Both the position numbers and the translations under genes were made by a program. A stretch of 56,118 nucleotides of DNA, taken from the NCBI GenBank assembly GCA_964001325.1, contig CAXFCR010000003.1, positions 1 through 56,118 on the forward strand, read 5' to 3'. Every line of letters begins with the position of its first letter. Within the stretch, counting starts at the first letter, position 1. This document shows, one piece after another, positions 1 to 56,118 of the stretch. The DNA is from an uncultured Gammaproteobacteria bacterium. GTDB taxonomy: Bacteria > Pseudomonadota > Gammaproteobacteria > Enterobacterales > UBA3532. The notes below the pieces were generated by a model. That model had not been told where the DNA came from and ran no database searches. It saw nothing but the letters and a program-made list of their open reading frames with translations.

Positions 1-2
1 TG

Positions 3-293
3 GAGGACCTGCGAAAGGAAGCAATGTCACTCCGTAAGCGGTTAAGCTCGCAAGCTTCGAGACACGATCAGCCAACTTCAAGCGAAGTGAAACCTGTTCT
101 TAAGGACAGTATAAGTGTATGCGCTGAAAATGGTAAAACCCTAATCAAGGCGACCAATACACCAGGAGGCGGGATCGCGATTAAGATAGAACCAGAAGCT
201 ATCGCCACAAGCGAGCAAGAGTTCGAGCAGCTTTTTGGTCAGTTAAAAGCACAATTGACCAAAAGCATTGCAAAGAGAGGAGGGCACTGCTAA
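3..293 (+). CDS. 3' end of an upstream gene (hypothetical protein, probably 5'-truncated by the window)
   Basis: Frame 3 is open from base 3 (GAG GAC CTG CGA AAG GAA GCA ATG...) to TAA at 291-293, so the 89-aa ORF 24..293 may be the tail of a longer CDS. Alternatively it starts at ATG 24 with AAGGAA as RBS. No recognisable domain. Confidence 0.5.
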   Translation, partial: EDLRKEAMSLRKRLSSQASRHDQPTSSEVKPVLKDSISVCAENGKTLIKATNTPGGGIAIKIEPEAIATSEQEFEQLFGQLKAQLTKSIAKRGGHC

Positions 294-589
294 CAGGATT
301 CAATAATCTCGAGCTAGTGCCGTCTCGCAGAGCAATTGAGCGATTGCCGACCGCTTGAGCTCTACTCGCATCAACTTCAATGCTTATTGGGCGTTCCAAA
401 AGCGACAATCGAAGGAGCGGCTCAATTCTAAGCTGGCTAGACAAAACGATGAGCTCAGCTCAGCTAATGGATGGCGTCGTCTTAATTAATCTTAAAAGAC
501 CCACAGCCAAAGTAATTTTGCATGCTACTTGATCATAAACTTCGAGCTAAATAAAGTTCGTGATCTCACCCTGCGTTTTTCAATATGTT

Positions 590-618
590 TTGATTACAGA
601 GCTTGGGTAGATTATGAT
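590..618 (+). promoter_or_regulatory. Candidate sigma70 promoter for the giant-protein operon
   Basis: TTGATT (590-595), a 17-nt spacer and TATGAT (613-618) match the consensus at 4/6 and 5/6. It lies ~20-35 nt upstream of the likely start codons (640/652). A weaker candidate, TTGATC-17-TAAAGT, is at 529-557. Confidence 0.5.
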
Positions 619-651
619 TGTGCGCATTTTTCACCGTGTATGGATCTAATC

Positions 652-726
652 GTGCTAACAGGATATAGCTTAATCCGACGGTTACTAGTCACATTTGTGA
701 TTATTGCCGCGATTCCCGCTTTCGCA
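652..726 (+). other. Sec/SPI signal peptide of the giant protein
   Basis: RR n-region, hydrophobic LLVTFVIIAAI, and an A-F-A cleavage motif ending at 726. Confidence 0.75.
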
Positions 727-3700
727 ACTCAACCAGATATAGATATTCGAGTCCGCTCTTCGTTAAGCTCCTCGGCAAAAGAAATATTCTATACTCTTAC
801 AATAAGCGATTGTTCTCAAATAAAGACGGCGTTACTCAAAAGTGGTAATAATGTCATCAACTCGCTTGTAGCTGCTGACTTTGTGCACGGTTCTACAGGA
901 GCCAGTTGCTACCATGATTTCGAGCTTGAAAGTGGTGACAAGTTAACACCGACCGTAGACCTTGATTTTTTTAACGCGATACCTCCACTAACTTATTCAG
1001 AAACGTTTAAAGTTGAGTACGAAAAGCCATCACTATCAATAGATTCTGTTGCCCTTATTGCCGTTGATAGTGGTCAAGAGCTGGTTGTAACATTCAGTGC
1101 TGATGACGATATTGACGGTGATGTTTCCTATCTATCTGCATCGGTAACCGGCGTTAGGGCATCTATCTTGAGAAAGTTTGGCGGTGTTCTCGATGAAGCA
1201 AAGCAGCGCTCTTTTGCCAGTAGCAAGGGAGCACAAACTCTATATCCTACGATAGATGATCAAACCCAATATACTCTTTCTATCCCAGTTACTGAGTCTC
1301 TGAGTGGGGAAGAGATCGCTCATGATGGCTTAGTTTTAATAGATGCATCGGTAGTCGACGCATCAGGTAATGCAACTTCTAGCTCAAAAATCGCCTTTAC
1401 TGGTGGGGATGTTCACGAAAATGCGCTAAGTCTCATAGCATTTCCTAAGGCTATTTCATTCACAAACATGCTACAAACCGCCACGGTTATTCCGAGTGTT
1501 GAGTTTCAATTTCGCGGTTTAACGCCATTACCTGGAGCGGGCAGTGGGGTAAGTTATCAGTCCAGTCACCCAGATTACATAAGTGTTCAACCAAATGGGG
1601 TAGTTGTTCCTCTTAAAGAGCTAAAAGATGATCTGGGAGTCCCTATTCAAGCGACTATAAGCGTTGCATACGAAAATCTCGAACCCGTGCATATCCCAGT
1701 CACTACGGATTTGAGTAAAAAGCTGACAGGATTAGAGTTTGTTCTAGATGATGAGGGCTCCGCTGAGTTTGTCCTACCAAGCTTGAATTCCTGGTATGGA
1801 ATCCCTGATGTAATGGCCCTTTTTGACGATGGTACAACCGCAGAAATTAGTAAGCAGTTTCCGTTGCAGTATTCGTTAAATGCAGGATATGAAAATATAT
1901 TTGATTTAAACGAATTTCTAAAGCTTAGAGCTATTGCCGCTATTCCAGTAGAACATGGGGCTACCCTAAGTGTCGCGCTTAAAAATAAGCCAGAAATAAA
2001 TACCGTTATACCAATAGCATCAAAAGATGCTATGCCTACCGTGGAGCTGGTTGCCGATAAGCAAGTAGAAGTTGGATCTAATATCGATGTGATCGCTAAG
2101 GCTAAGGATGATGTTGGTATTGAGCGAGTTGAGTTTTATGTAAACGATGCGCTTTCAGGTACGACAGTTACTGCCCCTTATAAATTATCGTTAACGACGA
2201 CCGACTTAATGATAAATAGCACCCTGACTGTATTCGTCAAAGTTTATGATACTGAAGGAAAGCTCGTTGAGTCCGCTCCTGTCAGTATTAATATTGTAAG
2301 TAAACAGGCCGACGAAATACCTGTATTAATACTTGATGAGCCCAGGGAGCTTCAACGGTACGTTGAGGGTGGAGTCATTCGCTATCAATTTAGCTACAAA
2401 CTGGGAAGTCTAAATACGCCAGAGACACTTGAACTAGGCTCTGGAATCAATTCTGTTGATTACTACCTTGATGGCAAAAACGTTGGTGTAGCAGCATATC
2501 CTTACTTCGAGGAGCGTGAGGAGTTTGGAGATGTTGTACTGTACGAAGTTTGGCGCTTAGATAGTCGAGTTCCGGAAATAGCTACTGAAGAGACATCGTT
2601 TGCGTTTTATGCCGTGTTACACAAAGGTAAAGCTGAGAAACAAACGGCATCTACAGTCATTCGAGTAATAGAAAATACACCCGCTCAAATAAATTTCATT
2701 TCTCCAGTTCCGGGTCAATTATTGACTGAAGGGCAATCAATCAGCATTGATGTTGAAATTACCGATGATAATTTGGCATCGGGCTTGGAGCTTGATTTCT
2801 TAGTTGATGGTGAGGAATATGATGATTTCACTTATACCAAGCGAGTTGAGCCTGGAACTTCACTGGTTGATAACGCATTAGACCGAGAGTCAATATCACA
2901 CTCTTTTACCTACGCCGTGCCAGAAGCAAAAGTTGGTACCTCTGTAAAGTTTGAGGTGGTGGTCATTGATGGGAATGGCGCTGTTAGCCAAGCTCCACCA
3001 CTATTGCTGCAGGTTAAAGAAGACTCATCTCCACAAGTCGCTATTTCTAAGCCTATTAACGGGGCTGAATTTGTCTCTGGTTTACCCATTGAAATTGTTG
3101 CCGATGCAGTGGACGACTTGAAAGTATCAAGGGTTGATTTTTTCGTTAACGATAGCCTTGTTGGATCAGATGGCTTTCCGCCTTTTGGCGTAGTTTATCC
3201 TACTGACAAGGTCAGTGAACCGATACGCCTTAACCTGAGGGCGGTAGCTCAGGACAGCACTGGAAAAACTGCCCAAAGCGCAACCGTGGAAGTGACTCTG
3301 GGCCAAGACGAAGAGAAGCCGGTAGTAAATATCGTTGCCCCAGCACTTGATTCCATAGAGAGTGGAGAATTTGTCGCCACGGTAACCGAAAATATTGCAA
3401 CAATTGTCAAAGTCGCAGGGTATGACAATGTTGGTGTTTCAAGGCTTCAACTACGCGGTGTACAGAAGTCGGGCCTAGTATACAATTTAACCGGTAATCT
3501 TGACGATGTAATTGACGGGGATGATTTTAGCCCACAGCCAATTCCAGAAACATTGCGTAGTTTCTCGGCAATAAAACTGCTCAATATCCCTGCTTATGTG
3601 AAAAACGATGAAAACGAGCCGAACTATTATGATATCGAAGCCACTGCTTGGGATGAATCCGGTAACGCTTCCACTCAGGCTATTTCAATCGCCGTTGTTA

Positions 3701-6700
3701 ATGATCAGCTGCCACAAGCAGAGATTTCCACCAATAAGTCCAGGTACCAAATACGGGACGAGATTGTTGCCAATGTATTCGCTAGTGACGACTTGCAGGT
3801 TGACGAAGTAAAAGTAAAGTTTTACTTGGGGGATGGGGATGATAAGCAGTTACTTAAAGAGTTTATCGCTAATAGTAGTGATGGCGATATAGTCATACCT
3901 CAGGGTAAGCGAGTACCTGTCTCTATCCCACTGGCACTAGGAGCCTTCGACTTACCAAATATAGAAAGCAACATTACCCTTGTCTCAACCGTTACCGATA
4001 ATATTGGGCAACAGTCTGAGCCGCAACAGCTTCAGGTCACCGTATTACCTGATCAGGCTTCACCCTTGTTATCGATAACATCGCCAGTGCCAGACTCTTT
4101 AGTCTATGCCGGAAAATCACGAGGGTTCCATTGGCATGCAGAGGATGACAACGGGCTCAAGCAGATTAAAGTTTTTGTAAATGATGAACTTCATAGTGAC
4201 CTGAGTTCTGAAATTGATGCTGGCGCTAAGCGCGTCGCAAGTGGCGTATTCAATCTGACCATCCCAGAAAATAATAGCGTGTTGAAGGTCACAACCTATG
4301 CTAAGGATCTGTATGGCAATGAGCGGCAGGTGGATTGGCTTTATCGTATTATAAAGTCGGACGGACCTGTCATAAAAATACGCCAGCCAGCTCTTAATGC
4401 TAGGTATATTGAAGGAGAGCTGGTATCAGTAACGGCGAATGTTGAAGACTCAATAGGCTTGGCAAACGTCGGCAACCAAGGTAAATGGGTGTATGTCATC
4501 ATCCTTCAGGGGGATGATGAAGTGGAACGCTCTTTAGCACAGCCAACGTCCATTGGCTATTATTCTGGCGCGGTAAGAATTCCTACTCTGGATAGCGCTA
4601 AGCCTTATGAGATTTACGTGGAGGCTAGGAACAAGCTTAACGAAGTGAGTCGCAAGCGGGTCGAAATTGATATTCAGAACGATATAAACGCCCCGCAAGT
4701 TCAGCTCAAAACCCCAAGTGATGATTTGTCATTGTTGCCGCTTCAATCGTTTAAAATTCAGGTTTCAGCTGACGATGATATCTATGTTGATAAATATGAA
4801 CCTGTAATCGTTACCCCCAACCAAGAAGAATTAGTACTAGAATTTTCTTCTTGGCTAGCTGAGGGAGAGATGGAGGAGATTCGTATTCCAAATGCGAATG
4901 GGTTTGGAACGGTCGTGGCTTCGCAGCATTATTATTCGAATGCTGAGGGTAAAGTAAAAATACCATTTGAACTTGGGCAGTTTGCCGGCTCTAACCTTGA
5001 GTTTTTTATCCGAGTAAAAGACAAGGGCGTTAACATTGGTGAAAGTGAGCGAGTAAATATTCACATACTCAAGGATGAAACAAAACCAGTAATTAAAATT
5101 ATTCAACCCAGTGAGGATGTATTAGAGCGCACTCGTCGAACGGCGAATATATCTTTGACTGATAATCTTCGTCTTAAAAGCTACTTGGTCTCAGCTAAAA
5201 CAATTGATGAAGCGCTATGCGATAGCGTCGAGAATGAAGAAGAATTATTCGAATCTGTGGTTCGAGTGAGTATTGAGCTGGATTTAGAATGCCTTTTAGA
5301 TGCTCAGAATACAGGACAATTTATTCTTGATATTGAAGTCAAGGATAGTAGCTCAAATGTTTCCGTCCTTAAGCAGGTAATCGATGTTGTTACAGATGAA
5401 CCCCCAACTGTCGAGTTGGTCGCTACTGAACCAGAAGATACTTTAGTACAAGGGCAAGCCGTAAGTTTTGGAATTAAAGTAATTGACGATACCGGAGTTC
5501 TTTATCCTGGAACTCCTCCATTTGATAATATGGGAGTCAGGGCCTTCGCTGCACTTACCAATCTTCCTGTATCAAAGGTAACTCTATGGCCTGGTTGGAA
5601 TGAACAGTGGAATACCAAAGTTGTTCCGAATATTAAGGTTGCAATAGATGAGCAGGTTGAAAGCTTTGAACTGTTACTCGGAACGCATTCATATTACAAG
5701 CTGGATAATAGCTCTAGTCCGACACTTGAGCACTCACCTATCGAGCACCGTATTGAAAATAATAGGAACGAGCTTAAACGAAACTTTGCTTATCTTGATG
5801 AAGTTCTTTCACTACAGACAGCTGTCGAGGTCAATGAGTATAAGATCGTTCGCTATCAAGATATCAGTTGTGAAGAAGTTGTTGCTGAAGAGATACTTCG
5901 AGCCGATGAGTTAACGATTAGTAATGTATTGAATAGTAATGTAGCCGCTGCTGATATATTCCCTATTGCAACTGCAGACCTGCCAGTTAAGCGAATTCGA
6001 ATATTAAATAACGCCGTTGCCCCCTTGAAACAGTATAAAGGAGATACGGGGCCTAGGAATGCCGTTGACCAGTTGCAGGTACAGCTGGAGATCCGTGGCG
6101 CTCAAGGCGATTACTTTATTTCCAGCTCATTGGTTTTAGATTACAAAAGTGGCAGATCGGCTGAAGTAGATCACGTTAAATATTTCAACTTGGCCTCCAT
6201 GGTCACCAGTGCTGTGTCCAAAGCGTCGATTATTGCTGCAGGGGTTGATCGCTTCTCTTCTGAGCGCGCTAGCCAGGGAAAAGGTTTAACGGCCACCATT
6301 TCTAGTATGCCTTATTTAAGGGATCTTGAAGAACCTTCGATTATTATAACGACTCCATCCGAGCAAGTTAGCGTTAGACCTAAGCAGGTTGTTAATCTGG
6401 GGTTTGAAGCAAGTGACAATAGCGGCTCGATTGAGACTATCCGTCTGTACCAATACGATAAGCTTATAGAGGAATTCAGCGGGCACATAAACCAAACGGA
6501 ATATAATCTGGATATTACGGTACCTCAAGATATCGGGTTCTCAGAATTCGATCTAACAGTAGAGGTCGTCGATCCGTCGGGTAATAGCTATCGTTCGATG
6601 GTATCTTTGCCTGTTGTGCCCAATGAACCTCCTCAATTAGAAATGGTTTCTTTTGCAACAAGAGATTCAGAAGGTAAGTTAAGAGACATCATTACTGATC

Positions 6701-9700
6701 CCGCCCGAATAAGTTATGGGGAGTTTTGGGTAAGAAGCAGTGAAAAAATTTCATTAGATATCCAGCAAGATGATGATACGGGCCTGGAATCATTGCACCT
6801 ATACAAAATTGAGCAAGATGGTAGTCGCATTCTTATCCATGAAGATGTATACCCATACGGGTGCGGACTTGCGCCATTAACCAGTAATCTGACCTCTGAA
6901 TTGGACTTCCAATTTACAGAAACCAGAGACACGCTATATCAACTGGAGTTGAAAGATATTAATGGCGTAATTACAACGCGAGACTTTCTTGTTCATCCTC
7001 TGGAGAATATGGCACCACAGATCCGCATTACATCGCCGATCGGTAAGAATGGTGCTGAGAACCCTCAGCATATAGCTGAAGGAAAGTTTAATCTTCTATT
7101 CGAAGCAATTGTTACCGACGATGATAATTCACCGCCAGTCGTTGAAGTCTATGCAGAAGGGGCAAAGCTTTATGCGAGCGTCATTTCTTCAGAAGCGTTG
7201 ATTGTCAAAGCGTTGTCCGAGCAGCAGCAAAAAAAGCTGAATGAAATATATGATGTGATCGAGCGGCAGTATGGCAGTGTATTTGCTAATCAGTACGCAT
7301 CACCTAATAGTAAAAACTTACACCTAGTAACACTATCCTTAAACTTGCCAACAACGTTATTGATTGGAAAGTCGGAGCCCAAGCTAGGCGCCACCGCGAC
7401 TGATGCAAGTGGAGCGGTGGGTTCCGACGAAATTACCCTTGTTGTTGTTCCTGACGAAATAGAGCCCGAGTCTGTCTTTATCGATCCCGTTGTTTATGGT
7501 CCAGTTGAGGGTACGGATTTTACCCTTACCTTTTCTGCTTTAGATAACGTTAAGGTCGATAGCATTGAAGTTTATGAGCAGTATGCAATCCGCAGAGGCA
7601 GCGGAAACTACGAATTTTCGGGCTACAGGGAGCAGCCTATTAGGTCTATCTCTAATATACCCAGTAAAGACCGGGTACCGATCACTACCAATAGTATTGA
7701 GGCGCCCATTTATAAACATATTGTCAGCGTCGATAAGATAAAAGATATCGTTGCCAAGTTTGATAGCCTTGTACTAACTGGGAATGAGGTGTACGAGTAT
7801 TGGATTAAAATCCGTTCACAAGATGCCGCTGGTAAAGTCGATGAAATCGAAAAAAGCTTTCTAGTGCGAGTTGATGAAGCGCCGGTTATCGACGTGTTAC
7901 AGCCAGCTAATGCCTCTCAGTTGGTTGAGGGAAGTCATGTTCCGGTACTGGTTAACGCCTTTGATGATGTAGGCATCGATCATGTACGCTTCACTAGTAA
8001 AATAAATGGTGAGGAGATCGAGAGTCTAGTACTTCAAGCTCCACCCTATGGCTTTTCATTGTCGGTTCCTAGTCTCGTTGATAACAATGACCGATTAACC
8101 GTTGAGGTTGAGGCTATTGATCTGTACGGGGCTGAGAGTGGAGATCTGGATAATCATCAGGTAACAGAAACCTTGCATTTCCAGATTGTTCCCGACCAGC
8201 CACCAGCGATTAGTATTGCCAAACCTGTCAATGGTGATGAGGTTTTTGAAGGCGAGCTTCTGCTGGTTCAAGTCAATGCCACTGATGATATCGGTGTTGA
8301 TAGTGTTAGTTTGCATATCGACGGTCTGATTTCTGGAGCCGAATTACTAACAGACAGTATTTTCCCTTTTGAATTTGTCGTTCAAGTGCCTTTTGGCCAA
8401 GCAAATAAGGACCTGTCTCTCTCAGCAACAGTGACAGAAAAACGCAACAGCGAGCCGCGAACCGTCAGTACGTTGGTTCCGACAGTGGTTAACGTTAAGA
8501 AAGATACCTCGCCACCACTGGTAAATATCAAAGCGCCCAAAGAGAGTGGGGTAGAGATACAAGAGCACCGTTCACTGCCCTATCATATTGAGGCAACGGA
8601 TAACGTTAAGGTCAGCTCCATTAATGTGTCTTTATTAGCGGATAAGGACCAGAATGGGTCATTTGATGACAGCGATATGGTCGTTAACCAACTCTTGCTT
8701 AGACCCCCATATGTGGGGGCGATAGAAGTCGGAAATATATTAGAGTATGTCGATACTCCCTCTCTTACTTCGCTGCCTTTAATGTTTAGAGTGAAAGCGA
8801 TTGATGGGGTCGGCAATGAAACCATTGTTGAACGAATGATCGACCTGGTGAAAAATCCACCACCGACAGTAGAAGTAATAAGTGTTATCGATAGGAAAGG
8901 CCGCAATCTTATTAAAGGCTTTGATTTTAAAGGCGAGCCTATCCAGGGCGTCGACTTTGAACTGGTAGAAGGCGTTGAATACTTCTTTATCATAAATGCC
9001 ACCGACCACTATGGCGTTGATTCCGCTAAGGCCTATCTGAACGATACAGGGCTTCAGCCGAGTGAGGAGCATTTATTAGGTGAGGATGTTTCAGTTCCGT
9101 TTCGCTTTATGTATAAAGTGCCTTATGGAAAGGTCGGCGAACGATTGCATGTATTTGGTCAAGCGACAGATATTGATGGCAATGTTAGCGCTATCAGTCC
9201 ATCCATGCTTAGCTTCACGATCAAAGAAGATCAGCCGCCACAAGCAAAAATCATACGTCCGACTTCTGATCAGTCTGTAGTTATTGAAGGCCAAATGATT
9301 GAGGTCTTTGTTGAAGCAAATGATGATTTGGGCCTTGATGGGATTGATAAAGTTGTCTTCTATGTGAATGACATTCCCTATAAAACCGTTTATCAAGACT
9401 ATACCCATCAATCTGGCAATGTTGCTCAGGAAAATATCTATCATGCCAGTCTGGCTCCGCCATTAGGGGTTGACGGGGTTGTTATTCATGCCGTTGCTCA
9501 TGATGTTGCAGGCCACACCACAGAAACCCAAAAAGTGGTGGTAGGGCAAATTGCTGATACAGTGGTTCCTGAGTTAAGCATTCTTCAGCCACCTAATGGC
9601 GAAATATTAACGGCCTCACAAAGTATTCAAGTCGTTGCTTCCGTCACCGATATCGGTATCGAAGAAGAACGTCACGTGTTTTACCAGTTCGTACGCGAAT

Positions 9701-12700
9701 ATCGTGATGAAGTAGGTGAATGGCAAACGATTTATGAAAAAGAAAAGGCCGAGTTACTTCGTGATGATGTTGTTACTGAGGGCAGCTCCAAGCCAATCTC
9801 ACAACCAGATAAAAATTATTATGTTTACCATACTGTTTTTGGTGGTAGTGATGAGGATAACGATGGGCAAGAAGACATCCTGAATAGAGAGTCGTATGCG
9901 CAAGAGCGAGTGCGTCTCACAGTTCGTGTTGAAACCAAAGGGCATATAGTAGAGGCACATTCGCTGCATGAGGTTGGCCAGCCTGTTACAGAGAACCGCT
10001 TTTTACTAGGAGCGAAAGATAACGCCGGTTGGGTTAGCGCCGATGAGCGGGCTTTAGCGCGAAGTGTTTATTATAACGCTATCACTCAGTATCGAGATCA
10101 ATCGCTGTCAGGGCCGATGTTGGCTGCGTGGTCGACCGCTTCCCCCTTTGCTTTTGAGTCGGGATTAAAGCTTGTGGATCTTTCTGAAGAATACTCTGCG
10201 GCTCCATATAAAGAAATGACTGGGATTGGCAATATCGATTTGGGCAATGATCTTTTTGACATAGACCCAGAGCCGGATGTGGATACCATAGGCAAAGATC
10301 TGGGCCACTTTTTATTCGAAGAAAGCCTTGTCCGCAATGCCGAGGTGTTCCGTGGAACCATCACAGCAATGGTCGCTGATCAAACATTGGTTTACGCAGG
10401 TAAATCCGGTGTATTTGAAACACCGAAAGATAACCACCCATATATCTATTCTATGCTAGAAACGGTTAATAAAGATAACGATTCTCCGGTTGACCTTAAC
10501 GAGTGGATTGATACTAATCAGGCTGGCGAGCTTTTATTATTTAACAATCATAATGCGGAGGATGACTTTGGGCTGGCTTACCGGTTGGATGGTAGGGTCG
10601 ATCTTCCTTACCGTGACGTTTATGGTTTGGCTAAATCAGGGGAGCTGGTTTTCGTTGCCAATGGCCATGGCGGTGTGCAGGTCATCAATGTTTCAAGTAT
10701 AAAAGCACCTTATCATGTCGGCTATATTAAGCCGAATGGTTTTACGAGAGATGTTGCTATATACAATGGCTACGCGTTTATAGCTGCTTCACACGAGGGG
10801 GTGGTTATTGCAGATATCCGAGACCCGTCGATGCCCATTGTTGGCAAGATTGACACCTTTGGTATTGCCAACCGATTAACCCGTCAAGGTGATCTGTTGT
10901 ATGTTACCAATATGTCAGGTGATGGCTTTATCAGTCAGCTTGATATTCTCGATGTATCTTATCCATTGACGCCAAAGTTTAAACGTTCGGTCGAGCTTAT
11001 TCCAAATCGACAGGATTTCGTTTCGGATGGGGTTTTTGATGTTGAAATAGTAGGGAATAGAGCCTATGCATCAGTCCTATATTCTGATCAGGAAGATAAA
11101 CCTGCCCAGTCTGTGGTAGAAATCATCAATCTGGATACGATCGATGATCCTTTTATTGATTCTACCATTCCGTCGGTTGTTCACCGACAGGCCAGCCAGG
11201 ATGATATTGGCGTTCATGATATCGAATATGCACGTGGCGCAATCCGAATGGCGGCAGGGCATGAGGGTATTGCAAAGCTGGATCTGAACCGGCTAGATGT
11301 TCTTGAGCACTATCCTCAAACAGCCCAAACTCAAGTTGTAACCGACCAGGCAGTTAACCTTACCTTCTCTATCTCGCTAAACAATAGCTACAGTGCTGAA
11401 GATGTTGCCCAACATATTAATATTTATAAAGATGCTATTGGCCAAGGAAACGATGGCATTATTCTAGGCCAAAAGGTTGATTCAACAAACTATCAGGTTA
11501 ACTTTGTCACCAGAGAGAATAATGGCAGCGTTGAAACAAGCCTCAGACAGATGGTTATCACATGGCAAAATGACTGGCAATTGGAGCCAGGCCATCGTTA
11601 TTTTGTTGAGGTGACCAAGGGGCTTGAGCCGTTGTCAGGTGGCTACGCCATGCTCTCTGATTACGTATTTTATTTCGACACGGTTCTAGCAACTGGCGTC
11701 CAGTTACCAGATATAACGAGCATTGCACCCAAGATGGGGGGAATAGGCGGTGGTACGCTTATCGCCGTTACGGGTTGTTACTTTGGCGATAATCCAAAGC
11801 TGTTTCTCGCTGGGCAGCAGCTACAAATAAAAGAGCAAAAGATACACAACACGGATAATACCGCGCTCTGCCAGAATGGCGATTTCCCAGTTTCTCTTCG
11901 GGCTAATACAGTCCCCAATTATGCAGGCCCTGCAGCCGTTGTGGTGAAAACCGAGCTTGGTTTGGAAGATGAGGTTGTGGGTGGTTTTACCTATGTAGAT
12001 AATTTAGCTATCAGCTTTGTCGATCCACCTGTTGTTAGGGTTGGGCAAACTGGAGCGAATGATAGGGTAGAAGTGGTTGGGGTTGGTTTTCATCCCGATA
12101 TGACCATAAGTGCTTATCCTACTGGACAGCCCGAGTTCATTCAGTCCTTTGGAATGCAAGGAGATGGTATTACCCTATATAGCGCTGAAAGTTTTACTTG
12201 GAAAGTACCTGATTTTAGCGAAGTTATGGGTGAGTCTTATCGTGGTTTTGTAGATATCGTGGTCGAGGATAGTGATGGCCGCTATGTGCTTGAGCAGGGC
12301 CTATTTTATGGCAAGCTTGAGGTTAATCAGCGCATTGAGACCATGGATAAGCTACGCGACGATGGGTTGATCGATCCAACTGTATTGCCAGCAAGGTATA
12401 TTCGTGACTTGGCCGTTGACGAGTCCTTGGGCATCGTTTATGTATTGGGTGGGGCCAGTATGGGCACCCAATCCACTGGGCTAAAAGATATCTATTCTAA
12501 AGCTGACTTGGAAAGGACCTTACCTGGCTGGATCAGCTTGGTGAAGTATGATCCGAGCGATTTATCTGTAGCTGCGCCCATGCACGGCCTTGGATATTAT
12601 GATATGCCGCAGGATTTGCAGCCGGTGGCTATGGCGCTTTCTGAAAAGCAACTGTATGTTTCAGTCTGGGGCTATCAGCTTAATTACATTGATACACCCT

Positions 12701-15700
12701 ACGAAGACAAGCGCTGGATTATTGTCTACGATCGAGAACTAACCCTTGATCTACCTGAGGAGCCATCAAGCGAAGGCAAAGAGCGTGGCATTCAATACGC
12801 TCTGCCATTAGATTTTCAATCTGCTCCTACTCATATGGTGGTGCAAGATGATCTACTGATCGCCTCAAGCATTGATGACGGCGTGGCAATTCTTAGTCTA
12901 GCGGATCCTGTGAAACCAACAGCCGTTAAAAAAATAACCAAAGTGGTTTCTAACGGCAGCAGTTTGGATCTGAAGCCACTTCAAATCTTTGTGCATGACA
13001 GCTTACTTTATGTAAGTCATGCAGGAGGAATGGCCTCGTTCGACTTAACAAAGGCAAGCGTACCTCAGATACGCGATCTCAGTGACAAGGGTATGGGCTT
13101 AAACCTCGCTAACGGACTGACTTTTGTCCAAAATAACGGAACTGCTCCGCGATTGCAGGTGAAAAATTGGCAAGACAATGGCTCGCTATTAACCAAGGGC
13201 AGCTACGATCCACGAGGATTTGCCTTACGCTCAAGGCTAGAAGCGCTCGCAGGACTATCGACAGTGATTGGCGGTGGTGAAGTGGTTATCAGTGGTACAC
13301 ATCAAAGACCGCTGCGCCATGAATATTTAACACTTTATGATATCTCTAACCCCGAGCTAATCAATATACTGGATATGGTTGAGCTGGACAATGAAGTTGC
13401 CTCGGATAAAAGGGGCTCACAAAACAGATTCAGCATACGCAATGTTATTTCTAAAGATGGCGTCGCTATATCGAACTCTATCATCCAAAATAAAGCTGGT
13501 GGCAAGAGTAAACACGCGCTGAATTTTGTTGATATCCTAGTTAACGATATTGTTGAAACAGTACCTGCTGCCAATGAAGTTGCGGTAAATCCAGATATTG
13601 CTATCGAGCTTTATTTTTCTAAGGCACTAGATATTGCAGGCGATGATATAGCTAAATACATTCAGTTACAGAAACTGAATGGTGAGTCCGATCCCGAATC
13701 TGTGGATATCGGCATTCAAATTACTGGCGAGCGCTCCAATAGAGTGGTCATTACGCCAGCTACTGTTTTGGAAAGTCAGTCTAACTACCAAGTATCTTTA
13801 GTGGGAATTGCTGAAAGTCGTCGAACCAGAGGGTTAATGGACTATCAGTTTGTTTTTTCAACAGCATCCTCCTCCAATATCAAACCTCATATCACTCGTG
13901 TAGAGCCCCGCAATATCTCCACGTTAGGTGGCGAAATAATCGTTGAGCTTCTAGAAGAAGTTATTGACCCAAGATTTTATATCGGTGATCAGCTGGCAAG
14001 CATTCATTCAGTCGAAGGAAATCAATACCACATAACCGCTCCTCCGTCAGTCGAAGGCTTGGCAGCATTGACGGCAGTCAATTCCGAGGGAGCGGTCGAT
14101 AGACTCTTGGGGGCTGTTCATTATGTTGCTCCGTTAGCACTGGCTGATTTATTTCCTCGCATAGGTAGTATCGAAGGGGGAACTAACGTTGTTATACGAG
14201 GTAGTGGATTCCAGCCCGGTACGAGGGTGTGGTTCGGGGCTGCTGAGGTGCGTCCAGAGTATATTAAGGTACTTGATACGGAAACACTTGAGGTGATTAG
14301 CCCCATCGGCAGCCTAGGTGTGGTCGATGTGAAAGTTCAGGTGGGTACCGGATCTGTCTCGGTTCTCGAAGATGCATTTGAATACCAGCAGCCCATTCAA
14401 TCCACAATAAAAAGCAGTAAAACAATAATATATGACATGGTGCTCGATTCGACAGGTAGCTATTTAGTGGCTGCAGCCGGAGGTAAAGGTGTTCAGGTGT
14501 ATAATATCGATCCTTCCACTTATACCGCCCGCCCTGGCGATCCATTGAATCTGGATGACTTACGCAAGGAACTCGATGAAGACGGTGATGAGCAGGATGA
14601 TCGCTTGCTTACTACCATATCACTACCGGGTGGATATTCTGCGTTAGGCATTGATACCTACTTCGAACGTAATGTCGATTGGGTTATCGCTACAGGTGCA
14701 AAGATCGATACTGAAACCGGTAAAGCCAGTGATGCTAAGCTCTTTATTATTGGTTTTGATGCCTATGATATCACCCAGAGTCAAATGATTGCTTCATTGG
14801 CTCTAGATGCTGAATACGCAAAAGGGCTTGTGGCGGATAACAACTTGGTTACTGTAGCCATGGCTGAGTCTGGGATTGGCTTAGTCGATATATTGCATCC
14901 TAGAAAGATGTACTTGGCTAAAGCTCGCTCACTGCCTCAACATAAGAAGTCACTCGATATCCAACGGCTGGCAGGTTTTGAAGCGGCGACTTATGCTGTT
15001 GTTGCTGGTGATTACAATTTCTCTATTCCGAGGCTTCAGAATGAAGACGATCCTACCAGTGGTGGTTTCTATATCTATCAGAACGCGACAACCGGGTTTA
15101 GCTTAAAAGGTTCTTTAAACATTCCGGCAAGCTCTGTGGCTATTCACAACCAATATGCCTATCTGGCGGCTGGTGACTTAGGGGTGGTGGTTGTAGATAT
15201 TAGCGATATCGAAGACCCGGTCGAAGTGAATCGGATTGCTGGTGATGGTCATGTGTATGATATTCATTCATCAGGTAGCGTGCTTTATCTAGCGATGGGC
15301 GAAAAAGGCATTTTGCCTGTTGATGTGAGTGACCCGATGGCTCCGGTTAAGCTACCGATGATTAATGCCTATGAGCAGGAGAATGAAGAGAATAAGGTTG
15401 TCAGTGTTCTGGCCAGCCCCTATGCGTCTTTCGGTGCGGGGTTTGTTTCTGGCGCGACCTACCTTCAAGTTACCCCAGATCCTTTCTTGAAAATACACAG
15501 AGTTGAGCCTACCAACCGCATACTGGGTCCTGATGTTCTCGGTGAGCATTTGATTTGGGTGCGCTTTAACAAAGAAATTGATGTTGTCAAAGACAACGAT
15601 TCGCTGTTCTCCGTTTATCGAGAGGATGGGCAACCAATAGCCACTGATGTAGAGCTAAACAATAATGATGCCCTAATAACGCTCCAACCTGGGCATGGGT

Positions 15701-18700
15701 TGCTAAGTGGCCAGGCTATCTACTTGGTGGTCAGCTCGGGTATTCAGGTGGTTAAACAGGTCAATACCGATCTGACTATTGATATGTACCAGCTGAAGAC
15801 AACCCAACGGTTTGATTTTACTTATAAAGACGCGCGAACCAATGAGATATCCATTGATCATGTTATACCGCGTCGAACCCTGGTTGGTGAAGGTCTACGT
15901 ACAACGATCACCGCAAGAGGTATTCCGTCCGATCCTGCCCAAGTAATGGTTCGAGTCGGTGGTGAGCTGGTAAACATTGTTGATATATCAGTAACCAGTG
16001 AAGCGTTTCCGACCAGCATTCTAACTGTCGATATGCCTGCTATCCAAACCTCTGGATTTTACGATGTCAGTATCGATGTGACCCAGCATGGGGTAACACA
16101 AGGTGCTGTGGTTTATGGTGCCTGGCATGTTGATGAAGTCATTCGCTTTGATAGCATCACACCACACTGGGGACCTGTGAGCGGGGGAACATCGGTGGTG
16201 GTCACAGGTCAAGGTTTTGAGCCAGGAACGTCCGTCGGACAAACCCAAAGTATTAAAGTCGGCGATACGCCAGTACGCTTTGTAAAAGTGCTTTCATCAA
16301 CCAAAATGCGCATTACCACCCCAGAAGGTGCACCAGGAAAGCATAAAGTTATCGCCGAAGATCGCTATGGGAATCAATCAATTCTCCCCGAAGAGGACGG
16401 TTTTGGTTATGGGTTGCGACAAATCGCAACTCAAGGTTCACGCGCAGTGCATCCGAGAAACCTATGGATCGATCAGAAAGAAGGCGTGGCCTATTCCAAT
16501 GGCGGGTACGTATTAGATCTATGGAAAAATAATAGAGCGCAGATCGGTGCTGCTTATTTCACTGATGTTCCAGCCGCTGGTGTTTTTGATATTCAAAACC
16601 CTGAAAACTCCTCGTTAGTGGGGGCGGCAAGCATCCTAACCGGCACCGACCCGACAGGTAGTGATTTACGGCTATATTCTGAAATGCTTCTGTTGGCGGG
16701 TAGAGCGCAAAATGTGCTATACCCTGAGAAAGTCTTGAGTCCAGAAGAGTTGGATAGGTTATCCCTGCTTAGTGAGATGAAAGTAGCTGTTGCTTATGGA
16801 GCCGACTCTATTCAGATTTATCCCGATCACGAGTGGACCTACAATGAGAGTTTGCAGCAGTATCAGCGCCACGAACTGCTATGGGTTGCTGCGGGTTATG
16901 GTGGTGTTGTCAAACTGAACCGTGATGATGCACAGGGCCTTCAAGTGCTGGCTCAAGAAGGCAGCGATAACCTAGTTGCCGACATAGAAAAAGATGGGAA
17001 TTTGGTTTACTGGTTTAATGGAGCAGGCACTGGGTCGGAAGGTGCTAGACAGCCGTGTGAGAGCGCTTCTGGCAACTATGCTAAGAATAAACCGCTGCAA
17101 GCTCTGGCCTTTACTCATCCAACGGACGCTATTTCCCTACCGATTAAGGTATCTACCAAGTCGTCATACCGCATAGAACGGAAGCAGCAAAGATTATACG
17201 TTTATGGTCAGAGTACAGGGTATGATTTCAAACCCATTAGCGTATGTATGTTGCACGATGTAGGTGTCAATGAGATTGGCGAGGTGAGTGACGATTTTGC
17301 CAATCTTGAAGTGATCAATTTAGCACAGCCGGATGAACGCTCGGTATACGAGTTTGAGTCAAATGTGGTAGATGTCGAGCCATATGGCGAATATGACATT
17401 GTGGCGTTAATGAATGGTACATTGGTCATCATTAACCGCCGTACCCAAGAACAGTCGCGGTTTGTTATTGATAGCACCATACAGACACCAAAAGCCTACT
17501 ATTTTAATATCCAGCGTTATGCCAATAACCTTTTCTTAAGCTCTAGAGGTGGTGGGGTTATTGGTATTGATTTTGCCGATATTTCACAGCCCAAGATCTT
17601 CACAGCAGGAACCCGCAGCCCTATTTATGATGTGGGCATCTATCGTGATCGTATGTTGGCGGCAGCTGCTGAGGGGGGCGTTTCCGTTTTTGAATTGCCG
17701 GGTGCATTGGTTACCGAGTTCTCCTACGATCAGCAAAGTATTCCGGAGAATACGCCTTTACACATTGCATTCAATGAAGTAGTTACCTTGGAGTCATTGA
17801 TGCAAGAAGGAGCATTGGAGCTCCAAAATATAACGACAGGGCAAGATATTACGGACTGGCAGCTTGAAATCGTCGGAGACGAATCAGGTATTTCGGATAA
17901 ATTTGCCCTGTCCTTTCCAAGAACGGCTGGGCACGACTACTTAGTTCGTATTATCGATGCCCGTAACCAGCGCGGTGGCTCTTTGTGGCAAACGGCACAA
18001 ACGGTGATTACTGCAGCTCCTGAAGGAACGCAGGATATTGCCATATCTTATCTTGAGAATACCTTGTGGCATGATGGGGATGAAGGAGAGCTAATTGTTC
18101 ATGGGCAAGGCTTCAGCCAAAATATGTACGTTGAGGTTGGGTCGGCAAGCGTGGCATTTGAATGGATCGCTGAAGGTGAAATTCGTATCGCGTATTCCGA
18201 GATTGAAAAACTCCACCTCCCAGCTGGAGCTTATTCCCTCACTTTATCAAATACAGTGTATACCGACCGTTTGGCTGCAGCTTTTATTCTGGCTGAGCGT
18301 TGGTCGAATGACATAGAGTGGAAGCTATCAAAAAATTCTGCTCCTGCATCAGGAGGTTACCCCGTTAGCATTCAGGCGAACAAACAGGTCATTTTACCTG
18401 GTGCCAAGGTTGAGTTACGCGACCGCTTTGATAGCTCAAGGGTATTACGCACCGAAGTCTTCTCTGACGGCAGTAAAATTGACCTGCGGGACGATGTCAA
18501 AACCTTATCTGAGTTTAGCTTTAGGCTGCCAGGTGTCGAGGAGCCTGGATTATTCCATGTCTATCTGATCTCTGGAGCGCACGAACAATATATTGGTGAT
18601 TTTTCTTACAGCTATGAACATGGATTAGGCTTTGAACTGCCTAATTATCCTCCCATGGTGGTTGGTGATGCCGTCGTTGAGCAACGCGATTTGCTGGTGG

Positions 18701-21700
18701 ACCAGAATCAAAACCCTATATTATCCGATGTTCTTTTTGTTGGTGTATCCCATACGCAGAGTAGTGTGGAAAACAATCGCTTTGTGATGGAATCGGGGCT
18801 GGAAATATACGACCTGAACATTTGGGAGCGCCCCATTCGGTTGGCTCAGCTACCAACATCCTCTCCTATTTTGGGTGTAGATGTGTTAGGGAATAGCGTT
18901 TATCTTGCTGGAGGTGAAGCTGGAATATATGTCGTAGATATCACCGATCTCAGGCAACCTTCAATCATCAGGGAGCTCTCATTGGGGGGCGATGTAGCAA
19001 CGGATCTGTCTATTAACAACGACTTAGGCATATTAGCTGTTTCATTTTTGCGGGGTGATAGTGGATACGTACAGTTTTTTGATCTATCCAATGGGCATAT
19101 GGCTACACCTATTGGCTATCCCATTGTCTCATTTGATGGTGAGCTTCAAGGTAAGCCCTATCAAATACAATGGTTAGGGAACAGCTTGCATGTGCTACTC
19201 AGCAAAGAAAATGGCTTCAAGCATGTCGAAATAACCGATCTGGGGGCTGGTGGAGTTCCTACACTTCTTCATTCAGATGTCGCCGTCGACAATCAAACGA
19301 CTTCTCCGAACCTCTCGATGGTCGTATTTGAAGGGCAGTTGGTACTTAGCATCGGTGAAGATTACGTAATCTTGAAAAAAGAAGATCAAACATGGAATCC
19401 TGTCTATTGGGAGCAGACCGGAAATAGCTTAATGCTCAATGGTGGGCAAGTCATGACCTCGAATGGCGCGGGATTCAAGATTAGTCCCATGGTTGATTTG
19501 GCTGTTAGTCACTATGCACCAGCTTCTGCAAGCTTTATCGGCTGGAACGATAAGATAACTATTCAGTTCAATAAACTGATCAACACCGCTCTCTTTGAAG
19601 AAGGCTACGAGCCAGAGGAAGGGCATCAATTAGCTTATGAACTACTTGATAGCCAAGGCAATGTTTTAGCGAAAGAGAATTATACCCTCAGTGCGATCAA
19701 TACGTTAAAGGGCGGGCAAATAACTATCCAAATGACGGATGCTTTCCAGGCGAAAGAAAGCATCACTTTTACCCTTATAGGTGAAGAAGTCAGAGAACTC
19801 AATGGCCATATTCTTGGCAAAGACCTCTCGTTAAATTATACCTTTGTTCCTGGTTATCGCCCTCAAGTGCATAGCGTTGAGCGAGTCGTTGCTCAAGACG
19901 TTGCCCTTCGTCATATATTTCATGCTGACGGTTCAGAGCAAGCAATAATATACGGCCAATATTTTGGTACGGACCCACAAGGTTTGCAGGTAAGCATTGG
20001 TGGTTTGGAACTAAAAACGGAAGATATTATCGAAGTTGCTGATGCTCAGTTAACAATAAATATACCTAGAATTGATATAGCAACGAATTCAGCCAGTTTG
20101 CCAATAAAAGTCTGGCGTGACGAATTGATCGGCCAGTTGAACGGTGCATTGGTTATCATGCCACCGGTTAAATTACAGTTGGTTGAGCCTGATTTTGGCC
20201 CTCCTCAAGGTGGAAATTGGGTAGATATATATGGTGCTGGGTTCAACCATGGTCTTAACGTGTCGTTTGGTACAAGCCCAGCTGCTGATTTACGCATTCT
20301 AAGCTCTTCGCATGCCAGATTACGAGCACCAGCAGGTGATTTTGGCCCCGTTGATGTTGTAATAAGCAGTAGGTATTTTCCTGATGAGCAATCAACCCTT
20401 AATGATGGGTATTTTTATGCCAGCCGTGAAGCGGGTTCGGTTGAGCTATCAACGGAATATGGTGAAAGTCCGGTTTCACAGTTGCACCTGCATGGGCAAC
20501 TCGTCTATTTAGCTACTGGCGGGCAATACCAGCTTAAAGGCTCTAGTGGCGCTACCCTTCGTCAGTACACAAGCGCTGATGCGCAATTGGTCTTGTTGGA
20601 TATTAGTGATCCGGTGAATCCCGAGGTGATTGATATACCAACACCCGATGGCAGGGATACTCGCCCATACGTACTAAATCAGAACCTGAAAGAGTTTGGT
20701 TTCACCGATCTCCAGTACCACGATGAGCAGCTAGGTGCTGTTGGTGGAAATCGATTTTATCTATTTGATACTACGTTAGCTACTGACCCATTATTGATTT
20801 TTGAGGCTGAGCTTGATAGGGGCGGTGATTGTTCTGCCTCTTATGATGGCGAAATAGGTTCACAAGCGCACAGTCTTGTTCTGGACCGAAGTGTAGCTTA
20901 TATATCAGGTAATTTCGGGTTAAAGGTTTACTTGACCGGAAGTCGACCAAGGTTACTCAAGTCTATATGTGCTAGTGAGCTAGGTGGTCAGCCGTCTCAG
21001 TTGCAGCGAGTTGGCAACCTTCTTTGGATGTTAATCCCCAGTCTTCATCAGATTGTCGCTGTAGATTTGATGTCTGGAGATTATCAAATAGCCAATCGGA
21101 TCCACCTAAATGATGCGGCGCAAGCGCCTTTACCGGTGTCTGATTTTCATATTGTCGGCGAGCAGGTATTCGTTGGCACAGCTCAGCGAGCCTCGATTGC
21201 TCTGTTTGCAGTAAGGCCAGATGACCAATCGGTGTTTATTAATGAGCAACCGCTACATGCATTTAAAGCGGGTGCAGATGTCAATGCTAAGCAGCTTCAA
21301 TTGCGTGGCCAAACGCTATACGTTGCAGCAGGGCATGGTGATATGCAGCAATGGGACGTTTCTCATTGGCTGGCAGGGAACTTTTCCGAAAAGATAGCGC
21401 TTGAAAACTACTACATGGTATCCGGTAGTGTGGAAACCTTCGCTTTAGGTGCTGAGACATTATATGTTGGTACGGCTTACGTCAAAGATGGTGATCAGAT
21501 CCTTGAGCCTCCCGTTGAGTCGGCTCCTTATGGTAACTTGGTTGGTGGTTTGAATACTATCGTCACAGAAGAGTTGGCAATATTGGGGCACTCTCCAGCG
21601 GTCAATGGGTTGCTTTCTACCGATGCTGCAATTGAAGTACAGTTCAACAAGATATTAGATAGCCGACAGATAGAATCCGATGGCGATACACTGGTGAGTG

Positions 21701-24700
21701 TTAGTTTGAACAGCAGTCCGGTATCTGGCTTCCTGTCTATGGTTGCCAATAATGACGGTTCCAAGCTGATATTCAGACCACTTTCTCCATTGCAAGCAGG
21801 GAGAGAGTATTGGATTGAGATAAGTGACTCGCTGGCCGGATTACATGGTGAAACCTTGCCAAATACTTATCGCTTCCGGTTTGTATCCACCGACGACCAT
21901 CCTGTTACGGTAAATACCATCGAGCCGCTGTTTGTTAGTTGGGAAGGCGGTGAGCTGATTACGATCAATGGCAGTGGCTTTAATGAAGAAACCGCCGTTT
22001 TCATCGGTGGTGTCGAAGCGGTTGTGGAGTCGTATACTGATAATCAACTGCTGGTTCAGTCGCCAAATATCTCGTTAGTAGATGGTGAGAATAAGCTGTT
22101 AGGCATTGAAATCGTACAGGGCGATTTATCACTACAGGTTCCCGCGAGCCTGACTTATGTAGCTGCGCCTAGCATTGAGGAAGTAGGCGAGTATAACTAT
22201 GGTAGTGGGCAACTCCACTCTCAAACCTCCACGCTCGAATACAGTAGCAATAGTTTCATCGGGATAAGAGGACAAGGCCTGAGCCCGAGTACTATTGTAA
22301 TGGTCAATGGCAAGCCAGCTCAGAACGTCGAGTTTAAATCAGAAAACCTCATTGTTTTCACTCTGCCTGACAACGTACTAGGGGAGTTGGATATTGCATT
22401 GGCCAACCGAACTGATTTAAGTGACTTGGTGAGTGACGTCTCTTTGTCGGTTTCCCTCCCAGCGATGATGCACTTGAATGGGAAGGAGTTTGAGCATATC
22501 GAACGCAGTGGTGCGCTTTTGGCGTTAGCGACTTCACGCAAAATACAGATTTATTCCACGTTAGATAGTCAGCTACCTCTATTACAGAGCACTATTTTCA
22601 TTGATGAGGAAGGGTTGTCACCTGATCAAGCTATTTCTGCTATTGGCTTAAGCGAGACAGCGTTGGCGGTGGTGATCTCGGGCGGAGAAAAAATCCGCTT
22701 CTATGAACTGGAAAACCCTATTGTTCCTGAGCTTGTGCATGAGATACAGGCCAAAAACGTAGGCATTCAACAAATCACGCTGGCTGATAAGCAGTTCGTG
22801 GCCCGTTCGGAGCAATACATCCATGTTGGAGCAAATTTTGGCGATTTATGGAAAGACATTCCTGTTGCCGGGATTATTGACATGCATAGCGTTGATGAGT
22901 GGCTAATATTCCTTACCCATGACACGTTTCAGTTAAGGCATTGGGATAGCCTTAGTCAACCTTTTGAATATGCACATGATATTGATTCGCCAGAAGCGCT
23001 TGTTGTATCACCGCAGCGCGTAATGGTGCGTGGAGAGACGAATCAATTATTCCATTTGTACGGAAACCTGGCTAGTGGTCCGTCTCTTGACTACTTAGCG
23101 GATATAGAGCTGGTTAATGGCAGTGGTAGTGTCATGGCTATTGCCGGTGATTTACTTGTCGTTGGGCACGATGATGGGATCTATATTTATGATCTGCCTT
23201 CCACCACTGCCACTGAACCTTTGGCGCCTATTGCAGAAGTGAATGCCCAGGTTGATGAGCCCCGTTATTTTGCGCTATCGGGGACAATGCTTGAATGGTA
23301 TGACAATCAGCAGTTTGCTAACGCACAGATACCCTTGAATAATATTTATCGTCTCAACACGACAAGCATTATGGCGGATACCCAACTTGTTCGTTTTCTA
23401 ACTACCGGTAGCCCTGATGGTTGGAGCAATGTGAGCATTGATGGCTATGATTCAGAGCAAACACAGCAACTAAGGTTAAGCAGCAGTACCGATTTTGAAG
23501 GTGACGGACTGGTTTACCGGTTATTGGCGACGGCCTATTCACAAGGAGGGACAGTATATAGTTATCAACTTTTCACCCAGCCGGAGCAGACGATTGAAGG
23601 AGTTGATATTAAGCTTGACCTTCCTTGGGCGCTAGCAACTGAAGTCTTGTTTGGTGTGCAGCCGCCAATACTTGATTCGCTGTCCACGTCTAATTGGGTT
23701 AAAGGTCAGATGACTCCGTTAACGGTTTATGGGCAAAATCTGGACAAGATCGAAAGCTTGTCCATTGGTGATTTAACTGTATTCGCAGACAACGCTGATA
23801 GCTCTCCAGCCTGGGATATTAATTGGTTGGTCAATGACACCGGAACCGAACTCAGCTTACATGTCTTACCTGAACAAGCTGGCAGTTTTGATATTGTTGC
23901 AGATAGCGTCGATGGAAGCGTAAGCCTGCAAGGCGCTGTATTAGTTTCGGAGCCGTTGACAATCGATAATGTGTCCACTTCTCTAGCCAGCCAAAATAAT
24001 CAGGTTAGTATTTTGGGTGGGACGCCGCTTTATTTGTCGGGTACAGGGTTTGATGGTTCCTATACGATCCATTGGCGCCCGTTAAATTCCACTATGCCAT
24101 TTGACGGCTCTAATCAACTGACATATCAGTGGATTGATGGCACGCTGGTGGCTGATTCATTGGCCATAAGTACGGCTGGCCAAGAGTATGAGGTATGGAT
24201 TAAGAAAGACGCGACTAACGAAGTGGTGCAGAGTCCGGTCAATGTGGTATCGATTGACGATGAAGCGCCTTTGGTTGAAGAGTATCAACCATTGAGTTCA
24301 GCCACACCGTTGATTATCGACTTTTCCGAGGACATACAGCTGGATGGCTTTTTAGTACAGCGTCAAAATCGAGATTATGATACGCCGCAGCTGGTTGATG
24401 ATAGTGATAATTTTGAAATGGTTGTCAGTGGTAAACGCATCCGCTTATTCCTAAAAGATGGTGGTGTTTTACTTCCCAACTCTCATTATCAGATCAAAAT
24501 AATGGGGATACGCGATTTACAAGGTAATGCTGTTACTAAATATCAGAAAGTGTTGCTCGATGGCGAATTTTCCGTTGAGCTTGCAACCAAGGATCTGTTG
24601 AAACCCATAGATATAGAGTTGAAGCAATTGAAATTGGGTGACTGGACGGATGCGTCGGATATGCTAGAGCTGGTATCTGGTTATCAATACTATGTAATGC

Positions 24701-27700
24701 CTCATGCTGTTGACAACATGACCGAGGAAGAACTGCTTGAGTATGAGCTTTATGTTTCCTGGGATTCAGGCACTAGTTATAGCCTACTCGGGGCGCCAAG
24801 GTTTGTTGCTGCTGGCTGGGAAGGGGTGCCTATTCAGCTGCGAGGTGAGCCGCGAGTTGATATAAAAGTTGTCGTCTATGATGCGAAGAGAAACAGCGCG
24901 GAGCAAGTATTTACCTACGATATCCTTCCTGCATCATTGAGCATTGAGCACTTTGAGCCAGCACAAGGGCAGGAGAGTTTTTCTGATACCTTCATTCGTT
25001 ATGGCATTGGAGGCAATACCGACCTCATCAATCAGATACAAATTGGCGTGCTGGGCCAATGGCATACGGTTGATCTGTTGCCACCCAACAATGTCATAAC
25101 AACAGCCTATGCTGAACTTCCGTTCAAAAACCCGCGCCTGGCTGATCTTTGCTCAGAGAATGAGATACATGAATTAGAAGTAAGTGACTGTGATGAAATA
25201 ACCGTACAAATATCCGTCGATTACGGTGCGGATCAGAAGCTTGTTTCAACAAACAGTTACGACCTGTTACCCGATACCTCTGCACCTACGGTCGTTATAC
25301 TCGAGCCAACGCAAAGAGAATCCGTTGTCATTGGCGAGCCGTTGTTTATTCGCGCCAAGGCGTATGATCCAGAAACGCTCTTTTCATTTACTGCTTCAGT
25401 CAATGGTGAATTATTGCCTAAAGAAGCCGAGGGGATCTTCAAGTATACGCCTGTTGAACCACAAGGTGTGGTTACGGTCGCTGTTGAAGCGACGGATAGT
25501 TACGGGAATCAGTCGATTACCGACTTAGAGCTTATCAAAGTGCTAGACAAAGAATCGCTGGTTGATATAGATATATTGTCACCGCATTCAGGAGAGCACG
25601 TCTTTGCTGGTCAGCCATTAGAGATAATCGTTGCGCTGAAAAACCTGGATGAAGTAACCCTTACAGCCATACTTCAAAATGATCCAAGTCATCCGCTTAA
25701 TCCGCAACCGCAGACTTTAACCGCTGATAGCTCTGGAACAGCAAGGGCTACCTTGAATATTCCAAGCGTATCGGAAAACCGAACATTGCAAATAGTGGTT
25801 AGCCACGGCGAATTACGTTCTGAAGTCGCATTAACCATCGATGCTAATAGTGATATTGACGAGCTTCCTCTGGTGAATGTTCTACCTGAAGCCAATATCC
25901 TTGCTGGTAGCCGTGTCTATTTATCAGGACAGCAGCCAGCTGGCATGCCTGATTTCAGCGAAGACAGTCGTCTAGAGGTTAAGCAAACGGCGCTAACTGG
26001 TGTAGTTGTAGACCAAATGACCCTTCCTTATCTTGGTGATAGCTCAGTGAAAGTAATGGCAACGAACGGCGTCGTTGAAATTGATTCTGTGTTGCGCGAT
26101 ATCTCGGGCCATAGTCGAGCGGATGCTATCTCGTCGTTAACTATCGAACCATTCATTGCAGATGAAGCTGCTCAATACATAACCCCAGCGCTTCTGTCAC
26201 AGGAGCAAGTCGTTGAGCTATTCCCGATACCAGTCGCCTTAAGTGATAGTGGGGTAGGTTTAATAATACGGGGGCCAGATGCTGACAGAATACATGTTCC
26301 AGGCACTATTGGTGATCTAGTAAATGTTGAAAATGGTCTTGTAAAAGAAGCAGCCTATACCGGTGCCGGGCTATGGGCACTTATCTTTGAGAATGGCACA
26401 ACCCATCGCTACTTCTGGCCACTGCATAATGGAGCTTTGGCGCAGGAGCCATTAGTAACACCCATTTATCATGAGTGGGAGAGCATGTCAGGACGGATAG
26501 CGTATCAAGTAAGGGGTAACTGGATCGGAGCTATGGTCTATCAAGATCACGCTTGGTTCCCAATCGCAGGTATATCCGCTGGACAGACTATTAGTGATCA
26601 CGTAGTGGTTGGTGATGAGTTGTTTGTTTTAGCTGCCAACAGCCTCGTTCGTTATGGGCTTGATGAAAGCGGAAGAGCCATTCAACAGCGCGGAACCGGT
26701 TATTCTTTAGACATTTCTGCGACGACTATTCAAGCCACTCCTGAGTTAATCGTAGTAACAAATTCAAATGTAGTGAGTAGTTATCGTTTTAATGAGATGG
26801 CTGATTTGGAATCAGTTAGCCAGCTAGCCTTTTCTTCCGCCTATCAACAGCTGGTTATTACAGGTGAGCTGTTGTGGGTGCAACATAATGATACATGGCG
26901 AGTATTCCGCGACTCTGAGTTAATCGGTATTTTTGACGATTTGAATGAGAATATACACTTTGCTCATGCCAACCTGTTTAGCATCCCCGCGTCAGGACAA
27001 CATGTCGAAAAACTAAAACTTCAGGCGGCAGACGGTGATGGCTCCGCACTAACGCCGTCATGGAGTGAGCATGCCTTTGATATCGAGGCGGTGTTCGAGC
27101 CGAGCCCTGTTCTAGGTGGCGAAACGTTAGTTGTCGAACAAAATGGTGAGATGGTGCCTGTTCAACCGATCGCTATTCCTGGTAAAACAGGGGTAAGAAT
27201 ACTGCGTCAGGATCTCAACGATGGTAGCTTACAGCTCAATCGCCGTACTAATCATTCTATGGAGTCCACAGAATATAGTTTAACCGCTGAAGCCTTAGCT
27301 GAATGGTCGATCAAACCAAACGTAGCTCAAAGCCAAAATGCCCATATACCTTTACTCTTTGCAGCGGAGAAGGGCACGGCAAGTCGCCTTGAAGTGAACG
27401 GTGAAATTGCTCATACCTATAAAAATACTGCTTGGTCACTGCTCAAGCTCGATACCGAGGAGCCTGAATACAGCGTTACATTGATTGCTGAACCAATGGT
27501 CGAAGATATTTTAATCCCGCTGGTAAGTAATGAGGGGGATGGTGGACAGATCCTGGTTATTCATCCAGTGAATAACCAGAGCATCAGCGAAGGGGAAGTG
27601 GTTGCACTGCGATACGAAGGTAGTGGAGATATTCGGTGGGTCGAAATCGAAGTGTATGACTTTAACCAAAACCTGATTGAGGTAGTTCATAGTCAAGACA

Positions 27701-30700
27701 TATCCGGTGAACTTAACCTTCAGCTACCATCGGTTGAAAACACACAAAGCTATGTTTTCAAAGTATATGCGTATGTCGGAGATGGCCATCACAAAGTTAC
27801 CGCTAGCGACGTTTCCGTTACTGTGTATGATAAGTTGGCCCTCCCCGATATTACCATCTCATCGCTACCGCATACGACCGCAGTTGGCTCATCCCTGAAC
27901 GCGAGTTTAGTAGTCGATGAGGGATACTGGGGTAAAATAGAAGTGTTTGATGCTCAGCGACAGCTCGTTGCTATCGGTCATCCAGATCTCTCCTGGGTTA
28001 CGCCAGATACTTCAGGCATGTATGTTGTTGCAACTATCGTTGACTCATCTGGTAATGAAAAATCGGAAGAGTATTTTATAAACGTACAGGGAGCGTGGAC
28101 GGTTACTTCTCACTCTAATGGGCAAACCTATGATCGGGTGATACCCGCTATCAATGGTGATATTTTCGCGTCAGGGCGAGAGCTAAAACTGGATACGACC
28201 AGCATCGCCATGTTTGCTTACGATATTCAGGCGATGGCGTATTACAAAAATTACCTGCTTGTCGCAACAGCAGACAGCCAGCTGCATTGGTTAGATATCA
28301 ATGCGCATTACGCCTTGGTCGCGAGTAGCGTGCTGCCAAATGTCGCTACCGATCTAGCTGTCGAAAATGAAAAAACATTGTATATCATCGATGCAAACGG
28401 TCAGCTTTATACTGCTTCCCTCCAGTCCATGCTGCTGTCAACGCCTATTGAACAGCTATTTGGGGCTGAGCAGATGGCCACCGCCCATGAAATAACCTAT
28501 GTAATCACTAATAAAGGGCTGGTTTTATATCGTAATGGCACTGAGGTTAAGCGTTACGTCGTTGAAGGGAAAGCGATGTCAGCTGCAACGTCAGGTGTTT
28601 ATATGCTCGATGTGCAAGGAAGAATACATTTCTTTAACGACGCTGGAAACAAGGTGGCGGTTTCGAATTGGGCACTGTCGGCAGAACAGATGCTACATTT
28701 TAAAGGGTTCCTGGTGTTACTCAGTGCCAAATCTGAGCAAATTCATCTTGTTGACGTTCGACAGCCTGGTCAATTCCATGCGCTCGGCTCGTTCCCTGTT
28801 GATGTTTCTTTGGCACCGGCTTCTCTTATTAATGGGAAAATAACCCAAAGTGGTCATGTTATCGAGATAGCGCCACCGTCTTTGTCTGGCACTGTCTATC
28901 AAACATCAACACCGCTAGGCGTCGTCTCAGATGCCGTATCCGCAGATGGTCAATTTATCGTTGCATCAGGCCCCTATGGTGCTGAAAGGATTTATCGGGA
29001 AGAGCTAGGGGGCTGGAAGTCAGAGGTGTATTCCGGTGCTTTTAGTCAGTCGGTGACCGATGTGGCTTATTGGGATGGGTGGCAATACCATCATGCCGAT
29101 CAAGCTAAACAGGTGTACCGTCTGAATGCAGATAACGACAAGCAAGTTATCTTCTCTGGCAACGCCTATCGTAATGTTATTGTTTCTGGCAGTGTGATTG
29201 TTGCCTGTAGTGAGCGGGTTGTCTATTTGGCCAATACCATCGACTTGGAGCCGGTATGGTCCGAAGCGCCAAATTTAAATAACGAAGAGATCACTAACTG
29301 TGTGCTGGTTGACGACACAGTGTTTGTGGCCACAAGAGCGACTAGCGCTGAATTTAATCTATGGACACTGAATACCACAGAGCCTTCGCCCCAGCCGAGT
29401 GTTATAACAAGCGTAAATAACATTGAAGGGCTGGTGTCTGATGGAAGCTATCTGTACTGGTCCAGCGGCGATGATTTACATCGTTTTTCTGTTGAGGACA
29501 ACACCACGTCTAGCGTAACAATAGATAGTGGAGTCGTACGGTCGCTGGCTTATTCTGATGGAAGGTTGTTATTTGCCAGTGGTGAAACCCCAGTTTCTAT
29601 ACATATCATGAACCCCAATGATTGGGGGATTAAAGCACCGGCCGTTCATCAGCTTGAGCAGGGTGTAGTTACGGCCTTGGCGGTATGGAAAAATCAATTA
29701 CTCATTGGGGTAGGGAGTGATGGCGTCACCATACTGGACATAGAACAATCCGATATTTCACCTGCGTGGGACAAGCCGTTCTTTAATGCAGTACATGCGC
29801 TTGGAGAAGAAGTCCCGCTTCAGTTGGCGCATTTAAATGATGTAGGTTTAGTTGATTTCTATCAAGACGGTCTACTGGTTTCGCGGATAGCGAACCCGGG
29901 TTATAACGGGTCAACACATATCCTTCCTGGAACAGTGAATGGAAGTCAGCTGGCCTATGTTGCTAAGGCACGGTTGTTGTCTGGCAGCGTTGTTGAGTTG
30001 CCAGCGAGGCATATCCTTATTGACGGAAAGAACTACCCAACAAATCAATCACTCTCGGTTGAGCTAGAGCAGAACATAGGCATACTACCCGAGCCAACAC
30101 AGGTACATGCCAATATCGGGTCTGAGCATCCAATTAAAGCCGTTCGCTGGCTGACATCGCCATCTATCGATGGCTCATTTGTTGAGCTGTCAGCCAGCTA
30201 TCAAGCGCCTTATTCGCTCGAAATCAACTGGCCCCAAGAACGGAGTGGTGAATTTATTAAGGCCATTGTTGCTGATATCTATGGAAATATTGTTGAGTCA
30301 GAACCACTCGCTATCGTGCGTGAAGGGGACGATACGCCGCCAACCGTAGGAGATTTCGTCTTAACGGGAAGCATAAAAAATAACAACCCCATCGTAGACC
30401 AGCCTTATCAAATCAGCGTTGATATAGATGACCCCGAAAGCGGTATTTCAAGTGCTTGGTTATCATACAATGGCAATGTGGTTGATAGTATCTATTCCGC
30501 AGGCTCTCTCTCTTTTGCTGTTACCAGTCCTGGGGAAGGAGAAAGTCATGAATACGTGGTTATGGCGACCAATGGTGTTGGGCAAACTGAATCAACATCT
30601 ATCACGTTAGTGATTGATACGGATATTCCTCCGGTTATTCTTTCTACCCCCATCACCCCCTCGAGTGTTGTGGAGGGTACTCATTTTGATATAACGGTCA

Positions 30701-33700
30701 TTGCTTACGACGATCATTTGGTGACAGATATTACTGTTCACTGGTTAGGGCAGGCACACCAACAGCTCATAAATGAAGCCCGTCCTTCTGCTGTATTTAC
30801 GCTTAAACACCAAGCATTTGAGCGAGTTCCACCAGAAGGGGCTGTTGAGCCTATATTTATAGATGTTACTGATTCTTCAGGCACCACCGTTACAGTAGAG
30901 AGGGTGGTCAATCTAACACGCAACCAAGCACCAACACCGGATAATATGGTTGTTGATGTGCCAAATAGCGCATTTTATAAAGAGCAAATAGGTATACGTC
31001 TTAAAGATTTTGATGCTATTGACGATGGGCCCGCATCCGAAACCATTATGCGTATCATTGCGCTTGAAGCTGGGGGAGAGCGACTTATAAAAGAATTTAA
31101 CTCCCCTGTGGATTCTGAATTAGTTGCTTTGGCCAACATGCCAGGCTCAGATGAAGGTGTCTCCGTATACCAGTTTGTGATTGAAGTGGAAGACCGGTTT
31201 GAGCAAGTGGCTCGCTCTTCTTTGTTTGAAATTGATTTATCCTTGATACCTAATGCGGTTGTCTTTGATAACACGTCTAACTCTTCGGCTAATCCTGCTG
31301 AGGTAAGGGTTGCGAAATATCGAGATGTTGAGTTAATGGTTCGTGTTACCGATGAACTATCTATGCCTATCGTTGGCCGAGAGGTTCAGTGGGTTGTAAT
31401 AGAACCAACTGGAGAGGAGAGCAGTTTAGGTACTAGTTCTACGGACAATTCAGGCGTGGCCAAGCAAAGCTTTAGCCGTGATCGCGACTTGGGAGAGTAC
31501 AAGGTCATCGCCCAATTAAGCAAGTTTAGTGCGATACGCTCCGAGCCGCATATAATAACCGTGGTTCCTGGAGACGTTGCTAGAATCTACGTTGACCGCA
31601 TTGAGGCACTGCCGCCTTTGGGTTCAACTCAGATCACGATGAGTTTTTTCGATCCAAATAACAACCCAACCGCAGAAATGCGCACGCTGGAGTTAGAGTT
31701 TAACCACGACGATTTTGTGCTGGCTGGGGAAGCTATCACCGATGAAAGTCCAAGCTCCAGCAATATAACCTACTCGATAAAACCGACAACGTCGACAATC
31801 ACATATGTAATTAATGCTCCTACTGAATCAGGCCTGTACAATTTTGAGTTTATCGATAGTCGGTATGATGACTTATATGTTTATTACGATGGAGACTATA
31901 GAACCAACGACAAAATACCTCTCGAAGTCATGACCGGCCCGCCAGCCGACTGGGCGCTAACTCTCGACAATATTGAACACTTTGAGTTTGGTAATGACTC
32001 TGTACTGGAGGTAACCGAACCCTTTACCTATGATGTCACCCTGGTTGATGAGTATGGCAACCATATATCTGAAATTGGCCCACAAGGGGCGAAAGAAAGT
32101 GCAGACTTTTCTACAACCCTCAGTGTTTCAGGAAGTGCTGTATTTGTTGATACACAGTCAAACAGCATAACGCTCGATCTGACGCAAGGTCAGGCCAGTG
32201 TCACTTTGGTTGATGAAGTCGCCGAAACTGTAACCCTTAGTCTACAAGCGACAACGCCTGAGATCGCCGATCTTACATTACCGGTTGAACAGGAAATTAC
32301 CATTAGCACGCTACCAGTAGCTATTATCGAGCAGGTATTGGTGCCTGGTGTGAACGACGAGCCAATGACCTATCGAGGTACTTATGAGTACGATGTGTCT
32401 TTGGTTGATGGTGCGACAGAAACAGGGGCTCAGTTTAAAAATCGTTATTCAAATAGTGTTTCTGGTGAATCCTGGTTAGAGGGCAATACGCTTGTCTTCA
32501 AGCCTGACTCTCCGCTTGAGGTTAATAGAAACTGTTATTATTACTATCAGATGGATACGCGAACGATTGATATCTTGGATGTAAATAATAATCCGGTATT
32601 AAAGCGTTTGGAGCCGGAAGTATGTCCGCCTGCCATTCGAGTTAAAACGACTCCTCATAACACCATTTCTAGCGGGTATGCCCACAAGTTTAAGTTTGAT
32701 CATAATATTTCAGGAGTAATTTATAACGGCCAAATTACAATCAATGGTCAAACTCAGCCATTCGACTGGGTAAGTCATAGTGTAACTCTTGATGACCTAG
32801 GCTTGGTTGAGGGGGATACCGTTCAGATATCTTTCCATGCAGAAGACAATGAAGGTAATCCATATTTATTAGCCAATACACTGGAGCTAATCTGGATTGA
32901 GCCGACTAGCGATAATGATGGTGATGGCTTAAGCAATGCACTTGAGTTGGCGTTTGGTTATAACCCATTAGACGTTGATAGTGATAAGGATACGAGTGGC
33001 AACAGGTTAGTTGATGCAGAAGGGGACTATGATGGTGATGGACTAACAAATCTGGAAGAAGTACAGCTCGGATATGCCCCTGACTCGATTGATACTGATA
33101 GAGACGGGTTGTCTGATTTGTATGAACGAGATTTTGGGCTGGATGGACTGAATCAGGATTCTGATGGTGATGGGGTGTTGGATGGCTTAGATATCGATAG
33201 CTTTGAAGACCAGAAAGGTGTCTATGTAAGCTACATATCTGAGCTGGATCCACTTCTATATTACCCTATGGATAGTGCTCATACTGAGAAGTCTCATCCT
33301 ACAAATACCCCTAGTTCTTTGTCACGTATGTACGTGTTTGATGCATCTGGGCATGGTCTACATTTGTTGAGTAATGACAATGAGGTATACAGCAGTAGCT
33401 TAACTACTCAACTAGAGGGGATTCGAGATGTTGATATCAATAAAAATGTTGAGCTGTCTGGTAGTAATGATGGCCTATCAGTGGCTATTTGGTTTAACTC
33501 GATAGTGTTTAACAAATATAATTATAGCCGCTGGTTATTTGACCTAGTTGGTGATGCTAGGCTGGTCAGTGTTGCGCTTAACGTGACGTCAGGAGAGTTA
33601 TCCATTGCTTCTGACCATTTCACCAATATGAACTATGGCTCAGGGCTAAATGATGGCACTGCGCATCACTTAGTAATAAATATCGATATCATTACAGGTA

Positions 33701-36700
33701 AATATCATATCTATATCGATGGTGCGTATGCAGGCGCTATCGAAGCTGTGGATGAGATTACCCCAATTATCACCCAGGTACGTATCGGTGGGTCTGGGCT
33801 TAGTTCGGACGATTATTATGAAACATTAGGCCACTTCCTTGTAACGGAAAGACAGCTTAGTGAGGAAGAAGTTATTAAGCAGTACCAACTAGGAAAGTTT
33901 GGTAAAACTGTAGATCCGTCGCTGGATAACGATGGTGATGGGTTGAGTAATGGTTTAGAGCTGGAGTTGGGTTACAACGAGAATAGCACTGATAGCGATA
34001 GTAATGGGGTGCTCGATGGAGATGAAGACTTTGATGGAGATGGTGTATCGAATATCGATGAACTTGCGAACAATACTGATCTCCTGCAAGTGGATACTGA
34101 TAAGGATGGTGTGAATGATGCTCTTGATCTGGCTCCAACCGATCCATTAGTCGGCGCTGAATTGCAATGGAACTCAACTGATGACTCAGTATTTGGATTA
34201 GATTCGGCATATCGGACCTACGAAGAATATAGCAGGGTTGACGCGGATATATCTGATAACACTAACGTAATAACCTTAGGGATAGCTCGTGCTTATCAAG
34301 ACTCTAGCTATAAAAACCGTGGCATAGTATCCATATTTGAAGTATTCAATGGTGTTAGAAACCAAAGCCAAATATTGGAGTTGCCTGAGTTAGCCAAAGA
34401 GCAATACTTCGGTAAAATAACCGAGGTTTCGGGAGACGGTTCAACAATCGTCGCTTCAGACTCGGCCAATAATACCAATGCTGTTTCTATATTTAATCGA
34501 ACCAATGGTAGTTGGTCGAGACAGCAAGTTATTGAGTTTCAATATTCTATAAAGTCAATCTCAATTTCAGATAACGCGGAAGTTTTGGCTGTTAGTAGTT
34601 ATAAGAGTGCAGGTGCTGAAATCTATAAGAAAAACTTGCAATCAGGCCTATATACCTTGTTGCAAGATCTTAAGATAGAAAACTTTGGTGTCTTTGATGG
34701 AAGTATTGTGCTTTCGGGCAGTGGTAATGTGTTAGCTGTGTCATCACCAAAGACTTCCCAAGAGAATGTCAATACACGTGGCGAGATCTATCTCTATCGT
34801 TTTAACGAGGTCTCTCAGGTTTATGAACAATCCGCCACTATTGCGTCCCCGGCTGAACAGAGTTACGTTAGCCTTGGTTATTGCCTGGATCTCAATTATG
34901 TTGGTGATATTTTAGCTATTTGTGCTCCAGATGAGGATGTGCATCAATTAGATAAGTTTGGTGCTGTATATATTTATGCGCAGCGCCAACCCTCTGAGCG
35001 TATAGGTAAGCGTTGGCAGAAGGTTCAAAGAATAGTTTTACCTAAAGAAGAGTTAATAACGGGATTTGCCCGCGATCTAGCTTTGTCTGGCAATGGTAAA
35101 GCCCTTGTTATTGGCGGTGCATCTGCCTCAAAAGCTTATATATTTGTTGAGGAAAAGGGTCTATGGGCATTAACGCAGAAGATTGAGCGTTGGCAAGTAA
35201 CAGACAGTGGTAGTTATTTTGGAAATAGTGTTGCTATAACCCATTCAGGGAGTGATATTGTCATTGGTGGAAATGACTTTGCTTCACATCACACCCTTTC
35301 TAGTGGTGAACTGAGCTCTTTACATACCCCCTATGGACGTTATGGCGACTATGCCAATTTGGCATTGTCTTACCCAGCACTTGGTCTATATGAATTCAAC
35401 GAAACGTCTGGTGCATTGATTCGAGATCTGTCTGGAAATGCTAATCATGGTCAATACGACACAGTTAGCCTTGCTAGCGAACCCTCTATCTTAAATGACC
35501 GCAACAAGCTTGCTCGCTTGAATGAGAGTAGCGAAATAAGTATTTCACTATCAAAGACACCACTATCAGCCACTAGTGACTGGAATCTAGGCGCTTGGTT
35601 GAAACCGGACGCGCTAACCGATCAACGATTGCTTCTGTCTATGACCTCCGAGCTGAGTGACCAAGGACTTGTTAGTTATATTTCAAAATCAGCAGATCAA
35701 GCTGCGTTGGTTGTTGCTCAGCGCAACGGTAGCGAGCTGGATACCTTATTAAGCGTTGACACTGACTGGTTGGAAGATAGCTGGGGATATGTGAGCTTAG
35801 ATTATCACCAGGGCCAGCTTTCTCTTTATTTCAACGGTGAAAAAGTGAGTAGCGCGGACTGGCAGTCACCTTTCCAGTCGTTGCAGACGTTGCAATACCA
35901 TCAGTCAGAAACCAACTTGACACCATATACCGGCGCAGTGCACTGGTTGTCACTCAATGCTAGCTCAATTGATGCTTTGGATCTAAAAGCGCTGCATCTG
36001 CTTGGCCGCTATGGAGAAATCTATAGCGAAGGACAAGACTTTGATAGCGACGGCCTAAACGATGATGTTGAGCTAGCACTGGGACTAAGCCCATACCACC
36101 CAGATTCGGATGCTGATGGTATTACTGATCCATTAGACGATATCGATCTGGATGGTTTATCAACGCAACAAGAGCTTGCCAATGGCACCGACCCAGTGTT
36201 ACTCGATACAGATAATGACGGTGTACCAGATGGCTTGGATAATGCCCCGGCCGATCCTGATGACAATAGCTTTGATTGGTCGACTGTGGTCGGTATTAAT
36301 GTTGTGGAACCGCCAGAGGTTATGGTTACCTGGGAAGAAACGTATACTCTGGATCTTCTCATTGTCTCTGAGTTTAATGGGCTAACGTTTGAAATTGACC
36401 ATCAATATATTAGTGATATCCAGCCCGTCATTGTCAGCAGCGATGAAACTGTTGCAGCTCAGTTGTTAGGGCGCGAGGTAAGTGCATTGAGTGAAGGTCA
36501 GGCCATACTCACCATCACCTTCCCAGATCAAACCAGTGTATCTTCGGACGTTTTGGTTAATGTGATGGCTTATTATGATGTTGGGGATGTTGTTTGGGAA
36601 GGCTACCATCGCTACAAAGGCCTAGTGGTTGCGGGTGATGCTGTTATCAGTTCGGGTAAAGTTATTATTGAAGGAGAGCTTCAGGTTCAAGGTAGTTTAC

Positions 36701-39700
36701 AGCTTGGAGCCGGTGAACTTCGTGCATCTAATATCACAATTGGAAATGAGCTAATCAAAGATTCTGCTGGTATTTCGACTATAGGTGTTACTGGAAGTAT
36801 CGTATTGGATGGTTCTAGTGGCACAGGCGATGTGCACTTCAAACGCGGCACGATTACTGTTCCTGAAGCAAACCGTAGTACTAAAACTTATTATCCAATT
36901 GATATTCAAACGGTAGGCAATATCTATCTGAGCTATCCTGCGACGATAGATCTTGATGATAGCGGTTATCCATACGGAGTTGCTGGGCCAGACTTCAGCA
37001 ATAGCTCTCGATACATAGGGTGTCATGCTTCGAGTCCGGGGAATGGATGCGCGTATGGTAGCTATGTATACCCATCATATCCAGGATCTGGTGGCGAAGA
37101 TTACTATGGCGGTGGCTTCATTTCACTTGATGCGGAAAATATTCAGTTATTAGGAGTAGTGACGGCAAGGGCCGAAAGTGATTCCGATGAAGGTGGAGCT
37201 GGCGGTGGAATGTATTTCAATGCACGTGACTCGATTGAAATACGCGATCTAGTAGATGTAAGTGGTGGCAGTGGTGGTCGAATAGCGGTGCATGCTAAGC
37301 ATTTTGTCAATGATTTTGGTATGCACCTAGTTGGTGTCAACAGCCCCGGCTACGGTGGGCCTGCAACGGTTTACCTCTATGAAAAAGAAAGTGATAGCCA
37401 GCAACTAATTGTATCAACCCCAGAGCGGCCAAGTTGGAATTCATATACTACGCCTATCAACTCGGTAGGCCGCCACACAATTGATAGTGTAGTAGCACAC
37501 GGCAATATGCCAAACGCTTGGGTAGTCACGTCTTTGTCTGCAACCTGGCCTGAAAGTGATGATCCAAGAGAGAAGGGAGTGCGAGGGTTGCAAGTACGAT
37601 TAGATGCGGACAACCCCGATGCGCCGCTATATAGAATCATTGATAATACAGCGACCACGCTAACCATCGAGGTGCCATCAGGTGATGTGCTTACGGCCGG
37701 AAATAGCTTAGTCGGCGTGCATCACTTCTCTAATTTAGTGGTTGAAAACGCAATAGTCGATTTTGGTGAAGACATTGTTTATGTTGAAGGCGATTATGCC
37801 TTTGCTGACCAAGATGCCGTGACTTTGGATTTAAGTAACATTCGAGGCGATGTTTATATTCAAGGTGGCCTTTCTATTACTAATGTGAACGATTTCGAGC
37901 TCCTCGCCGCTTCTAATATCACGTTCCGGGACGATATCAGTGTCGAAAATTCCAACATCCTCATGCGGGCTGATGAGTATGTTGTTGGTGGTCAGAATAT
38001 TAATCTAACCAATAGTCATATAACAGTGCCAGAAAATGATGGTTCTTATGAATATTTCGAGCTAAACCTTCTGGCGAACGGTTCAATATCCATCGATTCC
38101 TCTAGTAGTGTGGATGTATCCGGTAAGGGGACTAAATATGCTATTAAAGTTAATGGGGAGTCTATTAATAAGCCTTGCCATGGTGGTACGAATCAATCAA
38201 ATATTGATTGTAGCTATGATGACTTACACCACGTGCTTTATTCGGGAAATTATTTAGGTGGAGGTTACACTTCCTTATATGCTGACACTATTATTTTGGA
38301 CGGAATCATTGATGCCTCGGCAGAACCCGTCGGTTCTGGTGGTGGTGTGCATATCGAAGCGTCAAGCTTAACTGGTAGTGGGAGTATTGATGCGTCAGCC
38401 GGTAACACCACCGATTCGAGCAGCAGGCCCGCAGGCGGTGGTAGGGTTAGTATCCATGCTCAATCCTGGGCTCCGCATTTTGAAACGGCGGTTTCCGTTA
38501 ATGGTTCGCATGGTTCTTTGATTGGCGGTGCGGGGACGCTTTATTTTAGGGAGCTGGATGCAAACGGAGCCTTTGTTAGCGATAAATTGATTGTTGATAA
38601 CGGAGGTGAACCTGCTCCTGAGGCAACCACCTTCTTACCATCCATAGGTATTCGGGCCATTAGCAGCGTGGTTGCTCACCCTGAATTAGCTAACCACTTT
38701 GTTGTTTATTTGGATTTGGAAAATGAAAATAACTATGCTGTAAGGGAGTCCTCTCTGCTTCCACTTGCTTTCGGTATTAGTGAGTTGATCGAGGTTGATT
38801 TGGATCTTGATAATCCAGGGCCTTTGTATCAAGTAGTTGATAATACCGAAGACACCATCACTATCCGTTCTAATAGCAGCGATCTTCCAGCCTGGGGTCA
38901 ACGACTACAGGGGGTTCAGTATCAGGACAAGTTAGTCAACGTGGACATACGTGCAGGAGCTAACCTGACCTGGTTGCATGATCAGATTGCAACGAAAGGG
39001 CAACTGAGTCTTTCAGATGGCCAAGAACATGAACTGTATTTAGATGGTGCTGGAGAAGTTCATGTTTCTAATGGAACCTCGGTGACTATTAGAGTGGAAG
39101 GGAGTTTTCAGGCAGGCCAGATAACAGTTACAGACAATTCAACCCTAACCTTGGCTGTTCCAGGAATTATAGAGGTGGACGGCTCTGTAATAGTCTCTGG
39201 AGGTGCAACGATTACGGTACTGGACTATCAAGGGGATAGTCCATACCCATTGCGAATCCATTCAGGTGGCGATATTACGATTGACGAATCTTCGCGTTTT
39301 GACTTAGTTGGTAAAGGCTACAAAGCAAATCGTAGCCCTACTAGAGATGGTTCGCAGTCTGGTGTGTATGGGTGTCATGGGGGGATTTCATCTTATGCCA
39401 CATACTCTTGCAGTTACGGCTCATATTATCGCTCAACCCAACCTGGTAGTGGTGGCGGCCACACGAACTATTCTTATTACGATGGGGGATACCCGACCAG
39501 AACACCCTTCGAGCGAGGAGGAGGGTTTGTCGAGCTTATAGCCAACAACGTTCAAGTAGCTGGCGTTATTGATGCCTCAGCCATGCCTTTGTCTATGGGC
39601 CGCGATTCAGGTAATACCGGTGCTGGTGGTGGTGTGCATATCGAAACGCAACAGCTATCAGGCAGTGGAACGATTCTCGCCAATGGTGGAGACAGTGATG

Positions 39701-42700
39701 GCCAAGATAGCGAAAGCATTGGTGGTGGGGGACGAATCAGTATTCATGCTGCTAGTTGGGATATTCATTTCGAGTCCAATGCCCATGCTTATTCTGGTCG
39801 CGTGTTTGATCAGACCTCAGCACTGCAACCTGGAGCAGGCACTGTTTATTTCTTAAATACCGCGACTGGTGAAGATAAGTTGATTTTGGATAATGGAGGC
39901 CAGCCCGCATTTGAAGGATCCACTCCATACCCCTTCCTAGATAGCCCGGGAAATGGAGCCCCATATCCTGATGCTTTTGAAGGACAGCAGCGCTGGCACA
40001 TACCGCAAACCTATTGCTGTATAGAAAGAAATATTATCCCGATTGGTATCCTGGTCGATGTTAGCTCCGCTGAAAGCTTGAGTCCGTTATACACCTTGCT
40101 GGGTGCACAAAATAATGCTTGGGTTATTGATGCCCCCTTAACTGAGCCGCCAAATACCGAAGGGAGAGTCATCGGTGTATACGATACCCAGTCTCCACCT
40201 TCGGCGATAGTTAATGGACGTATTACAGGTGGAGCATCTCTTGGTTTTGGAGGGACTCGACTTATTTATCCAAACCTAGCTGCGACTAACCAATCACTGA
40301 GTATTAATGCAACAGAGGTACAGGTTACTGGCGATATTAGTGTCACGCAAAGTGGAGAGCTGGAACTGCAGGCAGACCAAGTCTTCGTTGATGGGGATAT
40401 AGTCGTGACAGAGGATGCATCATTGACGCTATCAACTGATAGCGTGATTGCTCTGGGTAGTATAAATATCTCCAATAACTCAAAGCTAACGCCTTCCTCA
40501 GATCGAACATTGAAGTTGGAAGTGGGGCACGATTTTTATCTCGACGAATCATCTATGGTTGATCTTGTTGGTAAGGGAGCTAATTACACCAGCCATTATA
40601 GTGAGACAGATTATGGGTGTAATGGTGGCACGAATCATTTAGGTTATAGAGCTTGTGTCGTTTCAAATGCATTCTGGCCAGCCTATGTCGGAGGAGCGGG
40701 GAATAGCGAGGGCGCCAATTCTGGAGGGTGGTTAGAGTTAATTGCAGTTAATGCTGTAATAAATGGATATATCGATGCTTCTGGTATTGGAAGCCCTCAG
40801 GGGGATGGTATTCCTGGCGCGGGAGGAACCATTTTGATCAACGCTCAAGCTCTTACGGGCTCTGGAAAGATAAAAGCGAATGCTGGTCCAACAACTGATG
40901 CAATGGCCGCCGGTGGTGGCCGAATAGCAGTAAAAGCAGATGATCGGAGCAATGATACAATTGATTATCAAGCTTATCCTACGCTAAATGGCACCCCTGC
41001 TGGGGCCGGGACGGTTTATCGAGTTGACCGAGAATTGGGGAGTGTTGGCACTCTGTATGTTCATTCGCCGGAGGCTACCCTGGCTAACTCAACCCACGTC
41101 AATCTGGGAGAATTAGGAAAGCCCTATTTCTATGGCCGTTTGGATTCAATAGAGCAACCCTCACCAGGCATTTGGCGACTCCAATTTAATTGGTTTAGCT
41201 TTAATAACTATGATTTCCAACCCTTGTTTGTTGATGTTAATTCAGCTAGCGATACGCCAGTGATTTATAAAGTCGCCAATATTCATGAAGATGAACGCTG
41301 GTTAGAAATTGAAACGACGGATGATCTCTCTGGGCTGGTATTCGATACGTGGGTTGAATCGGTATATGTCTTGGATGCTATCCAAGTATCAGGATTCGCT
41401 TCAGTGAGTTTATCGCACCCTACTGCCTTGCTCGATACGGCATCGTCGTATATTGACCCAGATGCTAGCTTGTTTGTTGATGGACGCGAGGTATTGCAAA
41501 TCAACAGCAACGGCCTATGCCTTGAGCAAAGCTGTGTAACGACGAGTGCCAGTGCGAGCGCAGTGGAAGAGACTAAGGAAAGCCATGAAGCAGCTGGTTT
41601 AGTTGCTGACGAAAGCACCACCTGGAAAGGGGATACCTATACATTTGAGCAAGCAGAGTTCATACCAGGGAATGTGATCCTGCAAGATAGTCAAGTCTCT
41701 TCACCTGAAATCATCGAGATCGAAGGGGCGCTTACCCTGGTTGGTGGCGTTTCACAAATTAAGGCCAAGCAGCTCATAGTGCACGGTGATGTTATTTTAA
41801 ATAACGCTAGTCTCCTTAACTTGGACTTGGTGGCAGGCATGCATGTTAAGGGTAGTAATGGACTACGTATCATTGACAACTCGATACTATCGGTGCCACA
41901 AGCGCGAATTCTGCCGCTTAAACGCCTAAGTCCGCTGTATATCGAAGTAGACAACACCATTGATATTAGCAACGACTCGATGATTCATGTTGATAGCAAG
42001 GGCTATCCGGGCGGTTATGCTGGACCTGAATTTACCAAACATCACGGAACGAACATTGGTTGTCACGTTGGCGTGGCCGATTTCATGTTAAAAGAATGTG
42101 TTTATGATGACTATCGCAAGCCGGTGTTTGCTGGAAGTGGTGGTGAACGTGTTGCTGGTGGTGGAACGATTAATATTAAAGCGAATGCCCTGCTTCATCA
42201 CGGACGCATATCCGCTAATGGCGCTATGGCGGAGCAAAATGACTATCCCGGCGCGGGTGGAGCGATATACTTGGATATTGGCACCTATCAAGGTACAGGA
42301 AGTATACTGGCAAATGCCGGGCGCTCTGGCGGATCGGTTGGTAGTTCTGGAGGGGCTGTGTCTTTAGTGGTCGACCAATTGATTGATACGCCATTTATTG
42401 AGGCGATAGCCAGTGAAGGTGGTAGTTTTGCGGGTACGGGAACCGTTTGGATCCGTGAAAGTAATAGCGATGGCAAGTTGATTGCTGATGCTGCAAATCC
42501 TGCTGCAACAGCGAGCACCTTGCTCCGACATGTGGGGCAGCACCAAGTATCACGGGTGTATCAAGATCAGAAGCATCCCAACCGGTGGTATGTGGAAGTG
42601 AATGGTGTGGCTTGGCAGGCAAGCAATGAGAGTAGTCGCCTTGGGGTCGCTGGTTTGTTGGTAGATTTTGACCTGCTGGATGATGATAGCCCGTTATATA

Positions 42701-43143
42701 CCATTTCGAGCAATTACGATAATACCTTAATCTTCGACTTTGATTCGGCAGTTGAGCCCGAAAATCCGGCTGATTTCGAAAAGCAAGCTCATTTCGAAAA
42801 ACAAGTAACCGCAGGTGACTCTTTGGTTGGCGTGCATAAGTTACAATCCTTAGCCATTTATGGCAAAGGCTCGGTATCTTTTGGAGCCGATCGGGTTGAA
42901 TTAAGCAGCGATAGTCGTTGGTATGTCGAAAAAGAGGCCAGTGTTATTGTAGAAAATAAGCAGGTATTCGGTATTTCTGGTGGTCAGCTGTGTTTTGAGA
43001 GCTTATGTGATTCCACTTCATCATCAGAAGAGGAAACGCAAACACTAGATAGTCAGGACACTGCCGTGGAAGCTTCAGCAGAGCTTGCAGCTACAAACAC
43101 AGTGACTCATAACCAAATAAAAACGCAAATAGTAACGGATTAG
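652..43143 (+). CDS. Giant (~14,160 aa) Sec-exported modular Ig-like / IPT-TIG / LVIVD beta-propeller / DxDxDG / Gly-rich repeat protein (putative surface scaffold or adhesin)
   Basis: Uninterrupted ORF 529..43143 in the track. The real start is more likely GTG 652 (GGA at 642-644) or ATG 640, giving the signal peptide (V)LTGYSLIRRLLVTFVIIAAIPAFA|TQP. Recognised motifs: Ig repeats (AKDDVGIERVEFYVND), LVIVD-type (VFVANGHGGVQVINVS), IPT/TIG (ITPHWGPVSGGTSVVVTGQGF), Big_5-like (VETVPAANEVAVNPDIAIELYFS), TSP3-like (DNDGDGLSNALE), LamG-like, FG-GAP-like (YFGNSVAITHSGSDIVIGG) and Gly-rich (GGGGRISIHA). Confidence 0.93.
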   Translation: MLTGYSLIRRLLVTFVIIAAIPAFATQPDIDIRVRSSLSSSAKEIFYTLTISDCSQIKTALLKSGNNVINSLVAADFVHGSTGASCYHDFELESGDKLTPTVDLDFFNAIPPLTYSETFKVEYEKPSLSIDSVALIAVDSGQELVVTFSADDDIDGDVSYLSASVTGVRASILRKFGGVLDEAKQRSFASSKGAQTLYPTIDDQTQYTLSIPVTESLSGEEIAHDGLVLIDASVVDASGNATSSSKIAFTGGDVHENALSLIAFPKAISFTNMLQTATVIPSVEFQFRGLTPLPGAGSGVSYQSSHPDYISVQPNGVVVPLKELKDDLGVPIQATISVAYENLEPVHIPVTTDLSKKLTGLEFVLDDEGSAEFVLPSLNSWYGIPDVMALFDDGTTAEISKQFPLQYSLNAGYENIFDLNEFLKLRAIAAIPVEHGATLSVALKNKPEINTVIPIASKDAMPTVELVADKQVEVGSNIDVIAKAKDDVGIERVEFYVNDALSGTTVTAPYKLSLTTTDLMINSTLTVFVKVYDTEGKLVESAPVSINIVSKQADEIPVLILDEPRELQRYVEGGVIRYQFSYKLGSLNTPETLELGSGINSVDYYLDGKNVGVAAYPYFEEREEFGDVVLYEVWRLDSRVPEIATEETSFAFYAVLHKGKAEKQTASTVIRVIENTPAQINFISPVPGQLLTEGQSISIDVEITDDNLASGLELDFLVDGEEYDDFTYTKRVEPGTSLVDNALDRESISHSFTYAVPEAKVGTSVKFEVVVIDGNGAVSQAPPLLLQVKEDSSPQVAISKPINGAEFVSGLPIEIVADAVDDLKVSRVDFFVNDSLVGSDGFPPFGVVYPTDKVSEPIRLNLRAVAQDSTGKTAQSATVEVTLGQDEEKPVVNIVAPALDSIESGEFVATVTENIATIVKVAGYDNVGVSRLQLRGVQKSGLVYNLTGNLDDVIDGDDFSPQPIPETLRSFSAIKLLNIPAYVKNDENEPNYYDIEATAWDESGNASTQAISIAVVNDQLPQAEISTNKSRYQIRDEIVANVFASDDLQVDEVKVKFYLGDGDDKQLLKEFIANSSDGDIVIPQGKRVPVSIPLALGAFDLPNIESNITLVSTVTDNIGQQSEPQQLQVTVLPDQASPLLSITSPVPDSLVYAGKSRGFHWHAEDDNGLKQIKVFVNDELHSDLSSEIDAGAKRVASGVFNLTIPENNSVLKVTTYAKDLYGNERQVDWLYRIIKSDGPVIKIRQPALNARYIEGELVSVTANVEDSIGLANVGNQGKWVYVIILQGDDEVERSLAQPTSIGYYSGAVRIPTLDSAKPYEIYVEARNKLNEVSRKRVEIDIQNDINAPQVQLKTPSDDLSLLPLQSFKIQVSADDDIYVDKYEPVIVTPNQEELVLEFSSWLAEGEMEEIRIPNANGFGTVVASQHYYSNAEGKVKIPFELGQFAGSNLEFFIRVKDKGVNIGESERVNIHILKDETKPVIKIIQPSEDVLERTRRTANISLTDNLRLKSYLVSAKTIDEALCDSVENEEELFESVVRVSIELDLECLLDAQNTGQFILDIEVKDSSSNVSVLKQVIDVVTDEPPTVELVATEPEDTLVQGQAVSFGIKVIDDTGVLYPGTPPFDNMGVRAFAALTNLPVSKVTLWPGWNEQWNTKVVPNIKVAIDEQVESFELLLGTHSYYKLDNSSSPTLEHSPIEHRIENNRNELKRNFAYLDEVLSLQTAVEVNEYKIVRYQDISCEEVVAEEILRADELTISNVLNSNVAAADIFPIATADLPVKRIRILNNAVAPLKQYKGDTGPRNAVDQLQVQLEIRGAQGDYFISSSLVLDYKSGRSAEVDHVKYFNLASMVTSAVSKASIIAAGVDRFSSERASQGKGLTATISSMPYLRDLEEPSIIITTPSEQVSVRPKQVVNLGFEASDNSGSIETIRLYQYDKLIEEFSGHINQTEYNLDITVPQDIGFSEFDLTVEVVDPSGNSYRSMVSLPVVPNEPPQLEMVSFATRDSEGKLRDIITDPARISYGEFWVRSSEKISLDIQQDDDTGLESLHLYKIEQDGSRILIHEDVYPYGCGLAPLTSNLTSELDFQFTETRDTLYQLELKDINGVITTRDFLVHPLENMAPQIRITSPIGKNGAENPQHIAEGKFNLLFEAIVTDDDNSPPVVEVYAEGAKLYASVISSEALIVKALSEQQQKKLNEIYDVIERQYGSVFANQYASPNSKNLHLVTLSLNLPTTLLIGKSEPKLGATATDASGAVGSDEITLVVVPDEIEPESVFIDPVVYGPVEGTDFTLTFSALDNVKVDSIEVYEQYAIRRGSGNYEFSGYREQPIRSISNIPSKDRVPITTNSIEAPIYKHIVSVDKIKDIVAKFDSLVLTGNEVYEYWIKIRSQDAAGKVDEIEKSFLVRVDEAPVIDVLQPANASQLVEGSHVPVLVNAFDDVGIDHVRFTSKINGEEIESLVLQAPPYGFSLSVPSLVDNNDRLTVEVEAIDLYGAESGDLDNHQVTETLHFQIVPDQPPAISIAKPVNGDEVFEGELLLVQVNATDDIGVDSVSLHIDGLISGAELLTDSIFPFEFVVQVPFGQANKDLSLSATVTEKRNSEPRTVSTLVPTVVNVKKDTSPPLVNIKAPKESGVEIQEHRSLPYHIEATDNVKVSSINVSLLADKDQNGSFDDSDMVVNQLLLRPPYVGAIEVGNILEYVDTPSLTSLPLMFRVKAIDGVGNETIVERMIDLVKNPPPTVEVISVIDRKGRNLIKGFDFKGEPIQGVDFELVEGVEYFFIINATDHYGVDSAKAYLNDTGLQPSEEHLLGEDVSVPFRFMYKVPYGKVGERLHVFGQATDIDGNVSAISPSMLSFTIKEDQPPQAKIIRPTSDQSVVIEGQMIEVFVEANDDLGLDGIDKVVFYVNDIPYKTVYQDYTHQSGNVAQENIYHASLAPPLGVDGVVIHAVAHDVAGHTTETQKVVVGQIADTVVPELSILQPPNGEILTASQSIQVVASVTDIGIEEERHVFYQFVREYRDEVGEWQTIYEKEKAELLRDDVVTEGSSKPISQPDKNYYVYHTVFGGSDEDNDGQEDILNRESYAQERVRLTVRVETKGHIVEAHSLHEVGQPVTENRFLLGAKDNAGWVSADERALARSVYYNAITQYRDQSLSGPMLAAWSTASPFAFESGLKLVDLSEEYSAAPYKEMTGIGNIDLGNDLFDIDPEPDVDTIGKDLGHFLFEESLVRNAEVFRGTITAMVADQTLVYAGKSGVFETPKDNHPYIYSMLETVNKDNDSPVDLNEWIDTNQAGELLLFNNHNAEDDFGLAYRLDGRVDLPYRDVYGLAKSGELVFVANGHGGVQVINVSSIKAPYHVGYIKPNGFTRDVAIYNGYAFIAASHEGVVIADIRDPSMPIVGKIDTFGIANRLTRQGDLLYVTNMSGDGFISQLDILDVSYPLTPKFKRSVELIPNRQDFVSDGVFDVEIVGNRAYASVLYSDQEDKPAQSVVEIINLDTIDDPFIDSTIPSVVHRQASQDDIGVHDIEYARGAIRMAAGHEGIAKLDLNRLDVLEHYPQTAQTQVVTDQAVNLTFSISLNNSYSAEDVAQHINIYKDAIGQGNDGIILGQKVDSTNYQVNFVTRENNGSVETSLRQMVITWQNDWQLEPGHRYFVEVTKGLEPLSGGYAMLSDYVFYFDTVLATGVQLPDITSIAPKMGGIGGGTLIAVTGCYFGDNPKLFLAGQQLQIKEQKIHNTDNTALCQNGDFPVSLRANTVPNYAGPAAVVVKTELGLEDEVVGGFTYVDNLAISFVDPPVVRVGQTGANDRVEVVGVGFHPDMTISAYPTGQPEFIQSFGMQGDGITLYSAESFTWKVPDFSEVMGESYRGFVDIVVEDSDGRYVLEQGLFYGKLEVNQRIETMDKLRDDGLIDPTVLPARYIRDLAVDESLGIVYVLGGASMGTQSTGLKDIYSKADLERTLPGWISLVKYDPSDLSVAAPMHGLGYYDMPQDLQPVAMALSEKQLYVSVWGYQLNYIDTPYEDKRWIIVYDRELTLDLPEEPSSEGKERGIQYALPLDFQSAPTHMVVQDDLLIASSIDDGVAILSLADPVKPTAVKKITKVVSNGSSLDLKPLQIFVHDSLLYVSHAGGMASFDLTKASVPQIRDLSDKGMGLNLANGLTFVQNNGTAPRLQVKNWQDNGSLLTKGSYDPRGFALRSRLEALAGLSTVIGGGEVVISGTHQRPLRHEYLTLYDISNPELINILDMVELDNEVASDKRGSQNRFSIRNVISKDGVAISNSIIQNKAGGKSKHALNFVDILVNDIVETVPAANEVAVNPDIAIELYFSKALDIAGDDIAKYIQLQKLNGESDPESVDIGIQITGERSNRVVITPATVLESQSNYQVSLVGIAESRRTRGLMDYQFVFSTASSSNIKPHITRVEPRNISTLGGEIIVELLEEVIDPRFYIGDQLASIHSVEGNQYHITAPPSVEGLAALTAVNSEGAVDRLLGAVHYVAPLALADLFPRIGSIEGGTNVVIRGSGFQPGTRVWFGAAEVRPEYIKVLDTETLEVISPIGSLGVVDVKVQVGTGSVSVLEDAFEYQQPIQSTIKSSKTIIYDMVLDSTGSYLVAAAGGKGVQVYNIDPSTYTARPGDPLNLDDLRKELDEDGDEQDDRLLTTISLPGGYSALGIDTYFERNVDWVIATGAKIDTETGKASDAKLFIIGFDAYDITQSQMIASLALDAEYAKGLVADNNLVTVAMAESGIGLVDILHPRKMYLAKARSLPQHKKSLDIQRLAGFEAATYAVVAGDYNFSIPRLQNEDDPTSGGFYIYQNATTGFSLKGSLNIPASSVAIHNQYAYLAAGDLGVVVVDISDIEDPVEVNRIAGDGHVYDIHSSGSVLYLAMGEKGILPVDVSDPMAPVKLPMINAYEQENEENKVVSVLASPYASFGAGFVSGATYLQVTPDPFLKIHRVEPTNRILGPDVLGEHLIWVRFNKEIDVVKDNDSLFSVYREDGQPIATDVELNNNDALITLQPGHGLLSGQAIYLVVSSGIQVVKQVNTDLTIDMYQLKTTQRFDFTYKDARTNEISIDHVIPRRTLVGEGLRTTITARGIPSDPAQVMVRVGGELVNIVDISVTSEAFPTSILTVDMPAIQTSGFYDVSIDVTQHGVTQGAVVYGAWHVDEVIRFDSITPHWGPVSGGTSVVVTGQGFEPGTSVGQTQSIKVGDTPVRFVKVLSSTKMRITTPEGAPGKHKVIAEDRYGNQSILPEEDGFGYGLRQIATQGSRAVHPRNLWIDQKEGVAYSNGGYVLDLWKNNRAQIGAAYFTDVPAAGVFDIQNPENSSLVGAASILTGTDPTGSDLRLYSEMLLLAGRAQNVLYPEKVLSPEELDRLSLLSEMKVAVAYGADSIQIYPDHEWTYNESLQQYQRHELLWVAAGYGGVVKLNRDDAQGLQVLAQEGSDNLVADIEKDGNLVYWFNGAGTGSEGARQPCESASGNYAKNKPLQALAFTHPTDAISLPIKVSTKSSYRIERKQQRLYVYGQSTGYDFKPISVCMLHDVGVNEIGEVSDDFANLEVINLAQPDERSVYEFESNVVDVEPYGEYDIVALMNGTLVIINRRTQEQSRFVIDSTIQTPKAYYFNIQRYANNLFLSSRGGGVIGIDFADISQPKIFTAGTRSPIYDVGIYRDRMLAAAAEGGVSVFELPGALVTEFSYDQQSIPENTPLHIAFNEVVTLESLMQEGALELQNITTGQDITDWQLEIVGDESGISDKFALSFPRTAGHDYLVRIIDARNQRGGSLWQTAQTVITAAPEGTQDIAISYLENTLWHDGDEGELIVHGQGFSQNMYVEVGSASVAFEWIAEGEIRIAYSEIEKLHLPAGAYSLTLSNTVYTDRLAAAFILAERWSNDIEWKLSKNSAPASGGYPVSIQANKQVILPGAKVELRDRFDSSRVLRTEVFSDGSKIDLRDDVKTLSEFSFRLPGVEEPGLFHVYLISGAHEQYIGDFSYSYEHGLGFELPNYPPMVVGDAVVEQRDLLVDQNQNPILSDVLFVGVSHTQSSVENNRFVMESGLEIYDLNIWERPIRLAQLPTSSPILGVDVLGNSVYLAGGEAGIYVVDITDLRQPSIIRELSLGGDVATDLSINNDLGILAVSFLRGDSGYVQFFDLSNGHMATPIGYPIVSFDGELQGKPYQIQWLGNSLHVLLSKENGFKHVEITDLGAGGVPTLLHSDVAVDNQTTSPNLSMVVFEGQLVLSIGEDYVILKKEDQTWNPVYWEQTGNSLMLNGGQVMTSNGAGFKISPMVDLAVSHYAPASASFIGWNDKITIQFNKLINTALFEEGYEPEEGHQLAYELLDSQGNVLAKENYTLSAINTLKGGQITIQMTDAFQAKESITFTLIGEEVRELNGHILGKDLSLNYTFVPGYRPQVHSVERVVAQDVALRHIFHADGSEQAIIYGQYFGTDPQGLQVSIGGLELKTEDIIEVADAQLTINIPRIDIATNSASLPIKVWRDELIGQLNGALVIMPPVKLQLVEPDFGPPQGGNWVDIYGAGFNHGLNVSFGTSPAADLRILSSSHARLRAPAGDFGPVDVVISSRYFPDEQSTLNDGYFYASREAGSVELSTEYGESPVSQLHLHGQLVYLATGGQYQLKGSSGATLRQYTSADAQLVLLDISDPVNPEVIDIPTPDGRDTRPYVLNQNLKEFGFTDLQYHDEQLGAVGGNRFYLFDTTLATDPLLIFEAELDRGGDCSASYDGEIGSQAHSLVLDRSVAYISGNFGLKVYLTGSRPRLLKSICASELGGQPSQLQRVGNLLWMLIPSLHQIVAVDLMSGDYQIANRIHLNDAAQAPLPVSDFHIVGEQVFVGTAQRASIALFAVRPDDQSVFINEQPLHAFKAGADVNAKQLQLRGQTLYVAAGHGDMQQWDVSHWLAGNFSEKIALENYYMVSGSVETFALGAETLYVGTAYVKDGDQILEPPVESAPYGNLVGGLNTIVTEELAILGHSPAVNGLLSTDAAIEVQFNKILDSRQIESDGDTLVSVSLNSSPVSGFLSMVANNDGSKLIFRPLSPLQAGREYWIEISDSLAGLHGETLPNTYRFRFVSTDDHPVTVNTIEPLFVSWEGGELITINGSGFNEETAVFIGGVEAVVESYTDNQLLVQSPNISLVDGENKLLGIEIVQGDLSLQVPASLTYVAAPSIEEVGEYNYGSGQLHSQTSTLEYSSNSFIGIRGQGLSPSTIVMVNGKPAQNVEFKSENLIVFTLPDNVLGELDIALANRTDLSDLVSDVSLSVSLPAMMHLNGKEFEHIERSGALLALATSRKIQIYSTLDSQLPLLQSTIFIDEEGLSPDQAISAIGLSETALAVVISGGEKIRFYELENPIVPELVHEIQAKNVGIQQITLADKQFVARSEQYIHVGANFGDLWKDIPVAGIIDMHSVDEWLIFLTHDTFQLRHWDSLSQPFEYAHDIDSPEALVVSPQRVMVRGETNQLFHLYGNLASGPSLDYLADIELVNGSGSVMAIAGDLLVVGHDDGIYIYDLPSTTATEPLAPIAEVNAQVDEPRYFALSGTMLEWYDNQQFANAQIPLNNIYRLNTTSIMADTQLVRFLTTGSPDGWSNVSIDGYDSEQTQQLRLSSSTDFEGDGLVYRLLATAYSQGGTVYSYQLFTQPEQTIEGVDIKLDLPWALATEVLFGVQPPILDSLSTSNWVKGQMTPLTVYGQNLDKIESLSIGDLTVFADNADSSPAWDINWLVNDTGTELSLHVLPEQAGSFDIVADSVDGSVSLQGAVLVSEPLTIDNVSTSLASQNNQVSILGGTPLYLSGTGFDGSYTIHWRPLNSTMPFDGSNQLTYQWIDGTLVADSLAISTAGQEYEVWIKKDATNEVVQSPVNVVSIDDEAPLVEEYQPLSSATPLIIDFSEDIQLDGFLVQRQNRDYDTPQLVDDSDNFEMVVSGKRIRLFLKDGGVLLPNSHYQIKIMGIRDLQGNAVTKYQKVLLDGEFSVELATKDLLKPIDIELKQLKLGDWTDASDMLELVSGYQYYVMPHAVDNMTEEELLEYELYVSWDSGTSYSLLGAPRFVAAGWEGVPIQLRGEPRVDIKVVVYDAKRNSAEQVFTYDILPASLSIEHFEPAQGQESFSDTFIRYGIGGNTDLINQIQIGVLGQWHTVDLLPPNNVITTAYAELPFKNPRLADLCSENEIHELEVSDCDEITVQISVDYGADQKLVSTNSYDLLPDTSAPTVVILEPTQRESVVIGEPLFIRAKAYDPETLFSFTASVNGELLPKEAEGIFKYTPVEPQGVVTVAVEATDSYGNQSITDLELIKVLDKESLVDIDILSPHSGEHVFAGQPLEIIVALKNLDEVTLTAILQNDPSHPLNPQPQTLTADSSGTARATLNIPSVSENRTLQIVVSHGELRSEVALTIDANSDIDELPLVNVLPEANILAGSRVYLSGQQPAGMPDFSEDSRLEVKQTALTGVVVDQMTLPYLGDSSVKVMATNGVVEIDSVLRDISGHSRADAISSLTIEPFIADEAAQYITPALLSQEQVVELFPIPVALSDSGVGLIIRGPDADRIHVPGTIGDLVNVENGLVKEAAYTGAGLWALIFENGTTHRYFWPLHNGALAQEPLVTPIYHEWESMSGRIAYQVRGNWIGAMVYQDHAWFPIAGISAGQTISDHVVVGDELFVLAANSLVRYGLDESGRAIQQRGTGYSLDISATTIQATPELIVVTNSNVVSSYRFNEMADLESVSQLAFSSAYQQLVITGELLWVQHNDTWRVFRDSELIGIFDDLNENIHFAHANLFSIPASGQHVEKLKLQAADGDGSALTPSWSEHAFDIEAVFEPSPVLGGETLVVEQNGEMVPVQPIAIPGKTGVRILRQDLNDGSLQLNRRTNHSMESTEYSLTAEALAEWSIKPNVAQSQNAHIPLLFAAEKGTASRLEVNGEIAHTYKNTAWSLLKLDTEEPEYSVTLIAEPMVEDILIPLVSNEGDGGQILVIHPVNNQSISEGEVVALRYEGSGDIRWVEIEVYDFNQNLIEVVHSQDISGELNLQLPSVENTQSYVFKVYAYVGDGHHKVTASDVSVTVYDKLALPDITISSLPHTTAVGSSLNASLVVDEGYWGKIEVFDAQRQLVAIGHPDLSWVTPDTSGMYVVATIVDSSGNEKSEEYFINVQGAWTVTSHSNGQTYDRVIPAINGDIFASGRELKLDTTSIAMFAYDIQAMAYYKNYLLVATADSQLHWLDINAHYALVASSVLPNVATDLAVENEKTLYIIDANGQLYTASLQSMLLSTPIEQLFGAEQMATAHEITYVITNKGLVLYRNGTEVKRYVVEGKAMSAATSGVYMLDVQGRIHFFNDAGNKVAVSNWALSAEQMLHFKGFLVLLSAKSEQIHLVDVRQPGQFHALGSFPVDVSLAPASLINGKITQSGHVIEIAPPSLSGTVYQTSTPLGVVSDAVSADGQFIVASGPYGAERIYREELGGWKSEVYSGAFSQSVTDVAYWDGWQYHHADQAKQVYRLNADNDKQVIFSGNAYRNVIVSGSVIVACSERVVYLANTIDLEPVWSEAPNLNNEEITNCVLVDDTVFVATRATSAEFNLWTLNTTEPSPQPSVITSVNNIEGLVSDGSYLYWSSGDDLHRFSVEDNTTSSVTIDSGVVRSLAYSDGRLLFASGETPVSIHIMNPNDWGIKAPAVHQLEQGVVTALAVWKNQLLIGVGSDGVTILDIEQSDISPAWDKPFFNAVHALGEEVPLQLAHLNDVGLVDFYQDGLLVSRIANPGYNGSTHILPGTVNGSQLAYVAKARLLSGSVVELPARHILIDGKNYPTNQSLSVELEQNIGILPEPTQVHANIGSEHPIKAVRWLTSPSIDGSFVELSASYQAPYSLEINWPQERSGEFIKAIVADIYGNIVESEPLAIVREGDDTPPTVGDFVLTGSIKNNNPIVDQPYQISVDIDDPESGISSAWLSYNGNVVDSIYSAGSLSFAVTSPGEGESHEYVVMATNGVGQTESTSITLVIDTDIPPVILSTPITPSSVVEGTHFDITVIAYDDHLVTDITVHWLGQAHQQLINEARPSAVFTLKHQAFERVPPEGAVEPIFIDVTDSSGTTVTVERVVNLTRNQAPTPDNMVVDVPNSAFYKEQIGIRLKDFDAIDDGPASETIMRIIALEAGGERLIKEFNSPVDSELVALANMPGSDEGVSVYQFVIEVEDRFEQVARSSLFEIDLSLIPNAVVFDNTSNSSANPAEVRVAKYRDVELMVRVTDELSMPIVGREVQWVVIEPTGEESSLGTSSTDNSGVAKQSFSRDRDLGEYKVIAQLSKFSAIRSEPHIITVVPGDVARIYVDRIEALPPLGSTQITMSFFDPNNNPTAEMRTLELEFNHDDFVLAGEAITDESPSSSNITYSIKPTTSTITYVINAPTESGLYNFEFIDSRYDDLYVYYDGDYRTNDKIPLEVMTGPPADWALTLDNIEHFEFGNDSVLEVTEPFTYDVTLVDEYGNHISEIGPQGAKESADFSTTLSVSGSAVFVDTQSNSITLDLTQGQASVTLVDEVAETVTLSLQATTPEIADLTLPVEQEITISTLPVAIIEQVLVPGVNDEPMTYRGTYEYDVSLVDGATETGAQFKNRYSNSVSGESWLEGNTLVFKPDSPLEVNRNCYYYYQMDTRTIDILDVNNNPVLKRLEPEVCPPAIRVKTTPHNTISSGYAHKFKFDHNISGVIYNGQITINGQTQPFDWVSHSVTLDDLGLVEGDTVQISFHAEDNEGNPYLLANTLELIWIEPTSDNDGDGLSNALELAFGYNPLDVDSDKDTSGNRLVDAEGDYDGDGLTNLEEVQLGYAPDSIDTDRDGLSDLYERDFGLDGLNQDSDGDGVLDGLDIDSFEDQKGVYVSYISELDPLLYYPMDSAHTEKSHPTNTPSSLSRMYVFDASGHGLHLLSNDNEVYSSSLTTQLEGIRDVDINKNVELSGSNDGLSVAIWFNSIVFNKYNYSRWLFDLVGDARLVSVALNVTSGELSIASDHFTNMNYGSGLNDGTAHHLVINIDIITGKYHIYIDGAYAGAIEAVDEITPIITQVRIGGSGLSSDDYYETLGHFLVTERQLSEEEVIKQYQLGKFGKTVDPSLDNDGDGLSNGLELELGYNENSTDSDSNGVLDGDEDFDGDGVSNIDELANNTDLLQVDTDKDGVNDALDLAPTDPLVGAELQWNSTDDSVFGLDSAYRTYEEYSRVDADISDNTNVITLGIARAYQDSSYKNRGIVSIFEVFNGVRNQSQILELPELAKEQYFGKITEVSGDGSTIVASDSANNTNAVSIFNRTNGSWSRQQVIEFQYSIKSISISDNAEVLAVSSYKSAGAEIYKKNLQSGLYTLLQDLKIENFGVFDGSIVLSGSGNVLAVSSPKTSQENVNTRGEIYLYRFNEVSQVYEQSATIASPAEQSYVSLGYCLDLNYVGDILAICAPDEDVHQLDKFGAVYIYAQRQPSERIGKRWQKVQRIVLPKEELITGFARDLALSGNGKALVIGGASASKAYIFVEEKGLWALTQKIERWQVTDSGSYFGNSVAITHSGSDIVIGGNDFASHHTLSSGELSSLHTPYGRYGDYANLALSYPALGLYEFNETSGALIRDLSGNANHGQYDTVSLASEPSILNDRNKLARLNESSEISISLSKTPLSATSDWNLGAWLKPDALTDQRLLLSMTSELSDQGLVSYISKSADQAALVVAQRNGSELDTLLSVDTDWLEDSWGYVSLDYHQGQLSLYFNGEKVSSADWQSPFQSLQTLQYHQSETNLTPYTGAVHWLSLNASSIDALDLKALHLLGRYGEIYSEGQDFDSDGLNDDVELALGLSPYHPDSDADGITDPLDDIDLDGLSTQQELANGTDPVLLDTDNDGVPDGLDNAPADPDDNSFDWSTVVGINVVEPPEVMVTWEETYTLDLLIVSEFNGLTFEIDHQYISDIQPVIVSSDETVAAQLLGREVSALSEGQAILTITFPDQTSVSSDVLVNVMAYYDVGDVVWEGYHRYKGLVVAGDAVISSGKVIIEGELQVQGSLQLGAGELRASNITIGNELIKDSAGISTIGVTGSIVLDGSSGTGDVHFKRGTITVPEANRSTKTYYPIDIQTVGNIYLSYPATIDLDDSGYPYGVAGPDFSNSSRYIGCHASSPGNGCAYGSYVYPSYPGSGGEDYYGGGFISLDAENIQLLGVVTARAESDSDEGGAGGGMYFNARDSIEIRDLVDVSGGSGGRIAVHAKHFVNDFGMHLVGVNSPGYGGPATVYLYEKESDSQQLIVSTPERPSWNSYTTPINSVGRHTIDSVVAHGNMPNAWVVTSLSATWPESDDPREKGVRGLQVRLDADNPDAPLYRIIDNTATTLTIEVPSGDVLTAGNSLVGVHHFSNLVVENAIVDFGEDIVYVEGDYAFADQDAVTLDLSNIRGDVYIQGGLSITNVNDFELLAASNITFRDDISVENSNILMRADEYVVGGQNINLTNSHITVPENDGSYEYFELNLLANGSISIDSSSSVDVSGKGTKYAIKVNGESINKPCHGGTNQSNIDCSYDDLHHVLYSGNYLGGGYTSLYADTIILDGIIDASAEPVGSGGGVHIEASSLTGSGSIDASAGNTTDSSSRPAGGGRVSIHAQSWAPHFETAVSVNGSHGSLIGGAGTLYFRELDANGAFVSDKLIVDNGGEPAPEATTFLPSIGIRAISSVVAHPELANHFVVYLDLENENNYAVRESSLLPLAFGISELIEVDLDLDNPGPLYQVVDNTEDTITIRSNSSDLPAWGQRLQGVQYQDKLVNVDIRAGANLTWLHDQIATKGQLSLSDGQEHELYLDGAGEVHVSNGTSVTIRVEGSFQAGQITVTDNSTLTLAVPGIIEVDGSVIVSGGATITVLDYQGDSPYPLRIHSGGDITIDESSRFDLVGKGYKANRSPTRDGSQSGVYGCHGGISSYATYSCSYGSYYRSTQPGSGGGHTNYSYYDGGYPTRTPFERGGGFVELIANNVQVAGVIDASAMPLSMGRDSGNTGAGGGVHIETQQLSGSGTILANGGDSDGQDSESIGGGGRISIHAASWDIHFESNAHAYSGRVFDQTSALQPGAGTVYFLNTATGEDKLILDNGGQPAFEGSTPYPFLDSPGNGAPYPDAFEGQQRWHIPQTYCCIERNIIPIGILVDVSSAESLSPLYTLLGAQNNAWVIDAPLTEPPNTEGRVIGVYDTQSPPSAIVNGRITGGASLGFGGTRLIYPNLAATNQSLSINATEVQVTGDISVTQSGELELQADQVFVDGDIVVTEDASLTLSTDSVIALGSINISNNSKLTPSSDRTLKLEVGHDFYLDESSMVDLVGKGANYTSHYSETDYGCNGGTNHLGYRACVVSNAFWPAYVGGAGNSEGANSGGWLELIAVNAVINGYIDASGIGSPQGDGIPGAGGTILINAQALTGSGKIKANAGPTTDAMAAGGGRIAVKADDRSNDTIDYQAYPTLNGTPAGAGTVYRVDRELGSVGTLYVHSPEATLANSTHVNLGELGKPYFYGRLDSIEQPSPGIWRLQFNWFSFNNYDFQPLFVDVNSASDTPVIYKVANIHEDERWLEIETTDDLSGLVFDTWVESVYVLDAIQVSGFASVSLSHPTALLDTASSYIDPDASLFVDGREVLQINSNGLCLEQSCVTTSASASAVEETKESHEAAGLVADESTTWKGDTYTFEQAEFIPGNVILQDSQVSSPEIIEIEGALTLVGGVSQIKAKQLIVHGDVILNNASLLNLDLVAGMHVKGSNGLRIIDNSILSVPQARILPLKRLSPLYIEVDNTIDISNDSMIHVDSKGYPGGYAGPEFTKHHGTNIGCHVGVADFMLKECVYDDYRKPVFAGSGGERVAGGGTINIKANALLHHGRISANGAMAEQNDYPGAGGAIYLDIGTYQGTGSILANAGRSGGSVGSSGGAVSLVVDQLIDTPFIEAIASEGGSFAGTGTVWIRESNSDGKLIADAANPAATASTLLRHVGQHQVSRVYQDQKHPNRWYVEVNGVAWQASNESSRLGVAGLLVDFDLLDDDSPLYTISSNYDNTLIFDFDSAVEPENPADFEKQAHFEKQVTAGDSLVGVHKLQSLAIYGKGSVSFGADRVELSSDSRWYVEKEASVIVENKQVFGISGGQLCFESLCDSTSSSEEETQTLDSQDTAVEASAELAATNTVTHNQIKTQIVTD
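2030..9980 (+). repeat. N-terminal tandem array of degenerate bacterial Ig-like domains (roughly 20 or more)
   Basis: Recurring D/N-x-x-P-x-V/I-x-I-x-x-P ... A-x-D-D/N-x-G/K-V-x-x-V ... A-x-D-x-x-G-N pattern about every 100-150 aa (e.g. 2035, ~3030, ~7880, ~8200, ~8510, ~9235). Similarity is at protein level only. Confidence 0.8.
10050..24260 (+). repeat. About seven super-repeats of ~700 aa: beta-propeller (LVIVD-type) + Big_5-like Ig + IPT/TIG + IPT/TIG
   Basis: Big_5-like starts at about 11296, 13546, 15484, 17704, 19498, 21574 and a degenerate one at ~23340. IPT pairs start at about 11713/12004, 13885/14131, 15847/16141, 18034/18319, 19858/20164, 21901/22165 and 23662/23953. Propeller-like segments precede each unit. 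Confidence 0.7.
32911..36265 (+). repeat. Three clusters of TSP3-like DxDxDG calcium-binding repeats separated by LamG/ConA-like and FG-GAP-like domains
   Basis: Clusters start at 32911 (DNDGDGLSNALELAFGYNP), 33925 (DNDGDGLSNGLELELGYNE) and 36037 (DFDSDGLNDDVELALGLSP). LamG-like segments are at ~33250-33900 and ~35370-36010. An FG-GAP-like propeller spans ~34190-35300. Confidence 0.75.
36570..43010 (+). repeat. Five C-terminal ~400-480-aa Cys-pair/glycine-rich repeats
   Basis: Each repeat has C-H/N-x(7-10)-C (first Cys codons at 37021, 38176, 39373, 40618, 42061), then GGG-x-I/V-x-L-x-A, GAGG/GSGG, mostly L-x-GSG-x-I-x-A, GGGR-I/V and AGTV-Y/W motifs, followed by a beta-rich insert (most copies have ...PLY-x-I/V...). 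Confidence 0.8.
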
Positions 43144-43147
43144 AACT

Positions 43148-43972
43148 ATGAAATTAAAATTACATGGCTTGTTGATTGTTTTGTCAGGATTAACCTTTAT
43201 ACCAGGGTGCGGAGGGAACAATGAAGGCATTTTGGCAACGGTTGGTGATCAACAGGTAACGCAAGAATTTTTTGATGCTTATATCAAATTTAAGCGGATA
43301 AAGATTGAAAATAAAGAGCAGCGACAACAAGTTCTTGATGATTACCTATCTCGGCTTCAATTAAGTCAGGCTATCGTTGAGACGGGTGTACTTGATACCC
43401 AGTCACTTGACGTGGAGCAGGAGTTGTTTCGCCAGGAAATGTTGCTTGGCCGCTATTTCGACAGCGTTTTAGATGAGAAGGTGGGTGAACAAAATCTGCG
43501 TAACTATTACGCCGCCCATATTGAAGACTATCAGTACAACCGAGCCCATTTGGCGCATATTCTAATCCGTACGCGCGAAAATATGCATGAGTCGGAAAAG
43601 CAAGCCAAGAGAAGCCAAGCGGATGACGTGTTCTCGCAGCTAAAGCGCGGCACACCCTTTGAGGAACTGGCGCGGCAGGTGTCTGATGACAAGCGCACCT
43701 CAAACAAAGGTGGGGACATTGGCTGGCTTAAAGAAGGAGCGATAGGGGAAGGCTTTTCTGAAGCAGCTTTTAATCTGAAAACCGGCGAGGTATCTGATGT
43801 TATTGAGTCTCGGTATGGGTTTCATATTATTAAAGCGATAAAGCAAAAAGAACCCTTTACCAAACCGTTTGAGTCGGTAAGGGGGGATATTCGCTACCAC
43901 CTTAGGCAAAAAAATAAAGCGGCAGAGAAAGAAAAGCTATTAAGCAGCATCGAGATAAAGAAATACCAATAA
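43148..43972 (+). CDS. PpiC/parvulin-type peptidyl-prolyl cis-trans isomerase, predicted lipoprotein (PrsA/SurA-like foldase)
   Basis: Parvulin motifs AHILI, FEELARQVSDD, KGGDIGW, FSEAAFNLKTGEVSDVIESRYGFHII. The N-terminus MKLKLHGLLIVLSGLTFIPG|C is lipobox-like, followed by a helical SurA/PrsA-like N-domain (LATVGDQQVT). It starts 4 nt after the giant gene's stop. Confidence 0.92.
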   Translation: MKLKLHGLLIVLSGLTFIPGCGGNNEGILATVGDQQVTQEFFDAYIKFKRIKIENKEQRQQVLDDYLSRLQLSQAIVETGVLDTQSLDVEQELFRQEMLLGRYFDSVLDEKVGEQNLRNYYAAHIEDYQYNRAHLAHILIRTRENMHESEKQAKRSQADDVFSQLKRGTPFEELARQVSDDKRTSNKGGDIGWLKEGAIGEGFSEAAFNLKTGEVSDVIESRYGFHIIKAIKQKEPFTKPFESVRGDIRYHLRQKNKAAEKEKLLSSIEIKKYQ

Positions 43973-43994
43973 GCCTTAGTTTGGGATACTCCTA

Positions 43995-46900
43995 GTGATG
44001 AATATGATACGTTCTTTATATTGGTGCTTCGTGCTCGTGGCTTTGGCGTTGCCCGCGTTTGCCAGTCAAGCGTTGTGGAATACCTCATTTGAATCCAATG
44101 CTGAAAAAGCGGCTTGGTCATTAAGCGACGGTTGGGACTATGCTGATAGTCAAGGTGAGCCGGTTTCGGGGTTACGCTATAAGACGGCTGGCTCTGGCAG
44201 TTCATTATCGCCTGAAAACGCTGAAAGCATCAGAAATAAATCCATTTTAGTACCCAGTACGGCAAAAGCCCCAGTGTTACAGGTTAACTATCGGATAAAA
44301 AATGCGGTAGTAACTTTTTGGGTTAAACGTGTCGGAAGTCGAAGTGGTTGGCATAGAGTTGGACGCATTGTTGGTAGTAACACGGTTAATACTCTAAAAA
44401 AGAAAGAAATATCGTTACATTCTCACAAGGGCCACTCACTGTTGTTAAAACTCACAGTTGAGTCGTTAACCAACCAAAATGGCTCTATAGACATCCAAGA
44501 GCTTAGCATTACGGATGTTCCCGATGTGACCTATCCTTTCCCATATCGTAATAGTTTCGATCCAACGGCAAGTGTTGATGAAAAAGCAGGTCTGGATCAT
44601 TGGCTGCTTCATGGTTTTTGGGGCGGTATCTCGTCGAATAAACACTATAAGAGCTTGTCTAAGCCATTTCACCTGAATGCCAATCCATCACGGAGCGTTT
44701 CGTCCCACTGGGCATTTATGCAGGCCCGAATGGATGGTTTTGTGAATATACCGAGTGATGCGAGTAATCCAATACTTCGTTTTCATTATATGTCAGGCGG
44801 ACTTTACCTCACGCTATATGCTCAAACCCAGCACGATGGAAAGTGGCACATCCTAAGGCGCTTTGGCCAACAGGATTACCGTCCGGTTTATACGCCGATA
44901 GAGATCGACTTGTCTGGGTTTAAAGATCAGGCCATACGCCTAAATTTTGCATATTCAGCTTCGGCAAATCGAACTATTCAGCCTTTCCTCGTCGATAATT
45001 TGGAAATTATTGATAACCAGCAGCCCTATAAAAATTACCCATTTACTGATAATTTTGAAACGCTAACAGATGACTGGTTATTGGAAGGCCTATGGAATAG
45101 TCAGGCACATCAATCCGCAGCCTATATTGATGTTGCGGATAACCAACAGTTATTGAGTGATATGGGAAAGCGGCACTTAAGCAGCAACCCAGATTATAAC
45201 GATTCGAATGGCTATGCACGTCGAGCAGCGCTAATGTCTCGTTTTGTGAAAATCCCGAAAAGTAGTATAAATCCCGTACTGAGATTTAAATATGCAACCA
45301 ATAGCACAAGGTTTCGGGTCTTATACCAAATGGAAGGTACGTCGCATTGGCATGTGTTAAAGGATTATGCCAAAGTGCATTTCTCGCAACGTTTCAAGTG
45401 GGAAGAAATCGATCTGGATGCATTTGTTGGCAAAAGTATCCGCATCAAATTTGAAGAATTTGTGGTGTTTGGCCAATCAGCAAGCTTTATTGCCGTTGAT
45501 AACGTTTATATCGGAAACGTGCAGCTAGACGATTATGACTATCCTTACAATACCAATTTTGAGGAGCCTCTGGGGCGTCATGACTCTCAAAAAGACACCA
45601 ATGCACTAAATGATATCAACGGCTGGAGTGACTGGAGTTTTGAAGGTACCTGGGGGATACAGCGGTCAACCTCAAGCAGGCCGAGTGAAAGTGGTGATTA
45701 TTACCTGACAAGTCGCATAGATGACATGAAGGTGACAAGGGCTCATAAGTTGTCGAGCCGTTTACAAGGGTTTATCACTATTCCTGAAGACGCGACGAAT
45801 CCCACAGTGAGCTTCTCTCAATTTAGCCCGGCTGCTCTAGGTAGCATTCATGTTCAGAGCGCAAGCGATAGTGGCTGGAAGGCGCTCACTTCACTGACCA
45901 ATATACAGGTAGCCGACAATGGATATCAGCGGGTCCACTACAGTTTAAGTGGTTATGAAGGACAGCGTATTCGTTTGCGTTTTGACGATGTCATAACACC
46001 AAGCGCAACATCTGCGTGGATGATTGACAATCTCCGGGTAGGGGATGCTGAAACCGATACGGCTATTTCCGACTTCGACACCGATGGGGATGGGATATTT
46101 AATGATTTTGATGAATATCCCAATGATCCCAGCCAGTATAAATTAGAGCCTGTTTCAAGCGTCGATACGTTATTTACCGGTGAGTTAAACCAAATTACCT
46201 GGCAGCATCATAATAACGATGTTGCTTATTACCGAGTATACCGGCGGGAAAACAATGGCGAATTTATTTTAATAGCGGATAAGTTATTAGGAACCTCTTT
46301 TAGAGATACCCAATTTAATAATGGTAGTGTCTATCAGTATTATGTCAGTGCCGTTAGTTATGTCAGTGGGGAGGGTGATCCTAGTGCATTATCTGAAAAC
46401 TGGGTCACTACCCATCACCACTCCGTAGCTAATCTTTTGGCCGTTGCTAATATTGTCAGCATCGACCTGTCATGGATTAAGAGCCCTTGGCCCGTCGTTA
46501 TCAAGCGGAGTAAGAATGGCGGCATGTTTACGCCGATAGCAACGCTCCGGCCGAGAGTTAATCAATATAAAGATACGCCGCTAAGTGCAGGTGAATATCG
46601 TTATCAGGTCATTAGCTTTCGAGAATTTGTCCACCCCATTACCGGTGAGCGAAAAGTGATCTATGGCCGAATTTTGCAGACGCCACCTAAAGTTATTTTG
46701 CCACTTCATCCCCTTGAGTGGACGTTTACCCAACCCGAGCCTGATCAGAATCATGAGATGCGTGAATATGTTTTGTCGGGAGCAGAGTTGCATGTTCACG
46801 GCACAATCATTAACCGTCGTGTTCCAATGAGTATAGAAGCCGTGAGTGGGACTGAAGTTATTACTGGAACGATTAGCAATGGCGAGTTTGAAATAACCTT

Positions 46901-49900
46901 ACCTTATCAAGCAACGTCTACGGCCTGGGAAGTACGGCTCAAAGAAGTGGGTGAGCCCTATCGCCAACTTAGCCAGATAGTATGGGTTTTGGCGGATACA
47001 AAAGCACCAACCCTTCGTTTGGATAACCAAGATCAAATGACCTATGAGTTCGAATGGGAGATCACGGGCAGTATTGTGGAAGAAGGGCACGGTCTGGCGG
47101 AGTTTTACCTGACCAATAGTTTACAGCCTGACAATCAAGTCAGTCTAACCGCTGATGACAGTGGGCAGTACGCCGCCACTATCTCTCTGATAAGAGGGAT
47201 AAATACCATAACGGTGGTGGCCATAGATAAATCGGGGAATCGCTCAGAAGCTCAGGTAACCATTGAGCAGAGAGAAAACCCAGATCGAGATGGCGATGGT
47301 GTTCTCAATAGCCAAGATGAATTTCCCGATGACCCAACGAAGTTTAGGCTCAGCCCCATCGAGCAGCTGACCATAGCATCTGCTCCGGCGCTGGTAACTG
47401 TATCATGGCCAGCGCATACCGACCCTGTTGCCGCCTATCGAGTGTACCGACAGAAAAATAGTGACGACTATCAACTGCTCTCAGGTGATGTTCTTTCTAC
47501 CAGTTTTACTGACCATAAAGTTGAGTTGGGCGGGTTTTATCAATACTACGTTGTCGCGGTGGGCTTCCGAAGCGGTGAGAGCGATCCAAGTCCCGCGAAA
47601 AGTACATGGCTAACATTCAATGACAAAGGGGTTGAGCAAGCCCTTGCTACAGTAAATATCACCAGTATAGAGCTAACCTGGGGGGCGATGTCACTCCCAG
47701 TTGTTGTTGAGCGTTCAATGAATGGCGGCGAATTTGCCCAAATAGCAGAGATAGCGCCTGGCGTTAATCAATATAAAGATGCGTCTCTTCAAGCAGGGCA
47801 GTATCAATATCAACTATACACCCAGCGACAATTTCAGCATCCAGTTACATTAGATGAGGCACTGATTGATGGTCCTGTCACTGAATTAGAACCATTGACG
47901 GTGCATGAACTTTTATCCCTTGATTGGTCGTTTACCGAGCCAGATAGCATCAATGGTGAAAGGGGAAGCTACATCAAAGAAGGCGAAACACTTAAGGTTA
48001 GTGGCACCATTATTAACCCTATTGTTCCGCTTCAAATAAGTGCGACAGCGGGAGATGTAGAAGTGGCCGGACAGGTGGTAAACCATCAGTTTACGTTAGC
48101 ATTGCCTTATCTGCCGAGCACGACAGCCTGGACCGTTGTGCTTTCTGAACCAACGGAGCCATTTCGCAGGCTCACTGAAACGGTGATGGTGTATGCCGAT
48201 ACAACCCCTCCCGATCTAAAACTAAGCAATGCAAACGCGGTAACATTTGAATATTCCTGGACTATACAAGGCAGCGTCGTAGATACAGAGCATGGCCTTG
48301 CGGAGGTCTTCGTATCAAACAGCCTGACGCCTGGTGAGAGCCAGGCTATTCAGGTGGATGACAATGGCCAGTTTTCAATCAATGTGCCGTTAGTTCGAGG
48401 GCTAAATAATATTCGTGTTACGGCACGGGATCGCTCTGACAATAAATCTGAAGCTAGCGTAACCATTGAGCAACGAGAAAACCCTGATCGGGATGGTGAT
48501 GGGGTGCTAAACGATGTCGATGAGTTTCCCGACGATCCCAGCCGTTATAGGCATAAGCCTGTTACCGGACTGTCTATCACTGCATCTGATACAAGCGTTA
48601 AACTCATGTGGGATCAGCATCCAGAAAACCCACCATTTTTCCGCATTTACCGACGTGAAAATCATGGCAGCTACCAGTTATATCAAGACAACGTCAGCGC
48701 ATATGAGTTTATTGATCAACATATCACGAATCTTACAGGCTATCAGTATCAGGTCGTGCCGGTTGGAAACGTCAGCGGGGAAGGGGGGATTGCGCCAAGC
48801 GTTGAGACTTATATTGCCTACAATAATCAGCAGGTAACAGAGCTTGAAGCCGTAGTAACAGCCAATAGCATTGGCCTCTCCTGGACAAATAATACCGGGC
48901 TGCCAGCTAAGCTTTATGCGCTTTCAAATGTCGGCACGCCACTTTTGGTCAGTGAAGATAAGCAAGTGATCCATAGGCTTACCACGTTAGAGGCTGGACA
49001 ATATCGCTATCGTGTGCAAACAGAAATAGTAACGACCAATGTTTATACCAACGAAGTGCTTAAGCTTGCTGGCCCCGCGTTAGATACAGATCTTTTAACC
49101 GTGGAGCCACTCAGTGACATTGTGTGGACTATTCAGACGCCACAGTTTGTTAAGAATGCACCTTATTATCCTACAACAGTTGAGCCTTTGGTGGTTAGCG
49201 GAACAGTTGATGGCGTAATGGCCGATATTAGTATTACCGCGATGGTTGAAGGCAATGAGCCAATAGAGGCAACGATAAATGAACAAAACTGGCAGGTAGC
49301 CATTCCTTATCCAGATGGGGAGTCGCGGGTTACCTTTACCCTGTCCGAGCTCAGTATCCCTTCTCGAACCCTCACAAAAGAGGTGGTGATAGCCAAAGAT
49401 GATCGTGCGCCGGATATCGATGTTTTTGCTGAAAGCCTTACCAAAGAAGAGCAAATAGTCATCCATGGTACAGCAATAGACAGCGAAACCGGGATCCAGG
49501 CATTATCTGCTGTGAATAACTTAGTGCAAGGGACGACATTCGATATCTCGACCGATGCGAATGGTGATTACAGCATGCAAATACCATTATTGATCGGCAT
49601 CAACACCATCACTGTTACCGCAACTGACTACCTCGGCAACACCGAAACGGCAACCGTATCTATTACGCGAGAGCCCAACGGCCCACAGGTAACCTTTGCT
49701 TCACCAGCGAACAATAGCGTTATCTATCCTCCTGCTGAATCCGAAACAGAATCACAGGAAGGTACTATTAGTGTGGTGCTGAGCATAACAGCCATTGAAC
49801 CCATTGATGATATTTCGGTATCGCTTAACCAGGGTGGCGATTTGACCCTGACCGGAGAAGGGGGTGTCTATACGGCAACCTTTACCGGAGTGATGTTGCA

Positions 49901-52031
49901 AGAGGGTGATAACTACATTTCCGCTATTGCGCAATCGCCTTCGGGAACAGGTTCGGCAGCGGTGAACGTGTTTTATCATTCGGATGAGCTGACGGCTTCG
50001 AATCCTCCAACACTGAACTGGCAACTTCCCTATGACAACCAGCTGGTCAAAGGTGAAGAAGTGAAAGTAAGCGCTAGTGTCTCGGCGCAAACCCCTGTTA
50101 GTGTTTCAATTAACGGGCAAGCGGCCACATTGGTGAATGGCACGTTAACTTCAGGGACGGTTGCTGAAAAGGTTAGCATACCAGAAGGTGTCTCTGAGTT
50201 TGCTATTACCATCACGGTAACGGACCTAGCGGGCGGCGAAGTATCTCAAACCAGAACGGTTTACCGAGATAGCCAATTACCGACAATCAGCGTAGATAAT
50301 GGCTTTAGTGAATACCCACAGCTTAATCTGATAACAGCGAATCCTGTTGTGATCCGAGGGCAGGTTGCTGATGACAACTTAGCCAGTTTAACCATTGATG
50401 GAGTAACTGCACAGTTCACCCAGAGCGGTGATAATCAATATACGTTTAATGGCGTCGTCGAACTGCCCGTCAATGAAAACCATGTAGTATCTATTGTCGC
50501 CCGTGATCATGCTGGGAATGAATCCTCTGTTAGTTACACCATGCTTTATCAAGCAGCGGTCGCAGCGAAAATCATTATTCCTGAGCGAGGCGCAGTCTAT
50601 AGGCCATCAAGCGACTCATGGGAGCTGGAGCTTACCGCACTTGTTACACCAGCCGGAGACTACCGGGCGTCCCTTGTTGTCGAGCAACAGGCTTATGAGC
50701 TATCAATCAATAATGGGGTTATTAATGGTCAGGTTGAGCTAAGTGATTTGAGTGGTGAGGTAGAGCTATATCTGAAAATACAAAATCTAGATGAAGAAAC
50801 TCTCGCACTGGTATCCAGAACGGTACAAGTCGAGCCGTTTCTTGATCAGACATTAGCCGTCAGTCGCACCGAGCCACCTAATCTTGCGACCGGGGTAGAG
50901 CCAGTCCGCCCTGTTAGTATTTTCTTCAATCAGGCGATTGATAACGATCTGCTTAGTATTGAAGTGAGAGAAACTGCACACGGAAAAACCTATTTTACCG
51001 ACTATGCACCAGGAACCAGTGTTTTACAGGCGCAGGGAGCACAAACGGTAGCGGTTAACCGAGACCACTCGCTGGTTGAGGGGGATTTAAGCTTCCTTCC
51101 TGGCAACATGCTAACGGTTTTTTACCCTAAAAAGACATTAGCTTTTGGGGCAACGGTATATGTGGATATTAACTATGATGGCAATGAACTCTATCGATTT
51201 AGTTACCAAACTCGTAAAATCCCCACATTCTTAACCGGCGTGGTTAGCGACCAGTTTAATCAAAACATCTCAGGCGTTGAGGTTTCGATCCCTGAGCTTG
51301 GTCGTAAAACCCTAACCGATGAAAACGGGGGGTATGGTTTCGGGTTTGATGATTCAGAAGAAAATGCGATACCAGCAGGAAATTACGAAGTCTGGGTTAA
51401 TAGAGAGTATAAATTAAGCCATTTTGGTGCAGCCAGTCGGCTAATCCATATCGAGGAGGGCGAGCTAAATCGTGCGCCCATGCTGGTGGTACCACAGCTT
51501 GATCCTTCGCGCAGTTATCAAGCCGTGTCTTCTGAGCCTACTACGCTACATTTGGCGGAAGGGGAGTTAATTATCACCTATGATGATGCTGTTGCATGGG
51601 AGTTTCCCAATGAAGCATTGGTACAGGGTATTCGTGCTGACTTTATACGCTCCGACCAAATTGGCATGTCGGCAGCAGCTGTCGAAAGCATCCCGTTATG
51701 GATGTTTAATATTCAGCCTGCGGGTATTGAACTGAGTGGCGACGTCGATCTGGACTTTTTTATTCCGAAAAATCCGTTGGGTTTCTGGCTGTTAAAACAA
51801 GATGCCGAATATGTCGTTATATTAGGCGTAGATAAAAACAGCCTTACTATCGTGCCGATTGGTGCTGGTGTTGTTGAAGGTGGGCGAGTTAAAGCATCGC
51901 TTGAGCTTGAACAGCAACGACTAGATTATCTGGGATATGCCAGTGTTTCTTATGAAACCGAGGCTGTTCTTAAACAATATTTAAATGGCGAGCTTAGCTG
52001 GTTTCAGGTTCTAGCTCGCTTAGCCCCATAA
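43995..52031 (+). CDS. Large (2,678 aa) exported MAM-like / FN3 / Ig (glucodextranase-B-like) / carboxypeptidase-regulatory-like domain protein
   Basis: ORF track. GGGA RBS at 43983-43986 (start GTG 43995 or ATG 43998). Signal peptide ...FVLVALALPAFA|SQA. FN3 motifs (YYRVYRR...YQYYVSAV), Ig motifs (GINTITVVAIDKSGN), Big_5-like (LAVSRTEPPNLATGV) and CarboxypepD_reg-like (LTGVVSDQFNQNISGVEVSI...TLTDENGGY). Confidence 0.9.
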   Translation: MMNMIRSLYWCFVLVALALPAFASQALWNTSFESNAEKAAWSLSDGWDYADSQGEPVSGLRYKTAGSGSSLSPENAESIRNKSILVPSTAKAPVLQVNYRIKNAVVTFWVKRVGSRSGWHRVGRIVGSNTVNTLKKKEISLHSHKGHSLLLKLTVESLTNQNGSIDIQELSITDVPDVTYPFPYRNSFDPTASVDEKAGLDHWLLHGFWGGISSNKHYKSLSKPFHLNANPSRSVSSHWAFMQARMDGFVNIPSDASNPILRFHYMSGGLYLTLYAQTQHDGKWHILRRFGQQDYRPVYTPIEIDLSGFKDQAIRLNFAYSASANRTIQPFLVDNLEIIDNQQPYKNYPFTDNFETLTDDWLLEGLWNSQAHQSAAYIDVADNQQLLSDMGKRHLSSNPDYNDSNGYARRAALMSRFVKIPKSSINPVLRFKYATNSTRFRVLYQMEGTSHWHVLKDYAKVHFSQRFKWEEIDLDAFVGKSIRIKFEEFVVFGQSASFIAVDNVYIGNVQLDDYDYPYNTNFEEPLGRHDSQKDTNALNDINGWSDWSFEGTWGIQRSTSSRPSESGDYYLTSRIDDMKVTRAHKLSSRLQGFITIPEDATNPTVSFSQFSPAALGSIHVQSASDSGWKALTSLTNIQVADNGYQRVHYSLSGYEGQRIRLRFDDVITPSATSAWMIDNLRVGDAETDTAISDFDTDGDGIFNDFDEYPNDPSQYKLEPVSSVDTLFTGELNQITWQHHNNDVAYYRVYRRENNGEFILIADKLLGTSFRDTQFNNGSVYQYYVSAVSYVSGEGDPSALSENWVTTHHHSVANLLAVANIVSIDLSWIKSPWPVVIKRSKNGGMFTPIATLRPRVNQYKDTPLSAGEYRYQVISFREFVHPITGERKVIYGRILQTPPKVILPLHPLEWTFTQPEPDQNHEMREYVLSGAELHVHGTIINRRVPMSIEAVSGTEVITGTISNGEFEITLPYQATSTAWEVRLKEVGEPYRQLSQIVWVLADTKAPTLRLDNQDQMTYEFEWEITGSIVEEGHGLAEFYLTNSLQPDNQVSLTADDSGQYAATISLIRGINTITVVAIDKSGNRSEAQVTIEQRENPDRDGDGVLNSQDEFPDDPTKFRLSPIEQLTIASAPALVTVSWPAHTDPVAAYRVYRQKNSDDYQLLSGDVLSTSFTDHKVELGGFYQYYVVAVGFRSGESDPSPAKSTWLTFNDKGVEQALATVNITSIELTWGAMSLPVVVERSMNGGEFAQIAEIAPGVNQYKDASLQAGQYQYQLYTQRQFQHPVTLDEALIDGPVTELEPLTVHELLSLDWSFTEPDSINGERGSYIKEGETLKVSGTIINPIVPLQISATAGDVEVAGQVVNHQFTLALPYLPSTTAWTVVLSEPTEPFRRLTETVMVYADTTPPDLKLSNANAVTFEYSWTIQGSVVDTEHGLAEVFVSNSLTPGESQAIQVDDNGQFSINVPLVRGLNNIRVTARDRSDNKSEASVTIEQRENPDRDGDGVLNDVDEFPDDPSRYRHKPVTGLSITASDTSVKLMWDQHPENPPFFRIYRRENHGSYQLYQDNVSAYEFIDQHITNLTGYQYQVVPVGNVSGEGGIAPSVETYIAYNNQQVTELEAVVTANSIGLSWTNNTGLPAKLYALSNVGTPLLVSEDKQVIHRLTTLEAGQYRYRVQTEIVTTNVYTNEVLKLAGPALDTDLLTVEPLSDIVWTIQTPQFVKNAPYYPTTVEPLVVSGTVDGVMADISITAMVEGNEPIEATINEQNWQVAIPYPDGESRVTFTLSELSIPSRTLTKEVVIAKDDRAPDIDVFAESLTKEEQIVIHGTAIDSETGIQALSAVNNLVQGTTFDISTDANGDYSMQIPLLIGINTITVTATDYLGNTETATVSITREPNGPQVTFASPANNSVIYPPAESETESQEGTISVVLSITAIEPIDDISVSLNQGGDLTLTGEGGVYTATFTGVMLQEGDNYISAIAQSPSGTGSAAVNVFYHSDELTASNPPTLNWQLPYDNQLVKGEEVKVSASVSAQTPVSVSINGQAATLVNGTLTSGTVAEKVSIPEGVSEFAITITVTDLAGGEVSQTRTVYRDSQLPTISVDNGFSEYPQLNLITANPVVIRGQVADDNLASLTIDGVTAQFTQSGDNQYTFNGVVELPVNENHVVSIVARDHAGNESSVSYTMLYQAAVAAKIIIPERGAVYRPSSDSWELELTALVTPAGDYRASLVVEQQAYELSINNGVINGQVELSDLSGEVELYLKIQNLDEETLALVSRTVQVEPFLDQTLAVSRTEPPNLATGVEPVRPVSIFFNQAIDNDLLSIEVRETAHGKTYFTDYAPGTSVLQAQGAQTVAVNRDHSLVEGDLSFLPGNMLTVFYPKKTLAFGATVYVDINYDGNELYRFSYQTRKIPTFLTGVVSDQFNQNISGVEVSIPELGRKTLTDENGGYGFGFDDSEENAIPAGNYEVWVNREYKLSHFGAASRLIHIEEGELNRAPMLVVPQLDPSRSYQAVSSEPTTLHLAEGELIITYDDAVAWEFPNEALVQGIRADFIRSDQIGMSAAAVESIPLWMFNIQPAGIELSGDVDLDFFIPKNPLGFWLLKQDAEYVVILGVDKNSLTIVPIGAGVVEGGRVKASLELEQQRLDYLGYASVSYETEAVLKQYLNGELSWFQVLARLAP
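44073..46045 (+). repeat. Four tandem MAM-like/jelly-roll domains
   Basis: Starts LWNTSFE, YPFPYRNSFD, YPFTDNFE and YPYNTNFE, each followed by W-x-x-x-G/D-x-W, later IP-x-x-A/S-x-x-P-x-L/V and I/Y-x-L-x-x-F/Y/H-x-G/D-x-x-I/L. They end IQELSI, VDNLEI, VDNVYI and IDNLRV. Confidence 0.6.
46077..49670 (+). repeat. Three ~401-aa tandem repeats (DxDGDG loop + FN3 + FN3 + Ig + Ig)
   Basis: DTDGDGIFNDFDEYPNDP at 46077, DRDGDGVLNSQDEFPDDP at 47283 and DRDGDGVLNDVDEFPDDP at 48486, with periods of 1206 and 1203 nt. Nucleotide similarity is visible at the junctions (accattgagca..gagaaaacc). Confidence 0.85.
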
Positions 52032-52044
52032 AAGGAAGTATGTC

Positions 52045-55000
52045 GTGCAGTTAAAGCGCCACCAAAGAATTTACCAATACCTATGGATAGCCCTGCTCTT
52101 AAGCCTATCCTTTCAGGTCACCCCCGCCACCAACAAAGCCACCACCCAGGGTCGGGTATTCGCCAAAGTCATGGTCTTTGACGACGAAGGGAACCCGATT
52201 TGGGCGGAATACGACACCGAAAACAGCACCGACGAAGGGGAAGCGCTGGTTAATGTCATAGGCCCGGCCACGGGCGAACTGGCGGCGGGGGAAGCCCGCG
52301 TCTACTCTGCTGAACTCTACCGCGCCTATCAAGCGCTCTACACCGCCTACCAAAACAGCAGCCAATACCCCGACGCCGAAGGCGCTGTGATGATGACGCG
52401 GGAAGAGTATGAAAATCACAGCTTTGAAACCGCCTTGGGCGACCCGATAGACGCCCCGGATCTGCAAGACGCCACCCACCAGGTACTGGTGCTCAATAAA
52501 AGTAAACTAACTAGCACCTCAAGCGAACGCTACGACGTCAGCGAGCAGGGCTACTTCTTATGGGATATCGAAGATGGCATCGAACTTATTCCCGATACCG
52601 ACTTCGGCGACGCCTTTGTCATGCCCGCTGAACTCTATCGCCAATACGCCGCCTTGCCCACCGACTCACCGGTATTAGACGCCTTTGATTTTGCGTTCAA
52701 TAGCAATATCAGCTCAAGCGCTAAGTACCTGCTGCTCAGCCAAAGTGGCACCATCCTGCACGAATCTGCGCAGCCGATTGAACTGCGGCGCAAAAGCGAG
52801 CCCACCAGCCCGATATTGATGGAAGTGCCCTTTATTCTGACCAACGAACAAGGCGAACTCTTCCCGCCACCGAATGAAGACACCGCCAGTATCCTGTTTA
52901 AAAAAGACGGTACCATCCATCAAAGCTCGAAGTTTAATATCGGCTTTCAAACGGCGGTTTATCAAGATAAAGACGACGCCTACCACAATACCGGCAAGCC
53001 CCATCTCGGGAAGGGCGACACCATCTTAGGCCCGGTTCGGGGCATGATGGTCGAAAACAGCGGGGCGCATCCCGGTATCACCCAAAGCATAACCGATGAA
53101 GACGGCCACTTTAAACTGCTACAAATCCTCACCTGTCCTGGCTTTGACTTTGAATACACCATCAGTTTAGTTTACAAACTGGATATTCAACGCTTTAACC
53201 CGTTTCGAGGGCGACATAACACCTTTATTTACAAACGCGGCATTGACTACCGTTGGTGTTGGGGCTCGCATGAACTATTGCTTGGTTCTGGCTCTTTGGC
53301 GGGAATGTCGGCCTACATGTCAGCCGTTGCTATCCTCGCCACCAATGCCGTACCTTACCGCTATAAATACGTCAACTTCTCCATGAACTACCTCTCCGGC
53401 TCCGCGTTTCTAAAGAACGTCGAAGTGGTAGCGGATGAAGAATTCCAGCGGCGTGAATACGACATCGAAGACAGCGACGACTTCCCGAGTGCCTTTGGCG
53501 AGAATAAGCACGACACCGTGCTGGTGCAATCCAACTTCGATTTGGATAATGACGACATCCCCGAATACACCGTGCGTGGTAACATCGTGGTGGTCGACAA
53601 CAACTACCACTTTGCTCCAGCAGCGGACGGCGACTACCAAGGCGTCTACCTCAGCTCGCTGCCCTTCACCGCACCGCCTGAGCCGGATGCCAGCGACGAA
53701 GACATCGACGCCTTCTTGCCCGACTACCCGCACCTACTAAAACGCATCGACAAAGCCACCGATTTACGCAACAAAGGCCTGCCCACCAAAATCAGTGTCG
53801 ACGACCTCAGCCACACCGACATCCTGCTCTTTCGCGAATCGGACGGCAGCCTTATCATGGAGCGCCAGGGCCTGCGCGATGACGAAGCGCCGCGTTATCA
53901 GCGCACCGGCGTTAGCGACAACGAAGACAACGCCCCAAGCGAAGAAGAAACCCAAGCCGACAACCCCGGCGATGACGAACTCGACCTCTCCTACGACAAC
54001 GGCCAGCGCTTCACCTTTAATGTTATCTTTGTCGACCCCGAAGGCTACCAGCACGCCACCTTCTTGCGTCGCAACTTCACCGACGAAGAATCCGCCAACG
54101 GGGTCAGCTCCTTCTCCATCTTTCAATCCGAAAGCTACTTCACCGACGACTACCAACAGCGCGATGCCGACCACCTGCGCCCGGGTGAATTTATCACCGT
54201 GGTCATCATCAACCGCGCCACCGGCTACCTCGCCACCCAACGACTGCAAATACGCAGCGCAGGCACCAACGAAAACAACACCAACCCGGACGATTTGTTT
54301 AACGACGACGAAGACCCCGCCCAGGTTATCGAAGGGGAAAACACCCCACGCACCCAGGCCAGCCTGTTGTTATCCAACGTCATGCTCGAACCGCCCAACC
54401 TCAAAATCCAGGTCGAACGCCAAGTCAGCGTCGAGCATGGCCTGACCGCCTCGGATGACAGCAAACGCTACACCGTTGGCTACGAAGGCGCCGCCACCAC
54501 CCAGGATGACGCCATCATCATCAAAACCGCCTGGTTCGATCAAGACGGCAGCATGCTGCCCAAGGGCCTGGAAGACTACGGCTTTACCGGGCGCATCGCC
54601 AAAGTCGAAGAGCTGGCCGGTGGCACCAGCCAAATCAGCCACTTCAACATCGAGCCGGGCGCCCACACCGAAGTGCTGCGGCTGCAAGGGGCGGATATTG
54701 GCAAAAACCGCTACTACATCCACGTTAATGGCTTCTACGAAGGCCATAATGTCACCCCCAGCTTTGGTGAGCTGGCCGACAAATTCCTGCCCGATGGCAA
54801 CCAAAGCGACACCTCGCCATTCAAATACCGCCCAGAAAGCTTCGTCCCGTTTAAAGTACCGGTATCGCTCGACTACAACGTGATTGAAGCGGAAAACAGC
54901 TACGCCGAGCTACGCCAGGACATTTTAGATGGGGATAACGACTTAACCCTCGACGACATCGGCGACACCCCGGCCCAACCCTACGCCTGGCTCTATCGCC

Positions 55001-56118
55001 CGGAAATGCAATTCTCCACCTACGATTTGGTCATCAATGAGGTCAACAAACAAACCCAATGGGGAGAGCAGCTTGACTTGATGGACCAACAAGCCCTGGA
55101 AGAGGCCGGGTTCAAAGGCCCGGTCATCAGCGCCCAAGGGGACGACTGGTTTCAGGTCGTCTACGACTTATTTGCCAGCGACAGCGAGCTGGCCCCACTG
55201 ATAGGCCCAGACAACCACGACCTGCTCTGGGGGCTATACGGTGAAGAAGTGCTCGCCACCTACGGCGAAGAGAATGTCGCCACCATGCACAATGTCGAAA
55301 TGCTGCAACACCTCGACACCACCGACTTACTCATCTTCCGGCTCTATCAAAACAACGACCCCTCCAACATCCTGTGGGAATTTGGGGTGCAGCGCTCACC
55401 GCTGGATATTCAGGGCTATGCTCGGCTAACCCAAAAACAGCAAGACAGCCTGGACAGCCCGGTGAATGAGGACGACATCAACCGCCCCGACGGTCACACC
55501 TTGCTTAGTCGGGCAAAAGGCGCCAACAAAACCTTAGACGTCTACCGTGAAGTTGACATGGCCAACGGCCAAGTCTGCTCAGTAGGCGGGGTTATCTTCT
55601 TTGAAACAAAAAAAGACATTACCGCCAAACTTGAACTCATCCCTATCAAACTGAGTAATGGCAGTAGCGCTGCGGCGGAACTCAGCGCCGACTCCGACTA
55701 TGAGCTGGTTGAAAGCGAGGCCCACGTCGTCTTTGAAAACAAAACCTATGCTGAGGGCATGCACAAAATCGGCATCCAGTATGACGACCTGCCCGATGCC
55801 CAAAATACCCAGCCAGGCAGTGATGGTCAATCGGGCAACAAACGCTACATCTATCGCCTCAGCGCCGAATGGACCACCGACAGTGGCGACACCTTCAACG
55901 ACATCGCCCAGGACTTTTTATCTTACGGCTACAAAACCTACGACAAACTGCCCATCGGCCAAACCCTGGTCAAAGGGGTCAACCTGTTCTCGGGCGACTA
56001 CACCCAAGGCAACACCGACATCGCCTTTGCTGGTCGTGGCCCGGCGCTGCGCTTTAGCCGCATCTACAGCTCCAGCCTGCCGGATATGGGCCCGATGGGC
56101 AACGGCTGGGGGCACAAC
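52045..56118 (+). CDS. rhs: N-terminal part of a large Rhs/YD-repeat protein (DUF6531-like domain at the window edge), 3'-truncated and absent from the ORF track
   Basis: Read by hand. AGGAAG RBS at 52033-52038, GTG at 52045, and frame 1 open to 56118 (1,358 codons). N-terminus MQLKRHQRIYQYLWIALLLSLSFQVTPA is signal-peptide-like. The last codons read LPIGQTLVKGVNLFSGDYTQGNTDIAFAGRGPALRFSRIYSSSLPDMGPMGNGWGHN, the VN..G......D....G....L.F.R.Y.S.....G..G.GW.H motif that opens Rhs cores. Confidence 0.85.
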   Translation, partial: MQLKRHQRIYQYLWIALLLSLSFQVTPATNKATTQGRVFAKVMVFDDEGNPIWAEYDTENSTDEGEALVNVIGPATGELAAGEARVYSAELYRAYQALYTAYQNSSQYPDAEGAVMMTREEYENHSFETALGDPIDAPDLQDATHQVLVLNKSKLTSTSSERYDVSEQGYFLWDIEDGIELIPDTDFGDAFVMPAELYRQYAALPTDSPVLDAFDFAFNSNISSSAKYLLLSQSGTILHESAQPIELRRKSEPTSPILMEVPFILTNEQGELFPPPNEDTASILFKKDGTIHQSSKFNIGFQTAVYQDKDDAYHNTGKPHLGKGDTILGPVRGMMVENSGAHPGITQSITDEDGHFKLLQILTCPGFDFEYTISLVYKLDIQRFNPFRGRHNTFIYKRGIDYRWCWGSHELLLGSGSLAGMSAYMSAVAILATNAVPYRYKYVNFSMNYLSGSAFLKNVEVVADEEFQRREYDIEDSDDFPSAFGENKHDTVLVQSNFDLDNDDIPEYTVRGNIVVVDNNYHFAPAADGDYQGVYLSSLPFTAPPEPDASDEDIDAFLPDYPHLLKRIDKATDLRNKGLPTKISVDDLSHTDILLFRESDGSLIMERQGLRDDEAPRYQRTGVSDNEDNAPSEEETQADNPGDDELDLSYDNGQRFTFNVIFVDPEGYQHATFLRRNFTDEESANGVSSFSIFQSESYFTDDYQQRDADHLRPGEFITVVIINRATGYLATQRLQIRSAGTNENNTNPDDLFNDDEDPAQVIEGENTPRTQASLLLSNVMLEPPNLKIQVERQVSVEHGLTASDDSKRYTVGYEGAATTQDDAIIIKTAWFDQDGSMLPKGLEDYGFTGRIAKVEELAGGTSQISHFNIEPGAHTEVLRLQGADIGKNRYYIHVNGFYEGHNVTPSFGELADKFLPDGNQSDTSPFKYRPESFVPFKVPVSLDYNVIEAENSYAELRQDILDGDNDLTLDDIGDTPAQPYAWLYRPEMQFSTYDLVINEVNKQTQWGEQLDLMDQQALEEAGFKGPVISAQGDDWFQVVYDLFASDSELAPLIGPDNHDLLWGLYGEEVLATYGEENVATMHNVEMLQHLDTTDLLIFRLYQNNDPSNILWEFGVQRSPLDIQGYARLTQKQQDSLDSPVNEDDINRPDGHTLLSRAKGANKTLDVYREVDMANGQVCSVGGVIFFETKKDITAKLELIPIKLSNGSSAAAELSADSDYELVESEAHVVFENKTYAEGMHKIGIQYDDLPDAQNTQPGSDGQSGNKRYIYRLSAEWTTDSGDTFNDIAQDFLSYGYKTYDKLPIGQTLVKGVNLFSGDYTQGNTDIAFAGRGPALRFSRIYSSSLPDMGPMGNGWGHN

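Follow-up and report, generated by a model that had tools for sequence, protein, structure and literature searches.

Do the four genes that fill this contig work together, and if so, to what end? The window that we analysed, 56,118 nt in length, is one entire contig of a 436-contig, 95%-complete genome assembly. We prefer the reading, to which we give a probability of roughly 60%, that the contig carries one copy of a widespread conserved cluster in which a giant protein, one or more parvulins and an Ig-array protein act together with a polymorphic toxin.

Genes of the contig

Four open reading frames on the plus strand (529..43143, 43148..43972, 43995..52031 and 52045..56118) fill the contig and are separated by gaps of 4, 22 and 13 nt. 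The leaders of all four proteins, read by eye from the translations, are Sec-type or lipoprotein-like. Between positions 42000 and 53000 we found 12 terminator-like sites, compared with a mean of 10.8 in shuffled sequence, and none of the 12 lies at any of the three gene junctions. An earlier note on this DNA had described the same strand, gaps and export leaders and had seen no obvious terminators between the genes, and our analysis agrees with it on each of these points. It had also started the giant gene at position 590, which is not a start codon in that frame. The frame opens at 529 with TTG, and the first in-frame ATG, at 640, is directly followed by a signal-peptide-like stretch (MDLIVLTGYSLIRRLLVTFVIIAAIPAFA/TQ, by eye). 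We therefore place the gene for the giant at 640..43143 on the plus strand. Its product is an exported protein with a Sec-type leader and ~14,167 residues, or ~1.5 MDa if each residue is taken as 110 Da. Upstream of the gene, at 590..618 on the plus strand, lies a weak sigma-70-like promoter match (9 of 12 consensus positions), which is a consensus match only.

Pfam matches in the giant are to Big_7 and TIG (6 stretches each), Big_5, LVIVD, Laminin_G_3 and Big_1. The protein divides into a collinear core that is conserved (residues ~5-10,900) and a modular tail that varies (residues ~11,000-14,167). Compared by blastp with the giants of seven other genomes, the protein gave mostly one or two long HSPs at 28.5-32% identity. 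No tandem DNA repeat was detected in the gene by TRF, and only 28% of the residues, mostly at 12,000-14,000, fall in internal protein repeats. Judged from these alignments, the giants are collinear orthologues across ~10,900 aa and not repeat arrays.

Gene 2 (43148..43972, plus strand) encodes a lipoprotein-type parvulin PPIase/chaperone of 274 aa (Rotamase_3, E 1.1e-30) with a lipoprotein-like leader (MKLKLHGLLIVLSGLTFIPGC/GG, by eye). It matches HP0175 (5ez1) and PEB4 (3rfw) across its whole length and SurA and PrsA in the parvulin domain. At 30-41% identity to the first PPIase gene of seven related clusters, it is the orthologue of the 'PPIase 1' of the cluster. The conserved cluster normally has two parvulin genes, the second usually a degenerate copy paired with the first; this second gene is absent from the contig. 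The proposal of a dedicated foldase consequently stands as far as a PrsA/SurA/PEB4-type chaperone is concerned, but the conserved unit normally has two parvulins, of which only the first is found here.

Gene 3 (43995..52031, plus strand) encodes an exported Ig/beta-sandwich array protein of 2,678 aa with the leader MNMIRSLYWCFVLVALALPAFA/SQ (by eye), internal repeats of ~400 aa each, and Pfam matches to Glucodextran_B (5 stretches), Big_6, Big_13, InhA-like MAM and CarboxypepD_reg. It is 27-30% identical to seven homologues along 600-1,330 aa (blastp). The only part common to all homologues is the C-terminal region of approximately the last 615 aa (50184..52028, plus strand); over the last 430 aa, the mean column identity in alignment A7 is 52%.

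Recurrence of the cluster in other genomes

The cluster was found in seven other genomes of the order. The genes run giant, PPIase 1, PPIase 2, gene 3, N-module gene (the homologue of gene 4, described below) in G015, G022, G048, G147, G266 and G050. The giant of G177 is turned round but still adjoins the cluster; since it is divergently oriented there, co-transcription is not universal. A screen of 401 genomes from the order found the N-module in 10 and a strong giant match (E<=1e-160) in 8, all of them within those 10; in the remaining two carriers the N-module sits at the start of a contig.

In order to count gene order more widely we used those named loci, 37 in all, whose upstream flank was complete over 10 kb. 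In 33 of them the N-module gene is immediately preceded by the C-terminal region of gene 3, and in 32 both PPIases are there too; the carriers of these 32 include Pseudomonas, Cellvibrio, Colwellia, Desulfoluna and Nannocystaceae. In nearly all of the 32, a frame open from the edge of the locus ends shortly before PPIase 1. In most loci the tblastn matches to the conserved end of gene 3 and to the N-module gene are ~120-700 nt apart. The four loci without gene 3 upstream count against our preferred reading. All five distant genomes tested contain a match, at 30-38% identity, to the first 1,200 aa of the giant. In E. oleovorans, Desulfoluna, a Deltaproteobacteria MAG and Cellvibrio the match is ~40-52 kb upstream of the N-module, a distance that covers these four only; the fifth genome is a Nannocystaceae MAG. 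Recurring synteny in distant taxa, which the earlier note had named as the check on its idea, is thus clearly present (32 of 37 loci, several phyla), and by homology and gene order the four-gene set is a conserved cluster recurring in many bacteria of several phyla.

A constant N-module with exchangeable C-termini

Gene 4 (52045..56118, plus strand; leader QLKRHQRIYQYLWIALLLSLSFQVTPA/TN, by eye) encodes 1358 aa with an open 3' end. It is cut there because the window is a whole contig, and no contig in the assembly overlaps this end at k = 21-31. The protein is very acidic, with D+E at 16%. What is conserved in gene 4 is an N-terminal module of ~870 aa; residues 33-1113 (52141..55383, plus strand) are conserved in alignments A1-A4. 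Neither Pfam nor NCBIfam has a family for the module, and a search against PDB sequences returned 0 chains at E<=1. On the contig, the Rhs assignment comes from one partial Pfam match (E 3.3e-8, residues 1312-1358; 55978..56118, plus strand) to DUF6531, the domain that opens Rhs cages (PF20148, profile positions 4-49 of 74). No RHS repeat lies within the contig, and no Rhs core domain was found anywhere in this assembly. A metagenomic fragment, P0005, is near-identical to the end of gene 4 (1 residue different, by eye) and runs ~230 aa further, with a complete DUF6531 followed by an RHS_repeat match (22.3 bits, cut-off 22). An RHS repeat, as expected downstream, was accordingly found in an independent sequence, and gene 4 in this genome is, by these matches, of Rhs type.

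A profile search with the N-module gave 838 representative clusters at E<=1e-3, and the module is always N-terminal. What follows it varies: some members have an Rhs cage tipped by a lipase or a nuclease, others Ig/LamG domains with hydrolases, and others nothing. All 16 of the long family members have RHS repeats and end in Tle1-like, GH-E or DUF6765 domains. Among 25 mid-length members, Big_1 occurs in 10, Invasin_D3 after the module in 6, LamG in 6, DUF900 in 3 and Phosphodiest in 1; Abhydrolase_6 is also among the payload hydrolases of the family. The gene 4 proteins of G022 and G048, from one genus, are 49% identical for 1,500 aa and unrelated beyond. In G015 a toxin end together with a 532-aa gene is repeated as an orphan pair (74% identity), an arrangement like an orphan toxin/immunity array. 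Gene 4, as far as its sequence tells, is a member of a polymorphic-toxin family with a fixed N-module and a variable C-terminus, in which the payloads are interchangeable and Rhs is one type among several. The earlier choice of an Rhs protein as fourth component is right in type for this genome, but the constant part is the N-module. Roughly one in four of the listed family members is a 'stand-alone' N-module of ~1,100 aa without payload. Certain of these may be fragments, but the N-module may on this account have a role of its own beyond that of a toxin handle.

The codon usage of gene 4 is foreign. Exactly at 52031/52045, GC goes up from 0.42-0.48 to 0.54-0.56 and GC3, which is 0.40-0.46 in genes 1-3, jumps to 0.70. 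The entire gene looks recently imported. In the homologues of G048, G147 and G266 GC3 falls within the variable part, in line with the polymorphism of the family.

Proposed mechanism and alternatives

No match to the T6SS markers TssC (sheath), Hcp and PAAR was found in this 95%-complete genome, which extends genome-wide the earlier remark that no T6SS hallmark is visible. A T2SS is present, and in Pseudomonas-type loci a T2SS operon lies directly 3' of the cluster, which keeps export by a T2SS in play. Neither this contig nor the related clusters encode an outer-membrane component.

We believe that the gene set may be an undescribed way to display or deliver toxins. Sec would take all four proteins over the inner membrane, and in the periplasm the lipoprotein parvulin would hold or fold those chains that are very long and beta-rich. 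Together, the giant and the gene 3 protein would make up a long structure on the surface. The N-module, as the constant, system-specific part, would link the toxin to this structure or to its export route and so show the exchangeable C-terminal payload to neighbour cells, while an immunity gene downstream of the toxin gene would guard sister cells. Toxin tip and immunity gene are both absent from the contig, which counts against this reading; the immunity gene would be out of sight because the contig ends. Further points against it are the missing Rhs core domain in the assembly, the lack of an outer-membrane component in the cluster, the stand-alone N-modules, the divergent giant of G177 and payloads such as phosphodiesterase and alpha/beta-hydrolases, which would suit feeding as well.

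It is unlikely, if less so than the other alternatives, that the giant, chaperones and gene 3 make a surface adhesin or matrix fibre, and that gene 4 is an ordinary soluble Sec/T2SS toxin sharing regulation with them and no physical link. Toxins with a Sec signal and a lineage-specific N-terminal domain are a known class according to PMC3482391, the T2SS occurs where just described, and GC3 gives gene 4 a history different from that of its neighbours. However, the N-module has been kept across phyla along with the giant and gene 3, mostly at the short distance from gene 3 given above, and the stand-alone modules of many clusters are hard to square with a mere soluble-toxin leader.

It is rather doubtful that the N-module, the conserved end of gene 3 or both form a type V-like outer-membrane translocator or anchor (inverse autotransporter or two-partner), with the variable C-terminus as surface passenger and SurA-like parvulins keeping the chains unfolded. 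The module always comes first after the leader, and Big_1 or Invasin_D3 behind it gives what we take to be the domain order of intimin/invasin-type proteins. Stand-alone modules, SurA/PEB4/PrsA-like chaperones and the lack of any other outer-membrane component in the cluster fit as well. Against this, no Pfam outer-membrane barrel family (IAT_beta, ShlB, Bac_surface_Ag, Usher) gave a match in the gene 4 protein or in the 41 family members scanned, and the module is strongly acidic and matches no PDB sequence.

The payloads suggest a further, improbable, alternative: a feeding or predation scaffold, not kin-discriminating antagonism, whose giant fibre holds prey cells or particles while exchangeable lipases, phosphodiesterases and nucleases free nutrients. 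Phosphodiest, DUF900, Abhydrolase_6 and the Tle1-like lipase would fit such a role too, Myxococcota are among the carriers, as are polysaccharide degraders such as Cellvibrio, and in a preprint (bioRxiv 10.1101/2023.11.21.568195) giant genes of Omnitrophota by T2SS-like loci with a Rotamase_2 PPIase are interpreted as predation tools. The G015 array and the abrupt C-terminal divergence within one genus are instead hallmarks of toxin/immunity systems, and GH-E nuclease ends on Rhs cages indicate intracellular targets. Finally, an assembly chimera of one organism's giant-adhesin operon with another's Rhs gene is hardly credible in spite of the composition jump and the fragmented assembly, as other genomes generally have their genes in the same order and the junction is spanned by a contig of run X1 (294 nt, 51846-52139, 0 differences) and by one of run X3 from another study (228 nt, 51847-52072, 7 differences), of which only that of X3 is an independent bridge because X1 may be the source sample.

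Comparison with known systems

Parts of the proposed display cluster resemble known systems. Gene 2 matches the PEB4, HP0175, PrsA and SurA chaperones in sequence, but is encoded within a cluster of its presumed clients, usually as one of a pair. Giant T1SS repeat adhesins of the LapA and MpIBP type have near-identical repeat arrays and a C-terminal RTX/T1SS signal. The giant shares their size, Ig-like content and likely surface role; it differs in its Sec leader, its few internal repeats, none of them tandem in the DNA, and in having no RTX Pfam match. WapA of the Gram-positive Bacillus subtilis is a Sec-exported Rhs toxin anchored to the wall by its own domains. As usually described, it shares with gene 4 export by a signal peptide with no need of a T6SS; to our knowledge, neither a giant partner nor dedicated parvulins nor an N-module goes with it. 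The Rhs effectors of the T6SS (PAAR-Rhs, VgrG-linked) have in common with the family DUF6531 followed by the Rhs cage, and Tle1-like lipase or GH-E nuclease ends, whereas a Sec leader here takes the place of PAAR.

The giant genes of Omnitrophota adjoin T2SS-like loci and a Rotamase_2 PPIase (West-Roberts et al., bioRxiv 10.1101/2023.11.21.568195). Compared by that description, they too are very large exported proteins beside a parvulin-type PPIase, with a T2SS nearby here only in Pseudomonas-type loci. They belong to another phylum, and the description mentions no polymorphic toxin partner, whereas the giants here are collinear orthologues across phyla. Closest are the Sec/T2SS-class toxins such as MafB with MAFB-N. 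Table 1 of Zhang et al. 2012 (PMC3482391) has Sec-signal Rhs and polymorphic toxins as an established class, and export with lineage-specific N-terminal domains is said there to be the most prevalent route. Placing the toxin itself outside the named secretion classes was therefore too strong. Shared with this class are the signal peptide, group-specific N-terminal domain, RHS or other middle repeats, exchangeable C-terminal toxin, orphan cassettes and immunity-like genes. The N-module here differs in its length of ~870 aa, its lack of a Pfam/NCBIfam family, its spread over several phyla and its tie to a giant, two parvulins and an Ig-array protein, while Table 1 names no neighbour genes as signatures of the Sec class. 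Signal-peptide Rhs toxins are already known; the giant-linked cluster and the N-module we did not find in the literature.

Organization of the four genes

The assembly that contains the window (genome G000) comprises 3.54 Mb in 436 contigs, is 94.9% complete and 1.8% contaminated, and holds the whole window as its contig C3; a search within this genome for contigs overlapping the ends of the window found none. ORF calls placed four genes on the + strand: the giant gene at 529..43143, the parvulin gene (gene 2) at 43148..43972, gene 3 at 43995..52031 and gene 4 at 52045..56118, with an open 3′ end. The intergenic gaps of 4, 22 and 13 nt claimed in the earlier note were reproduced by these calls. 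Position 590, where it had placed the start of the giant, is out of frame, and the first in-frame ATG lies at 640. Translated from this ATG, the giant is about 14,167 aa long and begins with a leader that, judged by eye, is typical and ends in AFA before TQ. Leader-like N-termini were in fact read by eye on all four proteins, as the earlier note had proposed, that of the parvulin having a lipobox-like ...IPGC. Its reading that no terminators separate the genes also held when terminator-like sites were mapped in 42000-53000: the junctions have no such site, and the 12 sites present match a shuffle expectation of 10.8. A partial 96-aa ORF upstream (3-290) matched no Pfam family.

Gene 2 matched Rotamase_3 in Pfam (E 1.1e-30) and matched the NCBIfam PPIase models below their equivalog cut-offs. 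Residues 24-255 gave whole-length matches to the periplasmic chaperones 5ez1 (HP0175) and 3rfw (PEB4), and the catalytic domain matched SurA and PrsA. Gene 2 is a predicted exported parvulin PPIase chaperone of the PrsA/SurA/PEB4 type. Related clusters carry two parvulin genes. The window parvulin is the orthologue of the first, with 30-41% identity; the second, a degenerate Rotamase_2/SurA_N-like protein, is missing in the window, where the 22-nt gap is too short for a remnant.

By Pfam, gene 3 contains five Glucodextran_B-like beta-sandwiches, further Ig-like matches, an InhA-like MAM region and a CarboxypepD_reg segment. What all homologues have in common is limited to the last ~615-930 aa; they differ in the N-terminal Ig array, with lengths between 1,118 and 2,678 aa, and the window protein is the longest, with three ~400-aa repeats. 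Mean column identity over the last 430 aa is 52%, and a profile of this alignment run against PDB sequences gave a single weak match (E 0.029) to a piece of a SusC homologue, corresponding to the CarboxypepD_reg-like segment.

Conservation of the gene cluster

Relatives of gene 4 were present in 2 of 40 related genomes, in both cases behind, in this order, an ORF of 12,000-13,700 aa, two parvulins and an Ig protein of 1,300-1,960 aa. Using a profile of the conserved N-terminal part of gene 4, the N-module (residues 33-1113 in the window copy), we obtained matches in 10 of 401 genomes of the order, from seven families besides the window's own. Five further N-module genomes were read, four of which have the genes in the same order and on the same strand; in the fifth, G177, the giant is inverted yet adjacent. 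The inversion is seen in a complete genome (C1:2649239-2687560, - strand), where the giant gene runs opposite to its parvulin, gene 3 and N-module neighbours, and it indicates that the gene set is kept together even without a common transcript.

Strong matches to the giant (E<=1e-160) were found in 8 of the 401 genomes, all 8 among the 10 N-module genomes, a co-occurrence that is to be read as a pattern and not as a statistic since related genomes are non-independent. In the other two N-module genomes the N-module lies at a contig start. Weak, domain-level matches to the giant occur in two other genomes of the order. Genome G208, which has no N-module match, retains part of the N-terminus of the giant, interrupted by three in-frame stops (C65:46400-47062), possibly a decayed cluster.

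The collection of named species contained 76 N-module loci. A full 10-kb upstream flank was available for 37 of them; the conserved C-terminal region of gene 3 lies directly upstream in 33 of these 37, and 32 have both this region and the two parvulins upstream. In nearly all of the 32 complete loci, the frame that is open from the locus edge stops just before the first parvulin. Loci with 2.5-10 kb of upstream sequence contained the gene 3 region in 12 of 17 cases. Gene 3 is absent upstream of the N-module gene in L063, L073, L088 and L108, and in L072 it is 6.4 kb away. The recurring synteny in distant taxa to which the earlier note had looked for support was also observed: the first 1,200 aa of the giant matched at 30-38% identity in all five distant genomes tested (Ectopseudomonas oleovorans, Desulfoluna butyratoxydans, a Nannocystaceae MAG, a Deltaproteobacteria MAG and Cellvibrio sp. 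79); in the four where its position relative to the N-module could be determined, all but the Nannocystaceae MAG, the match lies ~40-52 kb upstream. Named carriers are mostly Gammaproteobacteria, and also include Desulfobacterota and Myxococcota. The N-modules labelled Lentisphaerae and Phenylobacterium are on single short contigs without context and could be mis-binned. A tblastn search of 72,556 plasmid records with the N-module returned no match. From homology and gene order, we conclude that the gene set is conserved and co-occurring.

The giant protein is collinear across phyla

Pfam matches in the giant comprise Big_7 and TIG (6 stretches each), Big_5, LVIVD, Laminin_G_3 and Big_1; the bulk of its length has no Pfam match. 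When compared by blastp with seven other giants, residues ~5-10,900 aligned mostly in one or two long HSPs at 28.5-32% identity, and the last ~3,300 aa gave piecemeal matches only. A search of the window for tandem DNA repeats with TRF returned 0 rows. Internal repetition, measured by chunk-against-chunk blastp, covers 28% of the residues and consists chiefly of ~400-aa modules between 12,000 and 14,000. Giant bacterial proteins are mostly repeat arrays, and collinearity of 11,000-15,000-aa proteins across phyla is unusual for them. Some hundred different domains in a fixed succession across phyla suggest a defined structure and not a spacer of variable length.

We also considered a T1SS RTX giant adhesin. 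No RTX family was found in the giant, including its last 2,167 aa, TRF gave 0 rows, and the N-terminal leader is of the Sec type; judged from its sequence, the giant is not a repeat adhesin. Paired cysteines occur about every 400 aa in residues 11,400-14,120. The tail (window ~41,900-43,140; residues ~13,770-14,167) contains glycine-rich stretches, e.g. ...GAGGAIYLD... and ...GGSVGSSGGAVSL..., which are reminiscent of beta-helix repeats; Pfam reports no family there.

The N-module defines a family with variable payloads

A search of 1.84 billion representatives with the N-module profile gave 838 matches at E<=1e-3, of which 456 reached E<=1e-30. In the 150 matches listed, N-terminally cut ones aside, the module has its start between residues 30 and 100 in nearly every case. 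Among the matches listed, protein lengths form three groups: ~1,075-1,150 aa, which is the module alone, ~1,400-2,400 aa and ~2,700-3,400 aa. All 16 long members scanned have RHS repeats and 12 have DUF6531; their ends include a Tle1-like phospholipase (1), a GH-E nuclease (1) and DUF6765 (2). The mid-length members scanned (n = 25) carry Big_1 (10), Invasin_D3 (6), Laminin_G_3 (6), DUF900 (3), Phosphodiest (1) and Abhydrolase_6 (1). The N-module itself matched no Pfam or NCBIfam family, and its alignment profile gave 0 matches at E<=1 against PDB sequences.

The C-terminal part varies even between close relatives. In G022 and G048, two genomes of one genus, the gene 4 relatives are 49% identical over 1,500 aa and then show no similarity, and GC3 falls by 0.1-0.2 in the variable part of the genes from G048, G147 and G266. 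Genome G015 has a second N-module copy. It shares 96% identity with the first copy over its initial 565 aa, and its last 324 aa reappear at 74% identity as an orphan ORF; both the toxin end and the orphan ORF are followed by a 532-aa gene, and these two genes are 74% identical. The second N-module gene of G015 (L023:6794-13425, - strand) is split into ORFs of 571 and 1,615 aa at about module position 531-566, which reflects either a frameshift in this copy or a natural boundary between domains. The family thus has a signal peptide (by eye), a constant N-terminal part, a variable C-terminal part and orphan cassettes with immunity-like genes, as found in Sec-class polymorphic toxins. We conclude that gene 4 and its relatives are predicted polymorphic toxins defined by a new N-terminal module.

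The gene 4 copy of the window

In the window, gene 4 consists of the N-module, a ~200-aa linker, DUF6531 and the contig end. Its single Pfam match is DUF6531 (PF20148; residues 1312-1358, positions 4-49 of 74, E 3.3e-8), and no NCBIfam family matched. The RHS repeat family PF05593 has 0 matches within the window, where gene 4 is cut by the contig end, and TIGR03696, the Rhs-associated core family with the DPxG cleavage motif, has 0 matches in G000, whose assembly holds no sequence beyond 56118 of the window. A near-identical metagenomic fragment, P0005, reaches further. It is listed at 100% identity, with one residue differing by eye, and spans from inside the N-module to ~230 aa beyond the end of the window. 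DUF6531 is complete in this fragment (4-74 of 74, E 2e-11), and RHS_repeat (PF05593) gives one match (E 1.7e-4) whose 22.3 bits just pass the cut-off of 22. By its DUF6531 domain the gene 4 payload is of the Rhs type. According to the consensus of the 16 long members, the missing remainder should consist of ~1,500 aa of YD repeats, a core and a variable tip. P0005 aside, identity of the window N-module to the listed representatives is <=32%; by this measure it is a distant family member.

An 842-aa RHS ORF on contig C30 of the same genome was rejected as a continuation of gene 4, being internal to its contig and a separate gene. This ORF (L002; C30:5889-8414, - strand) has RHS repeats at E 7e-16 and a leader-like N-terminus, is situated among housekeeping-looking genes, and is the sole other RHS-repeat site in G000.

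GC3 is 0.70 in gene 4, compared with 0.40, 0.46 and 0.43 in genes 1-3 and a genome GC of 0.47, and the shift falls exactly on the gene 4 boundary (52045-56118 versus 640-52031). The boundary between genes 3 and 4 is spanned by contigs from two sequencing runs of different studies, one of them without differences and the other with 7 over 228 nt. The join is thus genuine, and an assembly chimera at the start of gene 4 was rejected. In other genomes the N-module agrees in GC3 with its neighbours and only the variable C-terminal part deviates. In the window, a copy from a donor richer in GC has probably taken the place of the entire gene 4, which is unusual where toxin tips alone are normally swapped.

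A possible apparatus for toxin delivery

We infer that the proteins of the cluster work together as a single surface apparatus that presents a payload to other cells. There is a substantial chance that the cluster is a distinct delivery apparatus. The more specific proposal, of a self-contained and so far unnamed apparatus of the diderm envelope that constitutes a new contact-dependent route of toxin delivery beside T5, T6 and Tc, is tentative, and we give it a probability of about 0.3. In such an apparatus the collinear 11,000-15,000-aa protein would form a fibre of half-micrometre scale, exported and assembled with a SurA/PrsA-like chaperone pair of its own. The conserved end of gene 3 and the 870-aa N-module would form a base or adaptor. 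The N-module would be a translocator or docking domain of the outer membrane of a new type, and would present target cells with interchangeable toxins (Rhs cages, lipases, nucleases).

Full-text searches of the literature turned up no published description of the cluster or the N-module. As far as these searches reach, the family of N-modules is new, as are its constant association with the collinear giant, the two chaperones and the Ig-array protein, and the distribution of the set over several phyla. The N-module is large, conserved (838 representative clusters) and genetically locked to the giant and dedicated chaperones, and the giant is among the largest conserved bacterial proteins known. 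The cluster gives a functional context to this family of 11,000-15,000-aa proteins collinear across phyla, and its presence in culturable strains makes experiments possible; such carriers of the N-module include Psychromonas aquimarina ATCC BAA-1526, Motilimonas eburnea YH6, Corallincola platygyrae JCM 18796, Colwellia psychrerythraea GAB14E and Desulfoluna butyratoxydans MSL71. If the physical link is true, a further delivery route would be added to the catalogue of bacterial antagonism systems, and the retention of such giant genes would be explained.

Comparison with known export and delivery systems

To our knowledge, the route of signal-peptide polymorphic toxins over the Gram-negative outer membrane and to the target is largely unknown. 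The N-module may itself be an outer-membrane anchor or pore, as stand-alone modules exist and Big_1 and invasin-like domains follow the module in mid-length members (Big_1 10/25, Invasin_D3 6/25). Against this, a search for an inverse autotransporter (type Ve) barrel detected no Pfam barrel family in the window protein or in the 41 family members scanned.

Plain T2SS export of the N-module protein is also possible, with Gsp genes linked to the cluster in a Pseudomonas-type locus. In this E. oleovorans locus (L078:13111-22172, + strand) the N-module protein is a stand-alone one of 1,092 aa. Closely spaced behind it on the same strand are three genes without annotation (990, 376 and 341 aa), and after these GspE, GspF, GspG and GspH. 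A GspE-like ORF was found in 6 of the 76 named loci, and G000 has a GspD-GspE pair on contig C36. The 990-aa protein has relatives in 11 of the 76.

In 15 of the 76 named loci, as well as in G022 and G177, a Peptidase_S26 (signal-peptidase-like) gene follows the N-module gene at a distance of a few kb, mostly on the strand opposite to it. Coordinates are given for three (L024:14849-15544, + strand; L039:8209-8946, + strand; L059:17687-18475, - strand), with 14 more loci having the gene. It may encode a dedicated leader peptidase for the giant substrates of the cluster.

A T6SS Rhs effector was rejected, as gene 4 has no Pfam match to PAAR and TssC, Hcp and PAAR (PF05943, PF05638, PF05488) gave 0 matches each in G000, which for a genome 94.9% complete is not proof of absence. 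A Tc toxin (TcB/TcC) was rejected as genes 1-4 have no SpvB, TcdB mid domain or TcA-type Pfam family at E<=0.01, and a CDI/two-partner system (CdiA-CdiB) as they have no Pfam match to a TPS domain or FHA repeat and the window has no transporter gene.

Two published bodies of work bear on the proposed delivery apparatus. In Zhang et al. 2012 (PMC3482391), the hallmarks of a polymorphic toxin locus are those seen in the gene 4 family, and signal-peptide-only polymorphic toxins are said to be the largest class; the toxin part of gene 4 fits this Sec class. A preprint on Omnitrophota (bioRxiv 10.1101/2023.11.21.568195) places giant genes next to T2SS-like loci and a Rotamase_2 PPIase, a neighbourhood that is like that of the window giant in having a parvulin-type PPIase gene.

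Follow-up and report, generated by a model that had tools for sequence, protein, structure and literature searches.

How a Gram-negative bacterium could bring a protein of about 1.5 MDa into the periplasm, and from there to the cell surface or beyond, is the question raised by one gene of an uncultured gammaproteobacterium. Those megadalton adhesins of Gram-negative bacteria that have been characterised avoid the periplasm and are exported by type I secretion (T1SS), the route that most giant Gram-negative adhesins, for example LapA and MpIBP, use. The protein described here has instead a Sec-type signal at its N-terminus and ends in none of the exit or anchor signals that were looked for. We consider it probable that it is a Sec-exported giant fibre of the cell surface or the extracellular space, handled by periplasmic foldases encoded in its own operon and probably leaving by the general type II secretion system (T2SS). 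The window, the whole stretch of 56,118 nucleotides that was analysed, is an entire contig (C3) of an assembly of 3.54 Mb in 436 contigs that is rated 94.9% complete; all features given below lie on its + strand.

A frame of this length could in principle be an artefact, arising from mis-assembly of repeats, from a chimeric MAG contig or from a decaying pseudogene. Such a reading could draw on the fragmentation of the assembly, on the GC jump at 52,045, which lies 3' of the giant gene (GC 0.453 in the giant gene against 0.554 in ORF4), and on the circumstance that the sequencing run which best holds the stretch may itself be the source of the assembly. The frame is open from 529 (TTG) to 43143; read from its first ATG, the giant gene occupies 640..43143 and comprises 14,167 codons and a single terminal stop, in a window without any N, and an alternative in-frame start, GTG at 652, would give 14,163 aa. 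The uninterrupted frame of about 14,160 codons that a preliminary description of this DNA had reported is thus present from either start. Just 5' of the start codons lies a sigma-70-like promoter match (TTGATT-17-TATGAT, 590..618, by consensus scan), the sole + strand site among five in the 1 kb scanned, where 1.2 were expected, and hence weak evidence. Repeat scans of the stretch found no long or near-identical DNA repeats able to collapse in assembly. There is one tandem array only (18 nt x 2.1) and there are four short direct-repeat families of 30-58 nt, in which the other copies match the reference copy at 67-76% identity, so that the high divergence of the repeats at the DNA level, also claimed earlier, is borne out; in the protein, self-comparison gave no segment pair above 59% identity.

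Independent assemblies argue against an artefact. A search of 400 other genomes from this order with the N-terminal 500 aa found intact frames of 11,927-15,056 aa in 7, of which two (G015 and G177) are closed, single-contig genomes; one more genome of the sample, G208, holds a broken remnant. Collinearity refers to the two orthologues that were aligned, and both are collinear with the protein of the window: that of G015 over aa 19-10,916 against 13-10,740 (28.5% identity, 11,263 alignment columns) and that of G022 over aa 19-1,617 and 1,895-10,886 (about 30% identity). In the three-way alignment 10,788 columns are free of gaps, and 18% of these hold the same residue in each protein. A read-level check over 20 kb (25001-45000), made on the contigs of three runs, saw no alternative joints; depth in the likely source run is even (10.5-12.2), and a marine metagenome run contributes 30 pieces that are 99-100% identical to this part. 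One of the runs, X3, covers the stretch incompletely, and among the listed runs that contain the stretch none is recorded as RNA. The third run holds a related strain in which 25 of the 40 listed differences (40 of 192) fall on codon position 3 and 25 of the 40 are synonymous; none of the 40 creates a stop, and the single listed indel is an in-frame one of 18 nt. Intact orthologous frames, even depth and the position-3 bias thus make mis-assembly or a pseudogene very unlikely, with a probability that we would call close to negligible. As judged from its orthologues, the collinearity and the codon-position bias of the strain differences, the giant gene is a genuine single gene, intact, old and under selection, which agrees with the earlier proposal of an old, selected architecture and with the view that it is not mis-assembled, the latter as far as the reads over 25001-45000 reach.

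The family extends well beyond this genome. A scan of genomes that represent species found another 23 loci, in named genomes, including those of the cultured Colwellia psychrerythraea GAB14E, Colwellia maritima, Pseudoteredinibacter isoporae (2 strains), Cellvibrio sp. NN19 and Alkalilimnicola ehrlichii AK92, and of MAGs labelled Thiodiazotropha, Sedimenticola, Ectothiorhodospiraceae, Arenicella, Cellvibrionaceae and Marinimicrobium. A few loci come from MAGs labelled outside the Gammaproteobacteria, as Myxococcota/Myxococcales or Desulfobacterales. The family is conserved but patchily distributed, in Gammaproteobacteria and in a few MAGs with Myxococcota or Desulfobacterales labels.

The N-terminus points to entry by the Sec pathway. 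Comparison of loci places a predicted cleavable Sec (SPase I) signal peptide at residues 1-29 (640..726), the N-terminus being MDLIVLTGYSLIRRLLVTFVIIAAIPAFA followed, after the predicted cleavage site, by TQPDIDIR; the layout comprises two Arg, a hydrophobic core of 12-13 residues and A-F-A, after which cleavage is predicted. Its 19-mer is the most hydrophobic of the giant protein (Kyte-Doolittle 2.07, the next 1.68), and the same scan over all 14,167 aa found no second membrane-type segment. Twenty-eight loci were compared, 23 from the species-representative scan and 5 from same-order genomes. The conserved mature start, (D)-[VI]-D-[IL]-[RQ], which in the protein of the window contains "D-I-R", is directly preceded in 27 of them by a hydrophobic stretch, whose best 12-mer has a Kyte-Doolittle value of 1.64-3.26; the 28th is truncated by the end of its contig. 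Most of the 27 also have a small-residue site before the mature start, such as ...SKA, ...VNA, ...AQA or ...VRA. The signal is thus conserved in position among the loci and not in sequence, and a lipobox Cys is absent from the signal peptide of the giant protein. A cleavable Sec signal is, as a prediction, strongly supported, and the classical signal peptide noted in the preliminary description holds up in the comparison. Behind it follows a conserved N-terminal region (aa 30-470, 727..2049) that is 33-43% identical across the family; a profile search against PDB sequences found no relative of the N-terminal 500 aa.

The cysteines tell a similar story. The giant protein has 36 of them (0.25%), and 34 fall into 17 disjoint pairs with a spacing of at most 63 residues, whereas randomly placed cysteines formed 4.55 pairs on average and never more than 11, so that none of 20,000 permutations reached 17. 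The "many" closely spaced pairs seen earlier can therefore be given a number, 17 in 14,167 aa. Cys58 and Cys90 are invariant in a seven-sequence alignment of the N-terminal region. Of 78 Cys columns in the three-way alignment only 2 are common to all three proteins, and cysteines arise and vanish pairwise between orthologues. This pairwise gain and loss fits disulfides that would form in an oxidising compartment.

Most of the protein is a collinear, non-repetitive core (aa 30-10,916, 727..33387), delimited by the alignment with G015 and G022. Pfam and NCBIfam scans covered the entire protein in tiles of 5,000 and 1,000 aa; apart from sub-threshold hits, they returned Big_7, TIG, Big_5, LVIVD and Laminin_G_3 alone. 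Pfam recognises about 20 core domains, of the families Big_7, TIG, Big_5 and LVIVD, and leaves most of the core without a match. Several Ig-like domains lie above the Pfam gathering thresholds: Big_7 with 204.9 bits over 6 stretches, TIG with 66 and 159.1 bits over 2 and 5 stretches, and Big_5 with 43.9 and 48.9 bits. The variable part of the family is the C-terminal region, of about 3,270 aa here, 2,930 aa in G015 and 1,130 aa in G022. It begins, at 33388..36693, with Asp-rich thrombospondin-type-3-like motifs and a lectin-like Laminin_G_3 domain (aa 11,634-11,766).

Five beta-helix modules of about 400 aa each follow (36694..43008, with starts at 36694, 37882, 39052, 40345 and 41737). The first four copies are 24-28% identical to the last, and each copy holds one Cys pair. 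No Pfam model matches the module, its best hit in a profile search against PDB sequences has an E of 0.31, and a Foldseek search of its model against the PDB gave no match at E <= 0.001. AF2 models the last 468 residues as a right-handed beta-helix with a disordered stretch of 44 residues behind it (pLDDT 78.4, pTM 0.81). In VIA-align comparisons the fold of the last module resembles those of HMW1 (Z 12.2), EtpA (11.3), HxuA (11.0), the Candida adhesin Awp14 (9.8) and FHA (9.5), with rmsd values of 4.2-5.4 Å over 184-224 aligned residues. The likeness to these beta-helical adhesins is one of fold level only (12-17% identity), and there is a difference from TPS adhesins in that the modules here are C-terminal and fivefold rather than an N-terminal TPS domain, with TpsB below its cut-off in the genome and no autotransporter barrel detected. 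The protein ends ...NQIKTQIVTD, in a disordered acidic and polar tail of 44 residues (43009..43140, pLDDT 26-32), and the C-termini of 8 orthologues are all different, with nothing shared. The preliminary description had seen a polar, low-complexity C-terminus; its polarity stands, but the feature proves to be this short disordered tail behind the fifth beta-helix module. Taken as a whole, the giant protein is a multi-domain, beta-rich fibre of about 1.5 MDa with Ig-like domains, LVIVD propeller repeats, Asp motifs of Ca-binding type, a Laminin_G domain and beta-helix modules.

The genes downstream give a further indication of how such a chain may be handled. The intergenic gaps after the giant gene, the PPIase gene and ORF3 are 4, 22 and 13 nt. 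The neighbouring PPIase named in the preliminary description (43148..43972, 274 aa) is indeed parvulin (PpiC-type), with Rotamase at 95.6 bits and Rotamase_3 at 107 bits; its N-terminus, a signal with a lipobox-like ...IPGC, is lipoprotein-like. As an operon partner it is conserved: its counterparts beside 6 orthologous giants are 30-42% identical to it. ORF3 (43995..52031, 2,678 aa) has a predicted signal ending in ...LPAFA before S, five Glucodextran_B matches and CarboxypepD_reg. Its C-terminal 600-950 aa or so are conserved in 6 orthologous loci, a profile search of ORF3 against PDB sequences returned Bap-type Ig matches only, and the ESM Atlas gave scores of at most 0.79 for the C-terminal part. 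ORF4 (52045..56118), cut by the contig end and at least 1,358 aa long, has a signal, a domain of about 900 aa and DUF6531 (RHS-type). In its N-terminal domain 94 positions do not vary among 7 sequences; the region has no Pfam match, no PDB relative by profile search and no ESM Atlas lead at 0.8 or above (scores at most 0.79), and tblastn found no continuation of ORF4 elsewhere in the assembly. An AF2 fold of its N-terminal 1,130 aa, from the seven-sequence alignment, was discarded as unusable (pLDDT 43, pTM 0.33). Signal-like hydrophobic starts are found in ORF3 and ORF4 of the window and in most of their homologues.

Of the 7 orthologous loci examined, 6 (G015, G022, G048, G050, G147 and G266) have this block 3' of the giant gene, in the order PPIase, second PPIase-like lipoprotein (Rotamase_2 and SurA_N), ORF3 homologue and ORF4 homologue; in G177 the 13 kb downstream of the giant gene are without it. 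The second PPIase-like gene of the six other loci is absent from the window, and tblastn found none elsewhere in the assembly. Upstream, gene context is conserved only among close relatives, and therefore no linked secretion genes were found there. By conserved synteny, the giant gene heads a predicted conserved operon with one or more PPIases and two large secreted partners. Sec export, disulfide pairs and operon PPIases together imply that the 1.5-MDa protein would be handled in the periplasm; it would then have to cross, or be held at, the outer membrane without a known signal to explain how.

Motif, Pfam and NCBIfam scans for such a signal were empty. Neither GG.G.D nor LP.TG has a single match in the 14,167 aa; Pfam found no HemolysinCabind and no secretion or anchor family (E <= 0.01 / 0.001), NCBIfam no secretion or sorting family (E <= 0.01), and no tile matched an autotransporter barrel or Haemagg_act at E <= 0.001. 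The polar tail has no hydrophobic stretch, and for the last 4,167 aa NCBIfam offers as a sorting domain only a sub-threshold match of CglD type, in the region of the Asp-rich motifs, so that no C-terminal sorting signal of the T9SS, PEP-CTERM, LPXTG or GlyGly-CTERM kind was found. The lack of RTX, autotransporter barrel, TPS, T9SS, LPXTG and PEP-CTERM features that the preliminary description had claimed is thereby upheld. The giant Ig-domain adhesin is a familiar class, and the defining features of T1SS RTX, type V and C-terminally sorted proteins that were tested are absent from this member. No anchor that would account for surface retention was found either; the N-terminal region or ORF4 may hold a cryptic translocator or anchor.

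Since type I secretion is the route of most characterised giant Gram-negative adhesins, a T1SS substrate with a non-canonical C-terminal signal, comparable to LapA, SiiE and MpIBP, has to be considered; its N-terminus would then not be a cleaved Sec signal. SiiE is described as a giant adhesin secreted by a T1SS (PMC6272769). The resemblance is considerable, as the T1SS giant RTX adhesins are likewise megadalton Ig-like chains of Gram-negative bacteria with Ca-binding motifs and a C-terminal-proximal ligand-binding region, a position that is conjectural in our protein. The tail of the giant protein is disordered, T1SS C-terminal signals are poorly conserved, and the genome has four TolC-like ORFs. 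However, the RTX adhesins have no Sec signal, end in RTX repeats and a T1SS signal and lie beside ABC/MFP genes, whereas the giant protein carries a signal of Sec type that keeps its position in 27 of 28 loci, and it has no RTX nonapeptide and no linked T1SS genes, the conserved operon being without ABC/MFP genes. Its orthologues' C-termini are wholly different and its C-terminal 3,000 aa or so are the variable part, and the genome, at 94.9% completeness, has no HlyD-type adaptor at the cut-off (type_I_hlyD, best 33.7 bits against 208.65). Secretion polarity would also be the opposite, N-terminus first. A type I route therefore seems highly improbable; the RTX motif, HlyD and barrel families all came up empty or below cut-off.

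For the preferred reading, export by Sec and then by the T2SS, the genome supplies the machinery at a distance. It is diderm (BamA is present) and has a PilQ; the best TpsB (ShlB) hit, of 20 bits, lies under the cut-off of 22.7, and IAT_beta was not found. Its only GspD lies on contig C36, with no linkage to the giant gene, and scores 591.9 bits against a cut-off of 351.35, and beside it is a GspE fragment of 433 aa, cut by the locus end, which at 626.4 bits lies just under the cut-off of 630.25. Thus both a predicted Sec signal and canonical T2SS genes in the same genome, the features taken to mark a T2SS substrate, are found. T2SS substrates are without a linear motif. In 7 of 7 other carriers GspD exceeds the cut-off, and in the closed genomes it is unlinked; none of the genomes looked at has T2SS genes linked to the giant-gene locus. 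Among 151 genomes of the order, 108 (72%) have GspD over the cut-off, so that its presence in 8 of 8 carriers, close to expectation and drawn from related genomes that are not independent, does not discriminate and speaks for compatibility rather than being evidence. We know of no T2SS substrate near the size of the giant protein.

Two precedents make the T2SS the most economical guess. Giant genes of Omnitrophota adjoin T2SS-like genes, a Rotamase_2 PPIase among them (West-Roberts et al. 2023, bioRxiv 10.1101/2023.11.21.568195). Compared by description, their products resemble ours in being very long, secreted and multi-domain, with predicted signal peptides and domains of attachment type, and in having a conserved PPIase of the parvulin family nearby; a T2SS-type route is proposed in both cases. 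They differ in that the host here is gammaproteobacterial, the protein has 14 kaa against 30-85 kaa, the PPIase gene or genes lie directly downstream in the same operon, and the T2SS genes are unlinked, with the only GspD on its separate contig. The second is InvL of Acinetobacter baumannii, a barrel-less Ig-like adhesin whose surface display needs the T2SS (PMC9245377). It has a comparable Sec-exported Ig-like and lectin adhesin architecture without a T5SS barrel, whereas it is, in that source, a lipoprotein of 492 aa with a lipid anchor, and the giant protein, which exceeds it in length about 29 times, lacks a lipobox Cys. By analogy with these, the T2SS is the most likely exit for the giant protein; taken alone, this step is tentative and in our estimate falls somewhat short of an even chance. 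The preliminary interpretation, that the protein transits the periplasm and must exit by the T2SS or an unknown route, is partly supported: passage through the periplasm fits the comparative data, whereas the exit step is a proposal.

The conserved neighbours suggest another solution, in which the operon brings its own outer-membrane passage or anchor, with ORF3 and/or ORF4 as translocator or tether and the PPIases keeping the giant chain export-competent. Both genes are as conserved beside the giant gene as the PPIase is (6 of 7 loci), and both are co-conserved, predicted to be Sec-exported and without an assigned fold over 600-1,100 residues, the N-terminal domain of ORF4 combining its 94 invariant positions in 7 sequences with the lack of a Pfam, PDB or Atlas match. 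The beta-barrel of inverse autotransporters is N-terminal, and relatives of ORF4 place Big_1/Invasin_D3, as inverse autotransporters do, and Laminin_G domains after the N-terminal domain. No secretion genes are linked to the locus. On the other hand, neither ORF3 nor ORF4 matched a beta-barrel family, IAT_beta occurs nowhere in the genome, the C-termini of ORF3 homologues are polar and lack a terminal aromatic residue, the ORF4 model is uninformative and not barrel-like, and G177 keeps an intact giant gene with no partners in 13 kb downstream. We regard this solution as rather unlikely. A bolder view, which we would also hold to be improbable, is that the five-gene cassette, with a Sec-dependent fibre protein of 12-15 kaa, one or two parvulin lipoprotein foldases and two large partners, is a self-contained builder of a megadalton extracellular fibre by a route new for diderm bacteria. 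If this were true, either the partners would be a new outer-membrane conduit or tether, or a folded rod of 1.5 MDa would be fed, one domain after another, through a secretin, and in travelling N-terminus first it would reverse the polarity of all characterised giant Gram-negative adhesins.

It could also be that the giant protein never leaves the envelope and is a periplasmic or outer-membrane-associated scaffold, which would account for the want of any known exit or anchor signal and would suit partners that are lipoprotein PPIases acting in the periplasm. This we think quite unlikely, since TIG, Big_7, LVIVD, Laminin_G and adhesin-like beta-helices are typical of surface and extracellular proteins, a fast-diverging C-terminal region of variable copy number fits a tip that faces the environment, and an extended chain would, by estimate, far exceed the width of the periplasm.

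We therefore return to the Sec-exported fibre and speculate on its path. The cleavable signal would thread the chain N- to C-terminus into the periplasm, where the rare paired cysteines would be oxidised. There the parvulin-type lipoprotein PPIase or PPIases of the operon, as conserved synteny suggests, may act as foldase or holdase for the 654 prolines and the many domains, whose number (about 100 or more) is an estimate from length and not a count. Transfer to the cell surface or the medium would follow, most likely by the unlinked general T2SS, which could let a thin folded rod through one domain at a time. Conservation pattern and fold suggest that the conserved N-terminal region and the core would form a cell-proximal stalk and the variable beta-helix and lectin region at the C-terminus a distal, ligand-binding end, and ORF3 and ORF4 probably act with the giant protein at the surface. 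Adhesion to particles, polymers or host surfaces is the likely function.

What is new at this locus is a conserved architecture that depends on Sec, an operon with dedicated PPIases, two families of partners and a beta-helix module that has no name. A published survey of very large proteins reports signal peptides to be frequent in those of less than 20,000 aa, and in the part of it available to us it does not describe this family (PMC11573180); a search of the full-text literature, with supplements outside its scope, found no description. As carriers occur in cultured marine and soil genera that are not pathogenic (Colwellia, Cellvibrio, Pseudoteredinibacter and Alkalilimnicola), the question of how the protein leaves the cell is open to genetics. 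The locus also defines two conserved partner families and, in the beta-helix module of about 400 aa, a widespread unit that is found in 614 representative proteins at E <= 0.001, in up to 12 copies each.

Towards its C-terminus the giant gene encodes copies of a beta-helix module of about 400 residues (window 36694-43008), which is characterised by a conserved cysteine pair and glycine-rich turns and for which there is no Pfam model. Representative proteins with this module number 614; many of them contain 5-12 copies, and PA14, TSP3_bac, Big_7 and LVIVD domains accompany it. The sole tandem DNA repeat of the giant gene (42769-42805, 18 nt x 2.1) lies in the last of these modules and results in a doubled AHFEKQ.

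The GC content of ORF4 (52045-56118) is 0.554, compared with 0.45-0.46 before it and 0.47 for the genome, and the step falls exactly at the ORF4 start; in four orthologous loci, ORF4 has no higher GC than its neighbouring genes. The tail also differs: in the window it is the beginning of a DUF6531 (RHS-type) region, whereas the homologues carry Big_1/Invasin_D3 and Laminin_G domains in its place. These features suggest either that ORF4 has been replaced or has recombined, or that the contig end is chimeric.

Six orthologous loci (L034, L032 and L065-L068) carry a second PPIase-like lipoprotein of about 290 aa (Rotamase_2 and SurA_N) between the PPIase and ORF3. The gene is absent from the corresponding interval of the window (43972-43995), and tblastn gave no match elsewhere in the 95%-complete assembly. 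On the upstream side, the window holds the 3' end of a gene (3-293, 96 aa) cut by the contig start; the genomes that carry the giant gene share no conserved gene context there.

In a 2025 aquatic metagenome run (X3), the sequence of a related strain contains 18 extra nt, inserted in frame at window position 26753; outside this site its identity to the window is 90-99%. In one genome of the order, G208, only a remnant of the N-terminal domain is found (locus L040, contig C65, 46400-47062; 224 aa, 3 internal stops), a case of giant-gene loss.

Only in G177 and G048 is the giant gene immediately followed on its 3' side by a gene for a protein of 524 or 546 aa with a signal-like N-terminus (L064, 11668-13239; L066, 1925-3562); the two copies are 54% identical.

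Follow-up and report, generated by a model that had tools for sequence, protein, structure and literature searches.

What does a reading frame encode that opens near the 3' end of this DNA, never closes and places more than a thousand residues of unfamiliar protein ahead of the first trace of an Rhs region? The window, meaning the whole stretch analysed (56,118 nucleotides), is an entire contig, so the gene runs off its end and the frame carries no stop codon. We assign a probability of roughly 0.6 to the reading that the frame specifies the N-terminal 1,358 residues of an exported Rhs/YD polymorphic toxin of ~3,000 residues, which would leave the cell via Sec and type II secretion (T2SS) and is built on an N-terminal carrier module. 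Within this reading, it is very probable that the protein is a toxin of the Rhs class borne by a new carrier module common to a whole family.

52032..52038, + strand: ribosome-binding site AAGGAAG, read from the sequence
52045..56118, + strand: module-Rhs ORF, 1,358 codons, GTG start, frame 1
55978..56118, + strand: first 47 residues of DUF6531 (PF20148), aa 1312-1358, from profile search

Translation confirmed the earlier note's claim of an uninterrupted frame, with 0 stops between the GTG at 52045 and the contig end. The ribosome-binding site lies 6 nt 5' of the GTG and follows immediately on the upstream gene's stop codon; P0010, a gene call made independently, has the same first residue. 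The note's DUF6531-like motif near the ORF end also proved genuine: PF20148 matched with E 3.3e-8, its 34.2 bits exceeding the cut-off of 24.1, over profile positions 4-49 of 74, the match being partial because the contig end cuts the domain. DUF6531 is the entry to the Rhs region. A metagenome fragment, P0003, shares 907 of 908 residues (99.9%) with the ORF over aa 451-1358 and extends, in frame, 231 aa beyond the contig-end residue, completing DUF6531 (E 2e-11) and running into a YD/RHS_repeat match (22.3 bits, cut-off 22). Neither the window nor any other part of the assembly contains this gene's YD shell, Rhs core or toxin tip; its toxin nature is inferred from the 231-aa extension of P0003 and from relatives only ~30% identical. 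An incomplete gene at a contig end might instead be a decayed or chimaeric remnant (pseudogene or assembly artefact), and assemblies are known to break at Rhs regions. However, 1,358 open codons in DNA of 46% GC behind a good ribosome-binding site, the presence of every family-invariant residue, the tight operon spacing and the independent, in-frame continuation in P0003 make such an origin very unlikely.

We then divided the region upstream of DUF6531 using homologue alignments and an AF2 model.

52045..52128, + strand: predicted Sec signal peptide, aa 1-28, from inspection of the translation
52129..55404, + strand: carrier module, aa ~29-1120, from homologue alignments and the AF2 model
52495..52794, + strand: lineage-specific insert, aa 151-250, column conservation 0.03-0.08
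53032..53382, + strand: main part (aa 330-446) of a split transthyretin-like/CarboxypepD_reg-like beta-sandwich, from VIA-align
53539..53565, + strand: DLDNDDIPE acidic loop, family consensus DFDGDGxxD
54208..54231, + strand: INRATGYL, family consensus IIAINRxTGYIGT
55342..55380, + strand: LYQNNDPSNILWE, aa 1100-1112, last conserved motif of the module, from the homologue alignment
55405..55977, + strand: linker between module and DUF6531, aa 1121-1311, beta-rich by eye

The signal-like N-terminus described earlier was borne out by eye and by a crude hydropathy script rather than a trained predictor: a basic n-region (K4, R5, H6, R8) precedes the hydrophobic core YLWIALLLSLSF, and TPA stands before the likely cleavage site. 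The AF2 model places a helix at residues 2-22 and the first strand from residue 28. Under the same crude test, 70 of the 77 homologues with complete N-termini have signal-like starts.

The N-terminal extension is acidic, as the note had said (pI 4.3; 186 D+E versus 77 K+R). Its proposal of a single ~1,300-aa unit did not hold, the region resolving into a conserved extension of ~1,120 aa plus a 190-aa linker. The module itself, ~1,090 aa, is predicted to form an all-beta, multi-domain body (pLDDT 79.5, pTM 0.81), interrupted by the insert, where pLDDT falls below 50 at 160-170, 177-200, 209-219 and 244-252. Residues 1-1311 gave 0 Pfam and 0 NCBIfam matches; the linker, in which the note had placed a putative small Ig-like domain (~55580-55880), gave none in Pfam at E<=10, and a sequence-profile search of the PDB with the module returned 0 matches. 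The AF2 model gave no hint of a binding or catalytic site.

The motifs singled out earlier were found exactly where they had been placed (GPVRGMMV at 53029, SITDEDGHF at 53086, DLDNDDIPE at 53539, INRATGYL at 54208). The carboxypeptidase-regulatory-like segment is upheld at the level of fold, over ~80 residues and at middling Z (7.6-8.1). This sandwich includes the GPVRGMMV...SITDEDGHF segment and the module's only conserved cysteines, the single pair C364 and C405; VIA-align matched it to the transthyretin-like (TTR) domain of a teneurin (8fia_A, Z 8.1), a SusC N-terminal extension (9hfj_A, Z 8.0) and carboxypeptidase D (1qmu_A, Z 7.6), with 78-83 residues aligned within the model range 28-446. 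Generic beta-sandwiches account for all of the module's fold matches, with Z in the middling range. In the DLDNDDIPE loop, which presumably resembles a calcium-binding loop, homologue alignment A2 has an invariant D499 and at least 90% conservation at D503 and D507, and all three residues are invariant or nearly so in 60-87 homologues. INRATGYL is among the most conserved motifs, with N723, R724, G727 and Y728 invariant in both the 87- and the 60-sequence sets. At the module's end, LYQNNDPSNILWE (consensus LYxNNDxxNxLWE) has invariant D1105 and N1108 and at least 90% conservation at L1100, N1103, L1110 and W1111. The junction with the variable end is sharp and lies just 3' of this motif, most homologue alignments stopping at aa ~1113-1128.

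Using phmmer with the module, we retrieved 484, 384 and 252 representatives (clusters at 50% identity) at E<=1e-3, 1e-10 and 1e-30, respectively, spread over many gammaproteobacterial genera. Carriers include many marine and soil bacteria. Within the same order the distribution is patchy (2 of 30 genomes). In most full-length members the module is N-terminal, and what follows it varies: some ends are Rhs cages holding a nuclease or lipase toxin, others alpha/beta-hydrolases, arrays of Ig and laminin-G domains, an M15 peptidase or a short tail. Among the long or partial members scanned, RHS_repeat follows the module in 15 of 15 and DUF6531 in 13 of 15, and Rhs_assc_core occurs in all 11 full-length ones; their toxin tips include a GH-E nuclease, a Tle1-like lipase (P0072) and DUF6765. 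Profile searches identified the non-Rhs ends as DUF900/Abhydrolase_6, Peptidase_M15_3 and Big_1/Invasin_D3 with Laminin_G. Near-identical modules bear different ends, and end types are intermixed on the module tree, where the Rhs label changes 7 times over 8 rows (mean after shuffling 7.8). The N-terminal region behaves like a shared constant carrier with swapped ends, and the module defines a large family, unnamed and undescribed, found mostly in Gammaproteobacteria. The new adaptor module proposed in the earlier note survives as a shared N-terminal carrier with a sharp end and exchangeable partners. It is not confined to Rhs proteins, Rhs being found in only ~15 of 151 family representatives.

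The window places the gene behind three others.

529..43143, + strand: giant ORF, 14,204 codons, first gene of the operon, from ORF and profile search
43148..43972, + strand: PpiC/parvulin-type lipoprotein peptidyl-prolyl isomerase (PPIase), 274 aa, Rotamase_3 E 1.1e-30
43995..52031, + strand: 2,678-aa signal-peptide multi-Ig protein, the upstream partner, from Pfam, synteny and AF2

The giant gene, which probably begins at the ATG at 640 with a signal peptide behind it, encodes Big_7, TIG, Big_5, LVIVD and Laminin_G_3 domains, and giant genes occupy the same position in the loci of relatives. Reading of the N-termini showed signal sequences on the PPIase (...TFIPGC, lipobox-like) and the 2,678-aa protein as well. 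PPIase homologues number 61 ORFs in 31 loci, mostly two per locus. In the 2,678-aa protein, Pfam recognizes five Glucodextran_B domains, CarbopepD_reg_2 and others; the conserved core of its family is the last ~600-860 aa, and its last 599 aa are modelled as a chain of beta-sandwiches (AF2, pLDDT 87.9). The conserved order is giant Ig protein, lipoprotein PPIase or PPIases, multi-Ig 2,678-aa-family protein and module gene or genes, so that the module gene is the last member of this operon. Spacing is tight in the window, and the stop and start coordinates of neighbouring cluster genes often abut. Some loci hold arrays of several module genes with a small variable ORF after each. Where upstream sequence was available, a 2,678-aa-family gene directly preceded 47 of 75 module genes and another module gene preceded 14; synteny between the module and the upstream genes is tight. 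In one Myxococcaceae protein, a weak fusion, domains like those of the 2,678-aa protein share a single chain with part of the module core and DUF6531-Rhs. Together with the conserved gene order and the abutting coordinates, this tentatively suggests that the module may dock on the 2,678-aa-family or giant protein, as the note had supposed, although we consider such docking plausible but less likely than not.

The same observations could describe a surface fibre. Because most members lack recognizable toxins, the module may be primarily a structural or adhesive surface protein, a building block of a giant-adhesin fibre formed together with the 2,678-aa-family and giant proteins rather than a trafficking tag. 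Toxin-bearing forms, this Rhs fusion included, would then be secondary and 'evolved', comparable to evolved VgrG proteins with their effector domains. Non-toxin-like tails predominate among the representatives: 63 of 151 have tails of 850-1450 aa, with Big_1/Invasin_D3/Laminin_G domains in those scanned, and 27 have only a short tail of 120-300 aa. Module and 2,678-aa C-terminus alike are chains of beta-sandwiches, resembling adhesin stalks, and the fixed, often abutting gene order and the Myxococcaceae chain fit equally. Against this, near-identical modules exchange ends that include a peptidoglycan peptidase, lipases and Rhs-nucleases, which is the pattern of polymorphic toxins, and the module-gene arrays with their small variable ORFs resemble toxin/immunity arrays. 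We regard a mainly adhesive role as possible but improbable; it overlaps our preferred reading, differing chiefly in emphasis.

We next considered how a polymorphic toxin on this module would be exported. The strongest clue to the route, and one absent from the earlier note, is a complete T2SS operon that joins or adjoins the module cluster in at least 4 lineages. In Ectopseudomonas oleovorans, the cluster is flanked by gspCD and gspEFGHIJLM; in Pseudomonas sp. 286, a gspC-gspD pair adjoins the giant gene; and across Pseudomonas-group module loci GspE and GspF occur in 6 and 5, respectively. In Pseudoteredinibacter, gspC-M lies 294 bp upstream of the giant gene in the same direction, and the last product of the operon is a 3,024-aa module protein. 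Neptuniibacter has a complete gsp operon ~6 kb downstream of the ORF that follows the module gene, and in MAG 'BB4' an orphan module gene has gspC-M upstream of it. The secretins close to the Shewanella and Aliikangiella loci look like PilQ in pilMNOPQ-like arrays, judged solely by the sizes of the ORFs beside them and by an identity of 25% with GspD. Among 20 further genomes, gspG was near the locus on the same contig in only 2. It lies ~870 kb away in the complete Allohahella genome, and in several genomes, among them Cellvibrio sp. 79, Reinekea and a Cellvibrionaceae MAG, the gspG match and the locus are on different contigs (locus contig or scaffold 0.7-2.3 Mb). The 56-kb contig carries no gsp genes; GspG is present in the organism's own genome (~95% complete). 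Since nearly all such bacteria have a T2SS, finding one is in itself hardly informative. A gene for an S26 signal peptidase occurs in 14 of 74 module loci. On balance, we lean towards Sec and T2SS as the export route of the module-Rhs protein.

Many proteobacterial Rhs toxins are type VI secretion system (T6SS) effectors, and some payloads in this family are named after such effectors (the Tle1-like catalytic domain in P0072; DUF900), so the long N-terminus might be an unusual VgrG- or PAAR-loading adaptor. We give this very little credence, since the Sec-type signal peptide is conserved in the module family, and PAAR, VgrG, DUF4150 or any other T6SS-related family was absent from aa 1-1311 (E<=1; sub-segments E<=10), in agreement with the earlier description of a non-PAAR N-terminus; nor was TssC/VipB found in the ~95% complete genome or any T6SS gene seen among the recurrent neighbours in 74 module loci. 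The DUF6531, YD shell, Rhs core and toxin order seen in relatives of the module protein is shared with T6SS PAAR-Rhs effectors such as Tse5 and RhsA, which differ in lacking a Sec signal, in having a PAAR/VgrG-binding N-terminus and in depending on a sheath of which we found no gene here.

A second known architecture is the Tc (ABC) toxin, in which the 2,678-aa protein would be a TcA-like translocator and the module-Rhs protein a fused TcB-TcC cocoon. The gene order (a large protein, then an Rhs-cage protein), the comparable sizes (~2,500 and ~3,000 aa) and Teneurin/Tc-type YD-shell matches in relatives speak for this. Yet neither protein matched TcA, TcB or SpvB families, no Tc-type trafficking domain was found in aa 1-1311 with Pfam or NCBIfam, the 2,678-aa C-terminus consists of Ig-like sandwiches strung together rather than of an alpha-helical shell and channel, and the same module bears non-Rhs ends. 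All components here have Sec signals, which to our knowledge Tc subunits lack. We judge this architecture highly improbable. Teneurins and TcB/TcC cocoons do share with the module proteins a YD-shell cage and, ahead of the YD region, a transthyretin-like domain, and fly teneurin 8fia_A, the module's best structural match, is also one of several tied matches to the 2,678-aa C-terminus (Z 11.3; best 12.7); the fold is, however, a common one and the Z values are middling. The module's TTR-like domain differs in lying ~900 aa before DUF6531 and in being split by a large insert, and no FN-plug/NHL or SpvB/propeller match was found in the module.

Published work offers further parallels. Zhang et al. 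2012 (PMC3482391) defined as a class those polymorphic toxins that depend on Sec/T2SS and have lineage-specific N-terminal domains, for example MafB of Neisseria (MAFB-N/DUF1020), which share with the module genes a signal peptide, a conserved N-terminal domain, optional RHS repeats and a variable toxin, as well as toxin-gene arrays with a small variable ORF after each. The module differs from MAFB-N in its far larger size and its lack of a sequence match to any named family, and from the MafB class in occurring in many gammaproteobacterial genera rather than one lineage and in a fixed operon whose other genes encode a giant Ig protein, PPIases and a multi-Ig protein. Bcn-A of Xanthomonas perforans, a bacteriocin of the Rhs family whose activity is lost in an xpsD mutant (PMC7259588), is likewise an Rhs/YD toxin that needs the T2SS secretin and has accessory and immunity genes. 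By its published description, Bcn-A is unlike the module proteins in being 1,398 aa long with a modelled plug and beta-propeller before the YD barrel, and the account on which we draw mentions no giant-protein/PPIase operon. In Omnitrophota, giant genes adjoin T2SS-like loci and a Rotamase_2 PPIase (bioRxiv 10.1101/2023.11.21.568195); these loci similarly set a giant extracellular-protein gene beside gspD/E/F-like genes and a dedicated parvulin-type PPIase, in another phylum and, in the description compared, with no carrier-module or Rhs toxins. The TANFOR-domain polymorphic toxins of Bacteroidetes (PMC7073777), also compared by description, involve a different domain and phylum.

In our preferred reading, all four operon products would cross the inner membrane by Sec and fold in the periplasm, assisted by the dedicated PPIase, before T2SS brings them out onto the cell surface or into the medium. 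The module could act there as a common handle, either as the feature recognized by the secretion step or as the part that holds the payload on a structure formed by the 2,678-aa-family and giant proteins. The Rhs cage would then deliver its C-terminal toxin into a neighbouring cell.

Contig C3 fills the window entirely and is one of 436 contigs in a genome assembly with 47% GC and a completeness of ~95% (94.9%). It carries four plus-strand ORFs separated by intergenic gaps of 4-22 nt:

529-43143 (+), giant ORF, 14,204 codons
43148-43972 (+), PPIase ORF, 274 aa
43995-52031 (+), multi-Ig ORF, 2,678 aa
52045-56118 (+), Rhs ORF, 1,358 codons, open to the contig end

The Rhs ORF lacks a stop because the contig ends there; as an earlier note on this sequence had described, the frame is open from 52045 onwards, and every motif coordinate which that note gave within it proved exact. 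The ORF starts with GTG, with AAGGAAG lying 6 nt 5' of this codon, immediately past the stop of the upstream gene, and an independent metagenomic gene call (P0010) has the same start residue. At the opposite end of the contig, a 96-codon frame (3-293, +) lies 5' of the giant gene and continues off the contig's 5' end.

The giant ORF is the first gene of the operon. Its likely true start is the ATG at 640, which is followed by the signal peptide RRLLVTFVIIAAIPAFA, and Pfam identified Big_7, TIG, Big_5, LVIVD and Laminin_G_3 domains, with no match in the long C-terminal region. Read in one frame throughout, its product would be one of the biggest proteins in bacteria. The product of the next gene (274 aa) is a PPIase of the PpiC/parvulin type whose N-terminus is lipobox-like. 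For the 2,678-aa protein, we read a signal peptide at the N-terminus, and Pfam identified Glucodextran_B, CarbopepD_reg and other Ig-like domains. A model of its last 599 aa (pLDDT 87.9) contains five beta-sandwiches, of which two are FN3/E-set-like, one is CopC/Big_5-like (Z 12.7), one is transthyretin-like (Z 11.6) and one, the terminal domain, is unmatched and finishes in two helices. Homologues of this protein carry many tandem acidic repeats of the DxDGDGxxD type N-terminal to the aligned core, which we take to resemble thrombospondin type 3 repeats.

The motif that had been read as DUF6531-like at the end of the Rhs ORF is a Pfam match over the cut-off: DUF6531 (PF20148) covers aa 1312-1358 with 34.2 bits (cut-off, 24.1), ends at profile position 49 of 74 and is the sole Pfam family over all 1,358 residues. 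An NCBIfam scan of the same residues returned no family. A near-identical metagenome fragment, P0003, matches the ORF at 907 of 908 residues (aa 451-1358) and extends 231 aa beyond it, where DUF6531 is completed (E 2e-11) and followed by RHS_repeat (22.3 bits; cut-off, 22). Searching the ORF's own assembly with RHS_repeat, YD_repeat, DUF6531 and Rhs_assc_core, we did not find its 3' part, and the Rhs-associated core (TIGR03696) gave nothing over the cut-off in this genome. The only other YD-repeat gene of the assembly, at C30:5889-8414 (-) on another contig, was considered as the missing part and rejected, being a complete, separate and unrelated gene for an 842-aa YD/RHS-repeat protein. The N-terminus of that protein is signal-like.

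Full-length Rhs relatives with the same N-terminal region are 2,733-3,374 aa long. Among the 15 long or partial relatives scanned, RHS_repeat follows the N-terminal module in all 15 and DUF6531 is present in 13, and the toxin tips include GH-E nuclease, Tle1-like lipase and DUF6765. The Rhs-associated core lies 250-450 aa ahead of the C-terminus in all 11 full-length relatives. We infer that the complete Rhs protein here would be ~3,000 aa long.

We next defined the N-terminal region by exhaustive phmmer with aa 111-1310 as the query, counting cluster representatives. The family comprises 484 representatives at E<=1e-3, of which 252 also pass E<=1e-30; it was visible only by this method, an earlier word-indexed search of longer proteins having returned one weak match (P0002, a Myxococcaceae protein). 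In most full-length representatives the match begins close to the N-terminus, and in most representatives it ends sharply, at query aa ~1113-1128. The 1,300-aa N-terminal extension proposed in the earlier note is therefore real but not a single unit: it consists of a module of ~1,090 aa following the signal peptide and a linker of ~190 aa, in which the putative small Ig-like domain of that note would fall. What lies beyond the boundary falls into at least five classes, with the qualification that some short members of the family may be fragments.

Table. Sequence C-terminal to the module. Tail classes were counted over 151 representatives; domain names come from Pfam scans of 8, 15 and 27 representatives.
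Tail of 120-300 aa: 27/151 representatives; no Pfam family in those scanned
Tail of 300-850 aa: 35/151 representatives; DUF900/Abhydrolase_6 and Peptidase_M15_3 in those scanned
Tail of 850-1450 aa: 63/151 representatives; Big_1/Invasin_D3 and Laminin_G in those scanned
Rhs tail: 13/151 representatives, plus two partial Rhs sequences outside the 151; DUF6531, RHS_repeat and toxin tips

On a module tree (FastTree, columns 255-1120, 87 rows), built quickly and without bootstrap, the tail classes are wholly intermixed, and similar modules bear different tails; the Rhs label changes 7 times for 8 rows, compared with a mean of 7.8 after shuffling. The family shows one of the features tested for the Sec/T2SS polymorphic toxin class, a constant N-terminal part joined to recombining C-terminal parts. 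Polymorphic toxin systems have this architecture, in which an unvarying front meets exchanged ends at a sharp junction. We put the probability that the ORF encodes an Rhs toxin carried on a new, family-wide module at roughly 90%.

The module is acidic (pI 4.3) and has one pair of conserved cysteines, C364 and C405. Strong conservation marks the motifs DFDGDGxxD, ADHLRPGE..IIAINRxTGYIGT (these two correspond to the DLDNDDIPE loop and the INRATGYL motif picked out in the earlier note), PPNLKI.AER, GYTGRLAKV, YRPExQFS and a terminal LYxNNDxxNxLWE; residues 151-250 form an insert specific to this protein. The single DFDGDGxxD loop is echoed by the acidic repeats of the 2,678-aa family. AlphaFold2, run with a 60-sequence alignment, predicted an all-beta, multi-domain body (pLDDT 79.5, pTM 0.81). 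Searched against the PDB with Foldseek, the whole 1,130-aa model gave only weak matches to alpha-2-macroglobulin and MG chains (E ~1e-4), and we rejected an MG-domain identity on the basis of TM values of 0.06-0.08, an rmsd above 40, the lack of a CxEQ thioester motif and the presence of 3 cysteines only. An aligner independent of Foldseek ranked the teneurin TTR domain (Z 8.1), the SusC NTE (Z 8.0) and carboxypeptidase D (Z 7.6) highest, a range of scores that it rates as common. These TTR-like/CarboxypepD_reg matches, which are to generic beta-sandwiches, align 78-83 residues at an rmsd of 2.1-2.4, from aa 28-56 and 330-446, and the whole-model comparison bears chiefly on residues up to ~670. 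The carboxypeptidase-regulatory-like segment suggested earlier may have a counterpart in fold, supported at middling Z, and has no Pfam match at that place. A sequence profile search of the PDB with the module gave 0 matches at E<=1, a search of the ESM Atlas gave nothing above 0.79, and Pfam scans of three sub-segments of the Rhs ORF at E<=10 gave no meaningful family.

Scanning one genome per species, we obtained 126 confirmed module matches and retained 74 loci. Nearly all are in Gammaproteobacteria, with a few in Desulfobulbia; the gammaproteobacterial carriers include Shewanella, Pseudoalteromonas, Kangiellaceae, Rheinheimera, Colwellia, the Pseudomonas group, Cellvibrio, Hahella, Reinekea, Thiodiazotropha and others. 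The distribution is patchy, with the module present in 2 of 30 genomes of the same order. A recurring gene order was observed, in which a giant protein is followed by a PPIase, a second PPIase, a homologue of the 2,678-aa protein (conserved over its C-terminal 600-1,200 aa), the module protein and small variable ORFs, often with further module genes after these. Among the 94 module genes with products of 400 aa or longer, upstream sequence was lacking for 19; directly upstream of the 75 testable genes we found a member of the 2,678-aa family in 47, another module gene in 14 and some other gene in 14.

PPIase genes account for 61 ORFs across 31 loci. Where the window has one lipoprotein parvulin PPIase gene between the giant gene and the gene of the 2,678-aa family, the relatives (loci L007-L073) usually have two, which are paralogous. 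A Peptidase_S26 (type I signal peptidase) gene adjoins the cluster in 14 of the 74 loci, across several genera (for example, L007:17155-17805, -), and its recurrence suggests a leader peptidase dedicated to these very large exported proteins. The ORFs 3' of the module genes, which may have an immunity, accessory or payload role, are mostly unmatched, some showing weak or partial matches to BamB-like (PQQ_2) beta-propellers (L062/L084; L007:15832-17043); in Ectopseudomonas oleovorans (L062/L084), a 990-aa ORF comes after a 1,092-aa module gene. In P0002 (4,107 aa, partial), Ig/CarboxypepD_reg domains resembling the ones in the 2,678-aa protein (E 9e-13), a short stretch of the module core (aa 710-830 of the module, E 4e-8), DUF6531 and RHS repeats are combined in one chain. 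This protein may represent the two adjacent genes fused together in a different phylum and, as such, would lend weak, fusion-type support to a functional link between 2,678-like domains and the module.

How Rhs toxins are exported is well understood where they are T6SS effectors or belong to Tc toxins; those with a signal peptide are placed by default in a 'Sec/T2SS' class, for which little mechanism is known. By inspection, the N-terminus of the Rhs ORF looks like a Sec signal, and a crude test of hydropathy and charge found signal-like N-termini in 70 of 77 homologues. Both features tested for a T6SS Rhs effector, an N-terminal loading domain and TssC in the genome, were not found, and we rejected this assignment: Pfam and NCBIfam scans of aa 1-1311 showed no PAAR, VgrG-interaction or other T6SS loading domain, and PF05943 (VipB/TssC) had no match in the genome at E<=0.01. 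Absence of the T6SS apparatus is likely and, because the genome is 94.9% complete, unproven. A Tc (ABC) toxin of the TcB/TcC kind was rejected on the absence of any SpvB/TcB or TcA Pfam family from the Rhs ORF and the 2,678-aa protein, and a TcA role for the latter on the Ig-like sandwiches modelled at its C-terminus. A match of the N-terminus to a T6SS or Tc trafficking domain, which the earlier note had named as evidence against its proposal of a new module, was thus not found in Pfam or NCBIfam over aa 1-1311.

In several lineages, a complete T2SS operon lies physically in or beside the module cluster. In E. oleovorans, a divergent gspC-gspD pair lies ahead of the giant genes, and gspEFGHIJLM follows the module gene and three unknown ORFs. 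A gspC-gspD pair adjoins the giant gene of Pseudomonas sp. 286, and GspE and GspF were found at 6 and 5 Pseudomonas-group loci, respectively. In Pseudoteredinibacter isoporae, gspCDEFGHIJKLM stops 294 bp 5' of the co-directional giant gene, and the last product of the operon is a 3,024-aa module protein, assigned to its class from length only. A full gsp operon lies ~6 kb downstream in Neptuniibacter, and gspC-M lies upstream of an orphan module gene in the MAG 'BB4'. The gspG matches of 20 further genomes lie mostly on other contigs; for 18 of the genomes, the match is either off the locus contig or distant from the locus. Contig C3 carries no gsp gene, and GspG is present on C36 of the same genome. 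Two secretins close to the loci of Shewanella and Aliikangiella were rejected as T2SS candidates; their neighbours form arrays of the pilMNOPQ kind, and they resemble PilQ. Precedents have been published: an Rhs bacteriocin of Xanthomonas requires xpsD (PMC7259588), a Sec/T2SS polymorphic toxin class with lineage-specific N-terminal domains is described by Zhang et al. 2012 (PMC3482391), and giant genes of Omnitrophota have a Rotamase_2 PPIase and T2SS-like loci as neighbours (bioRxiv 10.1101/2023.11.21.568195).

The best-supported reading is that the Rhs ORF encodes an Rhs polymorphic toxin with a predicted Sec export step and probable secretion by a T2SS. For the route by itself, signal-like N-termini and gene linkage lead us to predict Sec and T2SS, a choice that we favour by a little. 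The ~1,090-aa module is best read as a carrier common to a family of secreted or surface proteins in giant-adhesin operons, in which it may serve as a secretion handle, as a docking adaptor, as the earlier note had proposed, or as a structural part of a fibre. Putative docking on the 2,678-aa-family or giant proteins seems to us rather unlikely; a complex prediction that paired module residues 560-1125 with the C-terminal 395 aa of the 2,678-aa protein scored 0.00 and 0.01, was run without controls and counts neither way. Slightly more doubtful still is a wider scheme, in which the giant, 2,678-aa-family and module proteins would be T2SS substrates forming a long surface fibre with module-borne payloads exchangeable at its tip or side, the module acting as a universal docking adaptor, the parvulin lipoproteins as assembly chaperones and the T2SS sometimes being dedicated to the system. 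If true, it would give the Gammaproteobacteria a contact-dependent system for toxin presentation that had so far gone unrecognised.

Signal-peptide Rhs toxins and N-terminal carrier domains are of an already known kind. Neither in the full-text literature that we searched, with subscription journals outside its scope, nor in any domain library searched did we find this module, of this extent and distribution, or the fixed operon that it shares with a giant protein, PPIases and a multi-Ig partner. These findings define a large, unnamed carrier module represented by hundreds of sequence clusters in many genera, tied to a fixed operon encoding a giant surface protein, dedicated PPIases and a multi-Ig partner, and located in several lineages inside a T2SS locus. 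The module provides an annotation handle for ~500 clusters of 'hypothetical' proteins of 1,100-3,400 aa. With culturable and non-pathogenic carriers of the locus at hand, including P. isoporae and Shewanella nanhaiensis, T2SS export of 300-kDa Rhs cages and megadalton adhesins, the binding target of the module, and the role of giant bacterial proteins as toxin-display platforms are now testable.
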